Part shown: in pieces, positions 1-64,000 of the stretch | Layout of the letters: the number at the start of each line of letters is the position of its first letter | Position numbering within the stretch: the first letter of the stretch is position 1 | Source of the DNA: Candidatus Pyrohabitans jungbluthii | GTDB taxonomy: Archaea; Hydrothermarchaeota; Hydrothermarchaeia; Hydrothermarchaeales; BMS3B | Assembly (NCBI GenBank): GCA_002010065.2 | Contig: MTMD02000010.1 | Location: forward strand, 1-64,000 | Reading direction: 5' to 3' | Length of the DNA stretch: 64,000 nt | Program-made: the position numbers and the translations under genes | The notes under the pieces: model-generated | The model's input: the letters and a program-made list of their open reading frames with translations, nothing else | Told to the model about the DNA's origin: nothing | Databases searched by the model: none

Positions 1-2
1 TA

Positions 3-76
3 TCCCGGCGGCCGGATTTGAACCAGCAACCTAGGGATCTACAGTCCCCCGCTCTACCAGGTTGAGCTACGCCGGG
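3..76 (-). tRNA. tRNA-Tyr(GTA), intron-less
   Basis: Reverse complement CCCGGCGTAGCTCAACCTGGTAGAGCGGGGGACTGTAGATCCCTAGGTTGCTGGTTCAAATCCGGCCGCCGGGA folds as a cloverleaf; anticodon GTA; archaeal-type C1:G72 pair and A73; CCA not encoded. Confidence 0.97.
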
Positions 77-208
77 TGTGGGTAATATAGAAGATTAACG
101 AGAGGAAAATAAAACTCCAAGGCGAGGTGGAGGGGCATGAATGTAAAAATCTGTGCAACCATGCGCATCAACCTATTTTGTAAATAAAGAGGAATCTTCA
201 ATCCCAAG

Positions 209-224
209 AAGAAAAATTTTTATA
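209..224 (+). promoter_or_regulatory. Putative BRE/TATA promoter of the hydrogenase operon
   Basis: AAGAAAAA followed by TTTTTATA about 55 bp upstream of the ATG at 277; SD GGAGG at 265. Confidence 0.5.
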
Positions 225-276
225 CCCGGGTTTGCATACCTATACACAACTCATCTAAGAGAGAGGAGGCGAATAG

Positions 277-1197
277 ATGGTAAATGTGGTTTGGATGCAG
301 GGAGCTACAGATAATGGCTGTCTTGTCTCTTTTTTGAACGCACAGCAGCCGGATGTGTATCAGGCGATTGAGAAGCTGGGAGTCACAATAAGCTACCAGA
401 ACACAATAAACCCAACCAGCGGTAAGGATGTTATCGCAACCCTGGAAAAGTACATCGCTGGCGAGGAGCAGCTGGACGTGCTCATAATCGAAGGTGCCAT
501 TCCTCGCGGGCCTAACGGCACAGGCATGGCGTGCTTTATTGGGCCGAGGAGCTTCGCCCAGTGGGTGAGCGAACTCGCGCCAAAGGCGAACTACGTTCTT
601 GCGGTAGGAACCTGCGCTGCCTTTGGCAACATTCCAGCGGCTGAGCCCAACCCAACCGACGCAACTGGCGTGCAGTGGCACAAGCGCGAGTTTGGCGGCT
701 TCCTAGGCAAGGACTTCAGGTCAAGGGCTGGCTTGCCGGTGATAAATATCTCCGGCTGCCCAGCGCATCCGGACTGGGTTGTGCAAACCCTAGTGGCTGT
801 ACTTCTTGGCAAGAAGGTGGAGCTGGACAAATACAATCGCCCACGCGACTTCTTTGGTGAGGACATAACGGTGCATGACGGCTGCCCGCGCAACGAGTAC
901 TACGCCTTCAAAGTCGCGGCTGAGAAGTTCGGCGATAAGGGCTGCCTGTACATGAACTTGGGCTGTGCTGGGCCACACACCAACAGCGACTGCAATCGCA
1001 GGCTCTGGAATAGGCAGAGCAGCCTTACGCGGTGCGGCATCCCATGCCACGGATGTACCAACCCCGACTTTCCAGAGGGAAGCATGCCCTTCTTCCAGCG
1101 CCGCAGGCTGGTTGTGGAGGGCTGGAAGTTGGTGCCCTACATTGTTGGCTCGGGATTCATGAAGCTTGCGAAGCCTTCGAGGCTGAAGAACGAGTGA
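277..1197 (+). CDS. [NiFe]-hydrogenase small subunit (group 2-like, no Tat signal)
   Basis: WMQGATDNGC, IEGAIPRGPNGTG, GTCAAFG, GCPAHPDW, HDGCPRNEYY, GCLY-x4-CAGP, WNRQSS..PCHGC Fe-S motifs. Confidence 0.95.
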   Translation: MVNVVWMQGATDNGCLVSFLNAQQPDVYQAIEKLGVTISYQNTINPTSGKDVIATLEKYIAGEEQLDVLIIEGAIPRGPNGTGMACFIGPRSFAQWVSELAPKANYVLAVGTCAAFGNIPAAEPNPTDATGVQWHKREFGGFLGKDFRSRAGLPVINISGCPAHPDWVVQTLVAVLLGKKVELDKYNRPRDFFGEDITVHDGCPRNEYYAFKVAAEKFGDKGCLYMNLGCAGPHTNSDCNRRLWNRQSSLTRCGIPCHGCTNPDFPEGSMPFFQRRRLVVEGWKLVPYIVGSGFMKLAKPSRLKNE

Positions 1198-1204
1198 GGT
1201 GAAT

Positions 1205-2695
1205 ATGATGGCTGAGCTTGACCTGAGTCCAATAACCCGAATTGAGGGACATTTAGATTTTAAGATAAATGTGGAGAACGGCGTGGTAACCGACGCAAAA
1301 GCTATCGCCGCCCTGTTCAGAGGATTTGAGATAATCCTTAAGGGGCGCGATCCCCTTGATGCGCTGGTTATAACCCCGCGCATCTGTGGCGTTTGCCCAA
1401 CTTCGCACAACGACGCCTCCGCTCGTGCCCTGGACGATGCACTCAATGCAAGTATACCTGAGAATGGCTACCTGCTGCGCAGCATTCTTTTGGGTGTAGA
1501 GAATCTGATGAGCCATGCGGCGCATACTTACGTGCTTTTTGGTCCTGACCTGGCGAACAAGAAGTATGAGAAGCACGAGGCTTATCCTGAGCTTGCGAAG
1601 CGCTTTGCACCGCTCACAGGCACATCCTACAAAGGTGCTGTTTTCGCCAGGATAAAGCTCGACGAAATCTTCGCCATCTTTGGTGGTAAGCATCCCCACA
1701 CCACCTTCGTTCCAGGTGGTTCGCCTGCGCGTCCGCAGGTCAGCGACATAACCAAGGCGCTGAGCATATTTATGCAGGTGCAGGATTTCATTGAGAACAC
1801 CACTTTGGGCTGCTCCATAGAGCGCTGGCTGGAGAACAAGAGCCTAAAGGACGTGCAGAAGTGGCTCGAGGAGGATGAAAAGCACGCTAACAGCGACCTT
1901 GGGCTTTTTATACGCTATGGCCCAGAGCTTGGGCTGCACAAGCTGGGCAAGGGTCCAGGAAACTTCCTGTCCTACGGCGTGTATGCACAGGCTGATGGGA
2001 AGAACTGGCTTCCGGCTGGCTTCTACGACGGCGAACACCACAGCCTCGACCAGACAAAGATTGAGGAGCACATCAAGTACTCCTGGTATACTGGCTACGA
2101 GGGCGGGCGTCATCCCAGCGAAGGCGTAACCGAACCCTACTATGAGGAAGGGGAGAAGTACAGTTGGGCAAAGTGCCCGCGCTACGACGGCAAACCCGTG
2201 GAGGTCGGCCCCCTCGCCAGGATGATAATTGATAAAGACCCGCTTGTGCTTGACCTAGCAAAGGAGTACGGACCCTGCGTCTACACGCGTGTACTCGCGA
2301 GGCTTCACGAGGCAGTTAGGTTAGCGGCAAAGATAAGGGAGTGGCTGCTTGAGCTCGACCCGAGCAAGCCCTTCTTCGGCAGCTACGAGAAGGTGAAAGA
2401 TGCTGAGGGAATAGGTCTGACAGAGGCGGCGAGAGGAGCACTAGGCCACTGGATTAGAATCAGAGACGGCAAGATAGACAACTACCAAGTAATAACACCC
2501 ACGGCATGGAACGTCTCGCCCAAGGATAGCAATGACGTTCATGGTCCAATAGAGCAGGCGGTGATAGGAACTAAGGTGGAGGACGAGAACAACCCCGTTG
2601 AGGTGCAGCACGTAATAAGAAGCTACGACCCATGCATCGCGTGCACTGTGCACGTGATAACCCCACGCAAGAGCTACAGGCTTAAGGTGGTGTAG
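1205..2695 (+). CDS. [NiFe]-hydrogenase large subunit
   Basis: TRIEGH; L1 PRICGVCPTSH; EAARGALGHW; L2 RSYDPCIACTVH followed by a cleavable C-terminal extension. Confidence 0.97.
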   Translation: MMAELDLSPITRIEGHLDFKINVENGVVTDAKAIAALFRGFEIILKGRDPLDALVITPRICGVCPTSHNDASARALDDALNASIPENGYLLRSILLGVENLMSHAAHTYVLFGPDLANKKYEKHEAYPELAKRFAPLTGTSYKGAVFARIKLDEIFAIFGGKHPHTTFVPGGSPARPQVSDITKALSIFMQVQDFIENTTLGCSIERWLENKSLKDVQKWLEEDEKHANSDLGLFIRYGPELGLHKLGKGPGNFLSYGVYAQADGKNWLPAGFYDGEHHSLDQTKIEEHIKYSWYTGYEGGRHPSEGVTEPYYEEGEKYSWAKCPRYDGKPVEVGPLARMIIDKDPLVLDLAKEYGPCVYTRVLARLHEAVRLAAKIREWLLELDPSKPFFGSYEKVKDAEGIGLTEAARGALGHWIRIRDGKIDNYQVITPTAWNVSPKDSNDVHGPIEQAVIGTKVEDENNPVEVQHVIRSYDPCIACTVHVITPRKSYRLKVV

Positions 2696-2701
2696 GCCAC
2701 C

Positions 2702-2721
2702 ATCTTTTTTCTCCTCTTTTT
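2702..2721 (+). terminator. Possible T-rich internal terminator/attenuator between structural and maturation genes
   Basis: ATCTTTTTTCTCCTCTTTTT just after the large-subunit stop codon. Confidence 0.35.
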
Positions 2722-2734
2722 GAGGTGCCCCCGC

Positions 2735-3211
2735 TTGCTGATCGTCGGACTGGGAAATATAATAATGGGCGACGATGGCGTTGGGGTGCGCGCAGTACGC
2801 GAGCTTGAGAAGTTTAAGATTAAAGGTGTGGAGCTTCTTGAGGGTGCAACCTCAGGGATAAGTCTGCTTCCCCATCTCCGTGGTAAGAGGCGAGTGATTA
2901 TAATCGACGCGGTTCAGGGTGGTGGCGAAGAGCCGGGCACAATATACCGTCTGAGTGAGAAGGAACTCCAGAAACCCGAGTTCAGGTTCTTCTCGCTGCA
3001 CGACATTTCGCTGGAGCACGTGCTTGCTCTGGGTAGGGAGCTTTTCAGCGATGAGTTTCCGGAGGAGATAGTTATTTATGGAGTGGAGGTAAAGGAGATT
3101 AAGCTGAGTGAGGAGCTCAGCGAGCCGGTGAAAAAAGCCTTGCCAAGGCTTGTGGAGCTGCTGCGCAGGGAGATGGAGAATCATGTGTTTAGCGGTGCCG
3201 GGAGTGATTAA
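2735..3211 (+). CDS. Hydrogenase maturation protease (HyaD/HybD/HycI family)
   Basis: GLGNIIMGDDGVG, IIIDAV, SLHD; TTG start after SD GAGGTG. Confidence 0.93.
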   Translation: MLIVGLGNIIMGDDGVGVRAVRELEKFKIKGVELLEGATSGISLLPHLRGKRRVIIIDAVQGGGEEPGTIYRLSEKELQKPEFRFFSLHDISLEHVLALGRELFSDEFPEEIVIYGVEVKEIKLSEELSEPVKKALPRLVELLRREMENHVFSGAGSD

Positions 3212-3410
3212 GGAGATACGAGGAAACATTGCAGTCGTGGATTATGGAGGCGTAGTTAAGGAAGCCGACATTTCCCTCTTAGAAAGCGTTGATGTGGGCG
3301 ACTACGTTATAGTGCACGTGGGGTACGCGATAACAAAGCTGAGCGAGGACGAGGCAAGGCAGAGTATTGCCGCGTGGAAGGAGGCGCTGGAGAGGCTTGC
3401 TCGCTTTTAA
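3183..3410 (+). CDS. hypC: Hydrogenase maturation chaperone HypC
   Basis: MCLAVPG N-terminus; VGDYVIVHVGYAI. Confidence 0.95.
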   Translation: MCLAVPGVIKEIRGNIAVVDYGGVVKEADISLLESVDVGDYVIVHVGYAITKLSEDEARQSIAAWKEALERLARF

Positions 3411-4482
3411 GGACTTCAGGAGTAGGGAGCTTGCGAAGCGCGCGCTTGGGGTGATAGAGAAGCTCGCCGCGGAAGAGAGCTACACCTTTATGCACGTGTG
3501 TGGCACCCACGAGCAGGCAATAACCAGGCACGGCTTGAGAAGCCTGCTTCCGGCTAACATAAAGCTCATCGCTGGACCTGGCTGCCCTGTGTGCGTAACT
3601 CCAGCTAGCGAGGTTGACGCAGCTGTTGCGCTTGCTGAAGAGGGAAAAGTTGTGCTCACCTACGGCGACGCTTTGCGGGTGCCAGGAAGTGAGCTCTCGC
3701 TGGCACAGGTAAGGGCTAAGGGCTGCGATGTGCGCGTGGTTTACAGCATTCGCGAGGCGGTTAAGCTTGCGCAGGCAGAACCAGAGAAGGAGATGGTCTT
3801 CTTTTCCATAGGTTTGGACACCACGGCGCCCAGCGTCGCTGCAGAAATTGCCCGTGGCTTGCCTGAGAACCTGAGCATACTCAATGCACTACGCCTAACT
3901 GTGCCTGTTATGGAGCTTCTCCTCGGCTTGGGAGACCTTCGCTTTGAGGGCTACCTTGCGCCGGGTCATGTCTCTGCGATAATAGGTGCGAAAGCCTATG
4001 AGGTTATTCCCCAAGCTTATGGCATGCCCGTGGTAATCTCAGGGTTTGAGCCTCTTGATCTGCTGCTCAGCGTGGCCATGCTGATAAAGCAGGTGAAGGA
4101 GGGCTCCGCGAAGGTTGAGAACGAGTACTCTCGTGCTGTGAGCTACGAGGGCAACCTCCGCGCTCAGGAACTGGTTAATAAGGTTTTTGAGGTCGCCACC
4201 ACGCAATGGCGGGGCATAGGCAGGGTACCCTTTTCCGGACTGAAGCTGAGAGAGGAATACGCTGAGTGGGACGCGAGAAGGAGGTATGCGCTTAAGGAGA
4301 GCAGAGGCGTGGACATTCGCCCTGGATGCAGCTGCCACCTTGTCATCATAGGCAAGCTCTCACCTCAGGAGTGCAGAATGTTCGGCAGCGTTTGCACTCC
4401 GGCTAAACCTTACGGGCCATGCATGGTCTCCCAGGAGGGGACATGCAATGTAGCCTACAGGTACTCGCAGCAAGTGGTGTAG
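3397..4482 (+). CDS. hypD: Hydrogenase maturation protein HypD
   Basis: MHVCGTHE, GPGCPVCVTP, PGHVS, GFEP, GPCMVSQEGTC; probable TTG start. Confidence 0.96.
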   Translation: MLAFKDFRSRELAKRALGVIEKLAAEESYTFMHVCGTHEQAITRHGLRSLLPANIKLIAGPGCPVCVTPASEVDAAVALAEEGKVVLTYGDALRVPGSELSLAQVRAKGCDVRVVYSIREAVKLAQAEPEKEMVFFSIGLDTTAPSVAAEIARGLPENLSILNALRLTVPVMELLLGLGDLRFEGYLAPGHVSAIIGAKAYEVIPQAYGMPVVISGFEPLDLLLSVAMLIKQVKEGSAKVENEYSRAVSYEGNLRAQELVNKVFEVATTQWRGIGRVPFSGLKLREEYAEWDARRRYALKESRGVDIRPGCSCHLVIIGKLSPQECRMFGSVCTPAKPYGPCMVSQEGTCNVAYRYSQQVV

Positions 4483-4485
4483 CGC

Positions 4486-4830
4486 ATGCATGAGCTCAGC
4501 ATAGCTCAGGGCATCGTAAGCGCTGTGCTCTCCCACCTTAAAGGAAGTAAAGGAAAGGTGCTGGAGGTGCACGTTGCCATAGGTGAGCTTACGCACATAA
4601 ATGAAAAGCAGCTTGCCTTCGCCTTTGAAATCGCCTCTCGAGGTACACCTGTTGAAGGCACAAGACTGAAAACACGCACCATAGAAGCGAGGCTTCGATG
4701 CGTGAGCTGCGGCTGGCAGGGAAAAAGCTTTACCTGCGAAGCCTGCGGCTCTGCAATGGAGGTTATCGCCGGAGAGGAGCTTTTGCTGGAGAGAATCAGA
4801 GTGGAGGTTGATGAGGATGCACAAAGTTGA
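4486..4830 (+). CDS. hypA: Nickel metallochaperone HypA
   Basis: MHELSIA start; two CxxC pairs (CVSC, CEAC); GEEL. Confidence 0.95.
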   Translation: MHELSIAQGIVSAVLSHLKGSKGKVLEVHVAIGELTHINEKQLAFAFEIASRGTPVEGTRLKTRTIEARLRCVSCGWQGKSFTCEACGSAMEVIAGEELLLERIRVEVDEDAQS

Positions 4831-5479
4831 GGACATCAAGGTGGAGGAAGACCTCCTTGCCGCGAATCGCGAACTTGCCCTGCTTAATCGCGAGCTTCTT
4901 GACGCCAACAAAGTGGTTGCGATAGAGGTGAGCGGCGCCATAGGCTCTGGGAAGACCACCCTCATAGAGCTTGCTGCACAAAATTTAAAGGAGTACCGCA
5001 TCGCCGCCGTGGCTGGTGACGTGGTCGCAAGTTTAGATGCAAGGCGCTTTGATAAGCTTGGCATCCCGACAATAGCTCTGAACACCGGCAAGGAGTGCCA
5101 CCTCGATGCTCACCTGGTCAGCCATGCCCTTGAAAAACTACCTCTGGATGAGCTGGACATAATCTTCATAGAAAATGTGGGAAATTTAATATGCCCCGCG
5201 GATTTTGATCTAGGTGCGCATTCCCGCGTTGTTGTGGTGAGTGTCACCGAGGGCGACGACATAGTCGCCAAGCATCCTGCGATCTTCCGCCGCGCTAATC
5301 TTGTGGTTATCAACAAAGTGGACATCGCAGCCTATGTGGAGGCAGATCCCCACAAGATGGAAGAGGACGCGAGAAAGATAAATCCCTCGCTTGAGGTGAT
5401 ACAGGTTTCTGCCAGGAAAGGGTATAACATCGACAGATGGCTGAACTTCATTGCAAGAACGGTGCAAAACAAAAGGTGA
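4817..5479 (+). CDS. hypB: Nickel incorporation GTPase HypB
   Basis: GAIGSGKTT, TGKECHLDAH, ENVGNLICPADFDLG, NKVD. Confidence 0.96.
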   Translation: MHKVEDIKVEEDLLAANRELALLNRELLDANKVVAIEVSGAIGSGKTTLIELAAQNLKEYRIAAVAGDVVASLDARRFDKLGIPTIALNTGKECHLDAHLVSHALEKLPLDELDIIFIENVGNLICPADFDLGAHSRVVVVSVTEGDDIVAKHPAIFRRANLVVINKVDIAAYVEADPHKMEEDARKINPSLEVIQVSARKGYNIDRWLNFIARTVQNKR

Positions 5480-5562
5480 GCAGAGCAGTTTTTGAAATTC
5501 ACTTCTTCTGACTTTAGAAAAATAAAGTATAAGTATCCTGCTTCCCCTACAGGGTACTGGGG

Positions 5563-5958
5563 GTGGGTTTGGTAAAAATCCTGTGTGTGGACGACGACCC
5601 CGAGTTTTTACGAATTCTCGGAAGAATGCTTGAGGAAAAAGGCTATGAGGTTTATCTCGCTGAGAGTGGAAAGAAGGCTCTGGAAATTCTGAAGAATGTT
5701 TCGCCAGACTTGATACTCCTCGACATCATGATGCCTGAACTAGATGGATGGGAAACTCTCAAGGAAATAAGGAGCACCGGCAATAAGGCTCCAGTAATCA
5801 TGATTACCATAATGTATGCGATAGAAGACAGGGAGAAGAGCTTTGAACACGGCGCGGACGCCCATGTACCGAAACCCATCAAGAAGGTGCAGCTTTTTAA
5901 AACCATTGAGTGGGTGCTGAAAAACTCGGCCAGGAGGCGCTCTCTTGCAAATCACTGA
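5563..5958 (+). CDS. Single-domain response regulator (REC, CheY-like)
   Basis: ILCVDDD, LILLDIMMPELDG, KP motif. Confidence 0.92.
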   Translation: MGLVKILCVDDDPEFLRILGRMLEEKGYEVYLAESGKKALEILKNVSPDLILLDIMMPELDGWETLKEIRSTGNKAPVIMITIMYAIEDREKSFEHGADAHVPKPIKKVQLFKTIEWVLKNSARRRSLANH

Positions 5959-6560
5959 GGGATGCGTGGTAATGATTTCAGGTGCACTGGGCACTGGTAA
6001 GAGTGACCTCACCATCAAGCTTTTGGAACATCTCTTCTCTGAAAAAGGCAAGGAGATCGTTTATATAACAACAGAACTCACGCCCATAGAGATAGAAAGT
6101 GCTCTGCTTGCTTCCGGTATTCGCAGAACTACTCTTTCAAGGGTGAGGTATCTCGATGGAACCCAATGGTCTATTGAGGATTATAAAAGGGTGTCGTACA
6201 TCACAGGCGCCGTAAGTCATATGAACTCAAAAAAATTTACACGACATCCTAGCTGGTATTCAAAATAAACGGGTAAACCTTATAATAAACTCTCTTTCGA
6301 CTTTTTATTCAGAATAAACGCAAAAAATGAAATAAAGCACTTCTACGAAAAATATCGCACCTGAAATCCCGGGGAAGCTTTCTGCTGTTCACAGTGCACG
6401 ACTACCTCCATCCACCCCATGTGTATGCCTCTCTTGAGTCCGGGGCGGATGTGATTATAAAGACGGACGTTTCTCATGAGGATAGAACCTTGCAGAAAGA
6501 CACCGAATCCCTCTTATATAGTGATGCAGAACGCAAAACTGCCAGTTCCAGGCATATTCA
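5945..6560 (+). pseudogene. Frameshifted KaiC/RecA-superfamily ATPase remnant
   Basis: Walker A GALGTGKS and YITTE in one frame; Walker B-like LIINSLST and C-terminal LLFTVHDYLHPPHVYASLESGADVII in other frames, with stops between. Confidence 0.6.
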
Positions 6561-6745
6561 AAGAAAATGTTTTAAAAATCTATTTAAATTAGATAAAAAT
6601 ATGTTTAAAAAAAGTTTTTATATAACAAATTCTAGATATTATGTTGGGGTAGGATTCCTCATGTGTTTTCACCTCCTATTTTAGAATCCTGCCCTACATC
6701 TTTTTTGCGTAAGTGTGTAGAGTAAAAAAAGAGGGTGGAGACTTC

Positions 6746-8035
6746 TTAGAGTCTCCTTCTTGCCGCCACACCAAACAGCGGAAGCAGTGCTAACAGCGCA
6801 AGCGAGGTGGGACCACAGACACCCTTCTTGGGTGGTGCTGTCTCCGGTGGCTGCGTCGGCGGTGCCGTCGTTACAGGTGCTGGTGTCTCTTTCACTTTGC
6901 CCAGCTCGTGTATGTTCTTCTCTGCATAGCTCGCTGCCCACGCTTTGTCCTTATCCTCGTGGCACTGGAGGCACACGTAGTCAAGCGTTAAGTAGCCAGA
7001 AGCGTACTCCTTGCCGTCATCCGCCTTGAAGATAAGCTCTGCGTTGGGGTCGGTGTTTATCCTGAAGAGGTGAACCCTGACGTCAGCTACGTACTTGCTT
7101 TTCGCTACCGCCGACTTTGCCGCCTTGGGCATGTGGCAGTCAATGCAGCGCACGCCTGCTTTCTGCATCTCGCTGCCCTCGAACACCTCTGCAACGTCTG
7201 CATGACAATCCTCACACTTCTTTATTATTCCATAGCCCTCAACGTCATTTGTAGCACCCTTATGCACCGGCTTGTGGGGATCGTGGCAGGTGACACACTT
7301 CAGGTTTGCCATGCCACCAGAGTTCTTGAGCTCCTGGTACTGCTCATGGTGGCGTATGAAGCCCTTTTTCGCCGGGGGTTTGTCGCTTGTGCCTCGAACG
7401 TGGCAAAGCCCACAGAACTCGGCGCTGTCATTCACAATTATAGCAACGCCCTTGCCACCACCTCTGGCAACGTGCTCACTCCCTGGGCCATGGCAGGCTT
7501 CGCACTGCACGCCACGGAAGGTCCAGTTGCCAACCATGCCAGGCAGGTCCTTGTGGTTCTCATCGTAAGTTGATCCGGTGTTGTGGCATCTGGTGCAGTC
7601 GTACTTCTTATCCTCGCCGCTGTGGTAAGCACTCCATGTTCCAGTCTCCCAGTTGTACTGGTTCTTTTCGAGGGGCTGTCCATCTTTTGTCTTTGTGATT
7701 ATAAAGCCGTCCTTGCCGATGTAGCGGGACTTCCAGCCCCAGCCGCCAAGAACGTAGAGGATGTCGTCCCATGTGTAGCCCTCTGGCAGCGGTATCTCTG
7801 GCCTAATCGCCTTCGCTTCTTCGGGTGTCATCAACTTATAGGGGTGTCCCGACTTCTTCCAATCCTCATACTTATCTGGGTGGCATGTTTTGCACTTCTC
7901 TGCCCCAACATAAGTCGCCGCCGGGTCACCTTTAGCTACTGGCATCTTTTGGTCGCCAATAACGTACTCTTTTGCTGCCACCGGTATGGCAATAAGTAAC
8001 ATGGCAGCAAGTAGAACTATGGGTAATCTCCCCAT
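6746..8035 (-). CDS. Secreted octaheme c-type cytochrome with CGP-CTERM anchor
   Basis: Signal peptide; 8 CxxCH (CKTCH, CTRCH, CEACH, CGLCH, CVTCH, CEDCH, CIDCH, CLQCH); T/P linker then VCGP, hydrophobic helix, RRR. Confidence 0.93.
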   Translation of the reverse strand: MGRLPIVLLAAMLLIAIPVAAKEYVIGDQKMPVAKGDPAATYVGAEKCKTCHPDKYEDWKKSGHPYKLMTPEEAKAIRPEIPLPEGYTWDDILYVLGGWGWKSRYIGKDGFIITKTKDGQPLEKNQYNWETGTWSAYHSGEDKKYDCTRCHNTGSTYDENHKDLPGMVGNWTFRGVQCEACHGPGSEHVARGGGKGVAIIVNDSAEFCGLCHVRGTSDKPPAKKGFIRHHEQYQELKNSGGMANLKCVTCHDPHKPVHKGATNDVEGYGIIKKCEDCHADVAEVFEGSEMQKAGVRCIDCHMPKAAKSAVAKSKYVADVRVHLFRINTDPNAELIFKADDGKEYASGYLTLDYVCLQCHEDKDKAWAASYAEKNIHELGKVKETPAPVTTAPPTQPPETAPPKKGVCGPTSLALLALLPLFGVAARRRL

Positions 8036-8229
8036 ATCCACACCTCCTAATTTTATAAACCAATCTTCATTATATTTATAATTTTATTTAAGCTTTTCCT
8101 TTCGGCAATCCAAAAATCTGCTCTGGACGCAAAAGGGTGGTGCTCTCGAATCATAGAAGATAATTTCTATTACCATAGAATGTTAAAAAGTGAAAAACCT
8201 TTTAAGCCAAGAAGAATATCCGATAACCA

Positions 8230-8529
8230 ATGAAAAGACTTCTCTGGTGGCTCCTTGCCGGCACCCGTGGGGGAGAAACACGAGCCATGATTTTAAAGCT
8301 CCTAAAAGAGCGACCATACAACGCTAACCAGCTAACACAGGAGCTTGGACTGGACTACAAGACTATCCGTCACCACCTCCGTGTGCTCCAGAAGAATAAA
8401 ATAGTGGTTACGAGGGGTGGCAGGTATGGCAAATTATACTTCCTCTCACCCGAGATGGAGAAAAACCTTGACATCTTCGAAGAAATCTGGAGCAAAATTG
8501 GGAAAAACAAATTAAGTAAAAGGAGGTGA
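8230..8529 (+). CDS. ArsR-family winged-helix transcription regulator
   Basis: [31 protein letters not shown] archaeal ArsR-type motif. Confidence 0.88.
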
Positions 8530-8532
8530 ATC

Positions 8533-8820
8533 ATGTATATGTTCCATGAGATATACGCGGCTTCGAATTTTATAAATATGGTACTTCTTATCGTGCTGAT
8601 CTATCTCTTCCTTCAGGACTATATAAAGGTGCGCTCATATTTCACCTTGGGGCTGGTGATCTTTGCTGTAGTGTTGTTTATAAACGCCTTACTCTCGTGT
8701 CCAAGCGTGCAGTACCTTTTTTCCGAGTACGAAGCATGCCCGTACGAACCCTACCACGCCGCCGCTTCTGTGTTTGAAACCATCGCATTGGTTGTGCTAC
8801 TGTATATAAGCACACGGTAG
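8533..8820 (+). CDS. Small 3-TM membrane protein
   Basis: SD GGAGGTGA; three hydrophobic segments; loop with two Cys and a His. Confidence 0.75.
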   Translation: MYMFHEIYAASNFINMVLLIVLIYLFLQDYIKVRSYFTLGLVIFAVVLFINALLSCPSVQYLFSEYEACPYEPYHAAASVFETIALVVLLYISTR

Positions 8821-8859
8821 TTTTGAAAGAATTGACAAGGTTAAAATCAAGAGCAGGGG

Positions 8860-9348
8860 ATGAAGTACATGGCAAAAAAAAGGAAGGTTAAGAAAAATAC
8901 GAAAAAACAAAAGAATCCCACCCTGCTGCTTCTTTCCATTGTAGTTATTGCAGGGGCAGGGATATATTTCATGATGGGCGGTAGCAAGGATAATTTGCCG
9001 GAGAATATTCCGCTTCCTGATTATGCATACAAGAGCGAGAGAGTGCTTACCGCTTACAAGATAGCCGTGGCTTACCCGGAGATCGGCAAGGCAGTGCCCT
9101 GCTACTGCGGATGCAAAGATGTGAGAACACCTCAGTTTCCCACAGGGCACAAAAATCTGTACAACTGCTTCCTCGATGACCTCGGGCGATTCACCTCTCA
9201 TGGGGCCAACTGCTTTATATGCGTTGATGAGATGCTGGAGAGCTACGAGATGTACAAGAAAGGCTACTCTTTGAGGGAGATTCGCGCTGCTATAGATGGA
9301 AAATACGCAGGCAAGTATGCCGATCCCACACCTACACCACCTGTATGA
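8860..9348 (+). CDS. Membrane-anchored PCYCGC-motif protein
   Basis: Basic N-terminus and TM; VPCYCGC, GHKNLYNCF, HGANCFIC. Confidence 0.88.
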   Translation: MKYMAKKRKVKKNTKKQKNPTLLLLSIVVIAGAGIYFMMGGSKDNLPENIPLPDYAYKSERVLTAYKIAVAYPEIGKAVPCYCGCKDVRTPQFPTGHKNLYNCFLDDLGRFTSHGANCFICVDEMLESYEMYKKGYSLREIRAAIDGKYAGKYADPTPTPPV

Positions 9349-9357
9349 GGTGAGAGT

Positions 9358-9816
9358 ATGAATCCAAAAACGCTTATAACCGTGGCTGCGTTAATTGCCA
9401 TCGCAGCGTTTGCAGTGCTCTCGGCGAAGACAACACCCGTGGTTAGCGACAAGGACCATACCTACGTGGGCGATTTAGTGTGGCTCAACTCGTACGAAGC
9501 TGGACTGGAGAAGGCAAAACAGGAGAACAAGCCTGTGCTCCTCTATTTTTGGGCGACCTGGTGCAAGTTCTGCAGAAAGCTGAATACAGAGGTTTTCCCT
9601 GATCCAGAGGTCAACTCCCTGCTTCGCGAGCGTTTTGTGCTTGTGGCGATAAACATCGACCAAAACAAGGAGATACCCCAGAAGTATGGGGTGCAGTACC
9701 CACCTGCAGAGATTTTTGTGGACGCCGATGGCAATGTCATAACAAAGGTGATGGGCTACACCCCAAAGGAGAACTTCCTGCGGTACATAAATACAGTGCT
9801 CGCTCAGTATAGCTGA
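9358..9816 (+). CDS. Exported thioredoxin-like protein (SoxW/DsbD-gamma-like)
   Basis: Signal/anchor; FWATWCKFC; cis-Pro loop QYPP. Confidence 0.88.
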   Translation: MNPKTLITVAALIAIAAFAVLSAKTTPVVSDKDHTYVGDLVWLNSYEAGLEKAKQENKPVLLYFWATWCKFCRKLNTEVFPDPEVNSLLRERFVLVAINIDQNKEIPQKYGVQYPPAEIFVDADGNVITKVMGYTPKENFLRYINTVLAQYS

Positions 9817-9846
9817 GTCTATTGTAGCAGAGGCAACCGCTGGTGA

Positions 9847-9877
9847 TTACCGGAACGAAGATTGCGGCGTGACGGAG
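9847..9877 (+). repeat. Short palindromic element, degenerate copy (33-bp type)
   Basis: TTACCGGAACGAAGATTGCGGCGTGACGGAG aligns with the polB-internal copy TTACCCGGAAGCGGAGCTTCCGGTGTGACGAAG. Confidence 0.6.
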
Positions 9878-9915
9878 TTGCCCGTCTCACGCGTTAGCGT
9901 GATAGGGTGACGAAG
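9878..9915 (+). repeat. Short palindromic element (long-hairpin type), tandem with the previous copy
   Basis: TTGCCCGTC-TCACGC-GTTA-GCGTGA-TA-GGGTGACGAAG; same ends as the other copies, perfect inner hairpin. Confidence 0.65.
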
Positions 9916-10040
9916 AAAGCGCTACCATATCGTGGATCTTATTCAGCTCGGAAGGGGTAATAGAGGCGGGGTAGGCGCCCCTATCCGGCGAAATCTATTT
10001 AAATATTCTGCTACTATGTGTAAGGAGGAGGTAGATAAGA

Positions 10041-10310
10041 ATGGCTGACGACAACGTCGTTTATATCGGCAACAAACCCGTGATGAACTACGTTTTGGCT
10101 GTAACAACGCAGCTGAACAGTGCCAATGAGGTTACAATAAAGGCAAGGGGTCAGGCAATCTCCAGAGCTGTTGACACCGCCGAAATAGTGAGAAACCGCT
10201 TCATGCCAGAGGTCAAGGTTAAGAGCATAGAGATAGGCACAGAGACTATAACGCGAGAGGATGGGAGCACCATCAACGTCTCCAGTATGGAGATTACCCT
10301 GGCCAAGTAA
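10041..10310 (+). CDS. albA: DNA/RNA-binding protein Alba
   Basis: [34 protein letters not shown]. Confidence 0.97.
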
Positions 10311-10357
10311 ATAAACCTCCCCTACTTTTTTTATACCACCTCGCCCATAGTTAGTTT

Positions 10358-12772
10358 ATGCCCCGCGTGGTTAAAGGTTTTCTTATCGACGCTGACTACG
10401 AAACCGTCGAGAGGAAAGCGCTTATCAGGCTGTACCTGCGTGATGAGCAGGGAAAGAGTTTTATCGCCTACGACGACTCCTTCTCACCCTATTTCTTCGC
10501 TCTTCCCGGCGATGAGCCGGAGAAGGTTAAGGATAGGATACTCACCTCAGACGAAGAGGGTATTATACAGAGCATTACCATAGAAGAGAAGAGGTTCTTT
10601 GGCAAACCCGTTACAGCGCTCCGCATCACTGTACGCCACCCTCAGGATGTGCCACGAATACGGGAGCGGATACGCCACCTTGAGGGCGTAGATGCGATAA
10701 ATGAACACGACATCCTATTCGTTAGACGCTACCTGATAGACCGCGGGATTAAACCTCTTACCTGGCTCACGATGGAGGTTGAAGAAAGGCAGGACAAGCT
10801 CTTTGTGCGCAGAATTGAGCAAGCGGAGGGTGAGTTACCCGGAAGCGGAGCTTCCGGTGTGACGAAGCCTCCAAAGCTAAGGGTGGCGGCTGTAGATATA
10901 GAGGTTTACAATCCAAAGGGGGCGCCGCGCAGCAAGCAGGATCCCATAATCATGGTGAGCATAGCTACAAACGACGGCATGGAGAAGGTGCTAACCTGGA
11001 AACCTATAGAAGGCGAAGCGTACGTTGAGACCCTAAGCAGCGAGGAGGAGATGCTGCTCAGGTTTGCGCAGCTTATGCAGGAAGGCGATTACGATGTGAT
11101 CGTGGGGTACAACACAGACAACTTCGACTTCCCGTACATTAAAGATAGGGTGAAGAAGCTTGGCATTTCCCTGCCCCTGGGCAGGCTAAACGCAGAGCTT
11201 GAGGTGAGCAAGAGAGGCCCGCTACCAGAGGCGAGAATTCGTGGCAGGGCGCATGTTGATTTATACCCCATAGTGAGGCGCCACGTTAAGCTGAACAGCT
11301 ATGTGCTCGAGAGCGTGGTGGAGGAGCTTCTTGGGATAAAAAAGGAGAAGATAGACGGGGATAAGCTCTTCACATACTGGGATGCTGGCGGGGAAAACCT
11401 TGCTATGCTCGCCAGGTATTCTCTTGAGGATGCGCGGGTTACCCTGAGCCTGGCTGAGAAGTTTCTCCCTCTCTACTACGAGCTCTCCACTATCGTGGGA
11501 CAAAGCCTAAACGACGTTGCGAGAATGACGTCTGGACAACTTGTCGAATGGCTGCTCATGCGGTTCGCTACGCCAAGAGGAGAACTAATTCCCAACCACC
11601 CCGCTGGCGAGGAGTATGCAGCGCGGGCGAGTGCGACCTACGTTGGTGGGTATGTACGTGAGCCGAAGCGGGGGTTAGTCGAGAACATAGCGGTGTTTGA
11701 CTTCCGTAGCCTTTACCCAAGTATAATTGTGAGCCACAACATAGACCCGAGTACGCTGATTATAGGCAACTGCGAGGAGAACCGCGCGCCAGGTTTAGAC
11801 TACTGCTTCTCCCTGGATAAGGAGGGATTCATACCCGAAATTTTAAAGGGGTTGATCCAGCGCAGGGCTGAGATAAAGCAGCAGATGAGGCAGGTAGGCG
11901 AGGATAAAAGAAGGATGCTGGACGTCGCTGAGAAGGCACTTAAAATCCTTGCAAACTCCTTCTATGGCTACATGGGCTACCCGCGAGCGAGGTGGTACCG
12001 CCGCGAGTGCGCAGAGAGCGTCGCCGCCTTTGCGAGGATGTACATAAAGCAAGTTATGCGCATCGCCGAGGAGGAGTTCAACCTGGAGGTGGTGTACGGC
12101 GATACAGATTCGCTCTTCGTGGTAATTCCGCCTGCTAAGCGTGAGGTGGTGCAGGAGTTTCTGCGCAAGGTCAACGCCAGCATGCCGGGCATGATTGAGC
12201 TGGAATTCGAGGGCTTTTATAAGCGAGGACTGTTTGTTACAAAAAAGAGGTATGCGCTTCTGAGTGAAGAAGGCAAGATGGTGGTCAAGGGCTTAGAGTT
12301 TGTGCGCCGCGACTGGGCACCGATAGCGAGAGAAACCCAGCGGGAGGTGCTTCGCATTCTGCTGGAGGAGGCAAACCCCGAGAAGGCGGCAAAGCTTGTT
12401 CGCGACGTTATTCAGCGAATACGTGAGCGCAGGGTAACTCTTGAGGACATAACAATATACACCCAGCTTACAAAGCGAATAAAGAGCTATAAAAGCTTAG
12501 AGCCCCATGTGGTGGCGGCGCAGAAGCTTAAGGAGCGCGGTCGCGAGGTGGCGCCTGGCATGATTATAGGATACATAATAACCAAGGGCGCAAAGGCGAT
12601 ATCACATCGCGCTCTGCCTGTGGAGTTCGCCAAGCTTGAGGATTATGACCCGGATTACTACATAGACAACCAGATCCTGCCCGCGATACAGCGCATATTC
12701 GAGGCGATAGGCTACACCCGGGATTACCTCAGGGAGGGGATTACTCAGACCAGCTTAAGCAAGTGGTTTTAG
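10358..12772 (+). CDS. polB: Family B DNA polymerase (PolB3-type), no intein
   Basis: Exo I DIE, Exo II YNTDNFD, Exo III YSLED, DFRSLYPS, KILANSFYGY, YGDTDS, C-terminal PIP-box QTSLSKWF. Confidence 0.98.
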   Translation: MPRVVKGFLIDADYETVERKALIRLYLRDEQGKSFIAYDDSFSPYFFALPGDEPEKVKDRILTSDEEGIIQSITIEEKRFFGKPVTALRITVRHPQDVPRIRERIRHLEGVDAINEHDILFVRRYLIDRGIKPLTWLTMEVEERQDKLFVRRIEQAEGELPGSGASGVTKPPKLRVAAVDIEVYNPKGAPRSKQDPIIMVSIATNDGMEKVLTWKPIEGEAYVETLSSEEEMLLRFAQLMQEGDYDVIVGYNTDNFDFPYIKDRVKKLGISLPLGRLNAELEVSKRGPLPEARIRGRAHVDLYPIVRRHVKLNSYVLESVVEELLGIKKEKIDGDKLFTYWDAGGENLAMLARYSLEDARVTLSLAEKFLPLYYELSTIVGQSLNDVARMTSGQLVEWLLMRFATPRGELIPNHPAGEEYAARASATYVGGYVREPKRGLVENIAVFDFRSLYPSIIVSHNIDPSTLIIGNCEENRAPGLDYCFSLDKEGFIPEILKGLIQRRAEIKQQMRQVGEDKRRMLDVAEKALKILANSFYGYMGYPRARWYRRECAESVAAFARMYIKQVMRIAEEEFNLEVVYGDTDSLFVVIPPAKREVVQEFLRKVNASMPGMIELEFEGFYKRGLFVTKKRYALLSEEGKMVVKGLEFVRRDWAPIARETQREVLRILLEEANPEKAAKLVRDVIQRIRERRVTLEDITIYTQLTKRIKSYKSLEPHVVAAQKLKERGREVAPGMIIGYIITKGAKAISHRALPVEFAKLEDYDPDYYIDNQILPAIQRIFEAIGYTRDYLREGITQTSLSKWF
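10835..10867 (+). repeat. Short palindromic element inserted in frame in polB (LPGSGASGVTK)
   Basis: 33 bp TTACCCGGAAGC-GGA-GCTTCCGGTGTGACGAAG with perfect 8-bp stem CCGGAAGC/GCTTCCGG; ends shared with four intergenic copies. Confidence 0.75.
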
Positions 12773-12823
12773 GGTTCAAATTGTACTTCAAAATGAAATT
12801 AAATTAGAAAATTGAAGAGATTC

Positions 12824-14302
12824 TTACGAAAACAGGCTGCTTGCCGCATTCAGCGACAGCGAGACAAAAGAGTCTGGGAAAACGCCGATGTAGATAACCA
12901 GAAGCGCTGCTACTACCAGTGCCACGCTCAGCAGCAGGGGCTCGCGCTCACGCTTTACCTCGGCTTCTGCGAAGTACATGTAGCGGATTACGCGAGCATA
13001 GTAGTACAGCGAGACCACGCTGTTGATTATGAGCAATATGCCAAGTATAAGATAAGCGCCGCCCGCAGCAATGCTTGCGGTGAGTATCATGAACTTGCTC
13101 ACGAAGCCTGCGAAGAAGGGTATCCCCGCCAAGGAGAGTAGGAATATGGTCATTGTCAGCGCAGTCACGGGAAGGCGCCTTCCCAGCCCAGCAAAGTCCT
13201 CAAGGTTGGAGCCTATCATATAGTAGCTCGCAGCCGCAACCGCGAGGAATGCCCCGCCCTTCATTATCGCGTGCGTAAGGATGTGGAGCAGGCCAGCGCC
13301 AATGCTGAGGTTGAGGTCCACCTGCGTCGAGGCGAGCAAAGCAAAGACTATGAGCACATAGCCGGCTTGGCCAATGCTGGAATAAGCAAGCATGCGCTTT
13401 ATGTTGGTCTGTGCCAGAGCAACGACGTTGCCCAGGGTCATGGTTATCGCAGCCAGAATAGCGAAGAGCAATGCCCATTCCTTAACAAGCGCCGGCATGG
13501 AGAGGGCGATTAAGAAGATGCGCAGCAGGGCTACGAAGGCCATCTTTTTGCTCGCGGCAGCGAGAAAGGCGCTCACCGGCGAGGGCGCACCCTGGTAGGT
13601 ATCGGGTGCCCACATGTGGAAGGGCACCGCAGCGACTTTATAACCGAAGCCTGCGATGAGGAAGACTACAGCCAAAATGAGCACCCAGTGGAACTCTGCA
13701 GTCTTAGGCAGAGCCTCTGCTATCGCATACAGGTTCGTGCTCCCGGTTAAGCCGTAGAGCAGGGACATGCCAAACACAATTAAACCTGAGGAGAAGGCAC
13801 CTATGACGAAGTACTTCATAGCCGCCTCTGTGCCAGTGCGGTTTTTCCTGAAGGCGGCTAAAGCGAAGGTGGAGATGCTCGCCAGCTCCACAGCGACGAA
13901 GAGGAGCACTAAATCAGCGGCCATGGCAGCGAACATCATTCCAAGCGTTGCGAAGAGTATGAGCGAGTAATACTCCCCCTTGTACTTATCCTTGCGGGTG
14001 GCATCGAGGGAACCCAGGATTACCAGAAGCGCCACCAGCAGAAACACCAGCTTGAAGAAAACCGCAAAGAGGTCAACGCGTATTAAGCCGGAGAAGAAGC
14101 TCACCTGAAGTGCCTGCTTCGCTGCTATGGCAGCGAGAAGTGATTTTGCCTGGGAGAAAACCATAGCGAGGGCAATACCCACGCCTACAAGACTGAGGTA
14201 GCCCAGAAATTCCTTATCGTCTTCGCGCAGGGTCATGTCTATGAAGATAACAGCCAGCGCAAATACTGCAATTACCAGCTCCGGCATAAGTGCTTCGAGC
14301 AT
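12824..14302 (-). CDS. nuoN: Complex I-like oxidoreductase subunit N (NuoN/FpoN)
   Basis: EAAMKYF, GYKVAAVPFHMWAPDTYQGAP, KRMLAYSS; operon position. Confidence 0.95.
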   Translation of the reverse strand: MLEALMPELVIAVFALAVIFIDMTLREDDKEFLGYLSLVGVGIALAMVFSQAKSLLAAIAAKQALQVSFFSGLIRVDLFAVFFKLVFLLVALLVILGSLDATRKDKYKGEYYSLILFATLGMMFAAMAADLVLLFVAVELASISTFALAAFRKNRTGTEAAMKYFVIGAFSSGLIVFGMSLLYGLTGSTNLYAIAEALPKTAEFHWVLILAVVFLIAGFGYKVAAVPFHMWAPDTYQGAPSPVSAFLAAASKKMAFVALLRIFLIALSMPALVKEWALLFAILAAITMTLGNVVALAQTNIKRMLAYSSIGQAGYVLIVFALLASTQVDLNLSIGAGLLHILTHAIMKGGAFLAVAAASYYMIGSNLEDFAGLGRRLPVTALTMTIFLLSLAGIPFFAGFVSKFMILTASIAAGGAYLILGILLIINSVVSLYYYARVIRYMYFAEAEVKREREPLLLSVALVVAALLVIYIGVFPDSFVSLSLNAASSLFS

Positions 14303-14303
14303 C

Positions 14304-15758
14304 TCAGATACCTCCTATTAACGCCACTATCGCTTGGGATGTGGTGCTTATCATATTCATCAGGGGCGCAGGATAGAGTCCCAGCAAGGTTATGAGTATA
14401 ACCAGAACAAGAACTGGCACTGCTTCGTGCCATGCAACGTCGCTGCGCGCGCTCTCAATGAGTTCGCTGGTAGCGCCAAACGCTGCACGCTGGAGCATCC
14501 ATAGATAATAACCTGCGGTAAGGGGCAACGAAAGCACTGCAAGGTAGGCAAGAGAGGAGAAGCTCTTGAAGAGCCCTAGGAGGATGCTGAGCTCAGCCAC
14601 GAAGCCGCTAAGCCCCGGTAAGCCCAGCGAAGCGAGTGAAGCGAACACCAGGACCCAGCCCAGGAAGGGCGCCTTGGTTATAAGCCCGCCTAGGTAGGGG
14701 ATCTCTCGCGAACGTGCTTTCTCAACAAGCATGCCTGTGAGGAAGAAGAGTAAAGCGACGATTAAGCCGTGGCTCACCATCTGGAATATCGCACCGTTTA
14801 TTCCGATTAAATTCAGGGACGCTATACCGAGAACAATAAAGCCCATGTGCGAGACGCTGGAGAAAGCCACCAGACGCTTTATATCCCGCTGTGCCAGAGC
14901 AGCGAAGGCAGCATAGAATACGCTCACAACCGCAAGCACGGCGATAGCATAGGCATAGCTCTGGAAGGTCTCAGGTAGAAGGGTGACGCCAATGCGGAGC
15001 AAGCCATAGGCACCCATCTTGGAGAGCAACCCAGCGAGGAGCACACTCACCGGCGTGGGTGCCTCGGTATAGGCATCTGGCAACCATGAATGGAAGGGCA
15101 CCAGGGGGATCTTGAAGGCAAAACCTATGAAGAGCAGGAGGAAGACAAAGCTCTTAAAGCCTGCATCTAGAGAGGCGAGGGTGTCTGAGATGGCGAAGAA
15201 GGAGAAGCTTCCCGCCTTGAGGTAGAGCAGTATGAAGCCAATAAACATGAAGAGGCTTCCCAAGTGGGTGTAGATGAGTATCTTCATGGCAGCATAGCTT
15301 CGCTTAGCTCCGCCCCAGCCGTTTATCAGGAAGAACGCGGGGATGAGCACAATCTCCCAGAAAACGTAGAAGAGGAAGAGGTCTAACGCAAGGAAGACGC
15401 CCATTAGACCGGCTTCCATGAACAGGAGCAGGGCGTAGTAACGCTTGGTGTTCGCCTCTATATTCCAGGAGGCAAGTATGGCTACGACAAAGAGCAGGGC
15501 AGTGAGCAGCACAAGCGAGAGGCTCATCGCATCCGCGCCCAGGGTGAAGGTAATCCCAAAGTCTGAAATCCACTCCCAAGCTTGAGCTGGGAACATCTCC
15601 TTCCCGCTCAGGAAGCTGTTCAGCGCCGCGAGGGAGACGAGCAGAGTGAGAAGCGACGTAGCGAAAGCTACAGAGCGCGCTTTGGCTATGCCATAGCGCT
15701 CAGCGAAGTAGCTCGCAAAGGCTCCTACGAATGGAATGGCAATGAGATAAGCCAGCAT
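14304..15758 (-). CDS. nuoM: Subunit M (NuoM/FpoM)
   Basis: LFYVFWE, FKIPLVPFHSWLPDAY, KRLVAFSSVSHMG, GFVAE. Confidence 0.95.
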   Translation of the reverse strand: MLAYLIAIPFVGAFASYFAERYGIAKARSVAFATSLLTLLVSLAALNSFLSGKEMFPAQAWEWISDFGITFTLGADAMSLSLVLLTALLFVVAILASWNIEANTKRYYALLLFMEAGLMGVFLALDLFLFYVFWEIVLIPAFFLINGWGGAKRSYAAMKILIYTHLGSLFMFIGFILLYLKAGSFSFFAISDTLASLDAGFKSFVFLLLFIGFAFKIPLVPFHSWLPDAYTEAPTPVSVLLAGLLSKMGAYGLLRIGVTLLPETFQSYAYAIAVLAVVSVFYAAFAALAQRDIKRLVAFSSVSHMGFIVLGIASLNLIGINGAIFQMVSHGLIVALLFFLTGMLVEKARSREIPYLGGLITKAPFLGWVLVFASLASLGLPGLSGFVAELSILLGLFKSFSSLAYLAVLSLPLTAGYYLWMLQRAAFGATSELIESARSDVAWHEAVPVLVLVILITLLGLYPAPLMNMISTTSQAIVALIGGI

Positions 15759-17605
15759 TACGCCGCACCTCCTGTAAGGCGAGCGATTATGAGAAGCAAA
15801 CTCGCTCCCAGCAGGAGCCAGGAGGCGTAGTCCTGGGTTATGCCTGTCTGAATTCTCCGCATGACTTCACCTGCCTTCGCAGTGGCTTTGCCTATGCCAT
15901 TCACCAGGCCATCGATGAAGTAGGCATCAATAGCGTTTATAACGGTGCTGGTATCCTTGACCACTTTCGTCGCGAAGAAGAGGTATATGTGGTCTAAGTA
16001 GTAGCGGTCGATTAGCAGAGTATGCAGTGGTTTAAAGGTGGTGCGTATCTTCTCAGCTGAGAGCACAGGCTTATAGTAGGTTATCCCCGTAAGCACAATA
16101 CCCAGGGCAGCAAGAGCTATTGAAAGGCTCATAACAAATCCGTGCCCGCCCTCATGGGCTGCGAAGTGCTCCGCGAGTTCAGCGGGCAGGGTATTGAGCA
16201 CAAACTCCTCAAAGCCAGCGAAGCGAACAAAGCCTGAGAAAAGCGCCCCCAGGGATAGGATCATGAGCGGCACCGTCATAACCCTCGGCGCCTCATGCGC
16301 ATGCTTTACAGCCTCGCTCTCTTTGCCTGTGAAAACTATGAAGAAGAGTCTTGAGATGTAAACAGCGCTGAGTAGCGCCGCGAAGGCGGCAATTATGAAG
16401 AGCGGTGTGCTGTACCCATAAACCGCCGCAAGAATGTCGTCCTTGCTCCAGAAGCCGCTCCACGGGGGTAAGCCAGAGAGAGACCACGCACCGATGAAGA
16501 ACGCAGTGCCAGTGATTGGCATGCGTTTCCACAGCCCGCCCATGTCGCGAATATCCTGAGAATGCACCGCATGTATCACCGCACCCGCGCTGAGGAAGAG
16601 CAGCGCTTTAAAGAAGGAGTGGTTGAGCAGATGGAACACGCCAGCGGCGTAGCCACCGACACCCAGAGCTAAGGTCATGAAGCCCAGGTGGGAGACTGTG
16701 GAGTATGCTATAACCCGCTTGAGGTCTGTCATGACCACAGCCATCGTCGCGGCCATGAGCGCTGTTATACCCCCTATCCATGCAACCACGAAGAGAGACT
16801 CAGGGGTAAAGAGGGGGTAAGCTCTGGCTACGAGGTATACACCTGCCTTTACCATAGTTGCCGCATGTATAAGCGCGCTGACCGTGGTGGGACCCTCCAT
16901 TGCGTCGGGCAACCACACGTGCAGCGGGAACTGTGCGCTCTTACCTACCGCTCCGCCGAAGAGGAGAAGCGACGCAAGGGTAAGCGTAGCAGGCGCCGCG
17001 CTCGGCGCGAGCTCGAAAAGTTCGCTTAGATTAAGGGTGCCAAACTTGGCGTAGAGCACAAGTATGCCCGCCAGGAGCATAATGTCGCCCACACGGGTGA
17101 CCAGGAAGGCCTTCTTCGCCGCGCTCGCCGCACTGGGCTTGCGGTACCAGAAGCCTATTAAAAGGTAGGAGCACAGACCCACCAGCTCCCAGCTGATGAA
17201 GAGGAAGACAAGATTGTTAGCTATAATTAATGCCAGCATGCTGGCTATGAAGAGGCTTATCTCGGCGTAGTAGCGCTGTACCCCGGGGTCACCATGCATA
17301 TAACCCAGGGAGTAGACCACGATGAGAAATCCCACAAAGCTAACCACGAAGAGCATCACCGCCGCGAGGGGGTCTATGAGAAAGCCAAAGCGAAAGGCTT
17401 CGCTACCCAGCCATGAGATGCCCTCGCTTTCGTACCTGCCAACTGAGAAAACATCGCGAATTGTGAGCAGCGAGACGAGCATGGACAAGCCAACAAAAGC
17501 TACAGCAACGTAGCCTCCGCCCTCTTTCATGCGCTTGCCAAACAGGAGGATAATCAGAAATGAAATCACTGGAAACAGTGGAATGAGCCACGCCTGTTCT
17601 ATCAT
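15758..17605 (-). CDS. nuoL: Subunit L (NuoL/FpoL)
   Basis: WELVGLCSYLLIGFW, GKSAQFPLHVWLPDAMEGPTTVSALIHAATMV, QTG lateral helix. Confidence 0.97.
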   Translation of the reverse strand: MIEQAWLIPLFPVISFLIILLFGKRMKEGGGYVAVAFVGLSMLVSLLTIRDVFSVGRYESEGISWLGSEAFRFGFLIDPLAAVMLFVVSFVGFLIVVYSLGYMHGDPGVQRYYAEISLFIASMLALIIANNLVFLFISWELVGLCSYLLIGFWYRKPSAASAAKKAFLVTRVGDIMLLAGILVLYAKFGTLNLSELFELAPSAAPATLTLASLLLFGGAVGKSAQFPLHVWLPDAMEGPTTVSALIHAATMVKAGVYLVARAYPLFTPESLFVVAWIGGITALMAATMAVVMTDLKRVIAYSTVSHLGFMTLALGVGGYAAGVFHLLNHSFFKALLFLSAGAVIHAVHSQDIRDMGGLWKRMPITGTAFFIGAWSLSGLPPWSGFWSKDDILAAVYGYSTPLFIIAAFAALLSAVYISRLFFIVFTGKESEAVKHAHEAPRVMTVPLMILSLGALFSGFVRFAGFEEFVLNTLPAELAEHFAAHEGGHGFVMSLSIALAALGIVLTGITYYKPVLSAEKIRTTFKPLHTLLIDRYYLDHIYLFFATKVVKDTSTVINAIDAYFIDGLVNGIGKATAKAGEVMRRIQTGITQDYASWLLLGASLLLIIARLTGGAA

Positions 17606-17606
17606 T

Positions 17607-17912
17607 TCACCACCTCAACTCCTTGATTTCACGCAGATTGACAGTGCGGAAGTTGCGGTAAAGAGCTAAGAGAATCGCCATACCAACGCCTGCCTCCGCG
17701 GCGGCTATTGCTATGGTGAAGGCAGCAAAAGCCTGACCACTCAGGTTGCCCAGGTAGCTTGAGAAAGCCACCAAATTAATATTAGCGGCGTTTAGCATGA
17801 GCTCAATGCTCATGAGCATTCTCACGGCGTTGCGCGAGGATAGCAAACCATAAGCGCCGATGGAGAAGAGCACCGTCGCCAGGAACACATAGTGGAACAC
17901 CGTAACGCTCAT
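17607..17912 (-). CDS. nuoK: Subunit K (NuoK/FpoK)
   Basis: LMSIELMLNAANINLV, AAAEAGVG. Confidence 0.95.
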   Translation of the reverse strand: MSVTVFHYVFLATVLFSIGAYGLLSSRNAVRMLMSIELMLNAANINLVAFSSYLGNLSGQAFAAFTIAIAAAEAGVGMAILLALYRNFRTVNLREIKELRW

Positions 17913-18409
17913 TTCGCAGCCTCCTTTTTCGCCAGGAATATGGCACCTACCATTGCAGCAAGCAGAAGCAAGCCTACAAGCTCAAAGGGTATAACATAAG
18001 CCTGAGGGTTGAATATAAGCCCGCCTACACTGCCCACGCTTCCAATCACACTGGCGCGCTCTCCCAGTGAGGCAAAGCCCGAACTGGCGACATAGAAGAG
18101 GGCAACTATCGCGAAGATCACAGCACTAACCGGCGCAAGTTCATCGCCACGAGGCGGCCTCTTTAACTGAAGGTCGCTCTTTGTAAGCATTGTGGCAAAG
18201 AGGAAGAGCACCACAACACCACCAGCATAGACGAGCACCTGAATGACGGCGAGAAACTCCGCGCCAAGAGTTACAAACACCGCAGCGACGCCGAGCAGAG
18301 CCAGAGCTAACGCGAGTACTGCATGGAAAATGCGCTCTGCCATGACAACGCCCACTGCGCCTGCGATGACCACCGCCGAGATTATGAAGAACACCAGCGA
18401 GTCCATCAT
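17909..18409 (-). CDS. nuoJ: Subunit J (NuoJ/FpoJ)
   Basis: AEFLAVIQVLVYAGG, YVIPFELVGLLLLAAMVGA. Confidence 0.94.
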   Translation of the reverse strand: MMDSLVFFIISAVVIAGAVGVVMAERIFHAVLALALALLGVAAVFVTLGAEFLAVIQVLVYAGGVVVLFLFATMLTKSDLQLKRPPRGDELAPVSAVIFAIVALFYVASSGFASLGERASVIGSVGSVGGLIFNPQAYVIPFELVGLLLLAAMVGAIFLAKKEAAK

Positions 18410-18873
18410 TGTGTTTCGCCTCCTTGCTCTGGTTCGCGCTCATAGCCTGCGAGCTTCCACCAGGGGTAGAAGAGTTCTTCCCGCGAATATTCCGCAAGCT
18501 CTATAGCCTCATTGTCCCAGGTTAGCGCACCCGTGGGGCAGGCTTCGACGCAGAGTCCACAGAACATGCATCTCCCGAGGTAAATTTCGGGATGCTTCTT
18601 TTCCTTCTTTATTATGCGGTCCTTCACCTTCTTCTCCTCTATCCCCACAACCTTCATCTCTATGGTAGCATTAGGACAAGCACGGGCACAGCTGCCGCAG
18701 CTTATGCACTTTTTAACATCCAGGCGCTGCCTCCCGCGATACCGCGGCTTCATCACGTCGCGCTGCTCGGGATACTGTATGGTAATGGGAGGCTTGAAGA
18801 GATGCTTAAAGGTAACGCTCATTGGCAGCAGATGGGAGAGATTCTTGAGCTTCTGTTTCAGCATCATCATCAC
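18406..18873 (-). CDS. nuoI: Subunit I, 2x[4Fe-4S] (NuoI/FpoI)
   Basis: TIQYPE, CISCGSCARACP, CMFCGLCVEACP. Confidence 0.95.
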   Translation of the reverse strand: MMMMLKQKLKNLSHLLPMSVTFKHLFKPPITIQYPEQRDVMKPRYRGRQRLDVKKCISCGSCARACPNATIEMKVVGIEEKKVKDRIIKKEKKHPEIYLGRCMFCGLCVEACPTGALTWDNEAIELAEYSREELFYPWWKLAGYEREPEQGGETQ

Positions 18874-18874
18874 C

Positions 18875-19906
18875 TTAAATACTCAGTACTACACCTGTAA
18901 TAACCACATTCGCCAGCGCCAGAGGGAGCAAACCCTTCCAGCCGAAGCTGAGCACGTGGTCAACCTTTGTTCTCGTAAGCGTGCCGCGCACCCACATGAG
19001 GGTGAAGATTATCACGTACATCTTTGCCACAAAGATGCCCGCCTGGACTATGTACTTAATCCATCCCAGGTTTTCCACTAGCGGGGAGATTATGGGCAGA
19101 TGCCATCCGCCAAGGAAAAGGGTCACCACAAGCGCCGAGCCTACGACGAAGTGGATGTACTCAGCGAACATGAACATGGCAAACTTCATCCCGCTGTACT
19201 CCGTATGAAAGCCTGCGACGAGCTCAGACTCGCTCTCCGGCAGGTCGAATGGTATCCTGCCCATTTCCGCCACGACGGCTGCAAAGAACACTATAAACGC
19301 AAGCGGCTGGTAGAAGATGAACCATTTGGGTATTATCCCAAACCATGCCTGGGACTGCGCCGCGACTATATCCTGCGTACTTAGTGAGCCAACTATCGCC
19401 ACTATACCAATCATACTCAGCACAAGGGGTATCTCATAGCTCAGGCTTTGCGCTGCAGTTCGCATACCTCCAAGCAGAGAATATTTGTTGTTTGAGCCCC
19501 ACGCTGCCATCAGGATAGCCAAGGTCGAGAGCGACGAAACGGCGGCAATGTAAAGCACGCCAACACCTATGTCAGCGGCAATGAGCCCGCTCCCTATGCC
19601 TACCGCTGCCGCCGGCATAAGGGCGAATAGAAAAGCCGCCATCGGAGCAAGGTTGTACACCAGCTTGTCAGCCTTCTCCGGCACTATGTCCTCCTTGGTC
19701 AGGAGCTTAATCATGTCTGCGATGGGCTGAAGCAATCCGTAGGGCCCAGCACGGTTGGGGCCGTAGCGCACGTGTATGCGCGCTATAACCTTTCGCTCAA
19801 GCCAAGTGAGGAAGAGCACATTAAGGGAGAGGAATAGAATAACGGCTACCACGCCTATGAGTCCGCGTATAATGTTCATTATCAGGGGGTTTTCCACGCT
19901 CACCAT
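18875..19906 (-). CDS. nuoH: Subunit H (NuoH/FpoH)
   Basis: ERKVIAR..GPNRAGPYGLLQPIAD, RIPFDLPESESELVAGFHTEYSG. Confidence 0.97.
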   Translation of the reverse strand: MVSVENPLIMNIIRGLIGVVAVILFLSLNVLFLTWLERKVIARIHVRYGPNRAGPYGLLQPIADMIKLLTKEDIVPEKADKLVYNLAPMAAFLFALMPAAAVGIGSGLIAADIGVGVLYIAAVSSLSTLAILMAAWGSNNKYSLLGGMRTAAQSLSYEIPLVLSMIGIVAIVGSLSTQDIVAAQSQAWFGIIPKWFIFYQPLAFIVFFAAVVAEMGRIPFDLPESESELVAGFHTEYSGMKFAMFMFAEYIHFVVGSALVVTLFLGGWHLPIISPLVENLGWIKYIVQAGIFVAKMYVIIFTLMWVRGTLTRTKVDHVLSFGWKGLLPLALANVVITGVVLSI

Positions 19907-19910
19907 GGTA

Positions 19911-21566
19911 TCACCTGTCTATCTCGCCCATCACAATATCCACACTTGCAAAGTTGACTATCATGTCGGGGATTATCTCGCCAGTAGCATAGTGGGGGAA
20001 AGCAGAGAGATTGCAGAAGGCAGGGCTCCTTATCTTAACGCGGTATGGGTTGGGCGACTTGCCGTCGCTCACTATGTAGTAGGCCAGCTCGCCCTTTGGC
20101 GACTCTATGCGAGAGTAAGCCTCACCCTTGGGCGGGCGTATAACCTTGGGCACCTCGGGGGAGCGAACCTCGCCCTCAGGTAAATCGTTGAGCGCCTGCT
20201 CTATTATATTTAAACTCTCGAATATCTCGCGGAAGCGCACATTGAACCTGGCGAGGGTATCTCCCGCCTCTTCGGTTACAACCTCAAAGTCAAAGCGGTC
20301 GTATATGGAGTATGGGTCATCCTTGCGAACGTCTCGAGCTACGCCGCTGGCGCGCAGCATTGGACCTGTGACGCCGAGCTCAATTGCCAGCTCTGGCTCG
20401 AGTACGCCCACACCCTCACATCTTTTTATGAAAATCTCGTTGTTGTAGAAGTAGGTCTTGTAGTCAGCCAGGCGCTCTGGCAGAACGCGAAGGAAGTTGC
20501 GCACGTTCTCAACCCAGCCCTCAGGCACATCTTCTTTAAGACCGCCTATGCGTAGGAAGTTGTAAAGCAGGCGCTGCCCTGAAACCTGCTCCATTAAATC
20601 CAGAACCATTTCGCGCTCGCGGAAGCCGTACATCATCACCGTCCACGCACCAAGGTCTGCGCCGAAGGCGGCGATGAACATTAAATGGTTGGCGATGCGC
20701 TGCAGCTCAGAGAGAATAACGCGGAGGTACTCCGCCCGCTCAGGCACCTTCACACCAAGAAGCTCCTCCACCGCCAGCACGTATGCAAGGTTGTTGGTGA
20801 TAGAGGATATATAATCCATCCTGTCTGTTAGAGGTAAAAACTGCGGATAGGTGCGCTTCTCAGCAATCTTCTCCACGCCGCGGTGAAGGTAGCCTATCAC
20901 CGGCTCTATCTTCACCACAGTCTCGCCGCTCAGCGTGGTAACCAGCCTGCACACGCCGTGGGTAGAGGGATGCTGGGGACCTATGTTGAGCACCATGGTC
21001 TCGGTCTCGCCCTCCTCAGGCGGTGAAACCTCCACCTGAGTCTCCCACATCTCAGCCTCGCCCTCAGAGTACCAGGACATGGGCTCGGTTTTAAAGTCCT
21101 TGCGCAGGGGGTGACCCTTAAAGCTCTCCGGCAGTAACATGCGCTTCAGGTTGGGGTGTCCCTTGAAAATTATACCCACCATGTCGTAAGCTTCGCGCTC
21201 ATGCCAGTCTGCAGCGCGGTAGAGAGGCACCAAACTCGCAATCTCAGGATTTTCGCGGGGAAGCTCCGCGTTTATCTGCATCAGCTCCCCTCTCGGGTAG
21301 CTCCATATGTGATAAACAGCCTCTATTCTATCCTCGTAGTCCACACCAGAGATGCAGGAAAGGTGATCAAAGCCAGAGTTCTTTAAAAACTCCGCCACAG
21401 GGTAAAGGTCCTCGCCCTTTATCCTCACCTGAAGTCTGCGTGGGCGTCTCAGCTTGGCTTCCAGAATCTTCTCCCCAAACTTTGACTTCAGCGTATCCAG
21501 AAGCTCGTGCTTAACTTCCTGCGCCTCTTCTACCTTCTCCTCTTTCGCTGGTTTCTCCTCTGCCAT
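19911..21566 (-). CDS. nuoCD: Fused subunit C/D (NuoCD/FpoCD)
   Basis: EREAYDMVG..GHPLRKDF (C) fused to NIGPQHPSTHGV, GYLHRG, DIVMGEIDR (D); no Ni-binding CxxC pairs. Confidence 0.95.
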   Translation of the reverse strand: MAEEKPAKEEKVEEAQEVKHELLDTLKSKFGEKILEAKLRRPRRLQVRIKGEDLYPVAEFLKNSGFDHLSCISGVDYEDRIEAVYHIWSYPRGELMQINAELPRENPEIASLVPLYRAADWHEREAYDMVGIIFKGHPNLKRMLLPESFKGHPLRKDFKTEPMSWYSEGEAEMWETQVEVSPPEEGETETMVLNIGPQHPSTHGVCRLVTTLSGETVVKIEPVIGYLHRGVEKIAEKRTYPQFLPLTDRMDYISSITNNLAYVLAVEELLGVKVPERAEYLRVILSELQRIANHLMFIAAFGADLGAWTVMMYGFREREMVLDLMEQVSGQRLLYNFLRIGGLKEDVPEGWVENVRNFLRVLPERLADYKTYFYNNEIFIKRCEGVGVLEPELAIELGVTGPMLRASGVARDVRKDDPYSIYDRFDFEVVTEEAGDTLARFNVRFREIFESLNIIEQALNDLPEGEVRSPEVPKVIRPPKGEAYSRIESPKGELAYYIVSDGKSPNPYRVKIRSPAFCNLSAFPHYATGEIIPDMIVNFASVDIVMGEIDR

Positions 21567-21570
21567 GGCG

Positions 21571-22041
21571 CTACCTCTTTATCTTGCCCTCTTTGATCTT
21601 TTTCTGGAGCTTTACTATCGCATCGATTAGCGTCTCAGGGCGCGGAGGACATCCGGGCACGTACACATCGACGGGAATAATCTCATCCGCACCGTTCACA
21701 ACACTGTAGCTGTCGTAGAAGGGTCCACCGCAGATCGCGCACTCGCCCATGGCGATGACATACTTGGGCTCCGGCATCTGCTCATAGAGTCTGCGCACAT
21801 TGGGCGCCATCTTCTTTGTAATGGTGCCCGCCACTATCATCAGATCCGCCTGTCTGGGCGTTGCGCGGAAGAGCATGCCAAAGCGCTCAAAGGCGTCATA
21901 GCGCGAGCAGCCGGTGGCCATCATCTCTATGGCGCAGCACGCTAAGCCAAAGGTGAGAGGCCACATCGTGTAGGGCCTCGCCTTATCGAAGACCAGACGG
22001 TCGAGCTTTGTCAATATAACGTTGGGAAGCTTTACCTCCAT
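21571..22041 (-). CDS. nuoB: Subunit B (NuoB/FpoB)
   Basis: [29 protein letters not shown]; start uncertain (22041-22074). Confidence 0.95.
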
Positions 22042-22409
22042 CCACGCATCCACTCCAGTGCACCTTTCTTCCACGCGTAGGCCAAGCCTAACGCAAGCAC
22101 GGCGATGAAGATTATCACCTCAACCGTGGCGAATAAGCCAAAGCTTCGATACGTCATCGCCCAGGGGTATAAGAACACTGTCTCGACATCGAAGATGACG
22201 AATAACAGAGCATACATGTAGTACTCCACATTGTGCTGAACCCACGCAGGACCAAAGGGTAGGACGCTGCACTCATAGGTAAGGTACTTCTGGGGCTCAG
22301 GCGTCCTGGGCTTCCGCAGCAGGCTTGCGACAAATATCGTTAAGACAGGGAATATCGCTCCCACAATCACAAATAGCGCAATGGTGATATACTGCTCGCC
22401 GACGCTCAA
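22032..22409 (-). CDS. nuoA: Subunit A (NuoA/FpoA)
   Basis: [28 protein letters not shown]; TTG start after AGGTGG. Confidence 0.95.
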
Positions 22410-22562
22410 GGTACCACCTTTCCGACTTTAAAGAATCAACAACCGCACTATATAATTACCAAGTGGTATAAAAATTTTTCCACCATCATAGTTTAAAGTT
22501 TATCAAACACCTTATTCTTTTCAGACGGATTCATATAATTTAAAATAATATTTAAAAAAATT

Positions 22563-23033
22563 TTAAAAAATTTTAACCATCCTCAACCACTTTCCAACCA
22601 CGTCCTTAGCTTGAAAGCCCAGACTCTCGTAGAACCTCTTTGCTGAGCGATTCTTCACCCCAACCCAGAGCTCAGCCACACTTCTACCCCTTCCCTTCAG
22701 GTATTCCAGCGCCTTTTCCATCAGCCGTCTTGCGACCCCCATGCGCCTGTATTCAGGAAGCACCACCAGCTCGTGTATCGCACCCACCTCTTCCTTTGCA
22801 TAGTCGCTAAGCCAGCGGGAGTCGCTGCATATGAAACCTACAACCTGCCCGGAAACCTCTGCCACAAAAACTCCTGCGCTATCGCGGGTAATCAGCCAGT
22901 GGAAGTACGCCTTTATCCTCCTGCGGGTGGTGTACGCATAGTCCTCTAAACCTTTGTACGCCCTTGTGTACACATCCAGAAATGCAGGAAGGTCTTCTCT
23001 TCTTGCACGGCGTATCTTTATCTCCATGCTCAT
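22563..23033 (-). CDS. GNAT-family N-acetyltransferase
   Basis: IRRARREDL, VVLPEYRRMGVA (motif A), N..AKRFYESLGF. Confidence 0.9.
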   Translation of the reverse strand: MSMEIKIRRARREDLPAFLDVYTRAYKGLEDYAYTTRRRIKAYFHWLITRDSAGVFVAEVSGQVVGFICSDSRWLSDYAKEEVGAIHELVVLPEYRRMGVARRLMEKALEYLKGRGRSVAELWVGVKNRSAKRFYESLGFQAKDVVGKWLRMVKIF

Positions 23034-23064
23034 CTTTTTATTTCTAAAGTATATATGTAACCTA

Positions 23065-24045
23065 ATGATTGAAAAGGTCGCTGAACTGCTTCGGGAGCTG
23101 GTTGATATAGCCTCTCCTCCCGGAGAGGAGAATAAGCTGGCAGGACATATTGAGGAGAAGTTTGATAAGCTTGGCTACGAAGCCGAGCGCTTTCAGGGTA
23201 ACCTGCTCCTGAATCCGGAGGCAGACTTCTGGGTAGCGACACACCTCGATGCCCTCACTGTGAGCAGCGAATTTCGCATCTCTCGCGGCTATGCCTTCGG
23301 TCCCGGTGTATGCGATGCCAAGGCAGGCATTGCAGCGATGCTGCTCGCGCTTGAGCGCATCGCAGAGCTTAAGCTTGGTTTTGCCCTGTTTGTGGAGGAG
23401 GAAACCACAGGCAAAGGCTCAGCGCTCATCGCAGAGCACTACTCCCCGCGACGCTGCGTTGTGCTTGAACCCACCTCGCTGCGCATCGCGAGGGAGCAGT
23501 ATGGAAGTATTGAGCTGGCTTTCAGCATTACCGGAAAAGCGGCACATGCTGCAGTACCAGAGCGGGGGGTTAATGCAGTAGAACGCGCCTTCGCACTGCT
23601 CGAAGAGTTGAGAAAGCTCCCTGCGAATGTGAGCATTTTGAAGATCGCTGGAGGGAACGACATCTACGCAATACCCGAGAGCTGCAACATGGTGGTGGAC
23701 ATAATATTCCCTCCCGGGGTTAGCCTGAAGGAGGTGCGCAGCGCAGCCCTCAGGATTGGCAGAGCCTATGGAAGCGTTGAGGTGGTGGAGGAAGAAGAGG
23801 CTTTTAACTTAGACGGTGAAGCTGCAGGGCTTCTGGAAGAAGCTCTAAAGCGGATGAAAATAGAACCACGAACCTCAGCCATGCCCTCGTGGTGTGATGC
23901 CTCAAATCTCAAAAAGGCTGGCTGGGATGTTGTGGTTTTTGGACCAGGAGAGCTTGCGCCCTGCCATACGCAGCGCGAGAGGGTTAGCCTCCGCGAGGTT
24001 CTTCTAACTTCACGGGTTATTGAGGAGCTGAATGCGCTGGTGTAG
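23065..24045 (+). CDS. M20-family metallopeptidase/deacetylase (ArgE/DapE/LysK-like)
   Basis: THLD, GPGVCDAKAG, EEE, EP, GKAAHA, FGPG..CHT. Confidence 0.88.
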   Translation: MIEKVAELLRELVDIASPPGEENKLAGHIEEKFDKLGYEAERFQGNLLLNPEADFWVATHLDALTVSSEFRISRGYAFGPGVCDAKAGIAAMLLALERIAELKLGFALFVEEETTGKGSALIAEHYSPRRCVVLEPTSLRIAREQYGSIELAFSITGKAAHAAVPERGVNAVERAFALLEELRKLPANVSILKIAGGNDIYAIPESCNMVVDIIFPPGVSLKEVRSAALRIGRAYGSVEVVEEEEAFNLDGEAAGLLEEALKRMKIEPRTSAMPSWCDASNLKKAGWDVVVFGPGELAPCHTQRERVSLREVLLTSRVIEELNALV

Positions 24046-24077
24046 GTGCTTAAAAATCTTTTTACACGTGGCTTCGC

Positions 24078-25856
24078 ATGCTGAGCACGGGTGAGCGCTT
24101 GAGGATCGCGGTTATAGACTACTCTCGCTGCCAGCCCAAGAAGTGTTCTCTGGAGTGCATAAAGTTCTGCCCCGGCGTGCGCATGGGCGATGAGACAATT
24201 GTTATGGACGAAGCCAGGGGCAAGCCTGCGATTTCAGAACTCCTGTGCACGGGCTGTGGAATCTGCGTTAAGAAGTGTCCCTTTGAGGCAATAACAATAG
24301 TTAACCTCCCCGACGAGCTGGACCGCGACAAGGTGCACCAGTACGGGGAGAACGGTTTCCGCGTTTTTCGACTGCCCTACCCGAAGGAGGGTGCGGTTAC
24401 AGGCCTAATTGGCGAGAACGGCATCGGCAAGACCACAATCCTGAAAATCCTGGCGGGCGAACTCGTGCCCAACTTCGGCGAGGATAGTGCTGATAAACAG
24501 CGCGTGCTTGAGCACTTCGCGGGCACGCAGCTTCACGACTACTTCAAAGCGCTCTACGCCGGAGAAATTAAGCCTGTGCACAAACCCCAGTACGTGGATG
24601 CTCTGCCCAAGGTGGTTCGCGGAGAAGTTCGCGAGCTTCTGGAGAGCATAGACGAGCGGGGCGAAATGCGCGAGATGGTGGAAAAGCTTGAGCTGACCCA
24701 TGCACTGGATAGGGAGCTTTCCCAGCTCAGCGGGGGCGAGCTCCAGCGCGTGGCAATAGCGGCGGCGCTTCTTCGCGAGGGCGATGTGTACATCTTCGAC
24801 GAGCCCTCGAGCTACCTCGACGTTGCCCAGCGCCTCAAGGTGGGCAGGGTTATACGCGAGCTGGCACAGGAGAAGCGCGTTATTCTGGTGGAACATGATT
24901 TGGTTGTTCTCGATTACCTCGCCGACTATGTGCACGTGCTCTACGGTAAAGCGGGAGCCTATGGTATCGTCTCCCACCCGCGCAGCGTTCGGCAGGGAAT
25001 AAACGTATACTTAAACGGCTACCTGCGCGAGGAGAATGTTAGAATAAGAAGCGAGCCTGTGAGATTTGAGGTTAAGCCACCAATAGTTGCCAGGGAGGAG
25101 AACCTGCTGCTGAGCTTCTCAAAGCTGAGCAAGAGCTACGATGGCTTTAAGCTTGAGGTGGAGGGTGGCGAGTTCTACCGCGGCGAGGTTGTAGGCGTAC
25201 TCGGACCAAACGCCACCGGAAAGACCACCTTTGTGAAGATGCTCGCGGGCGTAATTGAGCCCGACGAGGGTGAGGTGAGCACCTCCGCAAAAGTGGCGTA
25301 CAAGCCCCAGTACATTAAACCAGAGTTCTCTGGAACAGTGCTTGAAGCTCTTGCCAGAGTTGCGACGCTGGGCGATGCCTTTTTCGAGAATGAAATTGCA
25401 AGACCCCTGGACTTAAAATCTCTCTACGACCGCAAGGTGAAGGAGCTGAGCGGAGGCGAACTTCAGCGCGTGGCAATAGCGCTGTGCCTGGCAAGGGAAG
25501 CTGAGGTGTACCTTCTCGATGAACCCAGCGCTTACCTGGATGTGGAGCAGCGCCTCAGAGTGGCGAGGATGATCCGCCGCGTAATGGAGAAGCGCGAAGC
25601 TCTCGGTATAGTGGTGGACCACGACATCCTCTTCATAGACTACATCTCAGACCGCGCTATGGTCTTTGCTGGCGAGCCCGGCAGGCGGGGCGAGGCAACG
25701 GCACCGCTCGAGATGCGCTCAGCTATGAACACCTTCCTGAGCGGGATGGACATAACCTTCAGGCGCGACCCGGAGACAGGGAGACCCCGTGCGAATAAGC
25801 CAGGGAGCGTTAAGGATCGCGAGCAGAAGGCGAAGGGAGAGTACTACTACCTGTAG
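24078..25856 (+). CDS. rli: Ribosome recycling ATPase ABCE1 (RLI)
   Basis: N-terminal CQPKKC..CP and [12 protein letters not shown] Fe-S domain; two ABC domains with LSGGELQR; [15 protein letters not shown]. Confidence 0.97.
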
Positions 25857-25980
25857 CTTGAGCCCAAAACCGCAAAGTATATAAATCACACCGCAAGAGA
25901 GGGGATGACCTCAGGTGCCTCCGCAACTCCTGGGCAGAATGGAAAATATTAAATATACCCGCGATAACTGTTGAATTCTG

Positions 25981-26283
25981 GTGGTTATATTGACTGGTGA
26001 TAATTGGACTGATGAAGAGGAAAGTGTGTTTCACAAAAAACTGAAGATAAAACTGAAGGAGAAGGGCAAAGAGGGAAGAATTCTGTTCCTTAAGGATTAT
26101 CTGGATTATCTCCTGAGGAACGACAGACCTCTGCCGCCCGACTTTCCCACTTTTGCAAGGGAGATTATGGGTCTCGACGACAGAAAGGGGTTTATCCACA
26201 TACGGATATGGCACGAGAGGAGCGAACTCGTGGAGTTCGCCCAGGCGATGGGATACGAGTACAGGATAGACCACTATGACTGA
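25981..26283 (+). CDS. Hypothetical protein overlapping the fae-hps start
   Basis: 100-aa ORF with coding-like composition; stop overlaps next ATG; no recognisable motif. Confidence 0.55.
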
Positions 26284-27472
26284 AGAGGATTTTCTTGTGG
26301 GAGAGGCTCTCGTTGGAGAGGAGCCTGAAATAGCGCATATAGATTTGATTGTGGGCAAGAAGAGTGGGCCCGCCGGCATGGCATTCGCAAACTCCTTCGC
26401 CCAGCCGAGGGCAGGGCATACGCCGATACTTGGAGTTATCCGCCCCAATCTTCCCGCGAAGCCGGCGACGCTCATAGTGCCCAAGGTGACTATCAGAAAC
26501 CTCGAAGATGCGGAGAAGATGTTCGGCCCGGCGCAGAGCGCCGTTGCCAAGGCAGTGGCTGACGCCGTAGAGGAGGGAATTATTCCCAGAGCGCAGGCGG
26601 AGGAGCTTGTGGTTATAGTTTCAGTGTTCATCCATCCCAGAGGCAGGGACTACCAGCGCATCTACCGATACAACTACGCAGCAACGAAGCTTGCACTCCG
26701 CAGAGCGATGAGCAAATTCCCGTGTATAGATAAAGTTTTAGAGGAGAAGGATAAGTCTATGCATGCTATGATAGGATTTAGAATAAACAATCTGAAGAAG
26801 CCCCCATACCTGGAGGTGGCTCTGGACATTCCGGACTGGCGCAGGGTGGAAGGGATTATCAGAGCATTACCGAGGAGCGACGCGATTATAATCGAGGCAG
26901 GCACGCCCCTGATAAAACGCTATGGCGTGGAGGTGGTGCAGAAGATCCACCAGCTTAGGCCGGAGACCGTCGTGGTGGCTGACCTTAAGACCCTGGACAC
27001 AGGTAACTTAGAGGCGAGGATGGCGGGCGATGCCACGGCTGACGTGATAGGTTTCTCAGGCCTTGCCCCGCTCAAAACCATGGAGAAGTTCATAGAGGAG
27101 TGCAAGAAGGTTGGAGCACTCTCGCTGATGGACACCCTCAACGTTCCCGACCCCGTGGAGGTGCTCAAAAAGCTGAAGGTTAAGCCGGACATAGTGGAGC
27201 TTCACAGAGCCATAGACGTGGAGCAGACGCAGGAGTCTGAGTGGGGCAACATCCAGGAGATAAAGAGGGTGTGCGACAACAAGGTTCTCGTAGCAGTGGC
27301 CGGCGGGATAAGAGTGGACAAAGTACCAGAGGCACTAAAGGCAGGCGCTGATATCCTCGTCGTCGGTCGTGCGATTACCGCAGCCAAGGACGTTACAGGC
27401 GCTGCGAGGGCATTCCTCCAGAAGATGGGCGTTGAGGAAGTGGATCAGTTCAGAATAATGACGGACTTTTAG
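26276..27472 (+). CDS. fae-hps: Bifunctional formaldehyde-activating enzyme / 3-hexulose-6-phosphate synthase
   Basis: GEALVG..EIAHIDL..FIHP..YNYAAT (Fae) fused to [44 protein letters not shown] (Hps). Confidence 0.96.
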
Positions 27473-27505
27473 CTGAGAAAATCAGATTTAAAGTAAAAAG
27501 AGAGC

Positions 27506-27631
27506 TCACCAGTAGGTTTTGAGAAGGTCGTCCTCGGTGAGCTTTCTGACCTTGCGCGGGTCATACACCTGCGCAGCCTCGCCATCGCCTCCGTAACCAT
27601 GAGTTCCGCAGTTGCCAGTGCACATTCCCAT
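27506..27631 (-). CDS. Unannotated 41-aa Cys/His small protein MGMCTGNCGTHGYGGDGEAAQVYDPRKVRKLTEDDLLKTYW
   Basis: SD GGGGTGA 5 nt before ATG; AT-rich upstream region; codons like those of neighbouring genes; T-tract downstream on the minus strand; below the ORF-track cutoff. Confidence 0.65.
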   Translation of the reverse strand: MGMCTGNCGTHGYGGDGEAAQVYDPRKVRKLTEDDLLKTYW

Positions 27632-27712
27632 TTTTTCACCCCTGGTTATTTTAACCTGTGGTTAGAATACTAACATTGCAAATATTTTTACAAGGCAAAA
27701 AAAGAGGCGTGT

Positions 27713-28456
27713 TTATGCTCCCACTTTCTCCAGAACTCTGGCGAGGGTTGCTTTTATTTCGTCTATTTCTTCGTAAATCCTTGCAATATCGCTGGCAAGA
27801 TGGTCTTTAAAAGCTTCTCTGTTCTTTTCTCCCTCCTCTTTAATCGCGCGAATGGTCTCATCCTGCTTGTTGAGCATTGCCGAAGTATCTTCTTTTACTG
27901 ATTTTATGGTTTGGATAGTCTCATCCTGCTTTTGAAGCATTGCTGACGTGTCCTCTTTTACGGATTTTATGGCTTTGATAGTTTCGTCCTGCTTTTCAAG
28001 CATCATCGTTGTGTCTTCCTTAACAGACTTTATAGCTTCGATAGTTTCGTCCTGCTTCGTGAGCATCGCCGTTGTGTCTTCTTTCACAGATTTTATTGCT
28101 TCGGTAGTTTCATCCTGCTTCTTAAGCATCTTACCCCCATAGGTAGCAATTTTAGAGAGCTGCATCGCCGTGAGGTAGCGGTAGTAGTTTTCCGTTTTCA
28201 TAACGTTCCCCGAGTAATCTTCACTCTCTACTTTCTCCACTTGGCTGTTCTCCGGGAACTTCGAAGAGACGATTTCAAGAAAGGCGTTGACCTTCTCTTC
28301 AGAAGAATCAATTAGAGTAAAAACAGCCTGCCTGCCGTTGATGTAGGTGTTGTCGGCAAAAAAGCGCTCTATTTCAAGAGACTCTGCTATGCCAAGGAGA
28401 AAGGGGCGGTAGCCAACGTCGTGGACACTGCCGATAATCGTTATTTTCTTCTTCAT
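27713..28456 (-). CDS. Acylphosphatase-like domain fused to a tandem-repeat coiled coil
   Basis: ITIIGSVHDVGYR..ADN acylphosphatase-like N-terminus; 21-aa repeats. Confidence 0.85.
   Translation of the reverse strand: MKKKITIIGSVHDVGYRPFLLGIAESLEIERFFADNTYINGRQAVFTLIDSSEEKVNAFLEIVSSKFPENSQVEKVESEDYSGNVMKTENYYRYLTAMQLSKIATYGGKMLKKQDETTEAIKSVKEDTTAMLTKQDETIEAIKSVKEDTTMMLEKQDETIKAIKSVKEDTSAMLQKQDETIQTIKSVKEDTSAMLNKQDETIRAIKEEGEKNREAFKDHLASDIARIYEEIDEIKATLARVLEKVGA
27839..28129 (-). repeat. About 4.6 x 63-bp coding tandem repeat (MLxKQDETIxAIKSVKEDTxA)
   Basis: Visible in both translation and DNA. Confidence 0.92.
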
Positions 28457-28629
28457 AATAAATGGATTCCAGAGGCGCCTTATATATAATTTTCCTGTGG
28501 GCAGGTTCTTGCACAACCTCAATCGCTTATCTATAAGTACATTTTTTAATAGCATTTATTTACCTTAAGGCGTTTATAGTTGTTAATTATTCAAAATCGA
28601 GGGTGAGTTGGAGGAAGGGCAAATGTCAG

Positions 28630-29055
28630 ATGAAAAAATTAATTGAGATAGAATTATATAAGGAAATATTGAGCTTTCGAAAACATAACGACACAATTTT
28701 GATGTCTGAAGCTTCAATACTAACAGCTTTAACTTCTGGGTTAATTTATGCTTACGGAACGTATGCAGGCAGCATAATAAGTGCATATATCGCAATAGTA
28801 GGTATTGCTTCTTCTATATGTTTCCTGCTTTTAATGCGGCAGATGGTACTTGGTGCCGAGGCAAGAGATAAAATAGCAAAAGATATTGAGAAAAAGTTAG
28901 GATTTAAACACATTAATTATGTTAAGTTTTATATGAAATTCTGCCGATGGAGCGTTAAAGCAAGGCATATCATAATTGGCTATGGAATATTCCTTATGAT
29001 TTTATGGTTATCTTTGTTTACTGCTGCTTTAGATTATCTAATTGCTAGTTGTTAA
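28630..29055 (+). CDS. Hypothetical 3-TM membrane protein (AT-rich island)
   Basis: Helical N-terminus, 2 TM, charged helix KDIEKKLG, third TM; start ambiguous. Confidence 0.7.
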   Translation: MKKLIEIELYKEILSFRKHNDTILMSEASILTALTSGLIYAYGTYAGSIISAYIAIVGIASSICFLLLMRQMVLGAEARDKIAKDIEKKLGFKHINYVKFYMKFCRWSVKARHIIIGYGIFLMILWLSLFTAALDYLIASC

Positions 29056-29133
29056 ATTACGAAACGTTTAAATATAAGATTTTCAATTATCTAAATAAAT
29101 TTCCATCCAAGCACATTCGTGTTGGAGATTGAA

Positions 29134-29931
29134 ATGGGGAATTTTATTTTATATGGTCTGCAACATAAAAATGTCTTTGTAAAAATATATACAAGTTTAT
29201 TAATTTTGTGGTTCTTGCTAATTTTGTGGTTTGGAATAGATTCTAAGGATATTGGTACGTTTTTAGTTGCCTTAATATTTTTTGCTCTTCCGCCTGCAAT
29301 CCCACTAATTTATTTCGAAAGAAAGCGTAACAAACCCGTCCAAACAATGGTCACCAAAGATGCAACGCACATAACAGAAGAAAAAGATATACTTATTGAA
29401 CAAAAATTGGATGAAAAGTGTCCTTATTGCTCAGGAGACCTTTTTGAAATTGAAAGAAAAGGTTTATTTGGAATTAAAAAGGAGATTAAATGTAAATCAT
29501 GCGATAATAAATGGAAAAATATAGATCAATTGCTTAAATTTAAGAATATGCTGGATGAACTGGCAAAAGCGAGAGCAGAAGAAAAAAAGAAAATTGAAGT
29601 TGATAAATTCACTATTAAGTTTTGCCCTAAATGTGGCAATGAAATATCTAAAAGAAGTAATTTCTGTCAGAATTGCGGTCAAGATTTAACTGCCTATAAA
29701 GCTAAATCATCAGGAAATACATTTGGAGTTGCTGCTCTTGCAAGTGCGGTAGTTGGACTTATAACATCTTTTGTAGGTCTAGGAATTCTTTTGGGACCTC
29801 TTGCTATAATATTAGGTGCAATAGCACAAAGTAGAGGAGAAAAATATGCCATTGCAGGAATTTTCCTCGGAATAATTACAACTTTGTGGAGCCTTTTCAT
29901 TGAAATTTTGGCTGCACTAATATTCTTTTGA
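29134..29931 (+). CDS. Membrane protein with two zinc ribbons and DUF4190-like C-terminus
   Basis: 2 TM; CPYC..CKSC; FCPKCG..FCQNCG; C-terminal TMs LGPLAIILGAIA..AIAGIFLG. Confidence 0.8.
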   Translation: MGNFILYGLQHKNVFVKIYTSLLILWFLLILWFGIDSKDIGTFLVALIFFALPPAIPLIYFERKRNKPVQTMVTKDATHITEEKDILIEQKLDEKCPYCSGDLFEIERKGLFGIKKEIKCKSCDNKWKNIDQLLKFKNMLDELAKARAEEKKKIEVDKFTIKFCPKCGNEISKRSNFCQNCGQDLTAYKAKSSGNTFGVAALASAVVGLITSFVGLGILLGPLAIILGAIAQSRGEKYAIAGIFLGIITTLWSLFIEILAALIFF

Positions 29932-29942
29932 TGTCTTAAATT

Positions 29943-30410
29943 CTAACAATCGAGTATTAAATACACCTGAAGGACTGTTATTACAATAAAAATAAAGAAA
30001 ATAAAGTAGTGTATTGGTACCTTCAAGAGACAATTTTTGACAAATTGTGGCATCTTGATAAATTCTAAATAATTCTTTCGCTCTATTCCAAAAAGTAAAT
30101 TTTTAATGCCTAACTCTTCTTCGATTTTCTGCATTCTCTTTTTTCGCTCTTCATTAAAATATGTCAGCCTTCTATCAATCAACCATGCTATAAGGATGAG
30201 TAAACTAGACAAAATTCCTGCAAACTTTTTGTAAGTTTCTATATTTCCTTTGAGCAGTTCTCCAAAGATCGAAAAAGACGATAACAATAAAATAGACATC
30301 AGAGCATAACTAATATACGTATTTCTTTTTCTTTCTTCTCTTAATTCTTGATATTCAAATTTTAGTAATTCGCATTCTTCTTTGGTTAACTTTTTGTCCT
30401 TCTCTGCCAT
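29943..30410 (-). CDS. Hypothetical 3-TM membrane protein (AT-rich island)
   Basis: EYQELREE N-helix, 2 TM, QKIEEELG helix, third TM. Confidence 0.75.
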   Translation of the reverse strand: MAEKDKKLTKEECELLKFEYQELREERKRNTYISYALMSILLLSSFSIFGELLKGNIETYKKFAGILSSLLILIAWLIDRRLTYFNEERKKRMQKIEEELGIKNLLFGIERKNYLEFIKMPQFVKNCLLKVPIHYFIFFIFIVITVLQVYLILDC

Positions 30411-30645
30411 TTATTTAACCGTCCTATACTTTGTAGACATACTATGCATGCTCTTTCTATTTTTAAATTTTAGTGGTGTCCAAATAAGCGTCGAAATGTC
30501 ATGTTTTCCAGTACCACAGATTATCTATCCAGTTCTTATTTTGGACAGATATGCTAGCAGTGGTAGAAAATCTTTATACACTTTTTATAACAAGTCTAGA
30601 AGCGATTCGAAAGAGTTATCATAGACTTAATGGTAAGTGATACCC

Positions 30646-32061
30646 ATGCCTCAGAATCCACCCATCAAGCTCTACAACACCATGACGCGCAGGAAGGAGC
30701 GATTTGTCCCCCTTCACGAGGGCGAGGTGAGAATGTACACCTGCGGACCTACGGTTTACGACTATGCCCACATAGGCAACTTCCGTGCGTACGTTTTTGA
30801 AGACCTTCTGCGCAGGTTTCTGGAGTACAAGGGCTACCGCGTTATACAGGTGATGAACATCACCGATGTGGATGACAAGACGATAAAGCGAAGTCGCGAA
30901 GAAGGGGTTAGCCTACGCGAGTATACGCGGCGCTACGAGCGTGCATTCTTTGAAGACCTCGAAAAGCTGAATATAGAGCGAGCGGAGTACTACCCCCGCG
31001 CCACTGAGCACATCCCAGATATGGTGGCGCTCATTCAGAAGTTGATGGAGAAGGGCTACGCCTACAAAGCCAGCGACGGAAGCATCTACTACGACATCTC
31101 CAAGTTTAAAGAATACGGAAAGCTCTCCCAGCTTAAGCTCGAAGGGCTGAAAGCGGGGGCGAGGGTGAGGCAGGACGAATATGCGAAGGAAGAGGCACAC
31201 GACTTTGCGCTGTGGAAGGCGTGGAGCGAGGAGGATGGCGAGGTTTACTGGGACACCCCTCTTGGTAAAGGCAGACCTGGCTGGCACATAGAGTGCAGCG
31301 CCATGAGCATGCGCTATTTGGGAGAGACGCTTGATATACACGCAGGCGGAGTGGACCTGATATTCCCCCACCACGAGAATGAGATTGCCCAGAGTGAGGC
31401 GGCGACGGGCAAGACCTTTGTGCGCTACTGGGTGCACAATGAGCACCTCCTCGTGGAAGGGCGAAAGATGAGCAAGCGCTATGGCAACTTCTACACTCTG
31501 AGAGACCTCCTCGCAAAAGGTTACGACCCCTTAGCAATACGCTACCTCCTGCTGGCGACGCACTACCGGAGGAAGCTCAACTTCACATTCAAAGCCCTGG
31601 AAGACGCTGCGCAGGCGCTGCGCAGACTCAACGACTTCCTCTCCCGCCTTGAGAGCTACTCGCCTTCTGCGAAAGAAGCCACGGAGCTTTCAAAGCGCGT
31701 GGATGAGGCAAGGCAGGAGTTCGACGCGGCGCTGTGTGACGATCTCGATACTCCCCGCGCTCTTGCCGCGGTTTTTAAACTTGTGCGCGAGGCTAATAAG
31801 GCTATTAACCAGAAAAGCGCCAGTAGCGCTGACGTGGCTGCTCTGAAGCGCTTCTTCGCAGACTTCAACCGCGTCTTCGGCGTTATACGTGAGGATAAGC
31901 GGGAGCTTCCAGAGGAGCTGATGAAGCTAATACGTGAGAGAGAAGAGGCGCGCAGGCGAAAAGACTTCGCCACTGCAGATCGCCTGAGAGAGGAGCTTCT
32001 GAAGCGAGGAGTTATAGTGGAAGACACCCCCCAGGGCACGCGCTGGAAGTGGAGAAAATAG
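30646..32061 (+). CDS. cysS: Cysteine--tRNA ligase (class I)
   Basis: YTCGPTVYDYAHIGN, GRPGWHIECSAM, FPHHENE, KMSK. Confidence 0.98.
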   Translation: MPQNPPIKLYNTMTRRKERFVPLHEGEVRMYTCGPTVYDYAHIGNFRAYVFEDLLRRFLEYKGYRVIQVMNITDVDDKTIKRSREEGVSLREYTRRYERAFFEDLEKLNIERAEYYPRATEHIPDMVALIQKLMEKGYAYKASDGSIYYDISKFKEYGKLSQLKLEGLKAGARVRQDEYAKEEAHDFALWKAWSEEDGEVYWDTPLGKGRPGWHIECSAMSMRYLGETLDIHAGGVDLIFPHHENEIAQSEAATGKTFVRYWVHNEHLLVEGRKMSKRYGNFYTLRDLLAKGYDPLAIRYLLLATHYRRKLNFTFKALEDAAQALRRLNDFLSRLESYSPSAKEATELSKRVDEARQEFDAALCDDLDTPRALAAVFKLVREANKAINQKSASSADVAALKRFFADFNRVFGVIREDKRELPEELMKLIREREEARRRKDFATADRLREELLKRGVIVEDTPQGTRWKWRK

Positions 32062-32099
32062 TTTAGAGGTTAAGAGTTGGGGTTTAGGCAGGTGAAAGC

Positions 32100-32378
32100 A
32101 TGGTAGAAAAAGAGATAGTGGTAAAGGCGCTGAAGGAGATTATAGATCCTCATACTGGCATAAGCGTGTACGACATGGGGCTCATCAAGGACCTGGAGGT
32201 AAACGATGGCGAGGTCTCGCTAACTTTCGTGCCCTCCTCGCCCTTCTGCCCCCTCGGAGTGCAGCTCAGTATGCAGATAAAGGAGAAACTCGAAGGTATA
32301 GAGGGGGTTACAAAGGTTAAGGTGCGCGTCTCGGGGCATGTGCAGGAGAAAGAGCTCAACGAGATGCTCTGCAAGTAA
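32100..32378 (+). CDS. Metal-sulfur cluster assembly factor (DUF59/SufT/MIP18 family)
   Basis: LKEIIDP..ISVYDMGLI..SPFCP. Confidence 0.88.
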   Translation: MVEKEIVVKALKEIIDPHTGISVYDMGLIKDLEVNDGEVSLTFVPSSPFCPLGVQLSMQIKEKLEGIEGVTKVKVRVSGHVQEKELNEMLCK

Positions 32379-32508
32379 GGGCGCCGCACCCGCCCTTACC
32401 AACCCATCCTCACCATAAAGGACCAATTATCTGGTGAGACCTCCTAATTATAATCATCATCCCTGCCTCTAATGTGAAAGTGGCTCTTTAGGCAATATGG
32501 GATGATAT

Positions 32509-32994
32509 ATGAGCTTTTTCGCTCTCCTTGGCGAAATTGAGGGGCGCGAGCAGGTGCTCCGCCACGTTGCAGGGTACTGCTCAGGCAGGGTGCTGGACGT
32601 AGCCACCGGCTCAGGTTACTTAGCGCGAAAGATTCGCGGAAGCGTTGTATGCCTGGACATCGACGCAAACGCAGTGGCGAGACTTAGCGATGTTGTGATA
32701 GGCGATGCTCGAAGGATGCCCTTCCAAAGTGAGAGCTTCGACGTCGTCGCCACCTGGTCGGCTCTGGCTCATATACCAGAATGGCATTCTGCGGTTGCGG
32801 AGATGTTCCGCGTGGCGAGGAGGCTGGTGATTACCGCCGAGCCAAAAGGAAAGCTCGCTCTGCTCGCATTTCGCGATTTTCGGTGCAAGCATGAGCTCAG
32901 CCTTGAGGAGGTTATAGCAGAGTTTGAGCGTTTTGGGAGGGTAGAGGTGGATAACTTTGAGTTCTTCACAGTGGTGAAGGGGTGGAAGGATTAA
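32509..32994 (+). CDS. Class I SAM-dependent methyltransferase
   Basis: VLDVATGSG, GDARRMPF..SFDVV, EMFRV. Confidence 0.87.
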   Translation: MSFFALLGEIEGREQVLRHVAGYCSGRVLDVATGSGYLARKIRGSVVCLDIDANAVARLSDVVIGDARRMPFQSESFDVVATWSALAHIPEWHSAVAEMFRVARRLVITAEPKGKLALLAFRDFRCKHELSLEEVIAEFERFGRVEVDNFEFFTVVKGWKD

Positions 32995-33009
32995 GGCATC
33001 AACCGCAGG

Positions 33010-33058
33010 GTTTATAAAATATATGTTTATAAAATATATATAGCATATATATTTTTAT
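33010..33058 (+). promoter_or_regulatory. AT-rich direct/inverted repeat promoter-operator upstream of phoU
   Basis: GTTTATAAAATATAT twice in tandem, overlapping the inverted repeat AAAATATATAT..ATATATATTTT. Confidence 0.45.
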
Positions 33059-33130
33059 AGCTTAATTTATACCTGTGAATATGTGTTCCTGGAGGTCTCG
33101 CCAGCTCTTTCAGAGCTGGCTTCGACTTCC

Positions 33131-33156
33131 CTCGTCACCCTCACTTCGTCGGGTAA
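33131..33156 (-). repeat. Short palindromic element (27-bp type, 1-nt deletion) in the phoU leader
   Basis: Reverse complement TTACCCGACGAAGTGAGGGTGACGAG, near-identical to 54727-54753. Confidence 0.75.
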
Positions 33157-33173
33157 CGGTGGAGGTTCCTGTA

Positions 33174-34178
33174 ATGCAGACGCGCAAGATATACATGAGT
33201 GGCGGAAGCACCTACATAATGTCCCTGCCCAAGAAGTGGGTGCAGCGGGTTGGGCTTAGAGAAGGAGACAGCGTCGTCGTAACAGAGCGCGAGGGCGCCC
33301 TAACCATAGAGGCTCGTGAGAGGGAGGAGGAGAGCAGGGAGGTGACGATTAAAATCTCGCAGGTAGAGAGCGGCGAGGTTCTTGAAAGGCTGCTGATATC
33401 CTACTACCTGATAGGCTACGACACCATTAAAATTCTCCTCGACGACTCGCAGCACCTGAAGTACCGCGAGGTGGCGCGTAGAATACCCGACCTCCTTGTG
33501 GGCGTGGAAATTGTGGAGGATACCGACGAGGCGCTGACACTGGAGATCCTCCTCAATGAGCGCAAGATGCCCACACTAAAGGCAATGCGCAGGATAGATT
33601 TAATAGTGAGCTCAATGCTTGCAGAGCTCATACGCGTGCTGGAAGGTGAGGATGAGGCGCTGGCGAGAGATATTATTGAGCGCGAAAAGGAGGTTGACCG
33701 CCTTTATTTCTTAGTGGTGAGGCAACTCAAGGGGGCAGTGCGCTACCATCAGCTGGCTGAGAAGCTGGGCATCGCAAATCCACGAGATGCTCTGGGCTAC
33801 CGAATGGTGGTTAAGAGCTATGAGCGCATTGCTGACCACTGCGAGAACATCGTCCAGCTTTACCTCAGGCTCCTCGCGGAGGGGGGAGATGAGCTTGCAG
33901 ATTGCGCAGCGCTTGCAAAGCTCGCATCTCAGGCATACAGGAAAGCCTCAAAGGCGTTTTTTGCTCTTGACATGCATCTCGCCCATGAGGTCTTCTCCCA
34001 CCTCAAAGAGATAAGGGAGCTCCAGGAGGACATACTCAACCGTCTCTTCCAGAGCAACATAAAGGCGAGCAGGGCGATGCTCCTCAAGGGGATGATGGAC
34101 AGCCTCAACAGAATCGCAAGCTACTCCAGCGACATCGCGGAGATAGCGATTAACATGAGCGTTGAGGTGCCGGGGTGA
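33174..34178 (+). CDS. phoU: Archaeal phosphate uptake regulator (AbrB/MazE domain + PhoU domains)
   Basis: TRKIYMSGGSTYIMSLPKKWV; EVDRLYFL; ERIADH; RIASYSSDIAE. Confidence 0.92.
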   Translation: MQTRKIYMSGGSTYIMSLPKKWVQRVGLREGDSVVVTEREGALTIEAREREEESREVTIKISQVESGEVLERLLISYYLIGYDTIKILLDDSQHLKYREVARRIPDLLVGVEIVEDTDEALTLEILLNERKMPTLKAMRRIDLIVSSMLAELIRVLEGEDEALARDIIEREKEVDRLYFLVVRQLKGAVRYHQLAEKLGIANPRDALGYRMVVKSYERIADHCENIVQLYLRLLAEGGDELADCAALAKLASQAYRKASKAFFALDMHLAHEVFSHLKEIRELQEDILNRLFQSNIKASRAMLLKGMMDSLNRIASYSSDIAEIAINMSVEVPG

Positions 34179-34184
34179 AGGAAC

Positions 34185-36023
34185 TTATCTGTCTTTCCCC
34201 TCAATAGGCAGCACCATGTAGAAAGTGGTGCCCTTTCCAAGACCAGATTCCACCCAAATTTTACCCTTGTGGGCCTCGACAATATACCTCGCCACCGCAA
34301 GACCAGTGCCGGTGCCACCGTAGCGTCGAGTTGGACTGGGGTCGAGCTGGGTGAGGGGCTTGAAAATATCTTCAAGCCTGTCTTTCGGGATACCTATTCC
34401 CGTGTCGCTCACCGCTATCTTCACCCAGCCGTTTTCCTTTGACACCCTTACTCTGACCTCGCCGCCAGTGCGGTTAAACTTTATTGCGTTGTCCAAGAGG
34501 TTTAAAATCACACGTTTCAGCTTAATGGGGTCAGCCACAATCTCACCGTCATAGTCCAGCTCCACCTCTATCTTCACGTTCTTTTCTCCTGCCATCTTCT
34601 CCTTCTCTTTAACCGCGCTGCTCACCATCTCTGCAAGGCTCACACGCTTTTGCTGTAGGGTGAGGTCACCCCGCTGAATTTTCGCCACCTGGATGAGGTC
34701 CTCAACAATATCATTAAGCCTGTAAAGCGCCTTAACCGCAGACTTGAGCTCATCCCTTCGCTCATTCTCGTCCTCCTCCATCATCGCAAGTTCAATAAAT
34801 CCCTTGGCTATGGTTATAGGCGTGCGAAGCTCGTGGCTCACGTTGGCTATTATGTTGCTCTTAAGCTCGTCTATCTCCCTAAGCTCCTCGTAGGCGTGCT
34901 GCAGCCGCTCATGTGCCTGCGCTATCTCCTCAGCCATGCGGTTAAAGGACCTTGCCAGTTCCCCAAGCTCATCTTCGTCTTCGAGGCGTCTGTCCTTTAC
35001 CCTAACCCGGAGGTCGCCCTTACTCATCCTCCGCGTCGCATCCACCAGTATGTTAATGGGCGTGATTATTTCCCTACCACCTAGGTAGCTCAGTCCCAGA
35101 GCCACCACAAAGCTCAGTACAGCCACCATGGCTATCGCCCTTTCAACACTCCCCATCAAGGCGGTGAACTCCTCCTCCCTCACGCCCACTGCTAGGGCGC
35201 CTACCACCTCGCCATCTAGGTTGCGGATGGGTTCACCGATGAACGCATAGGCAGGGCCATCTTTTATTTCCATGCTCCTGTGCACTCTCCCCGCCGCGAA
35301 GTCTTCCAGGGCATCGCCTGGAATCTCTCTACCAACAACGCTGCTGCCCTCTTCCCCTGAGATTGAGGATATCACATCTTTACCTTGAATAATGAGCATC
35401 TGCATTTCTGGAAGCTTTTCCCTTACAGAATCAGGCACCCAGCTGTCGCCGTTGAGCAGGTCCCCGGTGATTATAACCCCCAGGACATCTCCGCTGTCGT
35501 CCAGCACTGGGGTGGCGACCAGAAGCACAAGTCCATATTCACCCGCCATAGCTTCTATTCCCTCTTTTCTGAGAACATCCCATGGGAACAGCTCGGATGA
35601 TACTACGGGCTGCTTATTCTTAACTGCTCTTTCCACGATTTTGGCATGGTAGAAGATGTCACCTGTCTTCTCGCTTCCCAGCCTGGCGACTATTCTACCC
35701 TCTGGATTTACCACCATCCAGATGTCCACGTAGGGGCGGTACTTTTTCCACTCTCCCATCTGCATCCTGAGCGCTTCCGTATCCCCAGAGGCAATCCTGG
35801 CTTTGGTATGGCGTTCAGCAGCCGCTTGGAGCATTCCATACTTCATCTGCTCCCCCCTTACATAGAACTGTATCCACGCCAGCTCCAAGTCGTGACGCAG
35901 TTTTTGCTGAAGGCTTTCCTCAACCTTTGCTTTGGAAACAGAAATCGCCAGCATCGAGAGGGTCCCCAGGGGAATAATTGTTACCACAAGTAAGGTCAGC
36001 ATCAACTTTACCTTAATCTTCAT
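34185..36023 (-). CDS. Membrane sensor histidine kinase (Cache-HAMP-HisKA-HATPase)
   Basis: Two TMs flanking an extracytoplasmic domain; HAMP DELGELARSFN; NVSHELRTP; N, G1, F, G2 boxes. Confidence 0.93.
   Translation of the reverse strand: MKIKVKLMLTLLVVTIIPLGTLSMLAISVSKAKVEESLQQKLRHDLELAWIQFYVRGEQMKYGMLQAAAERHTKARIASGDTEALRMQMGEWKKYRPYVDIWMVVNPEGRIVARLGSEKTGDIFYHAKIVERAVKNKQPVVSSELFPWDVLRKEGIEAMAGEYGLVLLVATPVLDDSGDVLGVIITGDLLNGDSWVPDSVREKLPEMQMLIIQGKDVISSISGEEGSSVVGREIPGDALEDFAAGRVHRSMEIKDGPAYAFIGEPIRNLDGEVVGALAVGVREEEFTALMGSVERAIAMVAVLSFVVALGLSYLGGREIITPINILVDATRRMSKGDLRVRVKDRRLEDEDELGELARSFNRMAEEIAQAHERLQHAYEELREIDELKSNIIANVSHELRTPITIAKGFIELAMMEEDENERRDELKSAVKALYRLNDIVEDLIQVAKIQRGDLTLQQKRVSLAEMVSSAVKEKEKMAGEKNVKIEVELDYDGEIVADPIKLKRVILNLLDNAIKFNRTGGEVRVRVSKENGWVKIAVSDTGIGIPKDRLEDIFKPLTQLDPSPTRRYGGTGTGLAVARYIVEAHKGKIWVESGLGKGTTFYMVLPIEGKDR
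34289..34544. repeat. 256-bp block identical to 36799-37054 (HATPase region)
   Basis: Direct comparison; the ORF track also shows identical antisense ORFs at 34351 and 36861. Confidence 0.9.
34774..34878. repeat. 105-bp block identical to 37284-37388 (H-box region)
   Basis: Direct comparison; same 2510-bp offset. Confidence 0.88.
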
Positions 36024-36360
36024 TATTGTTTTCTCCTTGTGCTAATTGATACGCTTTCCCTATATAGCTTATAGGGTATGAGGTCTGAAGAAGCAACATA
36101 AATTAAGTAATCGAATAAAATATAAACTTTTTTATAAAATAGATTTTAAATAATAATATAAAACTTCACTTTTTTACTTTTTTATAATATAATTTCATAT
36201 CGATTATATTAAAAAATATCTCAATGCTAGTCTGAGAAATCCTAACAACATATTCTTTGAAGTAGATTTTTGTTTTCCATATTCTTCTCTCCTTTAAATT
36301 TCATGAATTACTGCTTAAATATAGCACTCCTAAGGGGCTGATCGCAAAATCTATCACCTA

Positions 36361-36490
36361 ACTCTTCCTTTCTGCGTCCGACAAGTTCCAGGGCAGCATA
36401 GTTCGCCTCGATAATTGTATGGTTGAGGACAATAACGATTACTACCTCGTCAATGGCTTGAAAACATCCTTAAGGAGTTCACTATATCTG
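36361..36490 (-). pseudogene. Decayed copy of the 5' (PAS) end of the 36698-39265 kinase
   Basis: TGCGTCCGACAAGTTCCAGGGCAGCATAGTTCGCCTCGATAATTGT aligns with about 39095-39225 and has a 1-nt deletion. Confidence 0.75.
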
Positions 36491-36697
36491 TTTTCAAGAT
36501 ATCTCGGACAGGTATAAAATCCCTGCAATGGATTCAATAAGTGAACACCTGCCGGGTGAGAAGATACCACTAAAAAAGAAGAAAGATAGGTGACTTGAGC
36601 TGTCGAAAAGAGAGAAGGAATTTGTAAAATAATATTTTATGAGTTGATTCCGCTTAATTGAAGAAAGCAAAAAATTTGGAAGAACGGCAGAAGAAAT

Positions 36698-39265
36698 TTA
36701 TCTCTTCCCTTCAACAGGCAACAAAACATAGAAGGTAGAGCCTTTTCCAAGCTCAGACTCCACCCAGATTTTGCCTCCATGCGCCTCGATTATGCGCTTC
36801 GCCACCGCAAGACCAGTGCCGGTGCCACCGTAGCGTCGAGTTGGACTGGGGTCGAGCTGGGTGAGGGGCTTGAAAATATCTTCAAGCCTGTCTTTCGGGA
36901 TACCTATTCCCGTGTCGCTCACCGCTATCTTCACCCAGCCGTTTTCCTTTGACACCCTTACTCTGACCTCGCCGCCAGTGCGGTTAAACTTTATTGCGTT
37001 GTCCAAGAGGTTTAAAATCACACGTTTCAGCTTAATGGGGTCAGCCACAATCTCGCCCTCGTAGGCAAGCTCTAACTCAACCTTCACATTCTTCTCCTTC
37101 GCCAACTTCTCCTTCTCCTTAACCACGAGACTTATCATTTCAGCGATGCTAAGCCGCTTTTTCTCAAGGGTTAAATCTCCCCGCTGAATGCTCGCCACTT
37201 CTATAAGGTCTTCCACAATATCATTGAGCCTGTGAAGCGCCCCAACCGCAGACTTGAGCTCACTCCTGCGCTCCTCTTCGTCGTCCTCCATCATCGCAAG
37301 TTCAATAAATCCCTTGGCTATGGTTATAGGCGTGCGAAGCTCGTGGCTCACGTTGGCTATTATGTTGCTCTTAAGCTCGTCTATCTCCTTAAGCTCCTTG
37401 TAGGCGCGCTCCAGCTTTTGCTGCGCCTCCTTAAGCGGAGTTATATCTACAAATGATGCAACAACGCCCTCCACACTACCGTTCTCGTCGCGCATCGCTG
37501 AGAGGGATAGCTGCACAGTCTTACCGGAGTGGAGTGTAGCCTCCATGGTCACAGGCTCATCTGCCACCTCGCCGCTGAGTAGCTTTCGCACCGTTTCCTC
37601 TACCTGAGCTTCCATGAAGTGTTCTCCTATGCTCGTGCCCAGAATCTCCCTCTCGCTCTTCTCCAGGTATGCCATGGCGCGCCGGTTGAAAAAGTTTATA
37701 AGCCCGTCGCCGTTGGTGGTGAGCACCGCCGCGGGTACGGTATGTACGATGCTCTCCAGCTCTCTGAAGAAATCCTGAAGTTTCCTCCGCGATTCTTCAA
37801 GGATGACCTCCGCTCGCCTGCGCTCAACCGCTGCTGTTATCATATTTGCCACCGACTGCAGGAAGTCAACATCCGCAGAGGTGAATCTTCTCCTCCGCTT
37901 AGAGTGCACCCCCATTACCCCATAAACCTTATCCCCATAAACCATTGGCACGCTTATCCCGGAGACTATGCCGTGCTCTAGGAGCAGCGCTGGTGCTCTG
38001 AAGCGTTTCTCCTTGGTGAGGTCTTCCACAATCACCGGTTTGCGTATTTGCAGAGTATAACCTGCCTGGGATTCAATCCCGGTGCTCACAGTAGCTTTAC
38101 CTACCACTCCATCACGCCAACCAACACCTGCGACGAGTCGAAGCTTATCCCCTTCAAGCCACAGAATTTTGCAGAACTCCGCATTCATCGCTTTTGCCAC
38201 AAGCTCAACGGCTTCCTGCATTAGCCTTTCAATCTCTGCTCCGCTCAGGAAAAGCTCACCAACCCTCGCCACCACCGCATGCTGGGCAGCCCTCCTCCTT
38301 GCCGCCTTCTCCGCCTGCCTCTTCTTCTCCTCATCCTCAATAGCCTTAAGCGCAAACGCAAGGTCTTCACTTACCCGCATGAGCAGCTTAATCTCCTCCT
38401 CCGTAAACACCTCGCTGGTATCGGAGTAAACACTGAGTGCGCCGTACACGCGGTCGCCGTAAACTAGGGGCACCGACACAGAAGATATGTATCCCCTCTT
38501 CAGGGCCTCCTCGCGCCAAGGTTTAAAGCGTGGGTCATTGGGGATGTCCCTCATAACCTGAGGTTTCTTCGTCTTTATCGCCATGCCCGTTGGCCCCATC
38601 CCCGTCTCGGAGTCGTCATAGGTTATGCGCACAGATTCGAGATAACCTTCCTCAATCCCCGCCTTCGCTACTGGCACAACTTCCTTGGTATCCTCCTTTA
38701 CCAAGCCTACCCAGACCATTTTGTATCCTCTAACCCTGTGAAGAGTCTCACAAACCTTTTTAAAGAGGGTGTTCGCATCTTTTTCGCGGGTAATAGCGCT
38801 GTTTATCTCGTTTATAGCTTTTAGCACGCTGTTTAAGTGCTCTATCTCTTTTTCAGCACGTTTCTGAAAGGTTACATCCCTGTTTATCTCCACTATTCCA
38901 ATAATCTTCCCACCCTTATCCCTCAGGGGAGTTGCAGAGATTTCAGAAGTCCAGGGTTCCCCTGACCCTTTTATATGTTCGTGGATGAGACCTTTAACTT
39001 CGCCTTTCTCCAGTACCCCCTCTATTGTGCATGGCACGTCCTTGCACGGCTCGCTTTTTCCATGGGCAACCTTATAACATTTTCTGCCTATGAGCTCTTC
39101 CCCTTTGCGTCCGAAAAGTTCCAGAGCGGCAGGGTTCGCCTCGATAATTGTGTAGTCGAGGTCGATGACGATTACCCCCTCGCCCATGGCGTTGAACACA
39201 TCCTCCAGAAACTCACTCCTCTCTGCTTTTGAGGGCAGTTTTTTCAAATCCTCATGTACCTCCAT
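36698..39265 (-). CDS. Cytoplasmic sensor histidine kinase (PAS-GAF-GAF-PAS-HisKA-HATPase)
   Basis: PAS ([17 protein letters not shown]), two GAF ([14 protein letters not shown]; SQAGYT..SGISVP), PAS, SHELRTP, G boxes. Confidence 0.94.
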
Positions 39266-39826
39266 ATGTTATTCCGGCTTCTGCATTACGAAATTATTTT
39301 ATTATTTATATAATATGATAAATAAAAAGCTTTCTAAGATAAAATTCTACACTGGGGATTGTCTTTATTTTAAATAAGAAATAATAAGAGAATAGGAAAA
39401 TTATAAAAAACACCTCTATTATCCATAAATCAACCAGGAGGTTAAGGTGTAAATCTGTAGGCAATCCCCAACTTTATAGAAAACATAATCCTCGGAGAGT
39501 ACCCCCAGAGGAAGAACATACCGAGGGTTGTGGTAAGCCGCTCGGTAGCGTTTCTCAACATCGAACTCCGCTTCATGCCATGAACGAACCCTTCTGCACC
39601 CATCTTAATGTATAGTTATAATGCCCTAATTTTTTATTAAAATTAATTCCAAACGTAATTTGGAGTTTGTATAGGGTAATCTCATGTTTTTATCCATTTT
39701 ACGCCTTCGTGGACGGTCATGGACATTTATGGATGGATTTAACTCTTACCACACCATCAAGATGCTTTGGTCGTGTAGGCAAATTATAGCTCGAATGTTG
39801 CAAAGGTAGTGGCGAGGTGATTTGAA

Positions 39827-40696
39827 ATGGAAAAGAAGAAGGTTGCAATTGCGGCACTCGCAAGCTACGCCCTGCTGCTCAGCTACACCTTCGCCATGGG
39901 CATGATGGGTGGCTATGGCATGGGCGGTGGAATGATGGGTGGCTACGGCGGCTATGGCGGAATGATGGGCGGCTATGGCGTTGCTCCAGGCTATGCTTGG
40001 GGAGACGACTACACGCAGACGAACCAGAGAGGCTTTGTTGATAGATTTCTCGGTGGCTTCCTCGGTAGAGGCTTCGCTGGCTATGGTATGGGCGCAGGGA
40101 TGATGGGCGGCGCTGGCTACGGTGGAATGATGAGCGGCTATGGCATACCTAGCGGCTACAGCGGCATTATGGGTGGCTGTGGCGGCTTCTGGGGTGGCTA
40201 TGCTACAGGTGAAGAGATAACCCCAGAGCAGGCAGAGGAGGCGATCGAGGACTACCTCAGCTACATCGGGGATGACAACCTTGGAATCAGGGAGATAATG
40301 GAGTTTCAGTACAACTACTATGCCATAGTTGAGGAGAAGGATACCGGTAAGGCTGCGTTTGAGCTGCTGGTAGATAAGCGCACAGGCGTGGTTACGCCCG
40401 AGCCCGGGCCCAACATGATGTGGAACCTGAAGTATGGGCATCACAGCTTCGGCTACGCTGCAGAGAATAAGATAACCGAGGAAGAGGCTGTGAAGATAGC
40501 CCAGCGCTATCTCGACGTCTTTGCCCCCGGCTGGCAAGCGGATGAGCACGCGGATGAGTTCTACGGCTACTACACACTGCACACCCTCGACGAGAACGGA
40601 AACATAACAGGCATGTTGAGCGTCAACGGCTTCACCGGCGAGGTGTGGTTCCACACCTGGCATGGCGAATACGAGGGCGAGGGGCACGAGGAGTAG
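39827..40696 (+). CDS. Exported protein: Gly/Met/Tyr low-complexity region + two PepSY-like domains
   Basis: Signal peptide; GMMGGYG repeats; ELLVDKRTG and LSVNGFTGEV PepSY-like ends; YGHH, WFHTWHG. Confidence 0.82.
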   Translation: MEKKKVAIAALASYALLLSYTFAMGMMGGYGMGGGMMGGYGGYGGMMGGYGVAPGYAWGDDYTQTNQRGFVDRFLGGFLGRGFAGYGMGAGMMGGAGYGGMMSGYGIPSGYSGIMGGCGGFWGGYATGEEITPEQAEEAIEDYLSYIGDDNLGIREIMEFQYNYYAIVEEKDTGKAAFELLVDKRTGVVTPEPGPNMMWNLKYGHHSFGYAAENKITEEEAVKIAQRYLDVFAPGWQADEHADEFYGYYTLHTLDENGNITGMLSVNGFTGEVWFHTWHGEYEGEGHEE

Positions 40697-40718
40697 CCCT
40701 CTCGCCTTTTCAAAGGTG

Positions 40719-40994
40719 ATGGAGATGAGTGAGAAGAATACACTTGTGGCGGTAGGTTTGGGAATACTCTTCCTCATCCTGCTCATTCCAGGCTTTGGAA
40801 TGGGCGGTATGATGGGCATAGGCATGGGAATCGGCTTAGTCTTCTGGGTAGCCGTTGCTGCGCTGCTGTACTACGCCATCATTGGCAGAGAAGAGAAAGA
40901 AAAAAGCGCACTGGAGATACTTAAGGAGAGGTATGCGAGAGGCGAAATCTCTCGCGAGGAGTACCTGAGAATGAAGGAAGAGATAGGAGGTTGA
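40719..40994 (+). CDS. SHOCT-domain membrane protein
   Basis: TM-GMGGMMG-TM then ALEILKERYARGEISREEY. Confidence 0.88.
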   Translation: MEMSEKNTLVAVGLGILFLILLIPGFGMGGMMGIGMGIGLVFWVAVAALLYYAIIGREEKEKSALEILKERYARGEISREEYLRMKEEIGG

Positions 40995-40995
40995 G

Positions 40996-41361
40996 ATGAG
41001 CAGGTATATTGCATACGCAGCCTTCGGGCTTCTCGCACTGCTGCTCCTCCTGACGTGGCACTACGAGAGCGGTGGCTCCGCCTTAGGGGTGTGCCGCGCA
41101 TGGGGGAGCTTTCTAACAGGCTCAGCACCGTGGAACGCGGCAGGGAGTATGCAGGAGATGCACCTGCGCCACATGGGTGGCTACGGCTTCCGCGGCTTTG
41201 GTCTAGCCTTCTGGGTGCTTGTCATAGCTTTCCTTTACCTCCTGCTCTCTGGCGGAGAGCGCAAACTCAGCCCCATAGACGAGCTTAACGCAAGATTTGC
41301 CCGCGGGGAGATAACGCGGGAGGAGTACGAGAAAGCAAAGAGGCTGCTGGAAGAGAAGTAA
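40996..41361 (+). CDS. SHOCT-domain membrane protein
   Basis: TM, MQEMHLRHMGG loop, TM, LNARFARGEITREEY. Confidence 0.85.
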   Translation: MSRYIAYAAFGLLALLLLLTWHYESGGSALGVCRAWGSFLTGSAPWNAAGSMQEMHLRHMGGYGFRGFGLAFWVLVIAFLYLLLSGGERKLSPIDELNARFARGEITREEYEKAKRLLEEK

Positions 41362-41433
41362 AAGATTTGCCTCAGAAATTTTCCATTGTGGCAAATAAAA
41401 ACTATAAATAGTGGCCAGGTTCTCAGATTTTCC

Positions 41434-42294
41434 ATGAGTCTGAGCAGCTTCTTCCATGAATACTTCGTCAAGCCTCTCCAGACGGGTGCCGGGTACAACC
41501 CCTACAATACCGTAGCTTATGGAATCCTCCTTATACTGGGCGCCTACGCAGTTTTGCGACTCTTAAGGCGTCTCGACGTTCGCCTGGATGAGGAGCTTTT
41601 CAGGGCTCTTGTCCCTTTTGTGATTCTAGGCGGCTTGATAAGGGCACTGGAAGAGTTCGCAAGGGTAAGCGGCTCAGGCTTGGTTCCTCACAGCTTCCTA
41701 TTTCTCACGCCCGGGGTTTACTTTTTAATTCTCACCCTTGTTTTATTATCCCTCGCAACCGGTATAGCGCTGAAGAAGGAGAAGTATCACCAGGTGGTCT
41801 TCTACTCCGGTGTGCTCCTGTGCGCCTTCGCCTCTGTGCTTTTCCTCTATGACCTCTCTCTGGTCGCTTCGCAGAGGGCGATATCTCTTTTTTCAGGTGA
41901 GCCACTGAAGCTCCAGGTGAGGGTTTTTATTGGCATCCTTCTATTCTCTCTGGGGCTTGCTCTCCTGGCCATGCTCCCGCTGAGGCGGCTCAACCTGGCC
42001 TCTCGCTTAAATACCCTGATTGTGTGGGGCGTTGCCTTCGACGCTGCCTCGGTGAGCCTGGCGGCACTTTCCTTGGGTTATGCGGCAGAGCAACCCCTTA
42101 CCCAGAGCATGCTCTCCGCACATCCTTTAATTTATCCCCTCTTCAAGATGGGTCTCTACCTGGCTATCCTTTACTTCGTTGAGAGTGATGTGCCCAGGGA
42201 GGATGAAACCTACTGGCTCACCAAGCTTATCCTGCTGGTGCTTAGCCTGCCCATGGGTTTGCACAACTCGCTTCAGGTGCTTTTAGGGGTTTAG
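41434..42294 (+). CDS. DUF63-family archaeal membrane protein
   Basis: GYNPYNTVAYG, PFVILGGLIRALE, FLTPGVYF, GYAAEQP. Confidence 0.82.
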   Translation: MSLSSFFHEYFVKPLQTGAGYNPYNTVAYGILLILGAYAVLRLLRRLDVRLDEELFRALVPFVILGGLIRALEEFARVSGSGLVPHSFLFLTPGVYFLILTLVLLSLATGIALKKEKYHQVVFYSGVLLCAFASVLFLYDLSLVASQRAISLFSGEPLKLQVRVFIGILLFSLGLALLAMLPLRRLNLASRLNTLIVWGVAFDAASVSLAALSLGYAAEQPLTQSMLSAHPLIYPLFKMGLYLAILYFVESDVPREDETYWLTKLILLVLSLPMGLHNSLQVLLGV

Positions 42295-42887
42295 TAAGGG
42301 GAGAGGTCCACCACGCCTAGGTAGCCCGCGATGGCCACGAGAACAAAGGTGAGCACCGCCACCACGAGGGTGACTCTGAACACCCTCTCCATGTTCACCC
42401 TGTAGAGCACCTGGAACCTGCTTCCTTCCTGGAGGAAACCATTCTGGGCAATAATTTTGAGCATGAAGGCAAGGCCTACGAGGTTTGAAAGCAAGCCAAG
42501 CACCATAAAGAGAAGCTGGTACTCAGTCAGGAAAAGCGCCGCCGCAGAGACGCCGAGGATGGGCAGAACATCGCTGACGTGGTGAGCGCAGCACGCCACC
42601 ATGGCAACGCCGCTCATGCCTCCGCTTGCGGCGACGCCTGCGCCGGCATGTGCTTTTCTGAGCTTTGAAACTGCTCTGATGTAGTAGTATAGCGCCATCT
42701 GTGTGCCAAAGCCTGCGGAGAGAGCGAGGATCCAGTACCAGAGTTCTCTGAAAGAATCCAAGGCGTGCTCAAAGCTCTGCGCAACGGTGAGAATGCCAAA
42801 GTAGAGAAGAAGAAGGGCAGAGCCCCCGGCAAAGCCAGCGATAATCGCGCGAGTCTTTAGCGCGTTGAAATCCTCGCTTTGCATCAC
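42291..42887 (-). CDS. Membrane protein with CCAHH putative metal-binding motif
   Basis: About 5 TM; GFGTQ; AMVACCAHHVSDVLP. Confidence 0.8.
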   Translation of the reverse strand: MMQSEDFNALKTRAIIAGFAGGSALLLLYFGILTVAQSFEHALDSFRELWYWILALSAGFGTQMALYYYIRAVSKLRKAHAGAGVAASGGMSGVAMVACCAHHVSDVLPILGVSAAALFLTEYQLLFMVLGLLSNLVGLAFMLKIIAQNGFLQEGSRFQVLYRVNMERVFRVTLVVAVLTFVLVAIAGYLGVVDLSPY

Positions 42888-42965
42888 CTCAACTCCTTCA
42901 AGTAGATAGGAACCACCAGCGGGTTCCTATTACCTCCTGCAACCATATGATTCATAATATCCACC

Positions 42966-43457
42966 CTATTGCTTGAAGTTCAGATTCCACCTGAAGATTC
43001 TCTTGCCCTGAATGCCGTCGATCTCAAGCACAATATACTCATCCTCCGGCGAAATCAGCTCTGTACCATTGATTCTTGCAGGAAGAACGAGATAGCCATA
43101 GCGATGATGCGAGGATTCTCTTTCCGGCACCCAGGTGAAGCCCTCATTCACCACAACGCCGCGACTGTTCCTGAAGGTGGAGAGCTTCTCAACCCTGTAG
43201 CCGGAGAGGTCAACGGAGTGGGTGTTCAGATATACCTTAAATACTATTTTCTCCTTCTCCTCCGGCATCAATGGGTTAAGATATACTACATCCACGTCCA
43301 CCGCTCCGAGGCTGCTCCTTCTTACCAAGTCCCTCTCGCTGAGGGTTTTCCCAGAGGCAGCTGAGATGGAAGCGTCGCCACTTCCACTATTAGACGAAGT
43401 ACAGCCTGTAAACAGCACAATCGCGCCAATCAGAAAAATTGCAAGGATTCTTCTCAT
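42966..43457 (-). CDS. Lipoprotein with NTHSVDL motif
   Basis: Lipobox LFTGC; LNTHSVDLSGY; SHHR..G. Confidence 0.8.
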   Translation of the reverse strand: MRRILAIFLIGAIVLFTGCTSSNSGSGDASISAASGKTLSERDLVRRSSLGAVDVDVVYLNPLMPEEKEKIVFKVYLNTHSVDLSGYRVEKLSTFRNSRGVVVNEGFTWVPERESSHHRYGYLVLPARINGTELISPEDEYIVLEIDGIQGKRIFRWNLNFKQ

Positions 43458-43736
43458 TTCATCACCTCATACTTTAATCACACCTAAAGGGAGATGAAAT
43501 TTGTTCGTAAAACTGTAGGCGAATGGAAATTCAGAAGGCACCCTCTTGCAACAACTACGCCTGAGACCGTCCAAAACGGTACGCCGGGCACATTTTGGCT
43601 TCCGATTTCCATAACGCTTTCTTTGATGCGTACACCAAGGATGCGAAGGCGTTTACGCCTTCTGATTATACTCGCCTAACGTAGCGCGCATGCTTCCACA
43701 ACAAATTTAAATACCTTCAAGCCTTACTTCATCAGG

Positions 43737-45020
43737 ATGCTTTTCTCTGAGATTGCCAAGCTCACCCAAGAGCAGAAGGCTAAGCTCCTGCGCAGGGGCA
43801 GGGCAGACCTGAGCCAGGTTGAGGCGAAGGTAGCCGAGATTCTTGCAGAGGTTCGCTCACGAGGCGACGCTGCGCTGCGCGAGTTTACACGGCGCTTCGA
43901 CGGCGTTGAGGTGGAGGAGCTCAAAGTCAGCGAGGAGGAAATCGAGAAGGCGAGGGAGAGAGTAGATGGAAAGCTCATAGAGGCGCTGGAGCTTGCGAAG
44001 GAGAACATCGCCGAGTTTCACCGCCGCCAGCTCCGCAATGACTGGAGCTATGCCAAGGACGGCATTACTCTGGGGCAGGTTTATCGTGCCATTGAGAGCG
44101 TGGGGTGCTACGTGCCCGGCGGAAGAGCAAGCTACCCCTCTACTGTGCTGATGTGCGCAATCCCCGCGAAGGTCGCAGGGGTAAGCCGGGTAGTTGTGAC
44201 CACGCCGCCCATGAAGGGCGGTGAGGTGAACCCCTTAACCTTAGCCGCTTGCTCCATCGCGGGTGTAGACGAGGTATACCGCGTTGGCGGGGCTCAGGCA
44301 ATAGCAGCCCTCGCCTACGGCACCGAAAGCATAGCGCGGGTTGAAAAAATTGTTGGCCCTGGCAACGTTTACGTAACCGCCGCGAAGCGCTTAGTGAGCA
44401 GCGAGGTTGCCATAGACATGCCCGCAGGTCCAAGCGAGGTGCTCATCATCGCGGACGACTCCGCTGACGCACGCTTCATAGCGCTGGACATGCTTGCACA
44501 GGCGGAGCACGACCCCTTAGCCACGAGTGTGCTCGTAACCACCTCGCTGGAACTTGCAAAGCGGGTAAGAGAAATCCTTGAAAAAGAAACGCCTGCCCGC
44601 GCTGAGGCAAAGCAGGCGATTGAGGCTAATGGTGCGATACTCGTAGCCAGCGACATCGCCCAGGCGATAGATTTTGCAAATATGTTTGCGCCCGAGCATC
44701 TTGAGATTATCACTCGCGACGACGAAGCTGTGCTTCGCAGGATAAATAGCGCTGGCTCAGTTTTCCTGGGCAGCTATTCCCCTGTTGCGTGTGGCGACTA
44801 TGCGAGTGGCACAAACCATGTGCTGCCCACCGCAGGGTATGCGCGCGCCTACTCTGGACTAAACGTTTACGATTTCCTCAAGGTAATATCCTTCCAGAAG
44901 CTGAGCAAAGACGGGCTGGAGAGGCTTGCAAAAGCAATAGTACCCCTTGCAAAGGCGGAAGGACTTGAGATGCACGCTAAAAGCGTGGAAGCAAGATTAG
45001 CGAGGCGAGAGCATGATTGA
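43737..45020 (+). CDS. hisD: Histidinol dehydrogenase
   Basis: YVPGGRASYPST, GGAQAIAALAYG, IDMPAGPSE, QAEH, APEHL, GDYASGTNHVLPT. Confidence 0.98.
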   Translation: MLFSEIAKLTQEQKAKLLRRGRADLSQVEAKVAEILAEVRSRGDAALREFTRRFDGVEVEELKVSEEEIEKARERVDGKLIEALELAKENIAEFHRRQLRNDWSYAKDGITLGQVYRAIESVGCYVPGGRASYPSTVLMCAIPAKVAGVSRVVVTTPPMKGGEVNPLTLAACSIAGVDEVYRVGGAQAIAALAYGTESIARVEKIVGPGNVYVTAAKRLVSSEVAIDMPAGPSEVLIIADDSADARFIALDMLAQAEHDPLATSVLVTTSLELAKRVREILEKETPARAEAKQAIEANGAILVASDIAQAIDFANMFAPEHLEIITRDDEAVLRRINSAGSVFLGSYSPVACGDYASGTNHVLPTAGYARAYSGLNVYDFLKVISFQKLSKDGLERLAKAIVPLAKAEGLEMHAKSVEARLARREHD

Positions 45021-46329
45021 GCGCGTTTATTCGGGTGAGCTTTCCCCTGAGAAGGACGGAGAAGAGGTAAGCATCGCAGGCTGGGTGCATGAAAAGCGCA
45101 AGCTGGGCGGGCTTCTTTTCCTCCTCGTTAGAGACCGCGACGGCATAGTGCAGGTAACCCTGCCCAAGAAGTTCGTCCCAGCTGAAGTTTTTGAGACCGC
45201 AAAAGGTGTGAGCAAAGAGAGCGTCGTTGTTGTGAAGGGGAAGCTTCAGGCAATGGATAAGGCTCCCGGCGGAGTTGAGGTTATCCCCTCGCAGATAGAG
45301 GTGCTGAGCAGCGCCGCCTCGCCTTTACCCCTTGACCCCACTGGCAAGGTTCCCGCTAATTTGGACACTCGCCTGGACCACCGCGTGCTCGACCTGCGCA
45401 AGCCCCAGGTGGCGGCGATTTTCAAGATACGCAGCCGTGCTCTGAAGGCTGCAAGGGAGCACCTCCTGAGCCAAGGCTTCATCGAGGTGCACACTCCTCG
45501 AATAATCTCTACCGCCAGCGAGGGCGGCACAGAGCTATTCCCAATAAGCTACTTCGAGCGCGAAGCCTTCTTAGCCCAGAGCCCGCAGCTGTACAAGCAG
45601 ATGCTCATGGGCTCAGGTTTAGACCGCGTGTTTGAGATAGCCACCTATTTCCGTGCTGAAGAGCATGACACCATATGGCACCTGAATGAGATTACCGCCG
45701 TCGATTGTGAGCTTGCATTTATCTCTGGCTATGAGGATGTGCTCAAGGTTATTGAAGGGCTGATCTGTGCCATGATACGCGAGGTTAAAGAGCACTGCTC
45801 GCAGGAGCTTGAGCGGCTTGGGGTGGAGCTTGAGGTACCGCGCACGCCCTTCCCGAGGCTAACCTATGCGGAGGTGCTCTCACTACTTGAAGAGGAAGCA
45901 AACTTGAAGCTGCCCTTCGGTGAGGATTTAACCACCGAGGCGGAGAAGAAGCTCGGCGAGATAATGCACCAGCGAGGGCACGAGCTTTACTTTGTCACCC
46001 GCTTCCCCCTCGACGCCAAGCCCTTCTACACCATGCCCGACAGCGAGGATCCCGAGCTGAGCGCCAGCTTCGACTTGGAGTTCAAGGGAAGGGAGATTAT
46101 CTCCGGTTCGCAGCGTATCCACGATTATGATCTCCTCGTGCAGCGCATAAAGGCGAAGGGGCTCAGGGAGCAGAACTTCTCCAGCTACCTGGAAGCCTTT
46201 AAGTACGGCATGCCGCCTCATGGAGGCTTTGGCATGGGCATAGAGCGCTTCCTCATGCTGCTCTTAGACCTGCCAAACATTCGCGAGGCGGTGCTCTTTC
46301 CGCGAGATAGGCACCGCCTGGAGCCGTAA
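45013..46329 (+). CDS. aspS: Archaeal aspartate--tRNA ligase (probably non-discriminating Asp/Asn)
   Basis: OB domain GWVH..RDR; AFLAQSPQLYKQ; FRAE; GMPPHGGFGMGIER; FPRD. Confidence 0.97.
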   Translation: MIERVYSGELSPEKDGEEVSIAGWVHEKRKLGGLLFLLVRDRDGIVQVTLPKKFVPAEVFETAKGVSKESVVVVKGKLQAMDKAPGGVEVIPSQIEVLSSAASPLPLDPTGKVPANLDTRLDHRVLDLRKPQVAAIFKIRSRALKAAREHLLSQGFIEVHTPRIISTASEGGTELFPISYFEREAFLAQSPQLYKQMLMGSGLDRVFEIATYFRAEEHDTIWHLNEITAVDCELAFISGYEDVLKVIEGLICAMIREVKEHCSQELERLGVELEVPRTPFPRLTYAEVLSLLEEEANLKLPFGEDLTTEAEKKLGEIMHQRGHELYFVTRFPLDAKPFYTMPDSEDPELSASFDLEFKGREIISGSQRIHDYDLLVQRIKAKGLREQNFSSYLEAFKYGMPPHGGFGMGIERFLMLLLDLPNIREAVLFPRDRHRLEP

Positions 46330-46332
46330 AGG

Positions 46333-47331
46333 TTAAAACCACTTCTTAAACGTGGCTATGGTTACGACGGCTATGGCAAGCTGAAAGAGCAGCACAGTTG
46401 CCACGACCTCATATTCGTAGGCTTTTCCCTTTATTTTCCTGAGCAGAGCAACCGCCACGTGGGGCACACTGTAGATTTTGCTCTTAACCGCTAGGGAACC
46501 ATCTTCGAGCACCTTTGCTGGCCACTCAGGCTTGAACCTCCCTCTCGCCTTGAGCACCAGCTCCATGTAATACATGGCGAACAGCACCGCCGCAAACCTC
46601 TCTATGTTCCCCAAGATTGCCACTATTGCCACGCCCGCGCCAGCGAAGTAGGTGAGCACATCACCAGGAAACACCTTTGAAGGATACCAGTTGAATATTA
46701 AGAAGGCGAGCAGCGCCCCAACGATGCACGCCGAGATGAGAAAGGCGTCAAAAGCATCCACCTCCCACGAGAGGTATGCCAGCGTGGAGAATATCACTAC
46801 ACCCTGCAAAGCCTCCAAGCCATTGTAGCCCGCGAGCATATTAAAGGCGTTTGTAGTACCTACGATGCCTATGGGCACTATGAGCAGAGGATAGAGCAGC
46901 CCCAGCTCCACCTGCCCCAGAAAGGGGAAGGTCATCATCGCATGCCCGGCATTAACCACCATTATAGGGATGGGCACCATAAACGTGAGAAGCACCTTTT
47001 CACTCTGCCTTAGCCCTATCCTCCACCCCAGCATGTCGTCAACCATGCCTATAAGTGCGGCTATGAGCAAGCTCAGCGTGGCTGCAAGTAGCTCTATTAT
47101 AGAGCCATCGCCATAGTAGAAGGTTTCAAGGGCGATCATCACAAGCAGTGCAAGGAGCACCCCAAAGACAACGGCGATGCCCCCCATCTCCGCAACCTCT
47201 CTTTCATCCTGCTTGTGCACATCTCTTCCCACGAAACCGGTGCTCCTCGCGCGGTGTATCCACTTTGGCAGTGCCACCAGTGTCGCAAAGAAGCTGATGG
47301 CAAATAAACCCACAGCGACCCCCAAGTCCAT
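46333..47331 (-). CDS. Glycosyltransferase family 4 (AglH/Alg7-like dolichol-P GlcNAc-1-P transferase)
   Basis: GRDVHK..VAEMGG, GMVDD, NAFNMLAGYNGLE, FNWYPSKVFPGD. Confidence 0.9.
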   Translation of the reverse strand: MDLGVAVGLFAISFFATLVALPKWIHRARSTGFVGRDVHKQDEREVAEMGGIAVVFGVLLALLVMIALETFYYGDGSIIELLAATLSLLIAALIGMVDDMLGWRIGLRQSEKVLLTFMVPIPIMVVNAGHAMMTFPFLGQVELGLLYPLLIVPIGIVGTTNAFNMLAGYNGLEALQGVVIFSTLAYLSWEVDAFDAFLISACIVGALLAFLIFNWYPSKVFPGDVLTYFAGAGVAIVAILGNIERFAAVLFAMYYMELVLKARGRFKPEWPAKVLEDGSLAVKSKIYSVPHVAVALLRKIKGKAYEYEVVATVLLFQLAIAVVTIATFKKWF

Positions 47332-47461
47332 GGTGGTAGAGTCTGATGGCAGGTATTTAAAAGTAACGAAAGTGTTTATAAATTCTGTTTAAAGTTACAC
47401 CGGCGGCAAACCTTTATCTACGCTGAGAAATAATAACTGGATCCTGAAGGAAGGTGAAAAC

Positions 47462-48634
47462 TTGAAGTTTGTGAACCGTTATAAGGACTACGTGGTCATA
47501 AACCCGCTCATGCGTGGCGGGATTCTTCCGCAAGAGGTGCAGGAGCAGCTCTGCCAAGACGGCTGGCTGGAGATAGGTTACTCGGTGTGCCACGACTGCA
47601 TCGAGGGAAGGAGCAGCCTGATTACCAAACCGCCGATTAGAAAATTTCTGAAACAGGTGGCAGAATTCTTTGGCGGCGATGAAGCGGAGCACACCTTCGG
47701 ATGCAGGGCGGCGCAGTACGTGGTGATGAAAACCATAGCCGACCATGTGAAGGAGGAGGGGCTTGAGCCAGTGGTGGTGGTCGACCCTAACTCCCACTAC
47801 ACCACAAATATAGCGGCAGAGATGGTTGGCCTGCGCGTGGTTGAGCCTCCTCATACTGGCTATCCTGAGTACAAGGTTACCGTTGAAGCCTTTCAGGAGA
47901 AGATCGAAGAGGTAGGCAGGCCAGCGCTCGTGGTTGCAACGCATGCCGACCCTTACTTCGGCAACATTGAGCCCGTGGAGGAGCTGGGCAAGCTGTGCGA
48001 GGAGCTTGAAGTACCCTTCATGGTAAACGCCGCCTATACTGCTGGCGTGGCACCGATAGATATGAAGAAGATACGCGCCGACTTTCTCACAGTAAGTGCG
48101 CACAAGAGCATGGCTTCTCTTGCCCCTCTCGGCTTCGTGGTGACCACCTACGAGTGGAGCAAGAAGGCTTTCGCAGCGTCGAAGTCAAAGGCGGAGTGGA
48201 CAGGCAGGGTGTTCGGGAAGAAGCTGCCCAACCTCTTTGGGTGCAGTGTGGGTGGAATACCTCTTATATCTGCGATGCTCAGCTTCGACTACGTTAAAGC
48301 GAGGGTAAAGCACTGGGAGGATGAGCTGAAGAAGATTAACGACTTCGTGGACAAGCTCGAGGATATAGGCGAGGGCGATATAATGCTCCTGGGCGAGCGT
48401 CCAAAGCGCCACCACCTGCTCCACTTCGAGACTCCGCTGTTCTGGGAGATTTCCAAGAAGCACAAGCGAAAGGGCTTCTTCCTGGCGGAGGAGATGCTCA
48501 AGCGCCGCATCGTGGGGCTGCACAAAGGGCTGAGCAAGCACATAAAGCTGAGCGTCTACGGCTTGAGTGACGAGGAGCGCGAGCGAGTGCTTACCGCTTT
48601 TGAGGAGATTGCAGCGCTCAGGGAGAAGCTGTAA
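47462..48634 (+). CDS. pscS: O-phospho-L-seryl-tRNA:Cys-tRNA synthase (SepCysS)
   Basis: INPLMRGG, GYSVCHDC, KPPI, HYTT, NAAY, SAHKSMA (PLP Lys), FGCS, KLSVYGL; TTG start after AGGTGA. Confidence 0.9.
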   Translation: MKFVNRYKDYVVINPLMRGGILPQEVQEQLCQDGWLEIGYSVCHDCIEGRSSLITKPPIRKFLKQVAEFFGGDEAEHTFGCRAAQYVVMKTIADHVKEEGLEPVVVVDPNSHYTTNIAAEMVGLRVVEPPHTGYPEYKVTVEAFQEKIEEVGRPALVVATHADPYFGNIEPVEELGKLCEELEVPFMVNAAYTAGVAPIDMKKIRADFLTVSAHKSMASLAPLGFVVTTYEWSKKAFAASKSKAEWTGRVFGKKLPNLFGCSVGGIPLISAMLSFDYVKARVKHWEDELKKINDFVDKLEDIGEGDIMLLGERPKRHHLLHFETPLFWEISKKHKRKGFFLAEEMLKRRIVGLHKGLSKHIKLSVYGLSDEERERVLTAFEEIAALREKL

Positions 48635-48682
48635 TAAAACAGTCAGGAACATTAGCCGGAGGCTTCACCAAGCCTACGTGGT

Positions 48683-49759
48683 TTACACCCCGCTTTTAAA
48701 TCTGTTCACACTTTTAATCAAAACCAGATAGAGAGGCAGAGGCATTAGCGCAAATAAAGCGAAGGGGGCAATCTCATAACTCCCACCCAGAGAGAGACTT
48801 GTGACCACATTCAGGGGCGATATGGTGCTGAATTGCATGCCCGCCAGGAAGAGGTTCATTAATAGCAACGAATACAGGAAGTGGGCTGTGCCCCTTTTCC
48901 TGTAACTCAGCACAAGAAGACAGCCAGAGATAATTAAAATAAGGGCGACGCTAAGAGTTAAGAGGAGGATTAAAAGTTCCCGCTCAACGGCGATGCCATT
49001 AAACTCCAGCAGCCTTATCCAGAGGTAGGACTGCACAGGCACTATTGCAAGGCAGACGATGATTTTGGCATTTATAACCTGAAGCAAGCTTAAGGGCGAA
49101 GAAATGAGAATGTCTAGGGTCTTTTTCTCCATTTCCTCTGTGAATAAGTCGATAATCAATCCGCCTGCAATAAAAGCGGGAGCAAGTATCAGCAATGGTA
49201 TAAGTATACCATAGACGAACTCAAAATAGCTTGATTTAACCCTGCTTTTCCCGATGCTGAGCTCATACCCCAGCACTTCCCTGATACCATCGGGTAAATA
49301 ATCAACTCTCCCCCTGCGAAGATTTTCCTCATACCTTTCAATGGGCTCCTTGAGATAAGAGGCTATCAATGTAGCTTTGATATCATTTTTGGGCAGATAT
49401 AAATCTATTTTAACAGGATCTGAGTATGGATCTCTTCCCGTAGATACCACCAGTATCCCATCCACATCATATCTATAAAAAGAATCAAGCGCTTTAGAGA
49501 AATCCTTGTAAAATTTCAGATTAAACTTTCCATCCTGCTGAAGCAGATTTATCAGTTCTTTGTCCTCAGATAGAACCGCCAGATCCACTCTCTCAAGGCC
49601 GTATGTGCCTAAAGTCTCTGGAGAAACATAACTCATAATTCCTACAACCAGAAAGGCGGAAAAGGAAGCTATTAAAAGTTGAATCAGCACCGTCAAAATT
49701 AGAGTCTTTTCCTTTATCAGACTCCTGAACTCCTTCTTGACCAGAGCTAACTCCTTCAT
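48683..49759 (-). CDS. ABC-2 type transporter permease (NatB-like)
   Basis: LVKKEF N-terminus, extracellular loop, EEMEKKTLDILISSP, multiple TMs. Confidence 0.85.
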   Translation of the reverse strand: MKELALVKKEFRSLIKEKTLILTVLIQLLIASFSAFLVVGIMSYVSPETLGTYGLERVDLAVLSEDKELINLLQQDGKFNLKFYKDFSKALDSFYRYDVDGILVVSTGRDPYSDPVKIDLYLPKNDIKATLIASYLKEPIERYEENLRRGRVDYLPDGIREVLGYELSIGKSRVKSSYFEFVYGILIPLLILAPAFIAGGLIIDLFTEEMEKKTLDILISSPLSLLQVINAKIIVCLAIVPVQSYLWIRLLEFNGIAVERELLILLLTLSVALILIISGCLLVLSYRKRGTAHFLYSLLLMNLFLAGMQFSTISPLNVVTSLSLGGSYEIAPFALFALMPLPLYLVLIKSVNRFKSGV

Positions 49760-51561
49760 GCTCCCCCTCCAAGCAAAGAGTAATTGTAAAGAAGGTGAGC
49801 GACGCCTGAAAGCGTTAAGAGGAGTAAAAACCTCCTGTTTATCCTCCCTCTGCTCCACACCAGTCCCAGAGCAGCTGTGGAAGTTAACACCACATGAAGC
49901 AAAAGAGCATTGAGCAGATATCCCTTGAGGAAAATAACATAGCCAAACAGGGACTGGGAAATCTGGGCAAGGGTTACAAGAGCTATCAGCTTTTCTCCGA
50001 TAAAGAAACCTGAACCGCAGAACGCGCCAAGGAGTACTGTTCTACCAGGGCTCAATTTGGAATACCTGACAACTCCAGCCACGAAGGCTATCTTGATAAC
50101 CTCCTCTAAGAAGGCAGAGAGGGTAAGCATCAGGTAGAGTGATAGTGGGAGAGGCACCTGGAATAGAGCCACTATAAATATTAATTCAAGCATGTACGCC
50201 GCTACCGATGCCAAAATTCCAAAGAATACGCCTGCAATTAACCTCTCTCCACCCTTCTCCCACATTATATTAATGCCATAAAAAATTTTGTCAAAGATGC
50301 CCTTCTGGGAAAAGAGTACCTCCTCTCTGAACATCAGAGTCCCCATGAAAAATATAATTGCGCTCATTGCAAATAAAGGGAGAGTTGTAAAAATATATTT
50401 GGAAAATTCTACTTTTTCGCCATCCATAACATTTACTATTATTGAAACAGGAGATATGTTGCTCACCGCATGTATATTCACAAACATAGCCGGAAAGAAT
50501 AGGAAAGAGAAGAATATTACTGAAATAAAAATTATAATAAAGGAATTTTCTTTATAGCTTCTGCTCAATATGGACACCAGGAAAGAAAGGGACAGTAAGA
50601 AAAGAATAACCGGAATCAGTATCAAGATTATCTCAACTTCCAGCTTCTTTCTCAGAATCAGCGTTATTGCTATCACACTGATCAAAGTTAATAAAAAGTG
50701 CGCAAGGGTTTTGCCAATTACCACATCCCCTGCGCTGAGAGGAGATGTCAGGAGCAGCTCAGCACGGCGATTTGTTCTCTCTTCCAGCATGCTCGAAGAA
50801 TAAAACTGCGAAAACAGGTATATTGGAAAGGCAAGCAGAAAAGTTAGAAGGACTGATTTAAAAGGCAATGGGGGAGAGAAAATAGCTGGAAGGGTTATCC
50901 TCGACTCTTCCTGAGTTATTCCACGAACATCAAACCTCGCCTTCCTGTACTTCTCAATCAGATTCACAACTTCAGAGCGGGGCAGTGATTTTGGGTTGAG
51001 ACTCTCAACCCTGCCCCCATCCGGGAAAGATTCAACTGCAGCTGAAACCTTCTGCTCCTCAGGCTGAGCGGAGGTGAAGTACTGGAACTCCTCGCTGCGT
51101 TTTAAATAATGAGTCTGAATCCATAGCGGGAAGGCATAGTTGACATGCTCTTCATCCACAGCAAAGATGGTCAGGGTTTTATACAGCCTTAAAGCCTGGG
51201 AGAGGGCATCCAGGGCTGCGAGCGACCTTTTAGAATCAGTATAAATTATCTTCGTCTCACCATTGGAGACCACAAGCAAATCCAGCTTTCCTCCTTCAAG
51301 CAGAACCTCCCCTCCATCTTTTATGTCCACTAGCCTGAACCTTCCGTCGTATTCGAGGGCAGATTTTATTATCCTGTCTTCTCCAGATATTCCGGCTGAA
51401 TACAGAGCTTGTCCAGATGATGGCGAGGAGATAGATAGTAAAAACAGGGCTATAAAAGAGGCGAAGAGTAAAAGAGTGAGAATAGTAACATTGAAGCCAA
51501 ATTTTGGCTTTGAACGTTTAATTTCCCATTTTGCTATGATCAGGATATTTTTAAAATTCAT
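49756..51561 (-). CDS. ABC-2 permease fused to a PrsW-family intramembrane protease
   Basis: EERTNRRAELLLTSP..GK permease motif; C-terminal EEVIK, GFFIGE, LLH, HLLYN PrsW motifs. Confidence 0.82.
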   Translation of the reverse strand: MNFKNILIIAKWEIKRSKPKFGFNVTILTLLLFASFIALFLLSISSPSSGQALYSAGISGEDRIIKSALEYDGRFRLVDIKDGGEVLLEGGKLDLLVVSNGETKIIYTDSKRSLAALDALSQALRLYKTLTIFAVDEEHVNYAFPLWIQTHYLKRSEEFQYFTSAQPEEQKVSAAVESFPDGGRVESLNPKSLPRSEVVNLIEKYRKARFDVRGITQEESRITLPAIFSPPLPFKSVLLTFLLAFPIYLFSQFYSSSMLEERTNRRAELLLTSPLSAGDVVIGKTLAHFLLTLISVIAITLILRKKLEVEIILILIPVILFLLSLSFLVSILSRSYKENSFIIIFISVIFFSFLFFPAMFVNIHAVSNISPVSIIVNVMDGEKVEFSKYIFTTLPLFAMSAIIFFMGTLMFREEVLFSQKGIFDKIFYGINIMWEKGGERLIAGVFFGILASVAAYMLELIFIVALFQVPLPLSLYLMLTLSAFLEEVIKIAFVAGVVRYSKLSPGRTVLLGAFCGSGFFIGEKLIALVTLAQISQSLFGYVIFLKGYLLNALLLHVVLTSTAALGLVWSRGRINRRFLLLLTLSGVAHLLYNYSLLGGGA

Positions 51562-51664
51562 TTTTAATCAGAATTACTGAGGAATTTCTTAACCTTTTTG
51601 TTTCGATAGCTGAAAAATAATGCTTAAATAATCTGCTTCGAAAAACTAAGAAAGAGGTATTTTT

Positions 51665-52543
51665 ATGTTAAAAGTTGAGAATGTATCAAAAAAGTATGGT
51701 GATTTTCAAGCTGTTGATAATATATCTTTCAGAATAGATAAAGGGGAGATATTTGGAATAGTCGGGCCAAATGGTGCCGGGAAAACCTCAATTATTAAAA
51801 TGATAGTCGGTCTAATAGAGCCGTCGGAAGGTGAAATCTGGATTTCACACTACAACATCAAAACCATGAGTGAGGAGGCGAAACGGCTGATAGGCTACCT
51901 GCCCGAGGAGAGTCCTGTATATGAGGATATGACAGCCATCGAATACCTGGATTTTTTCGGAGAGATATATGGAGTAGAAAGGCAGGAGTTAAAAGAAAGA
52001 GTGGATGCTATTTTAAATGATTTAAATCTTAAACACAGGAACAGGAAGCTTGGTGAGATGTCCAAGGGTATGAGGCGTAAGGTCGCGATTGCCCGCTCCC
52101 TCATAAACAACCCCTCTGTGCTTGTTTACGACGAGCCCACTTCTGGCTTGGACCCCATAACCTCCAACTATGTAATGGAATATATCAGGAAATTAAAGGG
52201 TGAAAAAACCATACTTTTAACCACCCACAACCTCTACCAGGCAGAGAAAATCTGCGATAGGATACTGATACTGAAGGACGGCAGAATCGTGGCTGCTGGA
52301 CCTGTGGAGGAGATTAAGCAGAGGTTTGGAGGGGTGAAATATGCGCTCTGGTTTAGATTAAAAAACATTTCAGGAATTGATCTGCCAGTGGAAAATAGAA
52401 ATGGGTGCAGAGTTGCTTTTAGTTCTAACATTGAAGATATCAATGCTCTCGCTAGCGAGGTGTCCCGAAGGGGCGGAGAGATTGTAAAGATAGAACACCA
52501 TCCCTCAAATCTTGAAGAGGTGTTCTTGGAGGTTGTTAAATAG
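51665..52543 (+). CDS. ABC transporter ATP-binding protein
   Basis: GPNGAGKT, MSKGMRRK, VYDEPTSGLDP, TTH. Confidence 0.95.
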   Translation: MLKVENVSKKYGDFQAVDNISFRIDKGEIFGIVGPNGAGKTSIIKMIVGLIEPSEGEIWISHYNIKTMSEEAKRLIGYLPEESPVYEDMTAIEYLDFFGEIYGVERQELKERVDAILNDLNLKHRNRKLGEMSKGMRRKVAIARSLINNPSVLVYDEPTSGLDPITSNYVMEYIRKLKGEKTILLTTHNLYQAEKICDRILILKDGRIVAAGPVEEIKQRFGGVKYALWFRLKNISGIDLPVENRNGCRVAFSSNIEDINALASEVSRRGGEIVKIEHHPSNLEEVFLEVVK

Positions 52544-52618
52544 GTTATACCCAAAATTATAAATATTCTCCTTTTACTTAGGGTGCTATGAAATGACATA
52601 GCACAGGAGGTGCCGAGG

Positions 52619-53956
52619 TTGAGAAACGCATGGAAGATTCTATTGCCGCTTATGCTTCTGGCGCTTATTGCAGGATGCGCCCAGAAGGCAGAGGAGGGGG
52701 CACCTAAGGCAGCTGGTGCAGAGGCTCCAGAGGCGATACGCATTGGTCTTGTGGCGCCACTCACCGGCCCAGCAAGCACCACCGGCAACGACATGTTAGA
52801 AGCGGCTGAGCTTGCAGTGGAGGAGATCAACGCCCAGGGCGGAGTTTATGTGAAGGAGTATGGCAAGAAGATTCCGCTCAAGCTCTACAAGGGCGACACA
52901 GAGACTTCTACACAGGGCGGTGTTAAAGCCGTGACAAAGCTCATAACCGAAGACAAGGTGCATGTGCTTGTGGGCGGATTCTCGAGCAGCATTACCTACG
53001 CTGATCAGGTTGTTGCGGCAGAGCACAAGATGCCATTCATAATCACCGGCGCGAGCTCACCCGTTATTACCCGAAGAACCGACATAGACACGTCGACCTT
53101 CTTCCACCACTGCCCCACTACAGAAGACTACTCCGAGGCGACAATGCTCTTCGTCGACCAGGTCATAAGGCCGGCGATAAACGCCAAGTTTGGCTTCAGC
53201 GAGGATAGACCGCTTCGCCTGGCGATGGTGTACCAGGAGGGCAAGTACGGTGAGGGCGTTCTCGAGGGTGTGAAGAAGGCGATTGAGAAGCACGGGCTCA
53301 AGATAACCATCGTAGCCGAGGAGAAGTTCAAGCGCGGAGAGAGCGACTTCCGCACCATACTGACGGCGGTTAAAGCGGCGAAGCCAGACGTGGTGTACCC
53401 CGCCACCTTCCTGAACGAGCAGGTGCCACTCGTTACGCAGGGCAGGCGCGACGTGGGCCTGAACACCATTTATCTTGCGGTTGAGGCAACGGACGACCCG
53501 GACTACTACCGCGACGTTGGCGAGTGGGGCGACTACTCCATACAGGAGAGCAGATTCTCACCATACACCACGCCACCAACGCCAGTAGGCGAGAGAGCCC
53601 AGCGCTTCAAGGAAAACTTCTACAAAAAATACGGGGACTACCCGAGCATGATGGGCGCTTCAACCTATGAGGGCATATACATCGCCGCCAAGGCGATTGA
53701 GATGGCAGGCAGTCTGGACAAGGCGAAGATCGTGGAAGCGCTCAACCAGCTGGAGATGGAGGAGATAGTGGAGCCCATGAAGGGCGGCAAGATATCCTTC
53801 AAGAACCAGTACCACGAGAGCAAGTTCGAGCTGTACATGCAGCAGCTTCGCTACGACCCCAACATAGGCGAGCCTCGCCCTGTGATAGTCTGGCCAGACA
53901 ATCTGAAGGAGGCGGACTTCGAACTTCCGCCGTGGTATGAGCCGGGACCGCCCTAG
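52619..53956 (+). CDS. Branched-chain amino acid-type ABC substrate-binding lipoprotein (LivJ-like)
   Basis: Lipobox LIAGC; IRIGLVAPLTG; AVEEINAQGG; SDFRTIL..PDVVY. Confidence 0.9.
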   Translation: MRNAWKILLPLMLLALIAGCAQKAEEGAPKAAGAEAPEAIRIGLVAPLTGPASTTGNDMLEAAELAVEEINAQGGVYVKEYGKKIPLKLYKGDTETSTQGGVKAVTKLITEDKVHVLVGGFSSSITYADQVVAAEHKMPFIITGASSPVITRRTDIDTSTFFHHCPTTEDYSEATMLFVDQVIRPAINAKFGFSEDRPLRLAMVYQEGKYGEGVLEGVKKAIEKHGLKITIVAEEKFKRGESDFRTILTAVKAAKPDVVYPATFLNEQVPLVTQGRRDVGLNTIYLAVEATDDPDYYRDVGEWGDYSIQESRFSPYTTPPTPVGERAQRFKENFYKKYGDYPSMMGASTYEGIYIAAKAIEMAGSLDKAKIVEALNQLEMEEIVEPMKGGKISFKNQYHESKFELYMQQLRYDPNIGEPRPVIVWPDNLKEADFELPPWYEPGPP

Positions 53957-53968
53957 GGCGGCTCTCTC

Positions 53969-53985
53969 TATTTTCTCTCTTTTTT
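53969..53985 (+). terminator. Oligo-T archaeal terminator after the SBP gene
   Basis: TATTTTCTCTCTTTTTT downstream of the stop. Confidence 0.5.
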
Positions 53986-54038
53986 AGGACGGTATCTTTT
54001 TCAGCTTATTCTGCATAATATTAAGCGGAGGTGGAGAG

Positions 54039-54710
54039 ATGAAGATAACCTGGCACGGGCATGCTTGCTTTGAGCTTGTGGGAAGCAAACGTGTACTCAT
54101 TGATCCCTTCATCACCGGCAACCCGCTTGCAAAGGTTAAACCTGAGGAGCTTTCGCCGGATGTGCTGCTGATAACCCATGGGCATGAAGATCACCTGGGC
54201 GACGCCGTGGCGATATCCAAGCGTGCCAAACCAAAGATCGCCGTGATTCACGAGATAGCGGTTTTCCTGCAGGAGCAGGGTATCGAGGCGGAGGGGATGA
54301 ACTTCTATGGCTCGGTGGATTTAGATGGGGTGAAGGTTACCATGGTGCCTGCGCTGCACTCCAGCAGCTACGCAGGGCGCTACATGGGCGACGCCTACGG
54401 TTATGTGGTTGAGATGGACGGCATTAAGGTATACCACGCGGGCGACACAGGTATCTTCGGAGACATGAAGCTCATAGGCGAACTTTTTTCGCCAGATATC
54501 ATGCTGGTACCAGTGGGCGACAGGTACACCATGAGCCCACAAATAGCCGCCAAAGCGGTGGAGCTGGTCTCGCCAAAGATTGCGATACCAATGCACTTCG
54601 CCACATTCCCGGTGCTTGTGAGCAGCGCCGCTGACTTCAAGCGCCTCGTGGAAGAACGCAGCAAGACTGAAGTTGTGGTTTTAGAGCCAGGCGAGAGCTA
54701 CGAGCTTTAG
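54039..54710 (+). CDS. Metallo-beta-lactamase-fold hydrolase (UPF0173)
   Basis: ITWHGHACF, LIDPF, THGHEDHLGD, YHAGDTG, PMH. Confidence 0.92.
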   Translation: MKITWHGHACFELVGSKRVLIDPFITGNPLAKVKPEELSPDVLLITHGHEDHLGDAVAISKRAKPKIAVIHEIAVFLQEQGIEAEGMNFYGSVDLDGVKVTMVPALHSSSYAGRYMGDAYGYVVEMDGIKVYHAGDTGIFGDMKLIGELFSPDIMLVPVGDRYTMSPQIAAKAVELVSPKIAIPMHFATFPVLVSSAADFKRLVEERSKTEVVVLEPGESYEL

Positions 54711-54726
54711 CTCAGCTTTTTTTAAG

Positions 54727-54753
54727 TTACCCGAATGAAGTGAGGGCGACGAT
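54727..54753 (+). repeat. Short palindromic element (27-bp type)
   Basis: TTACCCGAATGAAGTGAGGGCGACGAT, directly after a T-tract terminator and an AG. Confidence 0.75.
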
Positions 54754-54814
54754 TCAAAGAATCTCGACCAAGTTACTTTTCAAGAACTTATTTTAAAGCT
54801 TCAGTAGTGATTGT

Positions 54815-55840
54815 ATGCTTAGAGAAGCGTGCTGCTATGAGCGCTTAAGCGAAGGCAGAGTGCGGTGCAACCTCTGCATAAGGAGATGCATAATCAGCGA
54901 AGGTAAGCGTGGTTTTTGCAGAGTTCGCGGGAATCGTGGTGGTAAGCTGTACAATCTCCACTACGGCGAGCTTTCCAGCTTCTCTGTGGACTACGTGGAG
55001 AAGACTCCGCTCTACCTCTTCTACCCCAACCACCAGTTTCTGAACCTGGGAGGCGTGGGGTGCAACCTTGCATGCGATTTCTGCCTCACCTGGAACATCA
55101 CTCAGGTTGACCCCAACGAGGTTAAAACCTCGAAGCTAACGCCGGAGCAGATAGCCAGCGCTGCAAAGGCGACGAGATGCAAGGGCATAGTTTACACTCA
55201 CTCGGAGCCAACGCTAAACCTGGAGTTCTACCTTGAGGTGATGAAGGCTGCGAAGGAGCAGGGGCTGAAGAATGTGCTTGCCACCAATGGCTACATTACC
55301 CTAGAGGCCTTCTCCAAGATTGAGCCCTATCTGGATGCAGTGGCGCTGACCTTTAAGGGCAGTGCTGACTTCTACTCCCGCAGGTGCGGCGTCGCCTATG
55401 CGAAGGAGCACCTCCATGCGCTTGCGAGGAGAATTCGCGACGCAGGCAAGCACCTCGAGGTGGTGATGGTTCTCATCCCTGACGAGAACGACGACGAGGC
55501 TAGCCTGGCTGAAGCTGTGCATCTTGCCAAGCTCGGCAATGCGAGCATTATCTTCCTGCGCTTTTTCCCCAGCTACAGGATGGACACCCTCGAGGCAACG
55601 GACGAAGCGACGCTGGAGCGCGCTCTGAGCTATGCATACTCCAATGGCGTGGTCGCATTCCTGGAGAACATCTTCTCCCACCCCGGAAAGAACCTGTACT
55701 GCTCAAGCTGTGGAAACCTTTTAATAAGGCGCGAGGGTTATGGTGTTGTGGAGTGGAACCTGCGTACCTCTGGGGATAAGAACTTCTGCAAAGCGTGCGG
55801 GGCTTTGGCTAAAGTCGTGGGAGACCTGAGGAATGATTAG
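54815..55840 (+). CDS. Radical SAM enzyme, divergent AmmeMemoRadiSam (AmrS)-like
   Basis: CNLACDFC; N-terminal CNLC..C..GFC; EKTPLYLFYP; TNGYI; C-terminal CSSC/CKAC. Confidence 0.85.
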   Translation: MLREACCYERLSEGRVRCNLCIRRCIISEGKRGFCRVRGNRGGKLYNLHYGELSSFSVDYVEKTPLYLFYPNHQFLNLGGVGCNLACDFCLTWNITQVDPNEVKTSKLTPEQIASAAKATRCKGIVYTHSEPTLNLEFYLEVMKAAKEQGLKNVLATNGYITLEAFSKIEPYLDAVALTFKGSADFYSRRCGVAYAKEHLHALARRIRDAGKHLEVVMVLIPDENDDEASLAEAVHLAKLGNASIIFLRFFPSYRMDTLEATDEATLERALSYAYSNGVVAFLENIFSHPGKNLYCSSCGNLLIRREGYGVVEWNLRTSGDKNFCKACGALAKVVGDLRND

Positions 55841-56780
55841 GGTCGAGCGTCTGAGCAAGCGTTATGGCAATGCCCTTGCTTTAAGAGAGGTGAGCTTCTC
55901 CGTAGAGAGGGGTGAGGTCTTCTGCCTTCTGGGCCCCAATGGCGCTGGTAAAACCACGCTGCTTTCTATACTGGCGACGCTCGTGAAGCCAAGCGCTGGT
56001 GAAGCGTACATCAACGGCATCTCGATTCGCGATGCCAAGGCTGTGCGCAGCCGCATTGGCGTTGTCTTCCAGGACCAGAGCCTTGACTTAAAGCTCACTG
56101 CCTGGGAGAACCTCGAGACAATAGGGGTGCTCTACGGGCTACGTGGCGAAAGGCTTGCGCATCGCATTGCGCAGGTGCTGGAGCTCCTCGGCGCAAGCGA
56201 AGTGGCGAACACGCTTGTGAAAAACTTATCCGGGGGTATGAGGCGCAGGGTTGAGGTGGCTAGAGCACTCCTGCATGAGCCAGAGGTGCTCATTCTGGAC
56301 GAGCCCACTCTGGGACTTGACCCCAAGGTGAAGGAGGAGCTCTGGGACCACCTGCTCAGGCTTAGGCGTCGCGACGCGACGGTGCTGCTCTCCACCAACG
56401 ATTTGGAAATCGCAGAAGCGTGCGACCGCATAGCCATAATGGACCGAGGCAGCGTAGTCGCTATTGGCTCAGCGGCGCAGCTTAAAGCGAGGATCGCCGG
56501 AGAGGTGGTGCGCATTACAACGCGCGCTCCTGAGGAAGCACTGGAGAAGCTGCGCGAGCTTGATATTCACTCTCCCCGGGTGCTAAGGGAAAAGCTCGCC
56601 TTCATTGCCAAAGATGCTGAAGAACTGGTGCCGCGCATAGCGAAGCTCCTCGGCGAGCTAGCTCTGGCGATAGAGGTGCGCCGCCCTACTCTAGCGGATG
56701 TCTTCCTCTTCTCCACAGGCAGAGAGATAGAGGGCGACAAAGGGAAGGGGCGCAAGAAGCGCGGGAGGCGCAGGCGATGA
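55833..56780 (+). CDS. ABC exporter ATP-binding protein (DrrA-like)
   Basis: GPNGAGKTT, IGVVFQDQSLD, LSGGMRRR, DEPTLGLDP; H-switch reads STN. Confidence 0.92.
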   Translation: MIRVERLSKRYGNALALREVSFSVERGEVFCLLGPNGAGKTTLLSILATLVKPSAGEAYINGISIRDAKAVRSRIGVVFQDQSLDLKLTAWENLETIGVLYGLRGERLAHRIAQVLELLGASEVANTLVKNLSGGMRRRVEVARALLHEPEVLILDEPTLGLDPKVKEELWDHLLRLRRRDATVLLSTNDLEIAEACDRIAIMDRGSVVAIGSAAQLKARIAGEVVRITTRAPEEALEKLRELDIHSPRVLREKLAFIAKDAEELVPRIAKLLGELALAIEVRRPTLADVFLFSTGREIEGDKGKGRKKRGRRRR

Positions 56781-57532
56781 GCACCTTAGCGTGCATCTTC
56801 ATAATCTGGAAGCGGGACATAAAGCGCTACCTGAGGGAGCGCTCCCAGATTTTCTCAACGCTTTTCACCTCCCTGCTGTGGCTGGTGCTTTTCGGCATAG
56901 GTATAGGAGCGATGGAACTCAAGCGCGTGGACATAAACTACCAGGCGTTCCTCTTCCCCGGCATAATATCCATGGCGCTTCTTGTTACTTCTGTGCGCTC
57001 CGGTATATCTGTGATACGCGATCGCGAATTCGGCTTTCTGCGTGTTCTGATGATTACGCCGGCGCCAAGGCATGCGCTTGTGCTCGGGAAGGTGCTGGGC
57101 GGCAGCACAGCGGCGCTGCTTCAAGCGCTGGTGCTCCTCTCCCTAGGATGGGTGCTCGAGGTGAGAGTAACTCCGCTCAGCTTTGCCCAAGCTGCGCTGC
57201 TTGTGGTGCTCACCTCCCTTGGCTTTGTCGCCTTGGGTGTGGTGATCGCAAACCTCATAGACAGCTTAGAGGGCTTCAACCTGGTTATGAGTCTGCTCAT
57301 TATGCCTGCGTTCTTCACCAGCGGGGCGCTCTTCCCGATATTCGTTCTCCCAGAATGGATGCAGACGCTGGCAAAGCTCAACCCACTCTCTTATGGCGTC
57401 GACGCCCTGCGCGAGGTTCTTGTTGGATTCCCGCCCAGCTACTTCGGCTTGGGCAGAGACGTTGCGACGCTTGCTGTGTTCACCTCGGCGATGCTCCTTC
57501 TGGCGGTGCTCACCTTTGAGAGGCGCTCATAG
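56777..57532 (+). CDS. ABC-2 exporter permease (DrrB-like)
   Basis: FLFPGII, DREFGFL..P..GK, FTSGALFP, NPLSYGVD. Confidence 0.92.
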   Translation: MSTLACIFIIWKRDIKRYLRERSQIFSTLFTSLLWLVLFGIGIGAMELKRVDINYQAFLFPGIISMALLVTSVRSGISVIRDREFGFLRVLMITPAPRHALVLGKVLGGSTAALLQALVLLSLGWVLEVRVTPLSFAQAALLVVLTSLGFVALGVVIANLIDSLEGFNLVMSLLIMPAFFTSGALFPIFVLPEWMQTLAKLNPLSYGVDALREVLVGFPPSYFGLGRDVATLAVFTSAMLLLAVLTFERRS

Positions 57533-58624
57533 GCTAGCGATCTTTGCTATCGCCTGCGAAACCTCATCGCGGGTGTTGTAGGCGTGGGGAGAGAGGCGGA
57601 TGCTCTCCCTAACAGTCGCTATAATGCCCTGCTCCAGCAGCTTGGCTTTTGTGACGCCAGCTCTGCGAAGCGCCACGATGCCGGAGCGGTTCTCCTCGGG
57701 AAAATCTGACACCACTTCAATGCCACGCTCCCTCGCAGCCTCTATCGCAGCGCTCGCAAGCTCAAGCACGTGCTTCTCTATCCTGCGCCTTCCCACCCGC
57801 GAAATCAGCGAAAGCGCCTCGGCTAAGCCGAGCAGAGGCGCGACTGCGAGGTTGCCAAGCTCAAACTTCTGGGCCTCACGGAGAGGAGCATAGTTTTTCA
57901 CGTTGAGGCTGAGGAAATCCTCGACGCTACGCCACCCGAGCACCGGCGTCGCCTCGAGGTGCTCCTCGCGGGCGAAGAATATAGCGGAGCCAAGAGGAGC
58001 AAGAAGCCACTTGTAGCAGCCCGCGCTCAGAAAGTCTATCTTAGCACGCTTCACATCAACCTCAAAGACGCCCAGGCTTTGAATCGCATCCACGTGGAAG
58101 AGCACGCCGCGCTCCTCGCACAGTTTGCCTATAGCTTCGATATCCACGCGATAGCCGCTCTGGTACAGCACGTGGCTCAGCGAAACCATTCGCGTATGCT
58201 CGTCCAGCGCTGCCTCGACCTCACTGGGGGTGAAGAAGCCTTTAAGATAGACCACCTCCACACCCTTGCGGCGAAGGTTGAGGAAGGGAAGCACATTCGC
58301 GGGAAAGTCCAGCTCACTCACTATAACCTTGTCTCCCCGCCTCCACTCAACCAGCTGGGTTACCAGATTAACCCCCTGCGAGGTATTTGTGAGCAGTGCA
58401 ATCTCACCTCGAGCTGCACCGAGCAGCCTCGCCGCCTTCTCGCGAGCCTCCTCTATGCGGGAGTACCACTCGTTGTAGAAGAGGGCGCCACCCTGCTGCG
58501 CCTCCTCAAGGTAGCGCAGCACCGCCTGCTTAACAGGCTCCGCTAAGGGTGCCATAGAAGCAGCGTCCAGGTAGATATAACGCCTGGTTACGGGAAAGAG
58601 GGCGCGAAACTGCGAGAAGCGCAT
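57527..58624 (-). CDS. PLP-dependent class V aminotransferase-fold enzyme
   Basis: IYLDAAS, NTSQG, DAIQSLG, GCYKWLLAP, RLSPHAYN. Confidence 0.9.
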   Translation of the reverse strand: MRFSQFRALFPVTRRYIYLDAASMAPLAEPVKQAVLRYLEEAQQGGALFYNEWYSRIEEAREKAARLLGAARGEIALLTNTSQGVNLVTQLVEWRRGDKVIVSELDFPANVLPFLNLRRKGVEVVYLKGFFTPSEVEAALDEHTRMVSLSHVLYQSGYRVDIEAIGKLCEERGVLFHVDAIQSLGVFEVDVKRAKIDFLSAGCYKWLLAPLGSAIFFAREEHLEATPVLGWRSVEDFLSLNVKNYAPLREAQKFELGNLAVAPLLGLAEALSLISRVGRRRIEKHVLELASAAIEAARERGIEVVSDFPEENRSGIVALRRAGVTKAKLLEQGIIATVRESIRLSPHAYNTRDEVSQAIAKIASL

Positions 58625-58732
58625 GGTTTTACTTCGTCGCGGGAGATTAAAAAGGTTGTACATGCTTACTGACAGCGTGCAAGAGCACAGTTAGCAGGGA
58701 ATTTATCACACCGGCAAAGAGGAGCTTAGGCA

Positions 58733-59611
58733 TCAAAACAGGTAACAGTGGTCACACTCCGCCTTAAGCGTCTCCTCATACTTCTTCGCAGCCTCTGGAG
58801 ATAAGTATGGCGGCACGCGCTTCATAGCCTCGAGGAAGTGGCGCATCGCCACGCCCTTAAAATTCGCCCCCTGCTCGCGAATCGCGATTACGGTAGCCTC
58901 CCTCACAAGTCCGCGTATATCAGCTCCGACATAGTATTCGGTAAGCCTGGCAAGTTCTTCGAGGCTTACATCCTCATTGAGAGGGGTATTGCGCAGGTGG
59001 ATTTTGAAGATCTCAAGACGATCCTCGTAGCTGGGCGCTGGCACGTATACTCTGCGCTCCAGTCTGCCCTTCTTCCTCGCCTGATCGTCGAGCACATCCG
59101 GGCGGTAGGTACCACCTATGGTAATGACATCCCACCGCTCAGCCACGCGGTCAAGGTTCTCGTAGAATATCACAGTAACCTCCTCGCTGGCAATGCGCAC
59201 TGGCGCATCTCGAGTTATGCCCACAGCCCACAGCGAGCTTGCACCCCGCTTGGGCGCAAGGGCGTCGACCTCATTTATAAAAACAACGCACGGTGCTAAT
59301 TCCAGAGCCTTGTCGTACATCGCAGTTATCTCTTCAGGTTCGCCTATGATCTCAATAGCTTTGACTGCAATGTAGTTGACCCCCGCCTCGTATGCACAAG
59401 CCTCGGCGAGCACCGTCTTACCCCCGCCCGGCGGTCCCCACAGGAGAACGCCAGAGGGTGGGGCGAGATTAGCTTTTCTGAAGGTCTCGGGGTACTTGAG
59501 AGGAAGCACCACCATCTCTTCAAGGCGCTCCTTAACCTCTCGCAAGCCGCCAACTTTAGCGAAGTTCCAGCGGGGCTGCTTTATCTTGAAGTAGGCGCCA
59601 GTCTCTTTCAA
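58733..59611 (-). CDS. Stand-alone single-domain CDC48-like AAA+ ATPase (atypical motifs)
   Basis: VGGL..KERL..LPLKYPE, GPPGGGKT, VFINEVD, GRLER, GADI; TTG start after GGAGG. Confidence 0.88.
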   Translation of the reverse strand: MKETGAYFKIKQPRWNFAKVGGLREVKERLEEMVVLPLKYPETFRKANLAPPSGVLLWGPPGGGKTVLAEACAYEAGVNYIAVKAIEIIGEPEEITAMYDKALELAPCVVFINEVDALAPKRGASSLWAVGITRDAPVRIASEEVTVIFYENLDRVAERWDVITIGGTYRPDVLDDQARKKGRLERRVYVPAPSYEDRLEIFKIHLRNTPLNEDVSLEELARLTEYYVGADIRGLVREATVIAIREQGANFKGVAMRHFLEAMKRVPPYLSPEAAKKYEETLKAECDHCYLF

Positions 59612-59700
59612 GGCACTGCCTCCAGATAATACATCCTCGCTAACAAATCAAAATGTTTCTTAACAAAGGTTAAATAACTCTACAAACTTTAAGCTTACCT

Positions 59701-60708
59701 ATGTCTTTGTTGCTCGAGGCAATCGCCGGCAAGGCGGAGCGCGTGCCGGTTGCGCCGCTAATCACCCTCGGTCACGCATGCAGAATCGCCGGCGTAGCTC
59801 AGGTGGATTACGTGTTAAAGCCGGAGAGCTACGCAGAGGCGCAGCTTAAAACAAAGCGCTACTACGGCTACGACTGGGTGTGGAGCCACCAGTTCTTTCA
59901 GGGGCCAAGCGAGAGAGAAAGGCAAAGCGCAGAGCGCGTCGCCGAGGGAGTAGCACTTACCCTTGACTTCGGGGCGAGGCTTCTGATACCCCACAAAGGC
60001 ATGCCCCGTGTGCTCAGCGTGGCGCTTTCAAACAAAGAGGAGCTCTCTGAGCTTGAGGTGCCGGAGATCGGCGAGGAGAAGATGGCACCTCTGAAGCTTC
60101 TTCTGGAGAGCGAGGGCTTTGCCGCTGGCAACCTTAGAATGCCCTTCACCTTTGCGGCAACCTTGCTTTACCCCCTGGAAAACTTCCTGCTTGACCTCAG
60201 CCTGGACAAGCGCTTTGTCCACGCACTTCTTGATTATGCCTACCGCTACAACCTGGAGCTTGCCAAGGCGATGATAAACGCTGGGGCGGAGCTGATATTC
60301 ACAGAAGACCCAAGCGCATCGAGCAGCGTAATCTCGCCTTCGCATTATCGGGAGTTCGCCTACCCCTACGAGAAGAAGCTTATCCGTGAGATTAAAAGGC
60401 AGGGGGCTAAGACTGTGCTGCACATCTGCGGCAATATTTCGGCTCTGCTTGAGGACATGCTCACGCTGGGCGTCGACGCCATAAGCGTAGACGAGAGCAT
60501 GGACATGGCGACGCTCAGAGAAAAAACAGTAGCCTGGGGCAACGTCGCGCCCTCGCTGCTGGTTAGCGGCTCCCCCGACGAGGTGGCTGAAGCGAGCAGG
60601 GCAATAGTTGCGCTACGCGAAGGCGTTGTGCTAAGCTCAGGCTGTGTTGTGCCGGGCAACGCCAAGCCTGAGAATATCGCTGCGATGGTGGCTGCAGCGA
60701 AGGAATAG
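59701..60708 (+). CDS. URO-D superfamily, MtaA/CmuA-like methylcobamide methyltransferase
   Basis: RVPVAP, DPSAS..ISP, LHICG (HxC) and SSGC Zn ligands, ENIAAM. Confidence 0.85.
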   Translation: MSLLLEAIAGKAERVPVAPLITLGHACRIAGVAQVDYVLKPESYAEAQLKTKRYYGYDWVWSHQFFQGPSERERQSAERVAEGVALTLDFGARLLIPHKGMPRVLSVALSNKEELSELEVPEIGEEKMAPLKLLLESEGFAAGNLRMPFTFAATLLYPLENFLLDLSLDKRFVHALLDYAYRYNLELAKAMINAGAELIFTEDPSASSSVISPSHYREFAYPYEKKLIREIKRQGAKTVLHICGNISALLEDMLTLGVDAISVDESMDMATLREKTVAWGNVAPSLLVSGSPDEVAEASRAIVALREGVVLSSGCVVPGNAKPENIAAMVAAAKE

Positions 60709-60822
60709 TACCCTGGCTTCAATTTCATCCTGAAAAGAATTTTTGTGGCTATTTTTTCAGTTTGTCAATAAAAAAGTAATTAAATATCTGCAAAGATTAT
60801 TTAAAAGAAAGGAGAATCTGTC

Positions 60823-61296
60823 ATGCTAAAAACCAGGAAGATACTCACCATTGTTGCGATTGTGGCTGTGCTTGTATTTGCGTATTATGCCGCCAATGCA
60901 ACGCCTGTGATAAGCGACCAGAACTACACATACATCGCAGAGCTGGAGTGGTACAATACCTACGACGCAGGCGCGAAGGCAGCGGCGGAGGCTAAGAAGC
61001 CCCTGATAGTTTACTTCTGGACCATATGGTGCGTCTACTGCGAAAAGTATCACAAGGAGGTATTCTCCCGCGAGGACATAAGGGAGATTCTCGCCCAAGA
61101 TTTCGTGAGGGTGGCGATAGACATGGACGTGAACAAAGAGGATACGCGAAGGTTCAACGTCCAGGCGCCGCCACATGTAATTTTCATGACCTCCGAGGGC
61201 GAGATAATCACGCGCGTCCCAGGCTATATGCCAGCGGATGAGTTCAAAGAGGTACTGCTCAGAGTTAAAGCCTCTGCTGGAGGAGCGCACCCATGA
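60823..61296 (+). CDS. Exported thioredoxin-like protein (paralogue of 9358-9816)
   Basis: Signal/anchor; FWTIWCVYC; QAPP; directly upstream of ccmF. Confidence 0.88.
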   Translation: MLKTRKILTIVAIVAVLVFAYYAANATPVISDQNYTYIAELEWYNTYDAGAKAAAEAKKPLIVYFWTIWCVYCEKYHKEVFSREDIREILAQDFVRVAIDMDVNKEDTRRFNVQAPPHVIFMTSEGEIITRVPGYMPADEFKEVLLRVKASAGGAHP

Positions 61297-63674
61297 GCAT
61301 AGGCGACGCGCTTCTATCGCTTGCTCTGCTCACCGGCAGTGCCACCGCTGCGCTGCTGGTGCTGCCCCATCAAGAGAAGCTGGAAAAACTGAGGAGAGCC
61401 ACTCTGGTGCTATTCGCTTCCTCTCTCACAGCCGCCTTCATCCTTCTCCTCTACTACTTCGCTATAAGCGACTTCCGCATCTTCTATGTCTGGAAGTTCA
61501 GCAGCAGCGCATACCCCCTCTACTACAAGCTCTCAGGTGCATTAGCCGGGCAGGAAGGTACGCTCCTCTTCTGGGCAATGCTGATAGCGCTAAGCGCACT
61601 CTGGCTTGAGCGTGGAGAAGAGCGAAAGCTTGCATTCGTGAAGCAGACCCAGCTGGTCGTCGTAGCCCTTGGGCTTTACTTTACCTTTCTCACCTTCCTC
61701 CAGTCGCCATTCACAACAATCTACGAAGCTTTTCCCGACATACCAGTTGGCTACCTTCCCGAGGACGGCAACGGCTTGAACCCTCTCCTGCTCGACCCCT
61801 GGATGGCATCCCATCCCTTCACCACCTTTCTAGGCTACGCAGGCACAACGATACCCTTCGCAGGCGCTGTGGTGTACCTTTTCACCACCGCAAGAGCGGG
61901 TGGCGTGGAGGGCGCTGCGCAGAGGCTGTGGGTAACCAAGGGCTTGCAGTGGCTCCGCTTCGCTTGGCTGTTCTCCACGATTTCAATGGCCTTCGGCGGG
62001 ATATGGGCATACAAAACCCTGGGCTGGGGCGGCTTCTGGGCGTGGGATCCGGTGGAGACGGCGATGCTACTGCCCTGGCTGATGCTCACCGCGGCGGTGC
62101 ATGTTACGCTGGAGCATCGCCGCGACAGGACGAAGTACAACGTTTTAGCCCCCATCCTCGTTGCCTTCTCCTTCTCTCTGGTTGTGTACGCCACCGCCGT
62201 AACGCGCAGCGGAATTTTTGAGAGCGTCCATGCCTTCATCGCAGGCAGCGTGGGGAAGTACATAATGCTTCTGGTGGGTATATCCTTTGCCGTGCCTCTA
62301 GCGCTGGGACTCTGGAAGTATACCCGCATCCCGAGGAGAGAAGAGGAGGACGAGATTATAAACAGGACGAATATATTCTACGCCGCCATTCTGGTCTTCC
62401 TCATAACAATCTTCATCTCCTTCTACGGGATAACCTTCCCGCCTATAATGAAGCTGATAACCACACAGAAATACGCCATAACAAAGCAGTTCTTCAACCT
62501 CTGGCTCTATCCATTCTTCCTACTCATGCTACTCCTCATAGGCTTGGGCCTGCACTACCGTGAGAGCAGAAAAGCAGAGGTTTTGCGAGATTTCTTCATT
62601 TTCACCCTCTTCACCATAGTGGCGGCCTTCATAAAGCCCACAGAGGACTACAACATCGTGGACTACACCTCCTTCATCTCCGCCTCAAAGCCGCTGCTCT
62701 ACTCAACCATAGGCGAGATTTCCTCATTAAGCGTGGTTCCGCCCGCCTTCTACATCTTCTACGCTTCCATAGAGAGGTGGCGCTTCTTTGCCTCCGCGTC
62801 AACGCGGAGAAAGCTTAGAGAGGCGGGAGTCATAGCGATCCACATTGGCGTCGCCCTCATTGCGATAGGCGTGGTCTTCTCTTCCATGTTTACCAGCGAG
62901 TTCTCGGTGACACTGAACAAGAATCGCATAGGAGAGGAGAAGGTGCTCGCCCAGGCGGTATTCCACGAGGGTTTCGGCAAGCTCGGCACCTGGGGTGTGC
63001 ATCAGGGCGAAGTTTTAACCGATTACAAAATAAAGCTTCTTGACTACAAGGAGTATGTGGATTACGGCAGCGCCTCCAGGGTTAATTCAAAGCGTGGGAT
63101 GAGCATACAGGAATTCCGCGCCGCAATTGCAAGGGGAGACGCGAGGAGCGAGTACACTGTGCGAGGCACGGTGAGCAGGGTACTCAGAGGAGAGCATGCC
63201 ACATTTATAAAGCTCAGCGACGAAAGCGGCGAACTGTGGGTGGCAGCTGACCCAAGCCTGAGAGTTCCTATAGGCGTGGAGGCTGTTGCTAGGGGTGTGC
63301 CGCTGAGGGGGGTTAAAACCCCGGACGGTGCTACGGACGTGGTGCTCCTTGCCAATCAGGTTAGCGATACCATCGCCCAAGCATTCAAGAAGGTTCAGCT
63401 CGCTCGCGTTGCGATTTACAAAGGCAAAGCGAAGATCGGCGAGGGAGATGTGAAGTTTGAGGTGTACAAAAACGGCGATGCGAGGCGTCCCCTCATCGAC
63501 CGCAGTTTAGTAAGAGACGTTTTTGTGGTGCTGGATTCGCCTACCTATCAGGGAGACCTGTCAATAACAGTTAGGATAAAGCCCCTGATAAATGAAATCT
63601 GGCTGGGCGTTATTTTATTTGTGCTGGGTATAGTTCTGTGCATCTTCTACGAAGCCAGAGGCTCAGAGAAATGA
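61293..63674 (+). CDS. ccmF: Cytochrome c biogenesis heme lyase CcmF
   Basis: AGQEGTLLFW, DGNGLNPLL..HP, WAY..LGWGGFWAWDPVE (WWD), TRSG..SVHAF, KPLINEIWLG. Confidence 0.95.
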   Translation: MSIGDALLSLALLTGSATAALLVLPHQEKLEKLRRATLVLFASSLTAAFILLLYYFAISDFRIFYVWKFSSSAYPLYYKLSGALAGQEGTLLFWAMLIALSALWLERGEERKLAFVKQTQLVVVALGLYFTFLTFLQSPFTTIYEAFPDIPVGYLPEDGNGLNPLLLDPWMASHPFTTFLGYAGTTIPFAGAVVYLFTTARAGGVEGAAQRLWVTKGLQWLRFAWLFSTISMAFGGIWAYKTLGWGGFWAWDPVETAMLLPWLMLTAAVHVTLEHRRDRTKYNVLAPILVAFSFSLVVYATAVTRSGIFESVHAFIAGSVGKYIMLLVGISFAVPLALGLWKYTRIPRREEEDEIINRTNIFYAAILVFLITIFISFYGITFPPIMKLITTQKYAITKQFFNLWLYPFFLLMLLLIGLGLHYRESRKAEVLRDFFIFTLFTIVAAFIKPTEDYNIVDYTSFISASKPLLYSTIGEISSLSVVPPAFYIFYASIERWRFFASASTRRKLREAGVIAIHIGVALIAIGVVFSSMFTSEFSVTLNKNRIGEEKVLAQAVFHEGFGKLGTWGVHQGEVLTDYKIKLLDYKEYVDYGSASRVNSKRGMSIQEFRAAIARGDARSEYTVRGTVSRVLRGEHATFIKLSDESGELWVAADPSLRVPIGVEAVARGVPLRGVKTPDGATDVVLLANQVSDTIAQAFKKVQLARVAIYKGKAKIGEGDVKFEVYKNGDARRPLIDRSLVRDVFVVLDSPTYQGDLSITVRIKPLINEIWLGVILFVLGIVLCIFYEARGSEK

Positions 63675-64000
63675 AAGCTAAAAACGCTGCGCTTGTGCTG
63701 CTTGGCATAGCTTTGCTCGTCTTCGCCTTCTCTGCCCAAGAGGAGGAAACCCCCAGCAAGGCTCAGCCAGAAGGGGCAATGAAGCTCCACCCCGCGAACT
63801 TCACCCTTGCAAGCCTTAAAGGTGGAGAAGAGGCTTTAAAAGAGGTTAGAGCACTTCACCGCGGCAGTTCTGCACTTGAGCTGGAAGACGCCCTCGTTGC
63901 CGAGTACATAACCCAAGACGGCAGGCTGGTGAAGGTGTGGGTGGGCATAGCTCGCAATGAGAGCACAGCAAGAGAAATGCTGGCGCAGATGCGCGCGAAG
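63671..64000 (+). CDS. Exported hypothetical protein, truncated by the window end
   Basis: ATG overlaps the ccmF stop; MKAKNAALVLLGIALLVFAFSAQ signal; open to the window edge. Confidence 0.7.
   Translation, partial: MKAKNAALVLLGIALLVFAFSAQEEETPSKAQPEGAMKLHPANFTLASLKGGEEALKEVRALHRGSSALELEDALVAEYITQDGRLVKVWVGIARNESTAREMLAQMRAK

Follow-up and report, generated by a model that had tools for sequence, protein, structure and literature searches.

The five short palindromic sequences found in the window (the whole stretch of 64,000 nucleotides analysed here, from contig MTMD02000010.1 of Candidatus Pyrohabitans jungbluthii) are members of a real hairpin insertion family of about 50 copies, which recently spread in one deep-sea archaeal group. 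It is likely that this family consists of lineage-specific, non-autonomous, REP-like miniature insertion elements that would move as a single-strand hairpin with an enzyme acting in trans. An earlier sequence-only reading had proposed a trans-mobilised REP-like micro-element able to enter genes. Its REP-like nature and its entry into genes are borne out, while its mobilisation in trans is still something that we infer, since no HUH/RAYT or GIY-YIG gene was found.

Each unit starts with TTRCCC, continues with a variable palindromic core and finishes with a GGGTGACG-RAG 3' end. Units are 27-38 nt long and their cores belong to three structural classes that have these ends in common. The three cores present in the window are a GGAAGC-GGA-GCTTCC hairpin, a TCACGC-GTTA-GCGTGA hairpin and a short core, as had been correctly read from the sequence. 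The best-conserved stretch of the unit is GACG, found in 23 of the 24 aligned class-1 units (the other one has GATG) and in all the strict-pattern matches. The genome (2.0 Mb, Hydrothermarchaeota) carries about 53 good copies distributed in 43 loci (35 single units, 6 doublets and 2 triplets), for a chance expectation of 2-6. The search pattern suggested in the sequence-only reading does exceed the background, with 56 matches in the 1.99-Mb genome versus 7-28 (mean 18.7) in ten third-order Markov simulations. The strict pattern TTRCCCGN{8,28}GTGACGRAG matches 26 times, whereas its backwards-read control does not match at all. In the same way, a two-end weight-matrix scan yields 59 matches at threshold 20 versus 5.7 expected and 54 at threshold 22 versus 2.0 expected (three simulations; a lower score threshold of 18 was used for listed units), and counts exceed the simulated background 10-25 times. 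All 53 copies differ in sequence, so that no very recent burst is visible. Lengths that are multiples of 3 (31 of these 53 copies, which are not independent of each other) result from the dominance of two sub-lengths, 30 and 33 nt.

It is hardly conceivable that such a family reflects a chance pattern or an assembly artefact. Short-read contigs do often break at units (loose ends at 9873, 9922, 10833/10834 and 10864/10867), but the counts are far above those of simulations and the same units occupy the same sites in separate genomes (the congeners G001 and G004) and in contigs from runs of different studies. Furthermore, contigs X3, X5 and X6 span the copy located in the DNA polymerase gene without any gap.

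The five copies of the window all lie where the sequence-only reading had placed them or at most 1 nt away (33130 instead of 33131). A degenerate class-1 unit (9847-9877, plus strand, 31 nt, starting with TTACCGG; weight-matrix score 24.1; fold of -8.5 kcal/mol) and a class-2 unit (9878-9915, plus strand, 38 nt; score 27.7; -17.1 kcal/mol) constitute, without any spacer, a head-to-tail array of two units between a thioredoxin-like ORF and the Alba gene. The class-2 unit is composed of TTGCCC, GTCTC, a 6-bp stem-loop, GATAG and then GGTGACGAAG, and cores nearly identical to its own are found at C7 24378 and in G003 (C-numbers designate contigs of this genome, itself called G000, and G001-G004 its congeners). 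A class-1 unit of 33 nt (10835-10867, plus strand) lies in frame and in sense orientation within the gene of the family B DNA polymerase PolB (10358-12772, plus strand; DNA_pol_B 4e-73, DNA_pol_B_exo1 1e-37). Class 3 is represented by a unit of 27 nt (33130-33156, minus strand; score 24.8) with a short core devoid of inner stem; it lies upstream of an AbrB/PhoU-like gene and is overlapped by a long ORF whose GTG start at 33075 is probably over-extended. The fifth copy (54727-54753, plus strand, 27 nt), between a metallo-beta-lactamase-fold gene and a radical-SAM gene, is a decayed class-3 unit with GCGACG for GTGACG and no RAG tail, which scores under the weight-matrix threshold of 18 and was identified only by its likeness to the class-3 consensus. 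The window also includes an empty orthologous site (32387-32388, minus strand), exactly where G003 harbours a 38-nt class-2 unit, itself inserted within a unit of a second palindromic repeat family. This second family is polymorphic as well.

Since TTRCCC pairs with GGGTGA, the whole unit is one hairpin followed by a short single-stranded 3' tail. Class-1 units have 11-12 paired positions, including a fixed U.G, and loops of 3-5 nt, whereas the stem is interrupted in class 2 and reduced to its outer 6 bp in class 3. Over 24 class-1 units, paired cells reach 95.1%, versus 82.3% after shuffling and 38-48% when the partners are slid. Both sides have changed at 6 of the 12 pairs, i.e., compensatory base changes, and the covariation score was reached by none of 500 shuffles; all the one-sided changes yield G.U on the TTACCC strand. 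Of 69 distinct units, 57 fold more stably on this strand than on the complementary one.

Compensatory changes that keep the hairpin and G.U pairs restricted to one strand could also be found in motifs selected by the host, either RNA hairpins involved in transcript termination or stability or sites of nucleoid or regulatory proteins, whose usefulness would drive their spread and whose mobility would be secondary. One unit located directly upstream of a tRNA gene, which would be transcribed in the leader, fits this explanation too. Nevertheless, it appears quite improbable. The intergenic loci include 12 divergent, 19 unidirectional and 7 convergent gaps, categories that make up 31%, 50% and 18.5% of the intergenic length, and sense and antisense units are about equally frequent in unidirectional gaps (9 versus 10). 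This random orientation to flanking genes and a distribution that matches intergenic length, without any bias towards 3' ends, give no sign of a role at the transcript level. In addition, some copies lie within coding sequences, close congeners differ in copies at otherwise conserved sites and the family is absent from G002 and from the other genera searched. No Rfam family matches the units: only a tRNA was found in the window at the gathering score, and bases 9750-10950 gave at E<=1 a single match of 18.7 bits, at chance level. The element shows no sign of host function and appears to behave as selfish DNA under purifying selection. Its orientation follows neither local GC skew (25 of 43) nor the strand of the majority of genes (26 of 43). 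As a bias linked to replication is what one would expect of IS200/IS605-type elements, these counts are a weak argument against a movement of this type.

The family is confined to three to four genomes of one genus among the 61 genomes searched. The strict pattern is found 26 times in G000, 24 in G001, 4 in G004, once in G003 and never in G002 or in the 56 other genomes. A covariance model of class 1, searched in 41 genomes, detects 30 units in G000, 41 in G001, 8 in G004 and none in the remaining 38. At least 11 orthologous sites differ among congeners by the precise insertion of 30-38 nt or of an entire array, and filled and empty sites are observed in both directions between congeners. The sequence-only reading had made this presence/absence polymorphism, together with counts above those of shuffled sequence, a test of its proposal, and both results support it. 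For example, an array of five units in G001 corresponds to an empty site in G000 (C13 8201/8202), the region upstream of the tRNA gene carries one unit in G000 versus three in G001, and three further sites are empty in G000.

Insertion occurs exactly between two host nucleotides. The base at position -1 is a G in 38 of the 43 loci and the one at position -2 a purine in 37 of them, while the units all begin with TT. None of the seven clean filled/empty junctions displays a target duplication. It had been noticed that three copies of the window follow an AG and that four end in AG. Both counts are right, but the preceding AG does not arise from duplication of the target: as a rule, a purine followed by G comes just before the insertion point, and the RAG end is part of the element. 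An assignment to MITEs was rejected, as the seven clean junctions lack target-site duplication and the end complementarity of 6-7 bp is the hairpin base. CRISPR arrays were also discarded, since units abut without spacer and their cores differ; the CRISPR repeat of the genome (C15 93978-94271) is unrelated to the units.

Five insertions, checked against orthologs, occurred in frame in conserved genes, some of them essential like that of PolB. Besides PolB, the proteins affected are a tRNA-binding protein, a membrane protein, a RecJ/GAN-like protein and a Hel308-like helicase. All the copies observed within genes keep the frame, have no stop codon, are in sense orientation and lie in tolerant linkers or termini. 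The PolB copy encodes LPGSGASGVTK in a linker ahead of the DIE motif of the exonuclease. It is present in G000 and G001, while G004, G002 and G003 show a gap of exactly 33 nt, and the unit appears in 2 of the 28 rows of the PolB alignment that cover the site. The gene of the tRNA-binding protein shows a precise presence/absence of 30 nt between congeners, and those of the membrane protein, the RecJ-like protein and the Hel308-like helicase also differ at orthologous sites. For PolB and the tRNA-binding protein, outgroups are not uniformly filled, which contradicts deletion from an ancestral filled state.

Eight of the 43 loci are head-to-tail arrays in which units of mixed classes abut with zero spacing; the RAG end of a unit is itself targeted, and this produces such arrays. 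Only one inverted pair was found (C2 248564/248606). Insertions often occur at the foot or in the arm of other palindromic repeats, so that units nest inside them. In another repeat, units of different classes entered paralogous copies at one and the same position, at C14 20302 in G000 and at locus L042 in G001; these two insertions are independent. Several other nested copies recur together with their host repeat: one such composite is present at three loci (C1 61892, C7 50616 and C11 21858) and another one at C2 239945 and C15 15152. This suggests that part of the spread may be due to dispersal of larger mosaics rather than of single units. Taken further, single units would be immobile and only larger mosaic blocks would be duplicated, recombined or converted, as described for BIMEs, with slippage in arrays. 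Recurrence of the same unit type in the same host repeat, the polymorphism of the second repeat family, array copy numbers that vary between congeners and one chimeric unit (C8 334105), made of a class-2 5' half and a class-1 3' half, are consistent with this. However, the PolB and tRNA-binding protein genes, C11 ~12228 and C8 ~195055 harbour lone units of exactly 30-38 nt, whose ends are complete and which are not accompanied by sequence of any other repeat. As block duplication cannot produce such lone complete units in unique conserved genes or spacers, it is highly improbable that it accounts for the family.

According to the preferred explanation, the element would move as a folded single DNA strand. 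Cleavage would take place behind the (G)RAG that ends this strand in 3' and behind a similar purine-G in the target, before rejoining, as done by HUH-type peel-and-paste transposases. The mobilising enzyme would act in trans and could be either a host enzyme that processes DNA or one of a kind not yet recognised. The sequence-only reading had directed attention to HUH/RAYT or GIY-YIG genes flanked by the motif, but none was found in this genome, which is rated 99.95% complete. Y1_Tnp/RAYT (PF01797) has no match in it, whereas the control matched in 6 of 14 genomes, and no called gene of 90-450 aa contains an HUH-plus-Y motif. TnpB (PF07282), DDE_Tnp_1 and GIY-YIG are not found in the genome either, and searches of all five congeners gave neither IS110 nor reverse transcriptase. 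Whole-genome searches for six transposase/nuclease families placed no member on the contig of the window; the search for IS91/Y2 is uninformative, its control having matched in no genome.

The genome does encode one tyrosine recombinase (C6) and one resolvase-domain protein (C8). By site-specific recombination, either type of enzyme could integrate the unit, as a circle or in folded form, into G^N pseudo-sites. Where two units abut, GGGTGAC-GRA-G^TTRCCC forms an inverted repeat of 7 bp, which is imperfect and has a possible crossover at G^TT, like that of integron attC/attI sites. A G precedes 38 of the 43 units and all start with TT, the complementarity of unit ends would follow automatically from a split palindromic site, and mixed-unit arrays abut exactly as cassettes do. 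This explanation nevertheless seems rather unlikely. The two sides of the insert do not retain any common overlap of at least 2 nt. G002 (no strict unit) and G003 (one) possess the resolvase gene, but it is absent from G001 and G004, which bear units. The tyrosine recombinase has only paralogues with 36-48% identity in all the congeners, including the unit-free G002; one of them lies beside a tRNA gene, like an ordinary integrase, and the recombinase looks tRNA-linked. Unit ends seem to fit the integron consensus RYYYAAC/GTTRRRY little beyond GTTR, G^TTR being what they apparently share with attC. Lastly, a double-stranded circle of 30 bp appears sterically implausible. Such a unit would be too short for this circle or for a two-end synapse, which favours the single-strand route.

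The closest known kind is that of CGTC-tagged REPs (Di Nocera et al. 2013, PMC3733652), and we read the family as a probable new archaeal variant of it. As characterised there, these REPs are palindromes of 20-40 bp whose stem has 8-9 bp and whose loop has 4-5 nt, with a tetranucleotide left unpaired on one side (CGTC, or else TGTC/CCTC); they are mostly arranged as head-to-head dimers and rarely in clusters. Their families comprise 20-100 units, are patchy and lineage-specific and include Rickettsia RPE-4/RPE-6 and Neisseria dRS3. The same authors assign them no dedicated transposase, mention in-frame intragenic copies, many of them in replication and repair genes, take the G.U strand bias as a hint of RNA function and deal with bacterial phyla only, while the present host is an archaeon. 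The bottom strand of the archaeal unit reads CTY-CGTC-ACCC...GGGT-AA, with an unpaired CGTC directly before the stem. Both have a size of 20-40 bp, an unpaired CGTC end, a short unpaired tail at the other one, a patchy distribution and intragenic in-frame copies, with no transposase found. However, the archaeal family has stems of 10-12 bp with a fixed T.G, loops of 3-5 nt, three core classes with the same ends and head-to-tail abutting arrays rather than head-to-head dimers, and, unlike CGTC REPs, it has no preference for convergent or 3' intergenic space. The conserved bases number about 10, which is little for judging a common descent. Another archaeal repeat family, fused into protein genes and mentioned in Delihas 2008 (PMC2229807), resembles it in being archaeal and in residing within such genes. 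Repeats of this kind in Hydrothermarchaeota do not appear among the matches listed by a full-text literature search, which was not exhaustive.

In Archaea, Y1 enzymes belong to the IS200-type subclass only, according to PMC6006769. It can be tentatively proposed, with more doubt than confidence, that the family would be the first replicator system of REP type known from Archaea and that its mobilising enzyme does not belong to Y1/RAYT (a transposase of single-strand DNA that has escaped recognition, or a replication/repair enzyme of the host that works on folded single strands), that its 3' tail mimics the target and seeds arrays, and that the in-gene bias to replication and repair, where three of the five in-gene copies lie (PolB, RecJ/GAN-like and Hel308-like), may not be due to chance. 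If so, this concentration would mirror that of bacterial REPs and may mark where single-stranded DNA and the mobilising activity meet.

GTAG REPs and REPINs, which are mobilised by RAYTs whose single-copy gene is flanked by the repeats, are also short non-autonomous hairpins with a conserved flanking tetranucleotide and a proposed single-strand HUH chemistry. The present family differs from them by the absence of GTAG at either end, by direct instead of inverted doublets and by the lack of a RAYT/Y1 gene. IS200/IS605 elements and the gene-less PATEs likewise insert 3' of a short specific sequence without target duplication and have subterminal hairpins with strand-specific structure. However, the archaeal unit is a single hairpin of ~30 nt rather than two ends hundreds of bases apart, and its genome has no TnpA/TnpB. 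The cyanobacterial SDRs of Elhai et al. 2008 are reportedly tiny as well, conserved at their flanks and variable in their palindromic centre; they are said to nest within one another and not to duplicate their target, but their host is bacterial and their ends are unrelated.

The five hairpin units (27-38 nt) that the sequence-only reading recognized in the window are, on inspection of the sequence, all present as described. Two of them, at 9847-9877 and 9878-9915 on the plus strand, are directly adjacent and flanked by a thioredoxin-like ORF and the Alba gene. A third (10835-10867, plus strand) lies inside the family B DNA polymerase (PolB) ORF at 10358-12772, and encodes LPGSGASGVTK. Both remaining copies fall between genes (33130-33156, minus strand, and 54727-54753, plus strand, the latter being a decayed copy). 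In the genome to which the window belongs (G000: 1.99 Mb, 51% G+C, completeness rating 99.95%, 15 contigs named C1 to C15, the window being on C10), the regular expression proposed in the same reading has 56 matches, versus 7-28 in ten third-order Markov simulations. Weight matrices for both ends of the unit, trained on 31 seed units, retrieve 59 end-pairs at score 20 and 54 at score 22, versus 5.7 and 2.0, respectively, in simulated sequences. A further filter on folding (<= -6 kcal/mol) leaves 53 copies, all mutually distinct in sequence, at 43 loci (35 single units, 6 doublets and 2 triplets). Some few of these 53 copies are probably chance matches. This is probable for C2 488975 (sense) and C11 31635 (antisense), which lie deep in coding sequence, are missed by the covariance model and were excluded from the count of in-gene copies.

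The layout of the unit is TTRCCC - core - GGGTGACG - RAG, where TTRCCC pairs with GGGTGA through U-A, U.G, A-U (or G.U) and three C-G pairs. The cores are of three types: class 1 (37 of the 53 copies) gives one continuous hairpin, class 2 (13 copies) an outer stem, conserved GTCTC/GATAG internal mismatches and an inner stem-loop, and class 3 (3 copies) an outer stem with an 11-nt loop. In an alignment of 24 distinct class-1 units, taken from G000 and its congeners G001 and G004, the 12-pair hairpin is paired in 95.1% of the cells, versus 82.3% in column shuffles and 38-48% with slid partners, and two-sided changes are found at six pairs (30 cells). The covariation score is matched by none of 500 shuffles, a count that should not be read as a probability because class-1 units are related; the slid controls preserve this relatedness, yet fail to reach the observed pairing. 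Every one-sided change in these 24 units gives a G.U pair on the TTACCC strand. Furthermore, among 69 distinct units, the TTACCC strand has the better fold in 57 cases, a fold equal to that of its complement in 1 and a worse one in 11, and carries 85 G.U pairs versus 4 A.C mismatches, a count dominated by a single inherited U.G pair. Taken together, the G.U pairs on one strand and the strand-biased folding show that the structure is preserved in single-stranded nucleic acid and on one of the two strands.

Known RNA structures were also compared by eye with the units. The positions of the G.A/A.G pairs misfit a K-turn or K-loop (L7Ae site) in both orientations, and the boxes of C/D or H/ACA small RNAs are absent. 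In the same way, an archaeal bulge-helix-bulge intron spliced from the PolB mRNA was rejected, as the flanks are unconserved and the motif cannot form. One unit, at C8 334105-334138 in the middle of a three-unit array, is a chimera that joins a class-2 5' half to a class-1 3' half at a shared GCGAAGC, which suggests recombination between units.

Presence/absence polymorphism at orthologous sites, which the sequence-only reading had called for, is found in both directions among the congeners (G000 to G004). The comparison between G000 and G001, whose flanks share 85-95% nucleotide identity, is informative because these genomes are similar enough for alignment and distant enough to differ. In G004, G002 and G003, the PolB unit of the window is replaced by a gap of exactly 33 nt, and its 11 residues are found in 2 of the 28 PolB rows spanning the site. 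In the same way, the gene of a tRNA_bind-domain protein (C15 37942-38295) is filled in G000 and lacks exactly 30 nt in G004, G003 and G002; the protein of a further relative, G005, has a 9-residue gap at the position of the G000 unit. A C4 membrane protein carries a unit in G000 and G001, the G004 protein being shorter, and a RecJ/GAN-like DHH protein encoded on C8 is 8-10 residues longer in G000 than in G004, G003 and G005, at a variable loop. A Hel308-like helicase has a unit in its C-terminal region that can be recognised in G000, has diverged in G001 and G004 and is missing from G002, G003 and G005; this copy is an older, decaying insertion.

Other sites are empty in G000 and filled in a congener. 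This is the case of C13 8201/8202 (five-unit array in G001), of window 32387/32388 (38-nt unit in G003), of C8 ~195055 (33 nt in G001), of C11 ~12228 (34 nt in G004, within a 7-nt spacer between two genes) and of C13 ~4958 (37 nt in G001). Overall, the comparison of 14 loci from the other genomes with G000 gives 4 shared loci, 5 clean empty sites, 1 difference in unit number, 2 rearranged loci and 2 loci without alignable counterpart. At C8 191594-191625, one unit is found in G000 and three in G001; as this G000 unit ends 3 nt 5' of a tRNA gene with the same orientation, it would belong to the pre-tRNA leader. Furthermore, a single contig from sequencing run X7, ~98% identical to the window, carries a PolB copy without 27 nt (window 10830-10856). 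Two GGTG microhomologies bound this loss, after which the 3' tail of the unit is still read in frame; the loss seems to be a secondary deletion that spans the hairpin and preserves the reading frame.

Seven clean junctions each show an insert that matches the unit to the base, and none of them shows a duplication. The base preceding the unit is G at 38 of the 43 loci and the next base upstream is a purine at 37. In 49 of the 53 copies, the last three bases of the unit are AAG, GAG or TAG. The end of a unit thus serves as a target, hence the mixed-class arrays that abut without spacer. A wider motif was set aside: TGA is found within 12 nt upstream at 14 of the 43 loci versus a 17% background (p=0.01), several of these loci being paralogous composites.

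According to ORF-based gene calls (2095 genes, 90% coding), 38 of the 43 loci of G000 are intergenic or located at gene edges. Twelve of these 38 are in divergent, 19 in unidirectional and 7 in convergent gaps, which represent 31.3%, 50.2% and 18.5% of the intergenic length, and the unidirectional gaps hold 9 sense and 10 antisense loci. This placement is as predicted by neutral insertion and removal from genes. The orientation of the units gives no signal, either with local GC skew (25 of 43 agree, Mann-Whitney p=0.20) or with gene-strand bias (26 of 43 agree). The five in-gene copies checked against orthologs are all 30 or 33 nt long, all sense and in one of two stop-free sense frames, although with five copies the sense bias is only suggestive. 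Three further units encode the final residues and the stop codon of a class I LysRS, a ThiF-family protein and a TPD-motif protein. The PolB insert sits in a lineage-variable linker, and solved Thermococcales polymerases can be aligned on both sides of PolB residues 135-173 and not across them. Essential archaeal replication proteins therefore tolerate insertions of 10-11 residues of selfish origin, and such insertions matter for the annotation and alignment of proteins from uncultured lineages.

The units are confined to a few species of one genus. Among 61 genomes, a strict pattern has 26 matches in G000, 24 in G001, 4 in G004, 1 in G003, none in G002 and none in the 56 others, which are spread over family, order, class and domain; the same pattern reversed, used as a control, has essentially no matches. 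The class-1 covariance model R1, applied to 41 genomes, finds 30 units in G000, 41 in G001, 8 in G004 and none in G003, G002 or the 36 others. Unit abundance tracks relatedness, since the identity of PolB to that of G000 falls in the same order of genomes (99% for G001, 94% for G004, 84% for G003 and 81% for G002). In larger collections, a 16-mer junction motif, too short for collections of this size, matches 64 viral and at least 119 metagenome stretches, and none of these 64 viral stretches holds a unit. A rescan with a loosened unit pattern covered the loci numbered from L085 upward, including 80 listed metagenome stretches (L149-L228). Among the metagenome matches listed, L194, L207, L209 and L226 fit the loosened pattern, and L207 alone carries a real unit, identical to one of G001, L194, L209 and L226 appearing to be chance matches.

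The sequence-only reading saw in these copies a family of REP-like micro-elements mobilised in trans and able to enter genes. Its finding is judged real and its interpretation is supported: the family is probably a mobile, non-autonomous REP-like insertion element, but no mobilising enzyme can be named. HUH/RAYT or GIY-YIG genes had been suggested as possible neighbours of the motif; Y1_Tnp/RAYT (by search and motif scan) and GIY-YIG were not found in G000, nor were TnpB and DDE_Tnp_1. Searches for IS110 and reverse transcriptases found none in any of the five congeners, and that for IS91 (PF04986), whose positive control had no match in any genome, is uninformative. One resolvase-domain gene is present in G000, G002 and G003 and does not track unit abundance. 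One tyrosine recombinase is encoded by G000 (C6 ~73764-74972) and has paralogues sharing 36-48% identity in all congeners, one of which, in G001, adjoins a tRNA as ordinary integrases do; a second PF00589 match is a false positive corresponding to a DEAD-box helicase. In the unit-rich region C2 236-252 kb, no mobiliser was seen, the genes resembling ordinary metabolic or housekeeping genes, judging by the N-terminal 70 residues of the called ORFs.

If the family is indeed a mobile REP-like element, HUH-like single-strand chemistry can be proposed tentatively, with a little less than an even chance. In the preferred model, the unit would move by single-strand peel-and-paste, of HUH type or equivalent, which may be run by an unrecognised enzyme or by a host enzyme. 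Such a single-strand model is suggested by the strand-specific structure, by the absence of target duplication and by the resemblance between the cleavage point after the (G)RAG of the unit and the purine-G target. Furthermore, one hairpin could guide both cuts, and at 30 bp neither a double-stranded circle nor a two-end synapse is physically plausible.

Hairpin repeats of the REP-like type have long been a puzzle. The small dispersed repeats of cyanobacteria look similar to the present units. To our knowledge, the enzyme mobilising the CGTC-tagged REPs has never been found. These CGTC-tagged REPs are the closest described kind. As described (PMC3733652), they share with the units, read on their bottom strand, a CGTC tag immediately preceding the palindrome, which is followed by a short tail; the two also have in common a small family size, a patchy distribution, intragenic copies kept in frame and no linked transposase. 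Their intragenic copies are notably found in replication and repair genes (PMC3733652), as are 3 of the 5 in-gene units, a post-hoc category with a small number of copies. Compared with that description (PMC3733652), the units differ by their archaeal host, their longer stems, their three core classes and their head-to-tail arrays, CGTC REPs forming head-to-head dimers; unlike bacterial REPs, which prefer 3' ends, the units have no bias towards them. Membership in the REPIN-RAYT systems was rejected, as the units fail every defining feature; REPINs are stated as undetected in archaea and archaeal Y1 proteins as being of IS200 type only (PMC6006769 for the latter). An archaeal precedent is provided by the Methanocaldococcus jannaschii repeats fused into genes (Suyama 2005, as summarized in a passage of Delihas 2008, PMC2229807). 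The family is an archaeal variant of REP-like repeats and no new category. Its chief value is as a compact, clearly bounded system in which to look for the mobiliser of REP-like elements that lack a transposase. In this 2-Mb genome, insertion sequences are almost absent and ~50 units are present; the search is tractable because of these ~50 copies, the few insertion sequences, the few species concerned and the many exact filled/empty sites, which define the unit ends, the target and the lack of duplication.

Many insertions lie within other palindromic repeats, i.e., a ~45-nt family (in the stem or the loop), a 26-nt hairpin and a tRNA-linked repeat (at the foot of its hairpin). In this last repeat, two paralogous copies were struck at the same position by units of two different classes, which argues for a site preference. 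Certain composites are found several times, as at C1 61892, C7 50616 and C11 21858; since each of them probably traces to one event, nesting counts are not independent.

The ~45-nt units of this second palindromic family end in a hairpin with a 9-bp stem and two loop variants. They are found in the window at 9949-9984 (plus strand) and 32375-32415 (minus strand) and elsewhere, among others, at C1 53845, C2 21010, C2 118850, C11 48172/48272 and C14 189037. G000 holds ~17 intact copies, sometimes in tandem (17 of the 24 rows matching a loose regular expression are real units by eye). About half of the copies are followed 10-20 nt on by an A/T-rich TATA-like box, then after 35-60 nt by a gene on the same strand. 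Polymorphism is seen here as well, since a copy of G001 is missing at C13 ~4958 in G000. The 26-nt hairpin, a third repeat, has at least four copies (window 42906-42933, C2 406560, C7 48038 and C12 40695); in two further ones (C2 239945 and C15 15152), a hairpin element is inserted at the 3' side of the loop. A tRNA 3'-end fragment associated with a shared ~90-nt repeat occurs in four to six copies (C1 122961-123048, C5 86071, C8 94855-94992, C12 8044-8159 and C14 20403), which look like attachment sites of integrated elements. A CRISPR-like array (C15 93978-94271; 30-nt repeat, 66-nt period) has a repeat sequence unrelated to the hairpin elements. Lastly, an exact 70-nt repeat (window 34801-34870 and 37311-37380), with similar sequences at C14 21226, C11 38836, C12 9019 and C8 184067, may be the conserved H-box part of histidine kinase paralogues.

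Follow-up and report, generated by a model that had tools for sequence, protein, structure and literature searches.

The family B DNA polymerase gene (polB) of Candidatus Pyrohabitans jungbluthii, found in a 64,000-nucleotide (nt) stretch of contig MTMD02000010.1 (the window), carries 33 nt that very probably represent one unit of a small, non-autonomous family of mobile hairpins, tolerated as a selfish in-frame insertion whose loop is probably translated. Palindromic repeats lying in frame in essential genes are a well-known peculiarity of Rickettsia and some other bacteria. The same in-frame behaviour is now seen in an uncultured archaeal lineage, in a replicative polymerase and probably in a second replisome protein. 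We judge the polB insertion to be the archaeal equivalent of the REP/RPE elements found inside bacterial genes, and the family resembles these elements and the shortest archaeal PATEs.

The hairpin unit and its host gene

10358..12772, plus strand: gene for a family B DNA polymerase of 804 aa, host of the insertion (open reading frame, Pfam, phmmer)
10835..10867, plus strand: 33-nt hairpin unit TTACCCGGAAGCGGAGCTTCCGGTGTGACGAAG of the GGAAGC/GCTTCC stem subfamily, reading LPGSGASGVTK (L160-K170) (sequence, strict pattern)
10834..10863, plus strand: extended hairpin GUUAC-CCGGAAGC / GCUUCCGG-U-GUGAC, 13 bp (RNA fold)
10864..10867, plus strand: the unit's unpaired 3' tail, GAAG, the family tail being G[A/G/T]AG (unit tail counts)

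The host open reading frame (ORF) displays the Exo I DxE, the polymerase motifs and the full-length similarity to solved archaeal PolBs (phmmer E-values down to 7.8e-207) that characterise family B, with Pfam matches to DNA_pol_B (4.1e-73) and DNA_pol_B_exo1 (1.3e-37). Across 20 aligned sequences, D180 and E182 of Exo I as well as D582-T583-D584 within YGDTDS are invariant. Solved KOD-type PolBs align to residues 9-134 and 173-803, and the insert falls between both blocks, ten residues ahead of Exo I. In the AlphaFold2 model (mean pLDDT 85), residues 158-169 score below 50 and the insert forms a coil between strands 147-155 (beta-hairpin) and 176-183 (the Exo I strand). The model thus shows it in a predicted disordered linker between the N-terminal and 3'-5' exonuclease domains, in agreement with the linker position proposed in the original prediction, which was made from the sequence alone.

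That prediction described a 33-bp element with a perfect 8-bp stem encoding LPGSGASGVTK before Exo I, and exactly this was seen in the 804-aa ORF. The arms CCGGAAGC and GCTTCCGG (10839-10846 and 10850-10857) pair perfectly over 8 bp around the loop GGA, and removal of the 33 nt gives the claimed junction, ...AEGE/PPKLRVAAVDIE (here and below, a slash within a site marks the insertion point). By itself, a perfect 8-bp hairpin is within chance expectation, at about one per loop length per 64-kb window (estimated as 64,000 x 4^-8), and a search with the exact arms, tolerating three mismatches at most, has two matches against 0.33 expected; it is family membership and the pattern of presence and absence that raise the polB unit above chance. 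An Rfam scan of 9700-11000 (E <= 1) returned only FsrA, which was rejected as a chance match, being far under the gathering score (18.7 bits versus 80, E 0.46).

The RNA fold of 10795-10905 reaches -45 kcal/mol (z = -3.88). The extended hairpin has one U.G pair among its 13 bp, a 1-nt bulge (U) and the loop GGA, and the flanks GGAGG/CCUCC lengthen the predicted helix, with a 2x2 internal loop present. Bulge-helix-bulge introns can occur in archaeal protein-coding genes, and a 33-nt micro-intron, cut by the archaeal splicing endonuclease to give a protein without the loop, would agree with the multiple-of-three length and with a stable hairpin that has paired flanks. However, the helix is continuous over 13 bp, with one 1-nt bulge and the 2x2 internal loop rather than two 3-nt bulges 4 bp apart. 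As the original prediction had also noted, no clear bulge-helix-bulge was found, either in the minimum-energy or in the centroid fold of 10795-10905, leaving splicing unsupported. Furthermore, the verified intragenic copies all leave the frame open (33, 33, 30, 30 and 33 nt). This is the filter expected of translated rather than spliced inserts, albeit a weak sign, as 24 of the 64 strict units described below are, genome-wide, not multiples of three and an all-in-frame outcome has a probability of about 0.1 by chance. Removal at the RNA level is thus very unlikely. Instead, transcription and translation most likely carry the polB unit through into the protein, where it would form a surface loop of 11 residues, rich in Gly and Ser and of little consequence for the enzyme; the gap in relatives, the disordered linker and the sibling copies support the predicted course from selfish DNA to a tolerated peptide loop, of which we infer the translation and the neutrality.

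Presence and absence among relatives

The 11 residues are missing in 18 of the 19 other aligned PolB orthologues, including same-genus proteins at 94, 84 and 81% identity, and only the PolB of a 99%-identical relative (G001) has them. At the nucleotide level, the gap measures exactly 33 nt in the orthologues of G002, G003 and G004, so the 11-residue gap foreseen for close orthologues lies precisely where it had been placed. A linker of the same length with non-palindromic coding, which the prediction had named as evidence against itself, was found in none of the 19; G011 has about six extra residues nearby the insert position. The unit was probably gained in the common ancestor of the source genome (G000) and G001, once G004 had branched off, and it would have survived because its length is a multiple of three, its frame is free of stops and the N-terminal/exonuclease linker is flexible. 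As such, it offers a compact natural test of how far the interdomain linker of PolB tolerates insertions, which is useful for archaeal polymerase engineering.

Misplacement of a repeat copy into polB during assembly or binning is exceedingly improbable. Read depth at 10834-10864 is several-fold higher in all well-covered metagenome runs, where fragments of other copies pile up, but the unit occupies the same polB position in two separately assembled genomes (G000 and G001), the frame is open through it, and contigs with unique flanks on both sides cross it (X4; X2 from 10787 on). X4 is an independent metagenome contig, ~96% identical, that spans the site with the unit included.

The polB units of G000 and G001 are identical (0 differences). 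Given a four-fold-site rate of 0.138 between the two genomes, ~4.6 differences would be expected in an unconstrained unit (P(0) = 0.007), and the surrounding 108-nt zone is likewise unchanged. By this sequence comparison, the lack of change does not fit a fully neutral loop; it could stem from constraint, acting on either the hairpin or the peptide, from gene conversion, or from a recent exchange between lineages. It could be speculated that the insertion is domesticated, its hairpin (as DNA or mRNA) or its Gly/Ser loop being functional in PolB and selected, for example by tuning the interplay of the N-terminal and exonuclease domains or the translation of the domain boundary. In addition to the missing substitutions, the X4 contig has 32 differences in 901 nt, none of those listed lying within 10787-10893, and the helix is predicted to extend into its flanks. 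Intragenic REPs are also described as frequent in replication and repair genes, where an effect on activity has been speculated (Di Nocera et al. 2013, PMC3733652). On the other hand, the absence from 18 of 19 orthologues includes three same-genus species, the insert is predicted to be disordered, and sibling units lie in unrelated proteins and mostly in spacers. Moreover, metagenome contig X7 (~98% identical) is without 27 of the 33 nt, and the hairpin is therefore dispensable in a close relative. An adaptive insertion is accordingly improbable, and a tolerated selfish unit is preferred.

The repeat family

The repeat unit spans 28-38 nt and consists of TTACCC, a variable stem-loop and GGTGAC-G[A/G/T]AG. 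Counts were made with the strict pattern TTACCY-N10-26-GTGACGNAG and its reversal as control, because looser regular expressions (a mismatch per end) were too noisy (535 versus 353 control matches; 92 versus 24). Strict copies number 33 in the source genome (control 1), 29 in its nearest relative, G001 (control 0), and 6 in a third species, G004, while the remaining 35 genomes of the phylum have 0-1 each. Judging from these counts, the family is confined to one lineage; its pattern places the polB unit within it, and the genome alignments give the presence and absence described above. Three units also occur in a bin titled Geoglobus sp., where either transfer or mis-binning may account for them.

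The 64 strict units (58 distinct sequences) contain 36 distinct inner stems, and for each of the 58 distinct sequences 7-12 base pairs are predicted (median MFE -14.9 kcal/mol). The foot (G)TTACCC...GGGTGAC is conserved and closed by a T.G wobble that pairs on the element strand only, whereas the inner stem varies in sequence while keeping complementarity around a loop of 3-4 nt. The tails read GAAG in 32, GGAG in 26 and GTAG in 6 of the 64 units, the strict pattern presetting G, A and G so that the second base alone is free to vary. These are short, repeated imperfect palindromes, as in REP-like elements generally, and like them mostly extragenic. In the source genome, 4 of the 33 strict units are in frame within orthologue-bearing genes, namely those for PolB, the tRNA_bind and ThiF-family proteins and the DHH nuclease, a few overlap gene ends and the others lie in spacers, according to a crude ORF-based gene call that serves for a rough intergenic/genic split only and mis-assigned some loci, e.g., by choosing an antisense ORF at the tRNA-binding gene. 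Further copies in the window are:

9847..9877, plus strand: degenerate 31-nt family unit opening a head-to-tail pair, in the spacer that precedes an Alba-like ORF (MFE -8.5)
9878..9915, plus strand: 38-nt unit of the GTCTCACGC.../...GCGTGATAG stem subfamily, completing the pair with no gap to the first (MFE -17.1)
33130..33156, minus strand: short unit, 27 nt, tail GAGG (pattern match)

The tandem pair sits 920-988 nt upstream of the polB unit, where the original prediction had recognised the same family in intergenic DNA about 1 kb away. The 33130..33156 unit lies ahead of the earliest Met codons in an open frame of 370 codons and is for this reason probably in leader or intergenic DNA.

Insertion sites and further in-frame copies

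Comparison of filled and empty sites at four further loci indicates that whole units or head-to-tail arrays were inserted precisely, without target duplication. G001 carries a 161-nt five-unit array at a site that is empty in G000 (GAGTAAG/CTTCTC), a single 30-nt unit at GATAGGGG/CGGGG and, in reverse orientation at codon 4 of a PAP2-like ORF, a 33-nt unit, the latter two being absent from G000; at one locus it has two tandem units versus one in G000. These alignments show exact unit boundaries and no target duplication, and such clean sites define the unit ends to the base and reveal that the family was active very recently, between two species that are nearly identical. A target duplication of 2 nt (AG) was weighed and rejected: PolB and the tRNA-binding gene would be compatible with it, but the CGGGG site in G001 shares one G only. 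Among 26 non-tandem strict units, 25 are preceded by G (background 0.26) and 22 by RG, a preference that is partly a matter of drawing the boundary, since the hairpin may also be drawn with this G as its closing base. Abutting pairs are head-to-tail in all five cases. Whole units or head-to-tail arrays probably insert immediately 3' of G, in most cases within RG and frequently within GAG or AAG; a unit already in place would offer such a site at its tail, which would explain the zero-spacer tandem arrays.

Sibling copies in other proteins, for which the prediction had proposed a search, were found. A ThiF-family protein carries a 33-nt unit reading LPGSEASGVTE, of the same subfamily and in the same frame as the PolB unit, and a tRNA_bind protein an in-frame 30-nt unit reading VTRGTAPGDG. 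The latter is common to G000 and G001 and missing in G002-G005, the empty site in G002 (GGCGAAG/AGCGCC) agreeing with the flanks in G000. In addition, a DHH/DHH_CID/DHHA1 nuclease (RecJ/GAN-type) has a 30-nt unit in a variable loop; it probably hosts an in-frame sibling, although a clean empty site is lacking because the loop differs among relatives.

The search for a mobiliser and known systems

The transposase search covered PF01797 and PF07282. No Y1 transposase (PF01797) was detected in G000-G004, while the control was positive in 6 of 14 genomes, and no TnpB-type domain (PF07282) in G000. Completeness is 99.95% for G000 and 82-96% for G001-G004, and metagenome-assembled genomes are often missing transposase genes. 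By analogy with IS200/IS605 and REP/RAYT, we favour movement by a structure-specific nuclease or recombinase for single strands that would work on the hairpin once folded. A REP-type archaeal system free of any IS200/RAYT-type transposase, driven by an unrecognised hairpin-specific enzyme or by host replication and repair, with the replisome-gene insertions coupled to it and not due to chance alone, is conceivable but rather unlikely. If true, ~30-nt DNA hairpins would be pasted 3' of RG sites without target duplication, the PolB and probable RecJ/GAN-type insertions would reflect a coupling of insertion either to replication or to DNA transactions of the genes concerned, and the unusually well-kept PolB copy may have acquired a role.

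Intragenic tagged REPs are described in the GTAG and CGTC super-families, including RPE-4 and RPE-6 of Rickettsia (PMC3733652). As that account portrays them, they share with the archaeal units a palindrome of 20-40 bp with a short unpaired tetranucleotide tail, complementary stem changes, G.T pairs and a mostly extragenic location with some copies in frame; many of the genes hit serve replication and repair (among them those of DnaE in R. conorii, Pol I and DnaE2) or encode tRNA-related proteins (PMC3733652). The present host is archaeal, whereas only bacterial phyla appear in that survey (PMC3733652). In the GTAG super-family, an unpaired terminal GTAG occurs in >90% of members of most families, and among the degenerate forms allowed (GYAG, GTRG and others) the account does not list GAAG or GGAG (PMC3733652). 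The archaeal tail, in contrast, is G[A/G/T]AG, placed 3' of the hairpin, and no more than 6 of the 64 units end in GTAG, a composition that sets the family apart from GTAG-tagged REPs. CGTC elements are characterised by an unpaired terminal CGTC, 8-9 bp stems starting with A-T, loops of 4-5 nt, a CCA-like tail and mainly head-to-head dimers, and are described without a dedicated transposase (PMC3733652). The archaeal units differ here too: CGTC on the complementary strand is forced by the strict pattern, GACG being required, and three of its four bases (GTC) are paired in the foot, while most loops have 3-4 nt, the other end reads TAA and 5/5 abutting pairs run head-to-tail. Bacterial REPs in general are reported mostly as head-to-head or tail-to-tail dimers and rarely head-to-tail (PMC3733652), unlike the zero-spaced head-to-tail arrays seen here. 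The family nevertheless provides a tractable case for mobilisation of REP-like hairpins without RAYT, a question shared with the CGTC class.

The family is like Rickettsia palindromic elements in its behaviour (in-frame intragenic insertion). RPE-1 is likewise a selfish palindrome found in frame in many unrelated genes, its added peptide segments being judged compatible with protein fold and function, but it measures ~100-150 bp with a conserved 30-50-aa peptide (Minnick 2024, PMC10969869), compared with ~30 nt and 10-11 aa here. With REPIN/RAYT and IS200/IS605, the family has in common insertion beside a short specific sequence without target duplication, presumed hairpin recognition and strand-specific features in the form of a foot G.T wobble, as outlined for those systems (Nunvar 2010, PMC2817692; Quentin 2018, PMC6006769). 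Yet a single-copy RAYT gene flanked by repeats, the mark of REPIN/RAYT, was not found, as no Y1 HUH transposase was detected in the five genomes of the genus, drafts that can miss genes; for Archaea, the census as presented reports only classical IS200-type TnpA and no REP-associated subclasses (PMC6006769).

PATEs of Haloquadratum walsbyi are also archaeal, transposase-free and palindrome-bearing, without target duplication; their insertions are strain-specific, they can shrink to 52-bp terminal-only forms, and they appear mobile even with broken IS200-type genes (Dyall-Smith et al. 2011, PMC3119063). Being derived from IS605-type elements, however, they have two near-terminal palindromes (PMC3119063) instead of a single ~30-nt hairpin per unit. 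Compared with such IS200/IS605-derived MITEs or PATEs, the present family shares the absence of duplication and shows an RG-biased 5' flank, but neither TnpA nor TnpB nor any other IS605-type relative was found in G000, and some of its copies are in-frame intragenic insertions.

Inteins and bulge-helix-bulge introns are further selfish or intervening sequences tolerated in essential archaeal genes, polB included. An intein would need many more than eleven residues, and unlike such introns the polB unit has no bulge-helix-bulge and is most likely kept in the protein. Integron attC sites offer an analogy in their conserved inverted cores, variable stem and G/TT junction, but the cores of the present family appear to depart from the attC consensus.

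The PolB unit and its host gene

The open reading frame that contains the 33-nt hairpin encodes a family B DNA polymerase (PolB), as judged from Pfam matches to DNA_pol_B (4.1e-73) and DNA_pol_B_exo1 (1.3e-37) and from solved Thermococcales-type PolBs, which match the protein with E values down to 7.8e-207. The following features are referred to below:

10358..12772, host open reading frame, 804 codons
10835-10867, hairpin unit, in frame in the polB gene, TTACCCGGAAGCGGAGCTTCCGGTGTGACGAAG
10839-10846, first stem arm, CCGGAAGC
10850-10857, second stem arm, GCTTCCGG

The two arms form a perfect 8-bp stem with a GGA loop. In the RNA fold of 10795-10905 (-45 kcal/mol, z = -3.88), the helix grows to 13 bp (10834-10863). 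Its foot, GUUAC/GUGAC, contains one U.G pair and is broken by a 1-nt bulge. In the polymerase frame, the unit reads LPGSGASGVTK (L160-K170), ten residues N-terminal to D180 and E182 of Exo I, both of which are invariant. A lone perfect 8-bp hairpin in 64 kb is estimated to be near chance expectation; the weight lies on the repeat family and on the comparison with relatives.

Presence and absence of the unit in PolB

PolB was found by protein search in 28 of 31 related genomes, and the best 20 loci were aligned; this alignment leaves aside eleven matches, from ten genomes, that were weaker or partial. The original prediction of an 11-residue gap in close orthologues was borne out, with the insert missing from 18 of the 19 aligned proteins other than that of the genome holding the window (G000). 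These 18 include the same-genus relatives G002, G003, and G004, and the 11 residues are present in the nearest relative, G001, alone. In the DNA, the gap measures exactly 33 nt: the filled site reads GGTGAG/unit/CCTCCA in G000 and G001, while the empty sites read GAGGAG/CCCCCG in G003 and GGGGAA/CTTCCA in G004. A contig from the public metagenome run X4 spans the site and retains the unit (32 differences in 901 nt). A 243-nt contig from run X7 is missing 27 nt at 10829 and has 4 other differences; by our reading, the loss takes out the hairpin lying between a pair of GGTG repeats, and would leave GGT/GTGACGAAG, encoding E-G-V-T-K-P-P. From this one short contig, we infer a secondary deletion.

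The length of the linker between the N-terminal and exonuclease domains varies in the phylum. For example, the PolB of G011 (L011) carries about six extra residues at the same linker (GAGVPPGV region), where a palindrome is not obvious. A separate insertion of 18 residues, TLVKSLDETNLPSNKLLG, is found in the PolB of G012, from another genus, some 20 residues upstream of where the G000 unit sits. This insertion (L014, G012:C53:1517-1542) includes an 11-bp palindrome, perfect and with a 4-nt loop, that has a second copy in an AT-rich G012 spacer (L067, G012:C55:15845-15870); the sister genome G020 lacks both the insertion and the spacer palindrome. Two different palindromes may have struck this part of polB.

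Structure, splicing, and conservation of the insert

An AlphaFold2 model based on the 20 aligned sequences (mean pLDDT 85, pTM 0.78) shows residues 158-169 as coil with pLDDT below 50, as anticipated for a surface linker; on either side are a beta-hairpin (strands 136-144 and 147-155) and the Exo I strand (176-183). KOD-type solved structures align in two blocks, query 9-134 with chain 2-129 and query 173-803 with chain 134-768. As the insert falls outside both, it lies in the stretch joining the N-terminal and exonuclease parts, which is already longer in this clade. The model supports a tolerated surface loop, which is not proof of neutrality. Alternatively, the 33 nt could be removed from the RNA by splicing, but this is highly improbable, as the fold around the unit contains no bulge-helix-bulge, in line with the earlier reading of the sequence.

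Between G000 and G001, polB differs at 97 of 2415 positions, 85 of them third codon positions, and the difference rate at four-fold degenerate sites is 0.138. The unit and its surrounding 108-nt zone (about 10786-10894) show zero changes (P(0) = 0.007 for 33 free sites). Among the differences listed for the X4 contig, which leave 43 others unlisted, none falls at 10787-10893. Possible explanations for the unchanged zone are that the hairpin or peptide is under constraint, that copies have undergone gene conversion, or that the lineages recently exchanged DNA. A functional role for the insert is unlikely, and the share still left to it comes mainly from this unchanged unit and zone.

A lineage-restricted repeat family

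A fuzzy search of G000 (1.99 Mb, 15 contigs, of which C10 is the window) found ten more near-copies of the 33-mer, some with compensating stem changes, e.g., CCCACAAGC...GCTTGGGG and CCCGCAACC...GGTTGCGG. A unit generally begins with TTACC(C/T), followed by a variable stem and, after a loop of 3-4 nt, its complement; (G)G(N)GTGAC and then a G[A/G/T]AG tail close it. Matches to the strict pattern TTACCY-N10-26-GTGACGNAG exceed those to the reversed control in only 3 of 38 genomes.

Table. Matches to the strict pattern and to the reversed control.
Genome; strict matches; control matches
G000; 33; 1
G001 (PolB 99% identical); 29; 0
G004 (PolB 94% identical); 6; 0
G003; 1; 0
G002; 0; 1
Remaining 33 genomes of the phylum, each; 0-1; 0-1

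A pooled set from G000, fetched G001 stretches, and three G038 contigs comprises 64 strict units (58 distinct sequences) with 36 different inner stems, 7-12 predicted pairs per unit, and lengths of 28-38 nt, a multiple of three in 40 of the 64. All five abutting pairs of strict units in G000 are head-to-tail with zero spacer, and G001 has an array of five units. The further copy noted about 1 kb upstream in the window proved to be an intergenic pair (9847-9877 and 9878-9915).

Insertion sites and mobility

Comparison of 20 stretches around G001 units with G000 gave clean filled and empty sites at four loci:

(a) 161 nt with five tandem units in G001; empty in G000, GAGTAAG/CTTCTC
(b) single 30-nt unit in G001 at GATAGGGG/CGGGGAAGG; empty in G000
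(c) tandem pair in G001; single unit in G000
(d) reverse-orientation 33-nt unit in a G001 ORF (PAP2-like by eye) past its third codon, MSS[TSSHRRRSLRV]TLDGY...; missing from the G000 homologue, 81% identical

In addition, the empty site in a tRNA-binding gene of G002, GGCGAAG/AGCGCC, corresponds to the flanks in G000, GGTGAAG/unit/AGCGCC. These sites indicate that movement of the units is precise and does not duplicate the target. At locus (b), the junctions have only one G in common, which rules out a duplication of at least 2 nt. The 5' flank of non-tandem strict units in G000 is G in 25 of 26 (background 0.26) and RG in 22 of 26. As this G is able to pair with the C of GTGAC, it may be part of the hairpin foot and not of a target. 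Whichever reading of the G holds, the unit's own tail (GAAG/GGAG) supplies the insertion context, which explains the zero-spacer head-to-tail arrays.

Sibling inserts in other proteins

Sibling peptides had been expected elsewhere in the proteome, and a ThiF-family protein indeed carries LPGSEASGVTE, of the same subfamily and frame as the PolB insert.

G000:C15:38069-38098, 30 nt, VTRGTAPGDG, tRNA_bind domain protein (Pfam); common to G001, not in G002-G005
G000:C7:34573-34605, 33 nt, ThiF-family protein (Pfam); common to G001
G000:C8:39187-39216, 30 nt, LPETQFRVTE, DHH + DHH_CID + DHHA1 protein, RecJ/GAN-type nuclease

The ThiF insert is followed by a stop four residues downstream, and the G003 and G002 proteins are shorter at that place. 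The RecJ/GAN-type insert is only a probable sibling, because its host loop varies among relatives. Units are in sense orientation in the four G000 cases and antisense in the G001-only PAP2-like ORF. All five intragenic inserts are multiples of three in length, a weak hint that the gene copies that persist are the translatable ones (about 0.1 by chance, given 40/64 genome-wide). A TPD-motif domain protein (PF14811; G000:C2:296951-297013, L024) ends inside two tandem units, which encode about 17 residues at its C-terminus (VTRNAVSGDGVTRLAKR).

Mode of movement and relation to known elements

The units have the anatomy of elements that are processed as folded single strands, with the conserved foot, free inner stem, wobble pairing on one strand only, fixed tetranucleotide tail, lack of duplication, and short motif beside the insertion. 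IS200/IS605 and REP/RAYT systems act on folded single strands (PMC2817692, PMC6006769). Searches for PF01797 in G000 (99.95% complete) and G001-G004, and for PF07282 in G000, gave no match. CGTC-tagged bacterial REPs are likewise stated by Di Nocera et al. (PMC3733652) to "apparently lack a dedicated transposase".

As an archaeal form of the REP/RPE-type selfish hairpin, the element is new and restricted to its lineage, and it lies in frame in the replicative polymerase. The PolB observation of the original prediction is confirmed and its interpretation as a selfish palindromic insertion supported. Among described elements, intragenic REPs and Rickettsia RPEs behave most similarly. According to Di Nocera et al. 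(PMC3733652), genes for replication and repair, such as DnaE of R. conorii, host many of the intragenic REPs, as do tRNA-related genes; the parallel with PolB, RecJ/GAN-type, and tRNA-binding proteins is striking, but four or five cases carry no statistical weight. The family falls outside the strict definitions of both tagged REP super-families and differs from them by its head-to-tail arrays. The nearest archaeal precedent found is the Haloquadratum PATE class, with no duplication, lengths down to 52 bp, and mobility although the IS200 genes are broken (PMC3119063). In the full-text literature outside subscription journals, no description was found of archaeal genes carrying REP-like units in frame, or of any repeats from this lineage. 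The phenomenon is already known in bacteria, and the case is useful for its archaeal setting, base-exact insertion sites, and missing transposase.

Other repeats and copies

Another repeat, GGAAGGGGTAATAGGGGCGGGGAAGGCGCCCCTAT, about 35 nt long, occurs at 9950-9984 in the window, and G000 has about 19 further sites, e.g., C2:118830-118874. This repeat is also palindromic (ATAGGGGCG...CGCCCCTAT), often comes in pairs, and immediately precedes AT-rich promoter-like sequence; the copy in the window is located before an Alba-like ORF at 10041. Its 11-mer is not enriched by itself (39 matches vs 59 in the control), and the family is marked by long shared context (about 19 of 39 rows, counted by eye). 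Hairpin units enter its centre, after ATAGGGG, in G001 and not at the same G000 site.

G038, a 2.8-Mb bin titled Geoglobus sp., has three good units (L060-L062, on contigs C115, C258, and C372). The counts are 3 matches vs 2 in the control, and all three are clear hairpins. The flank on one of these contigs has 80% DNA identity to G000:C7:56070-56691, and the contigs may come from a wrongly binned G000 relative or reflect transfer between lineages. Finally, at G000:C2:515150-515270 and G000:C14:20250-20345, units or arrays abut, by eye, a putative tRNA 3' end on the other strand.
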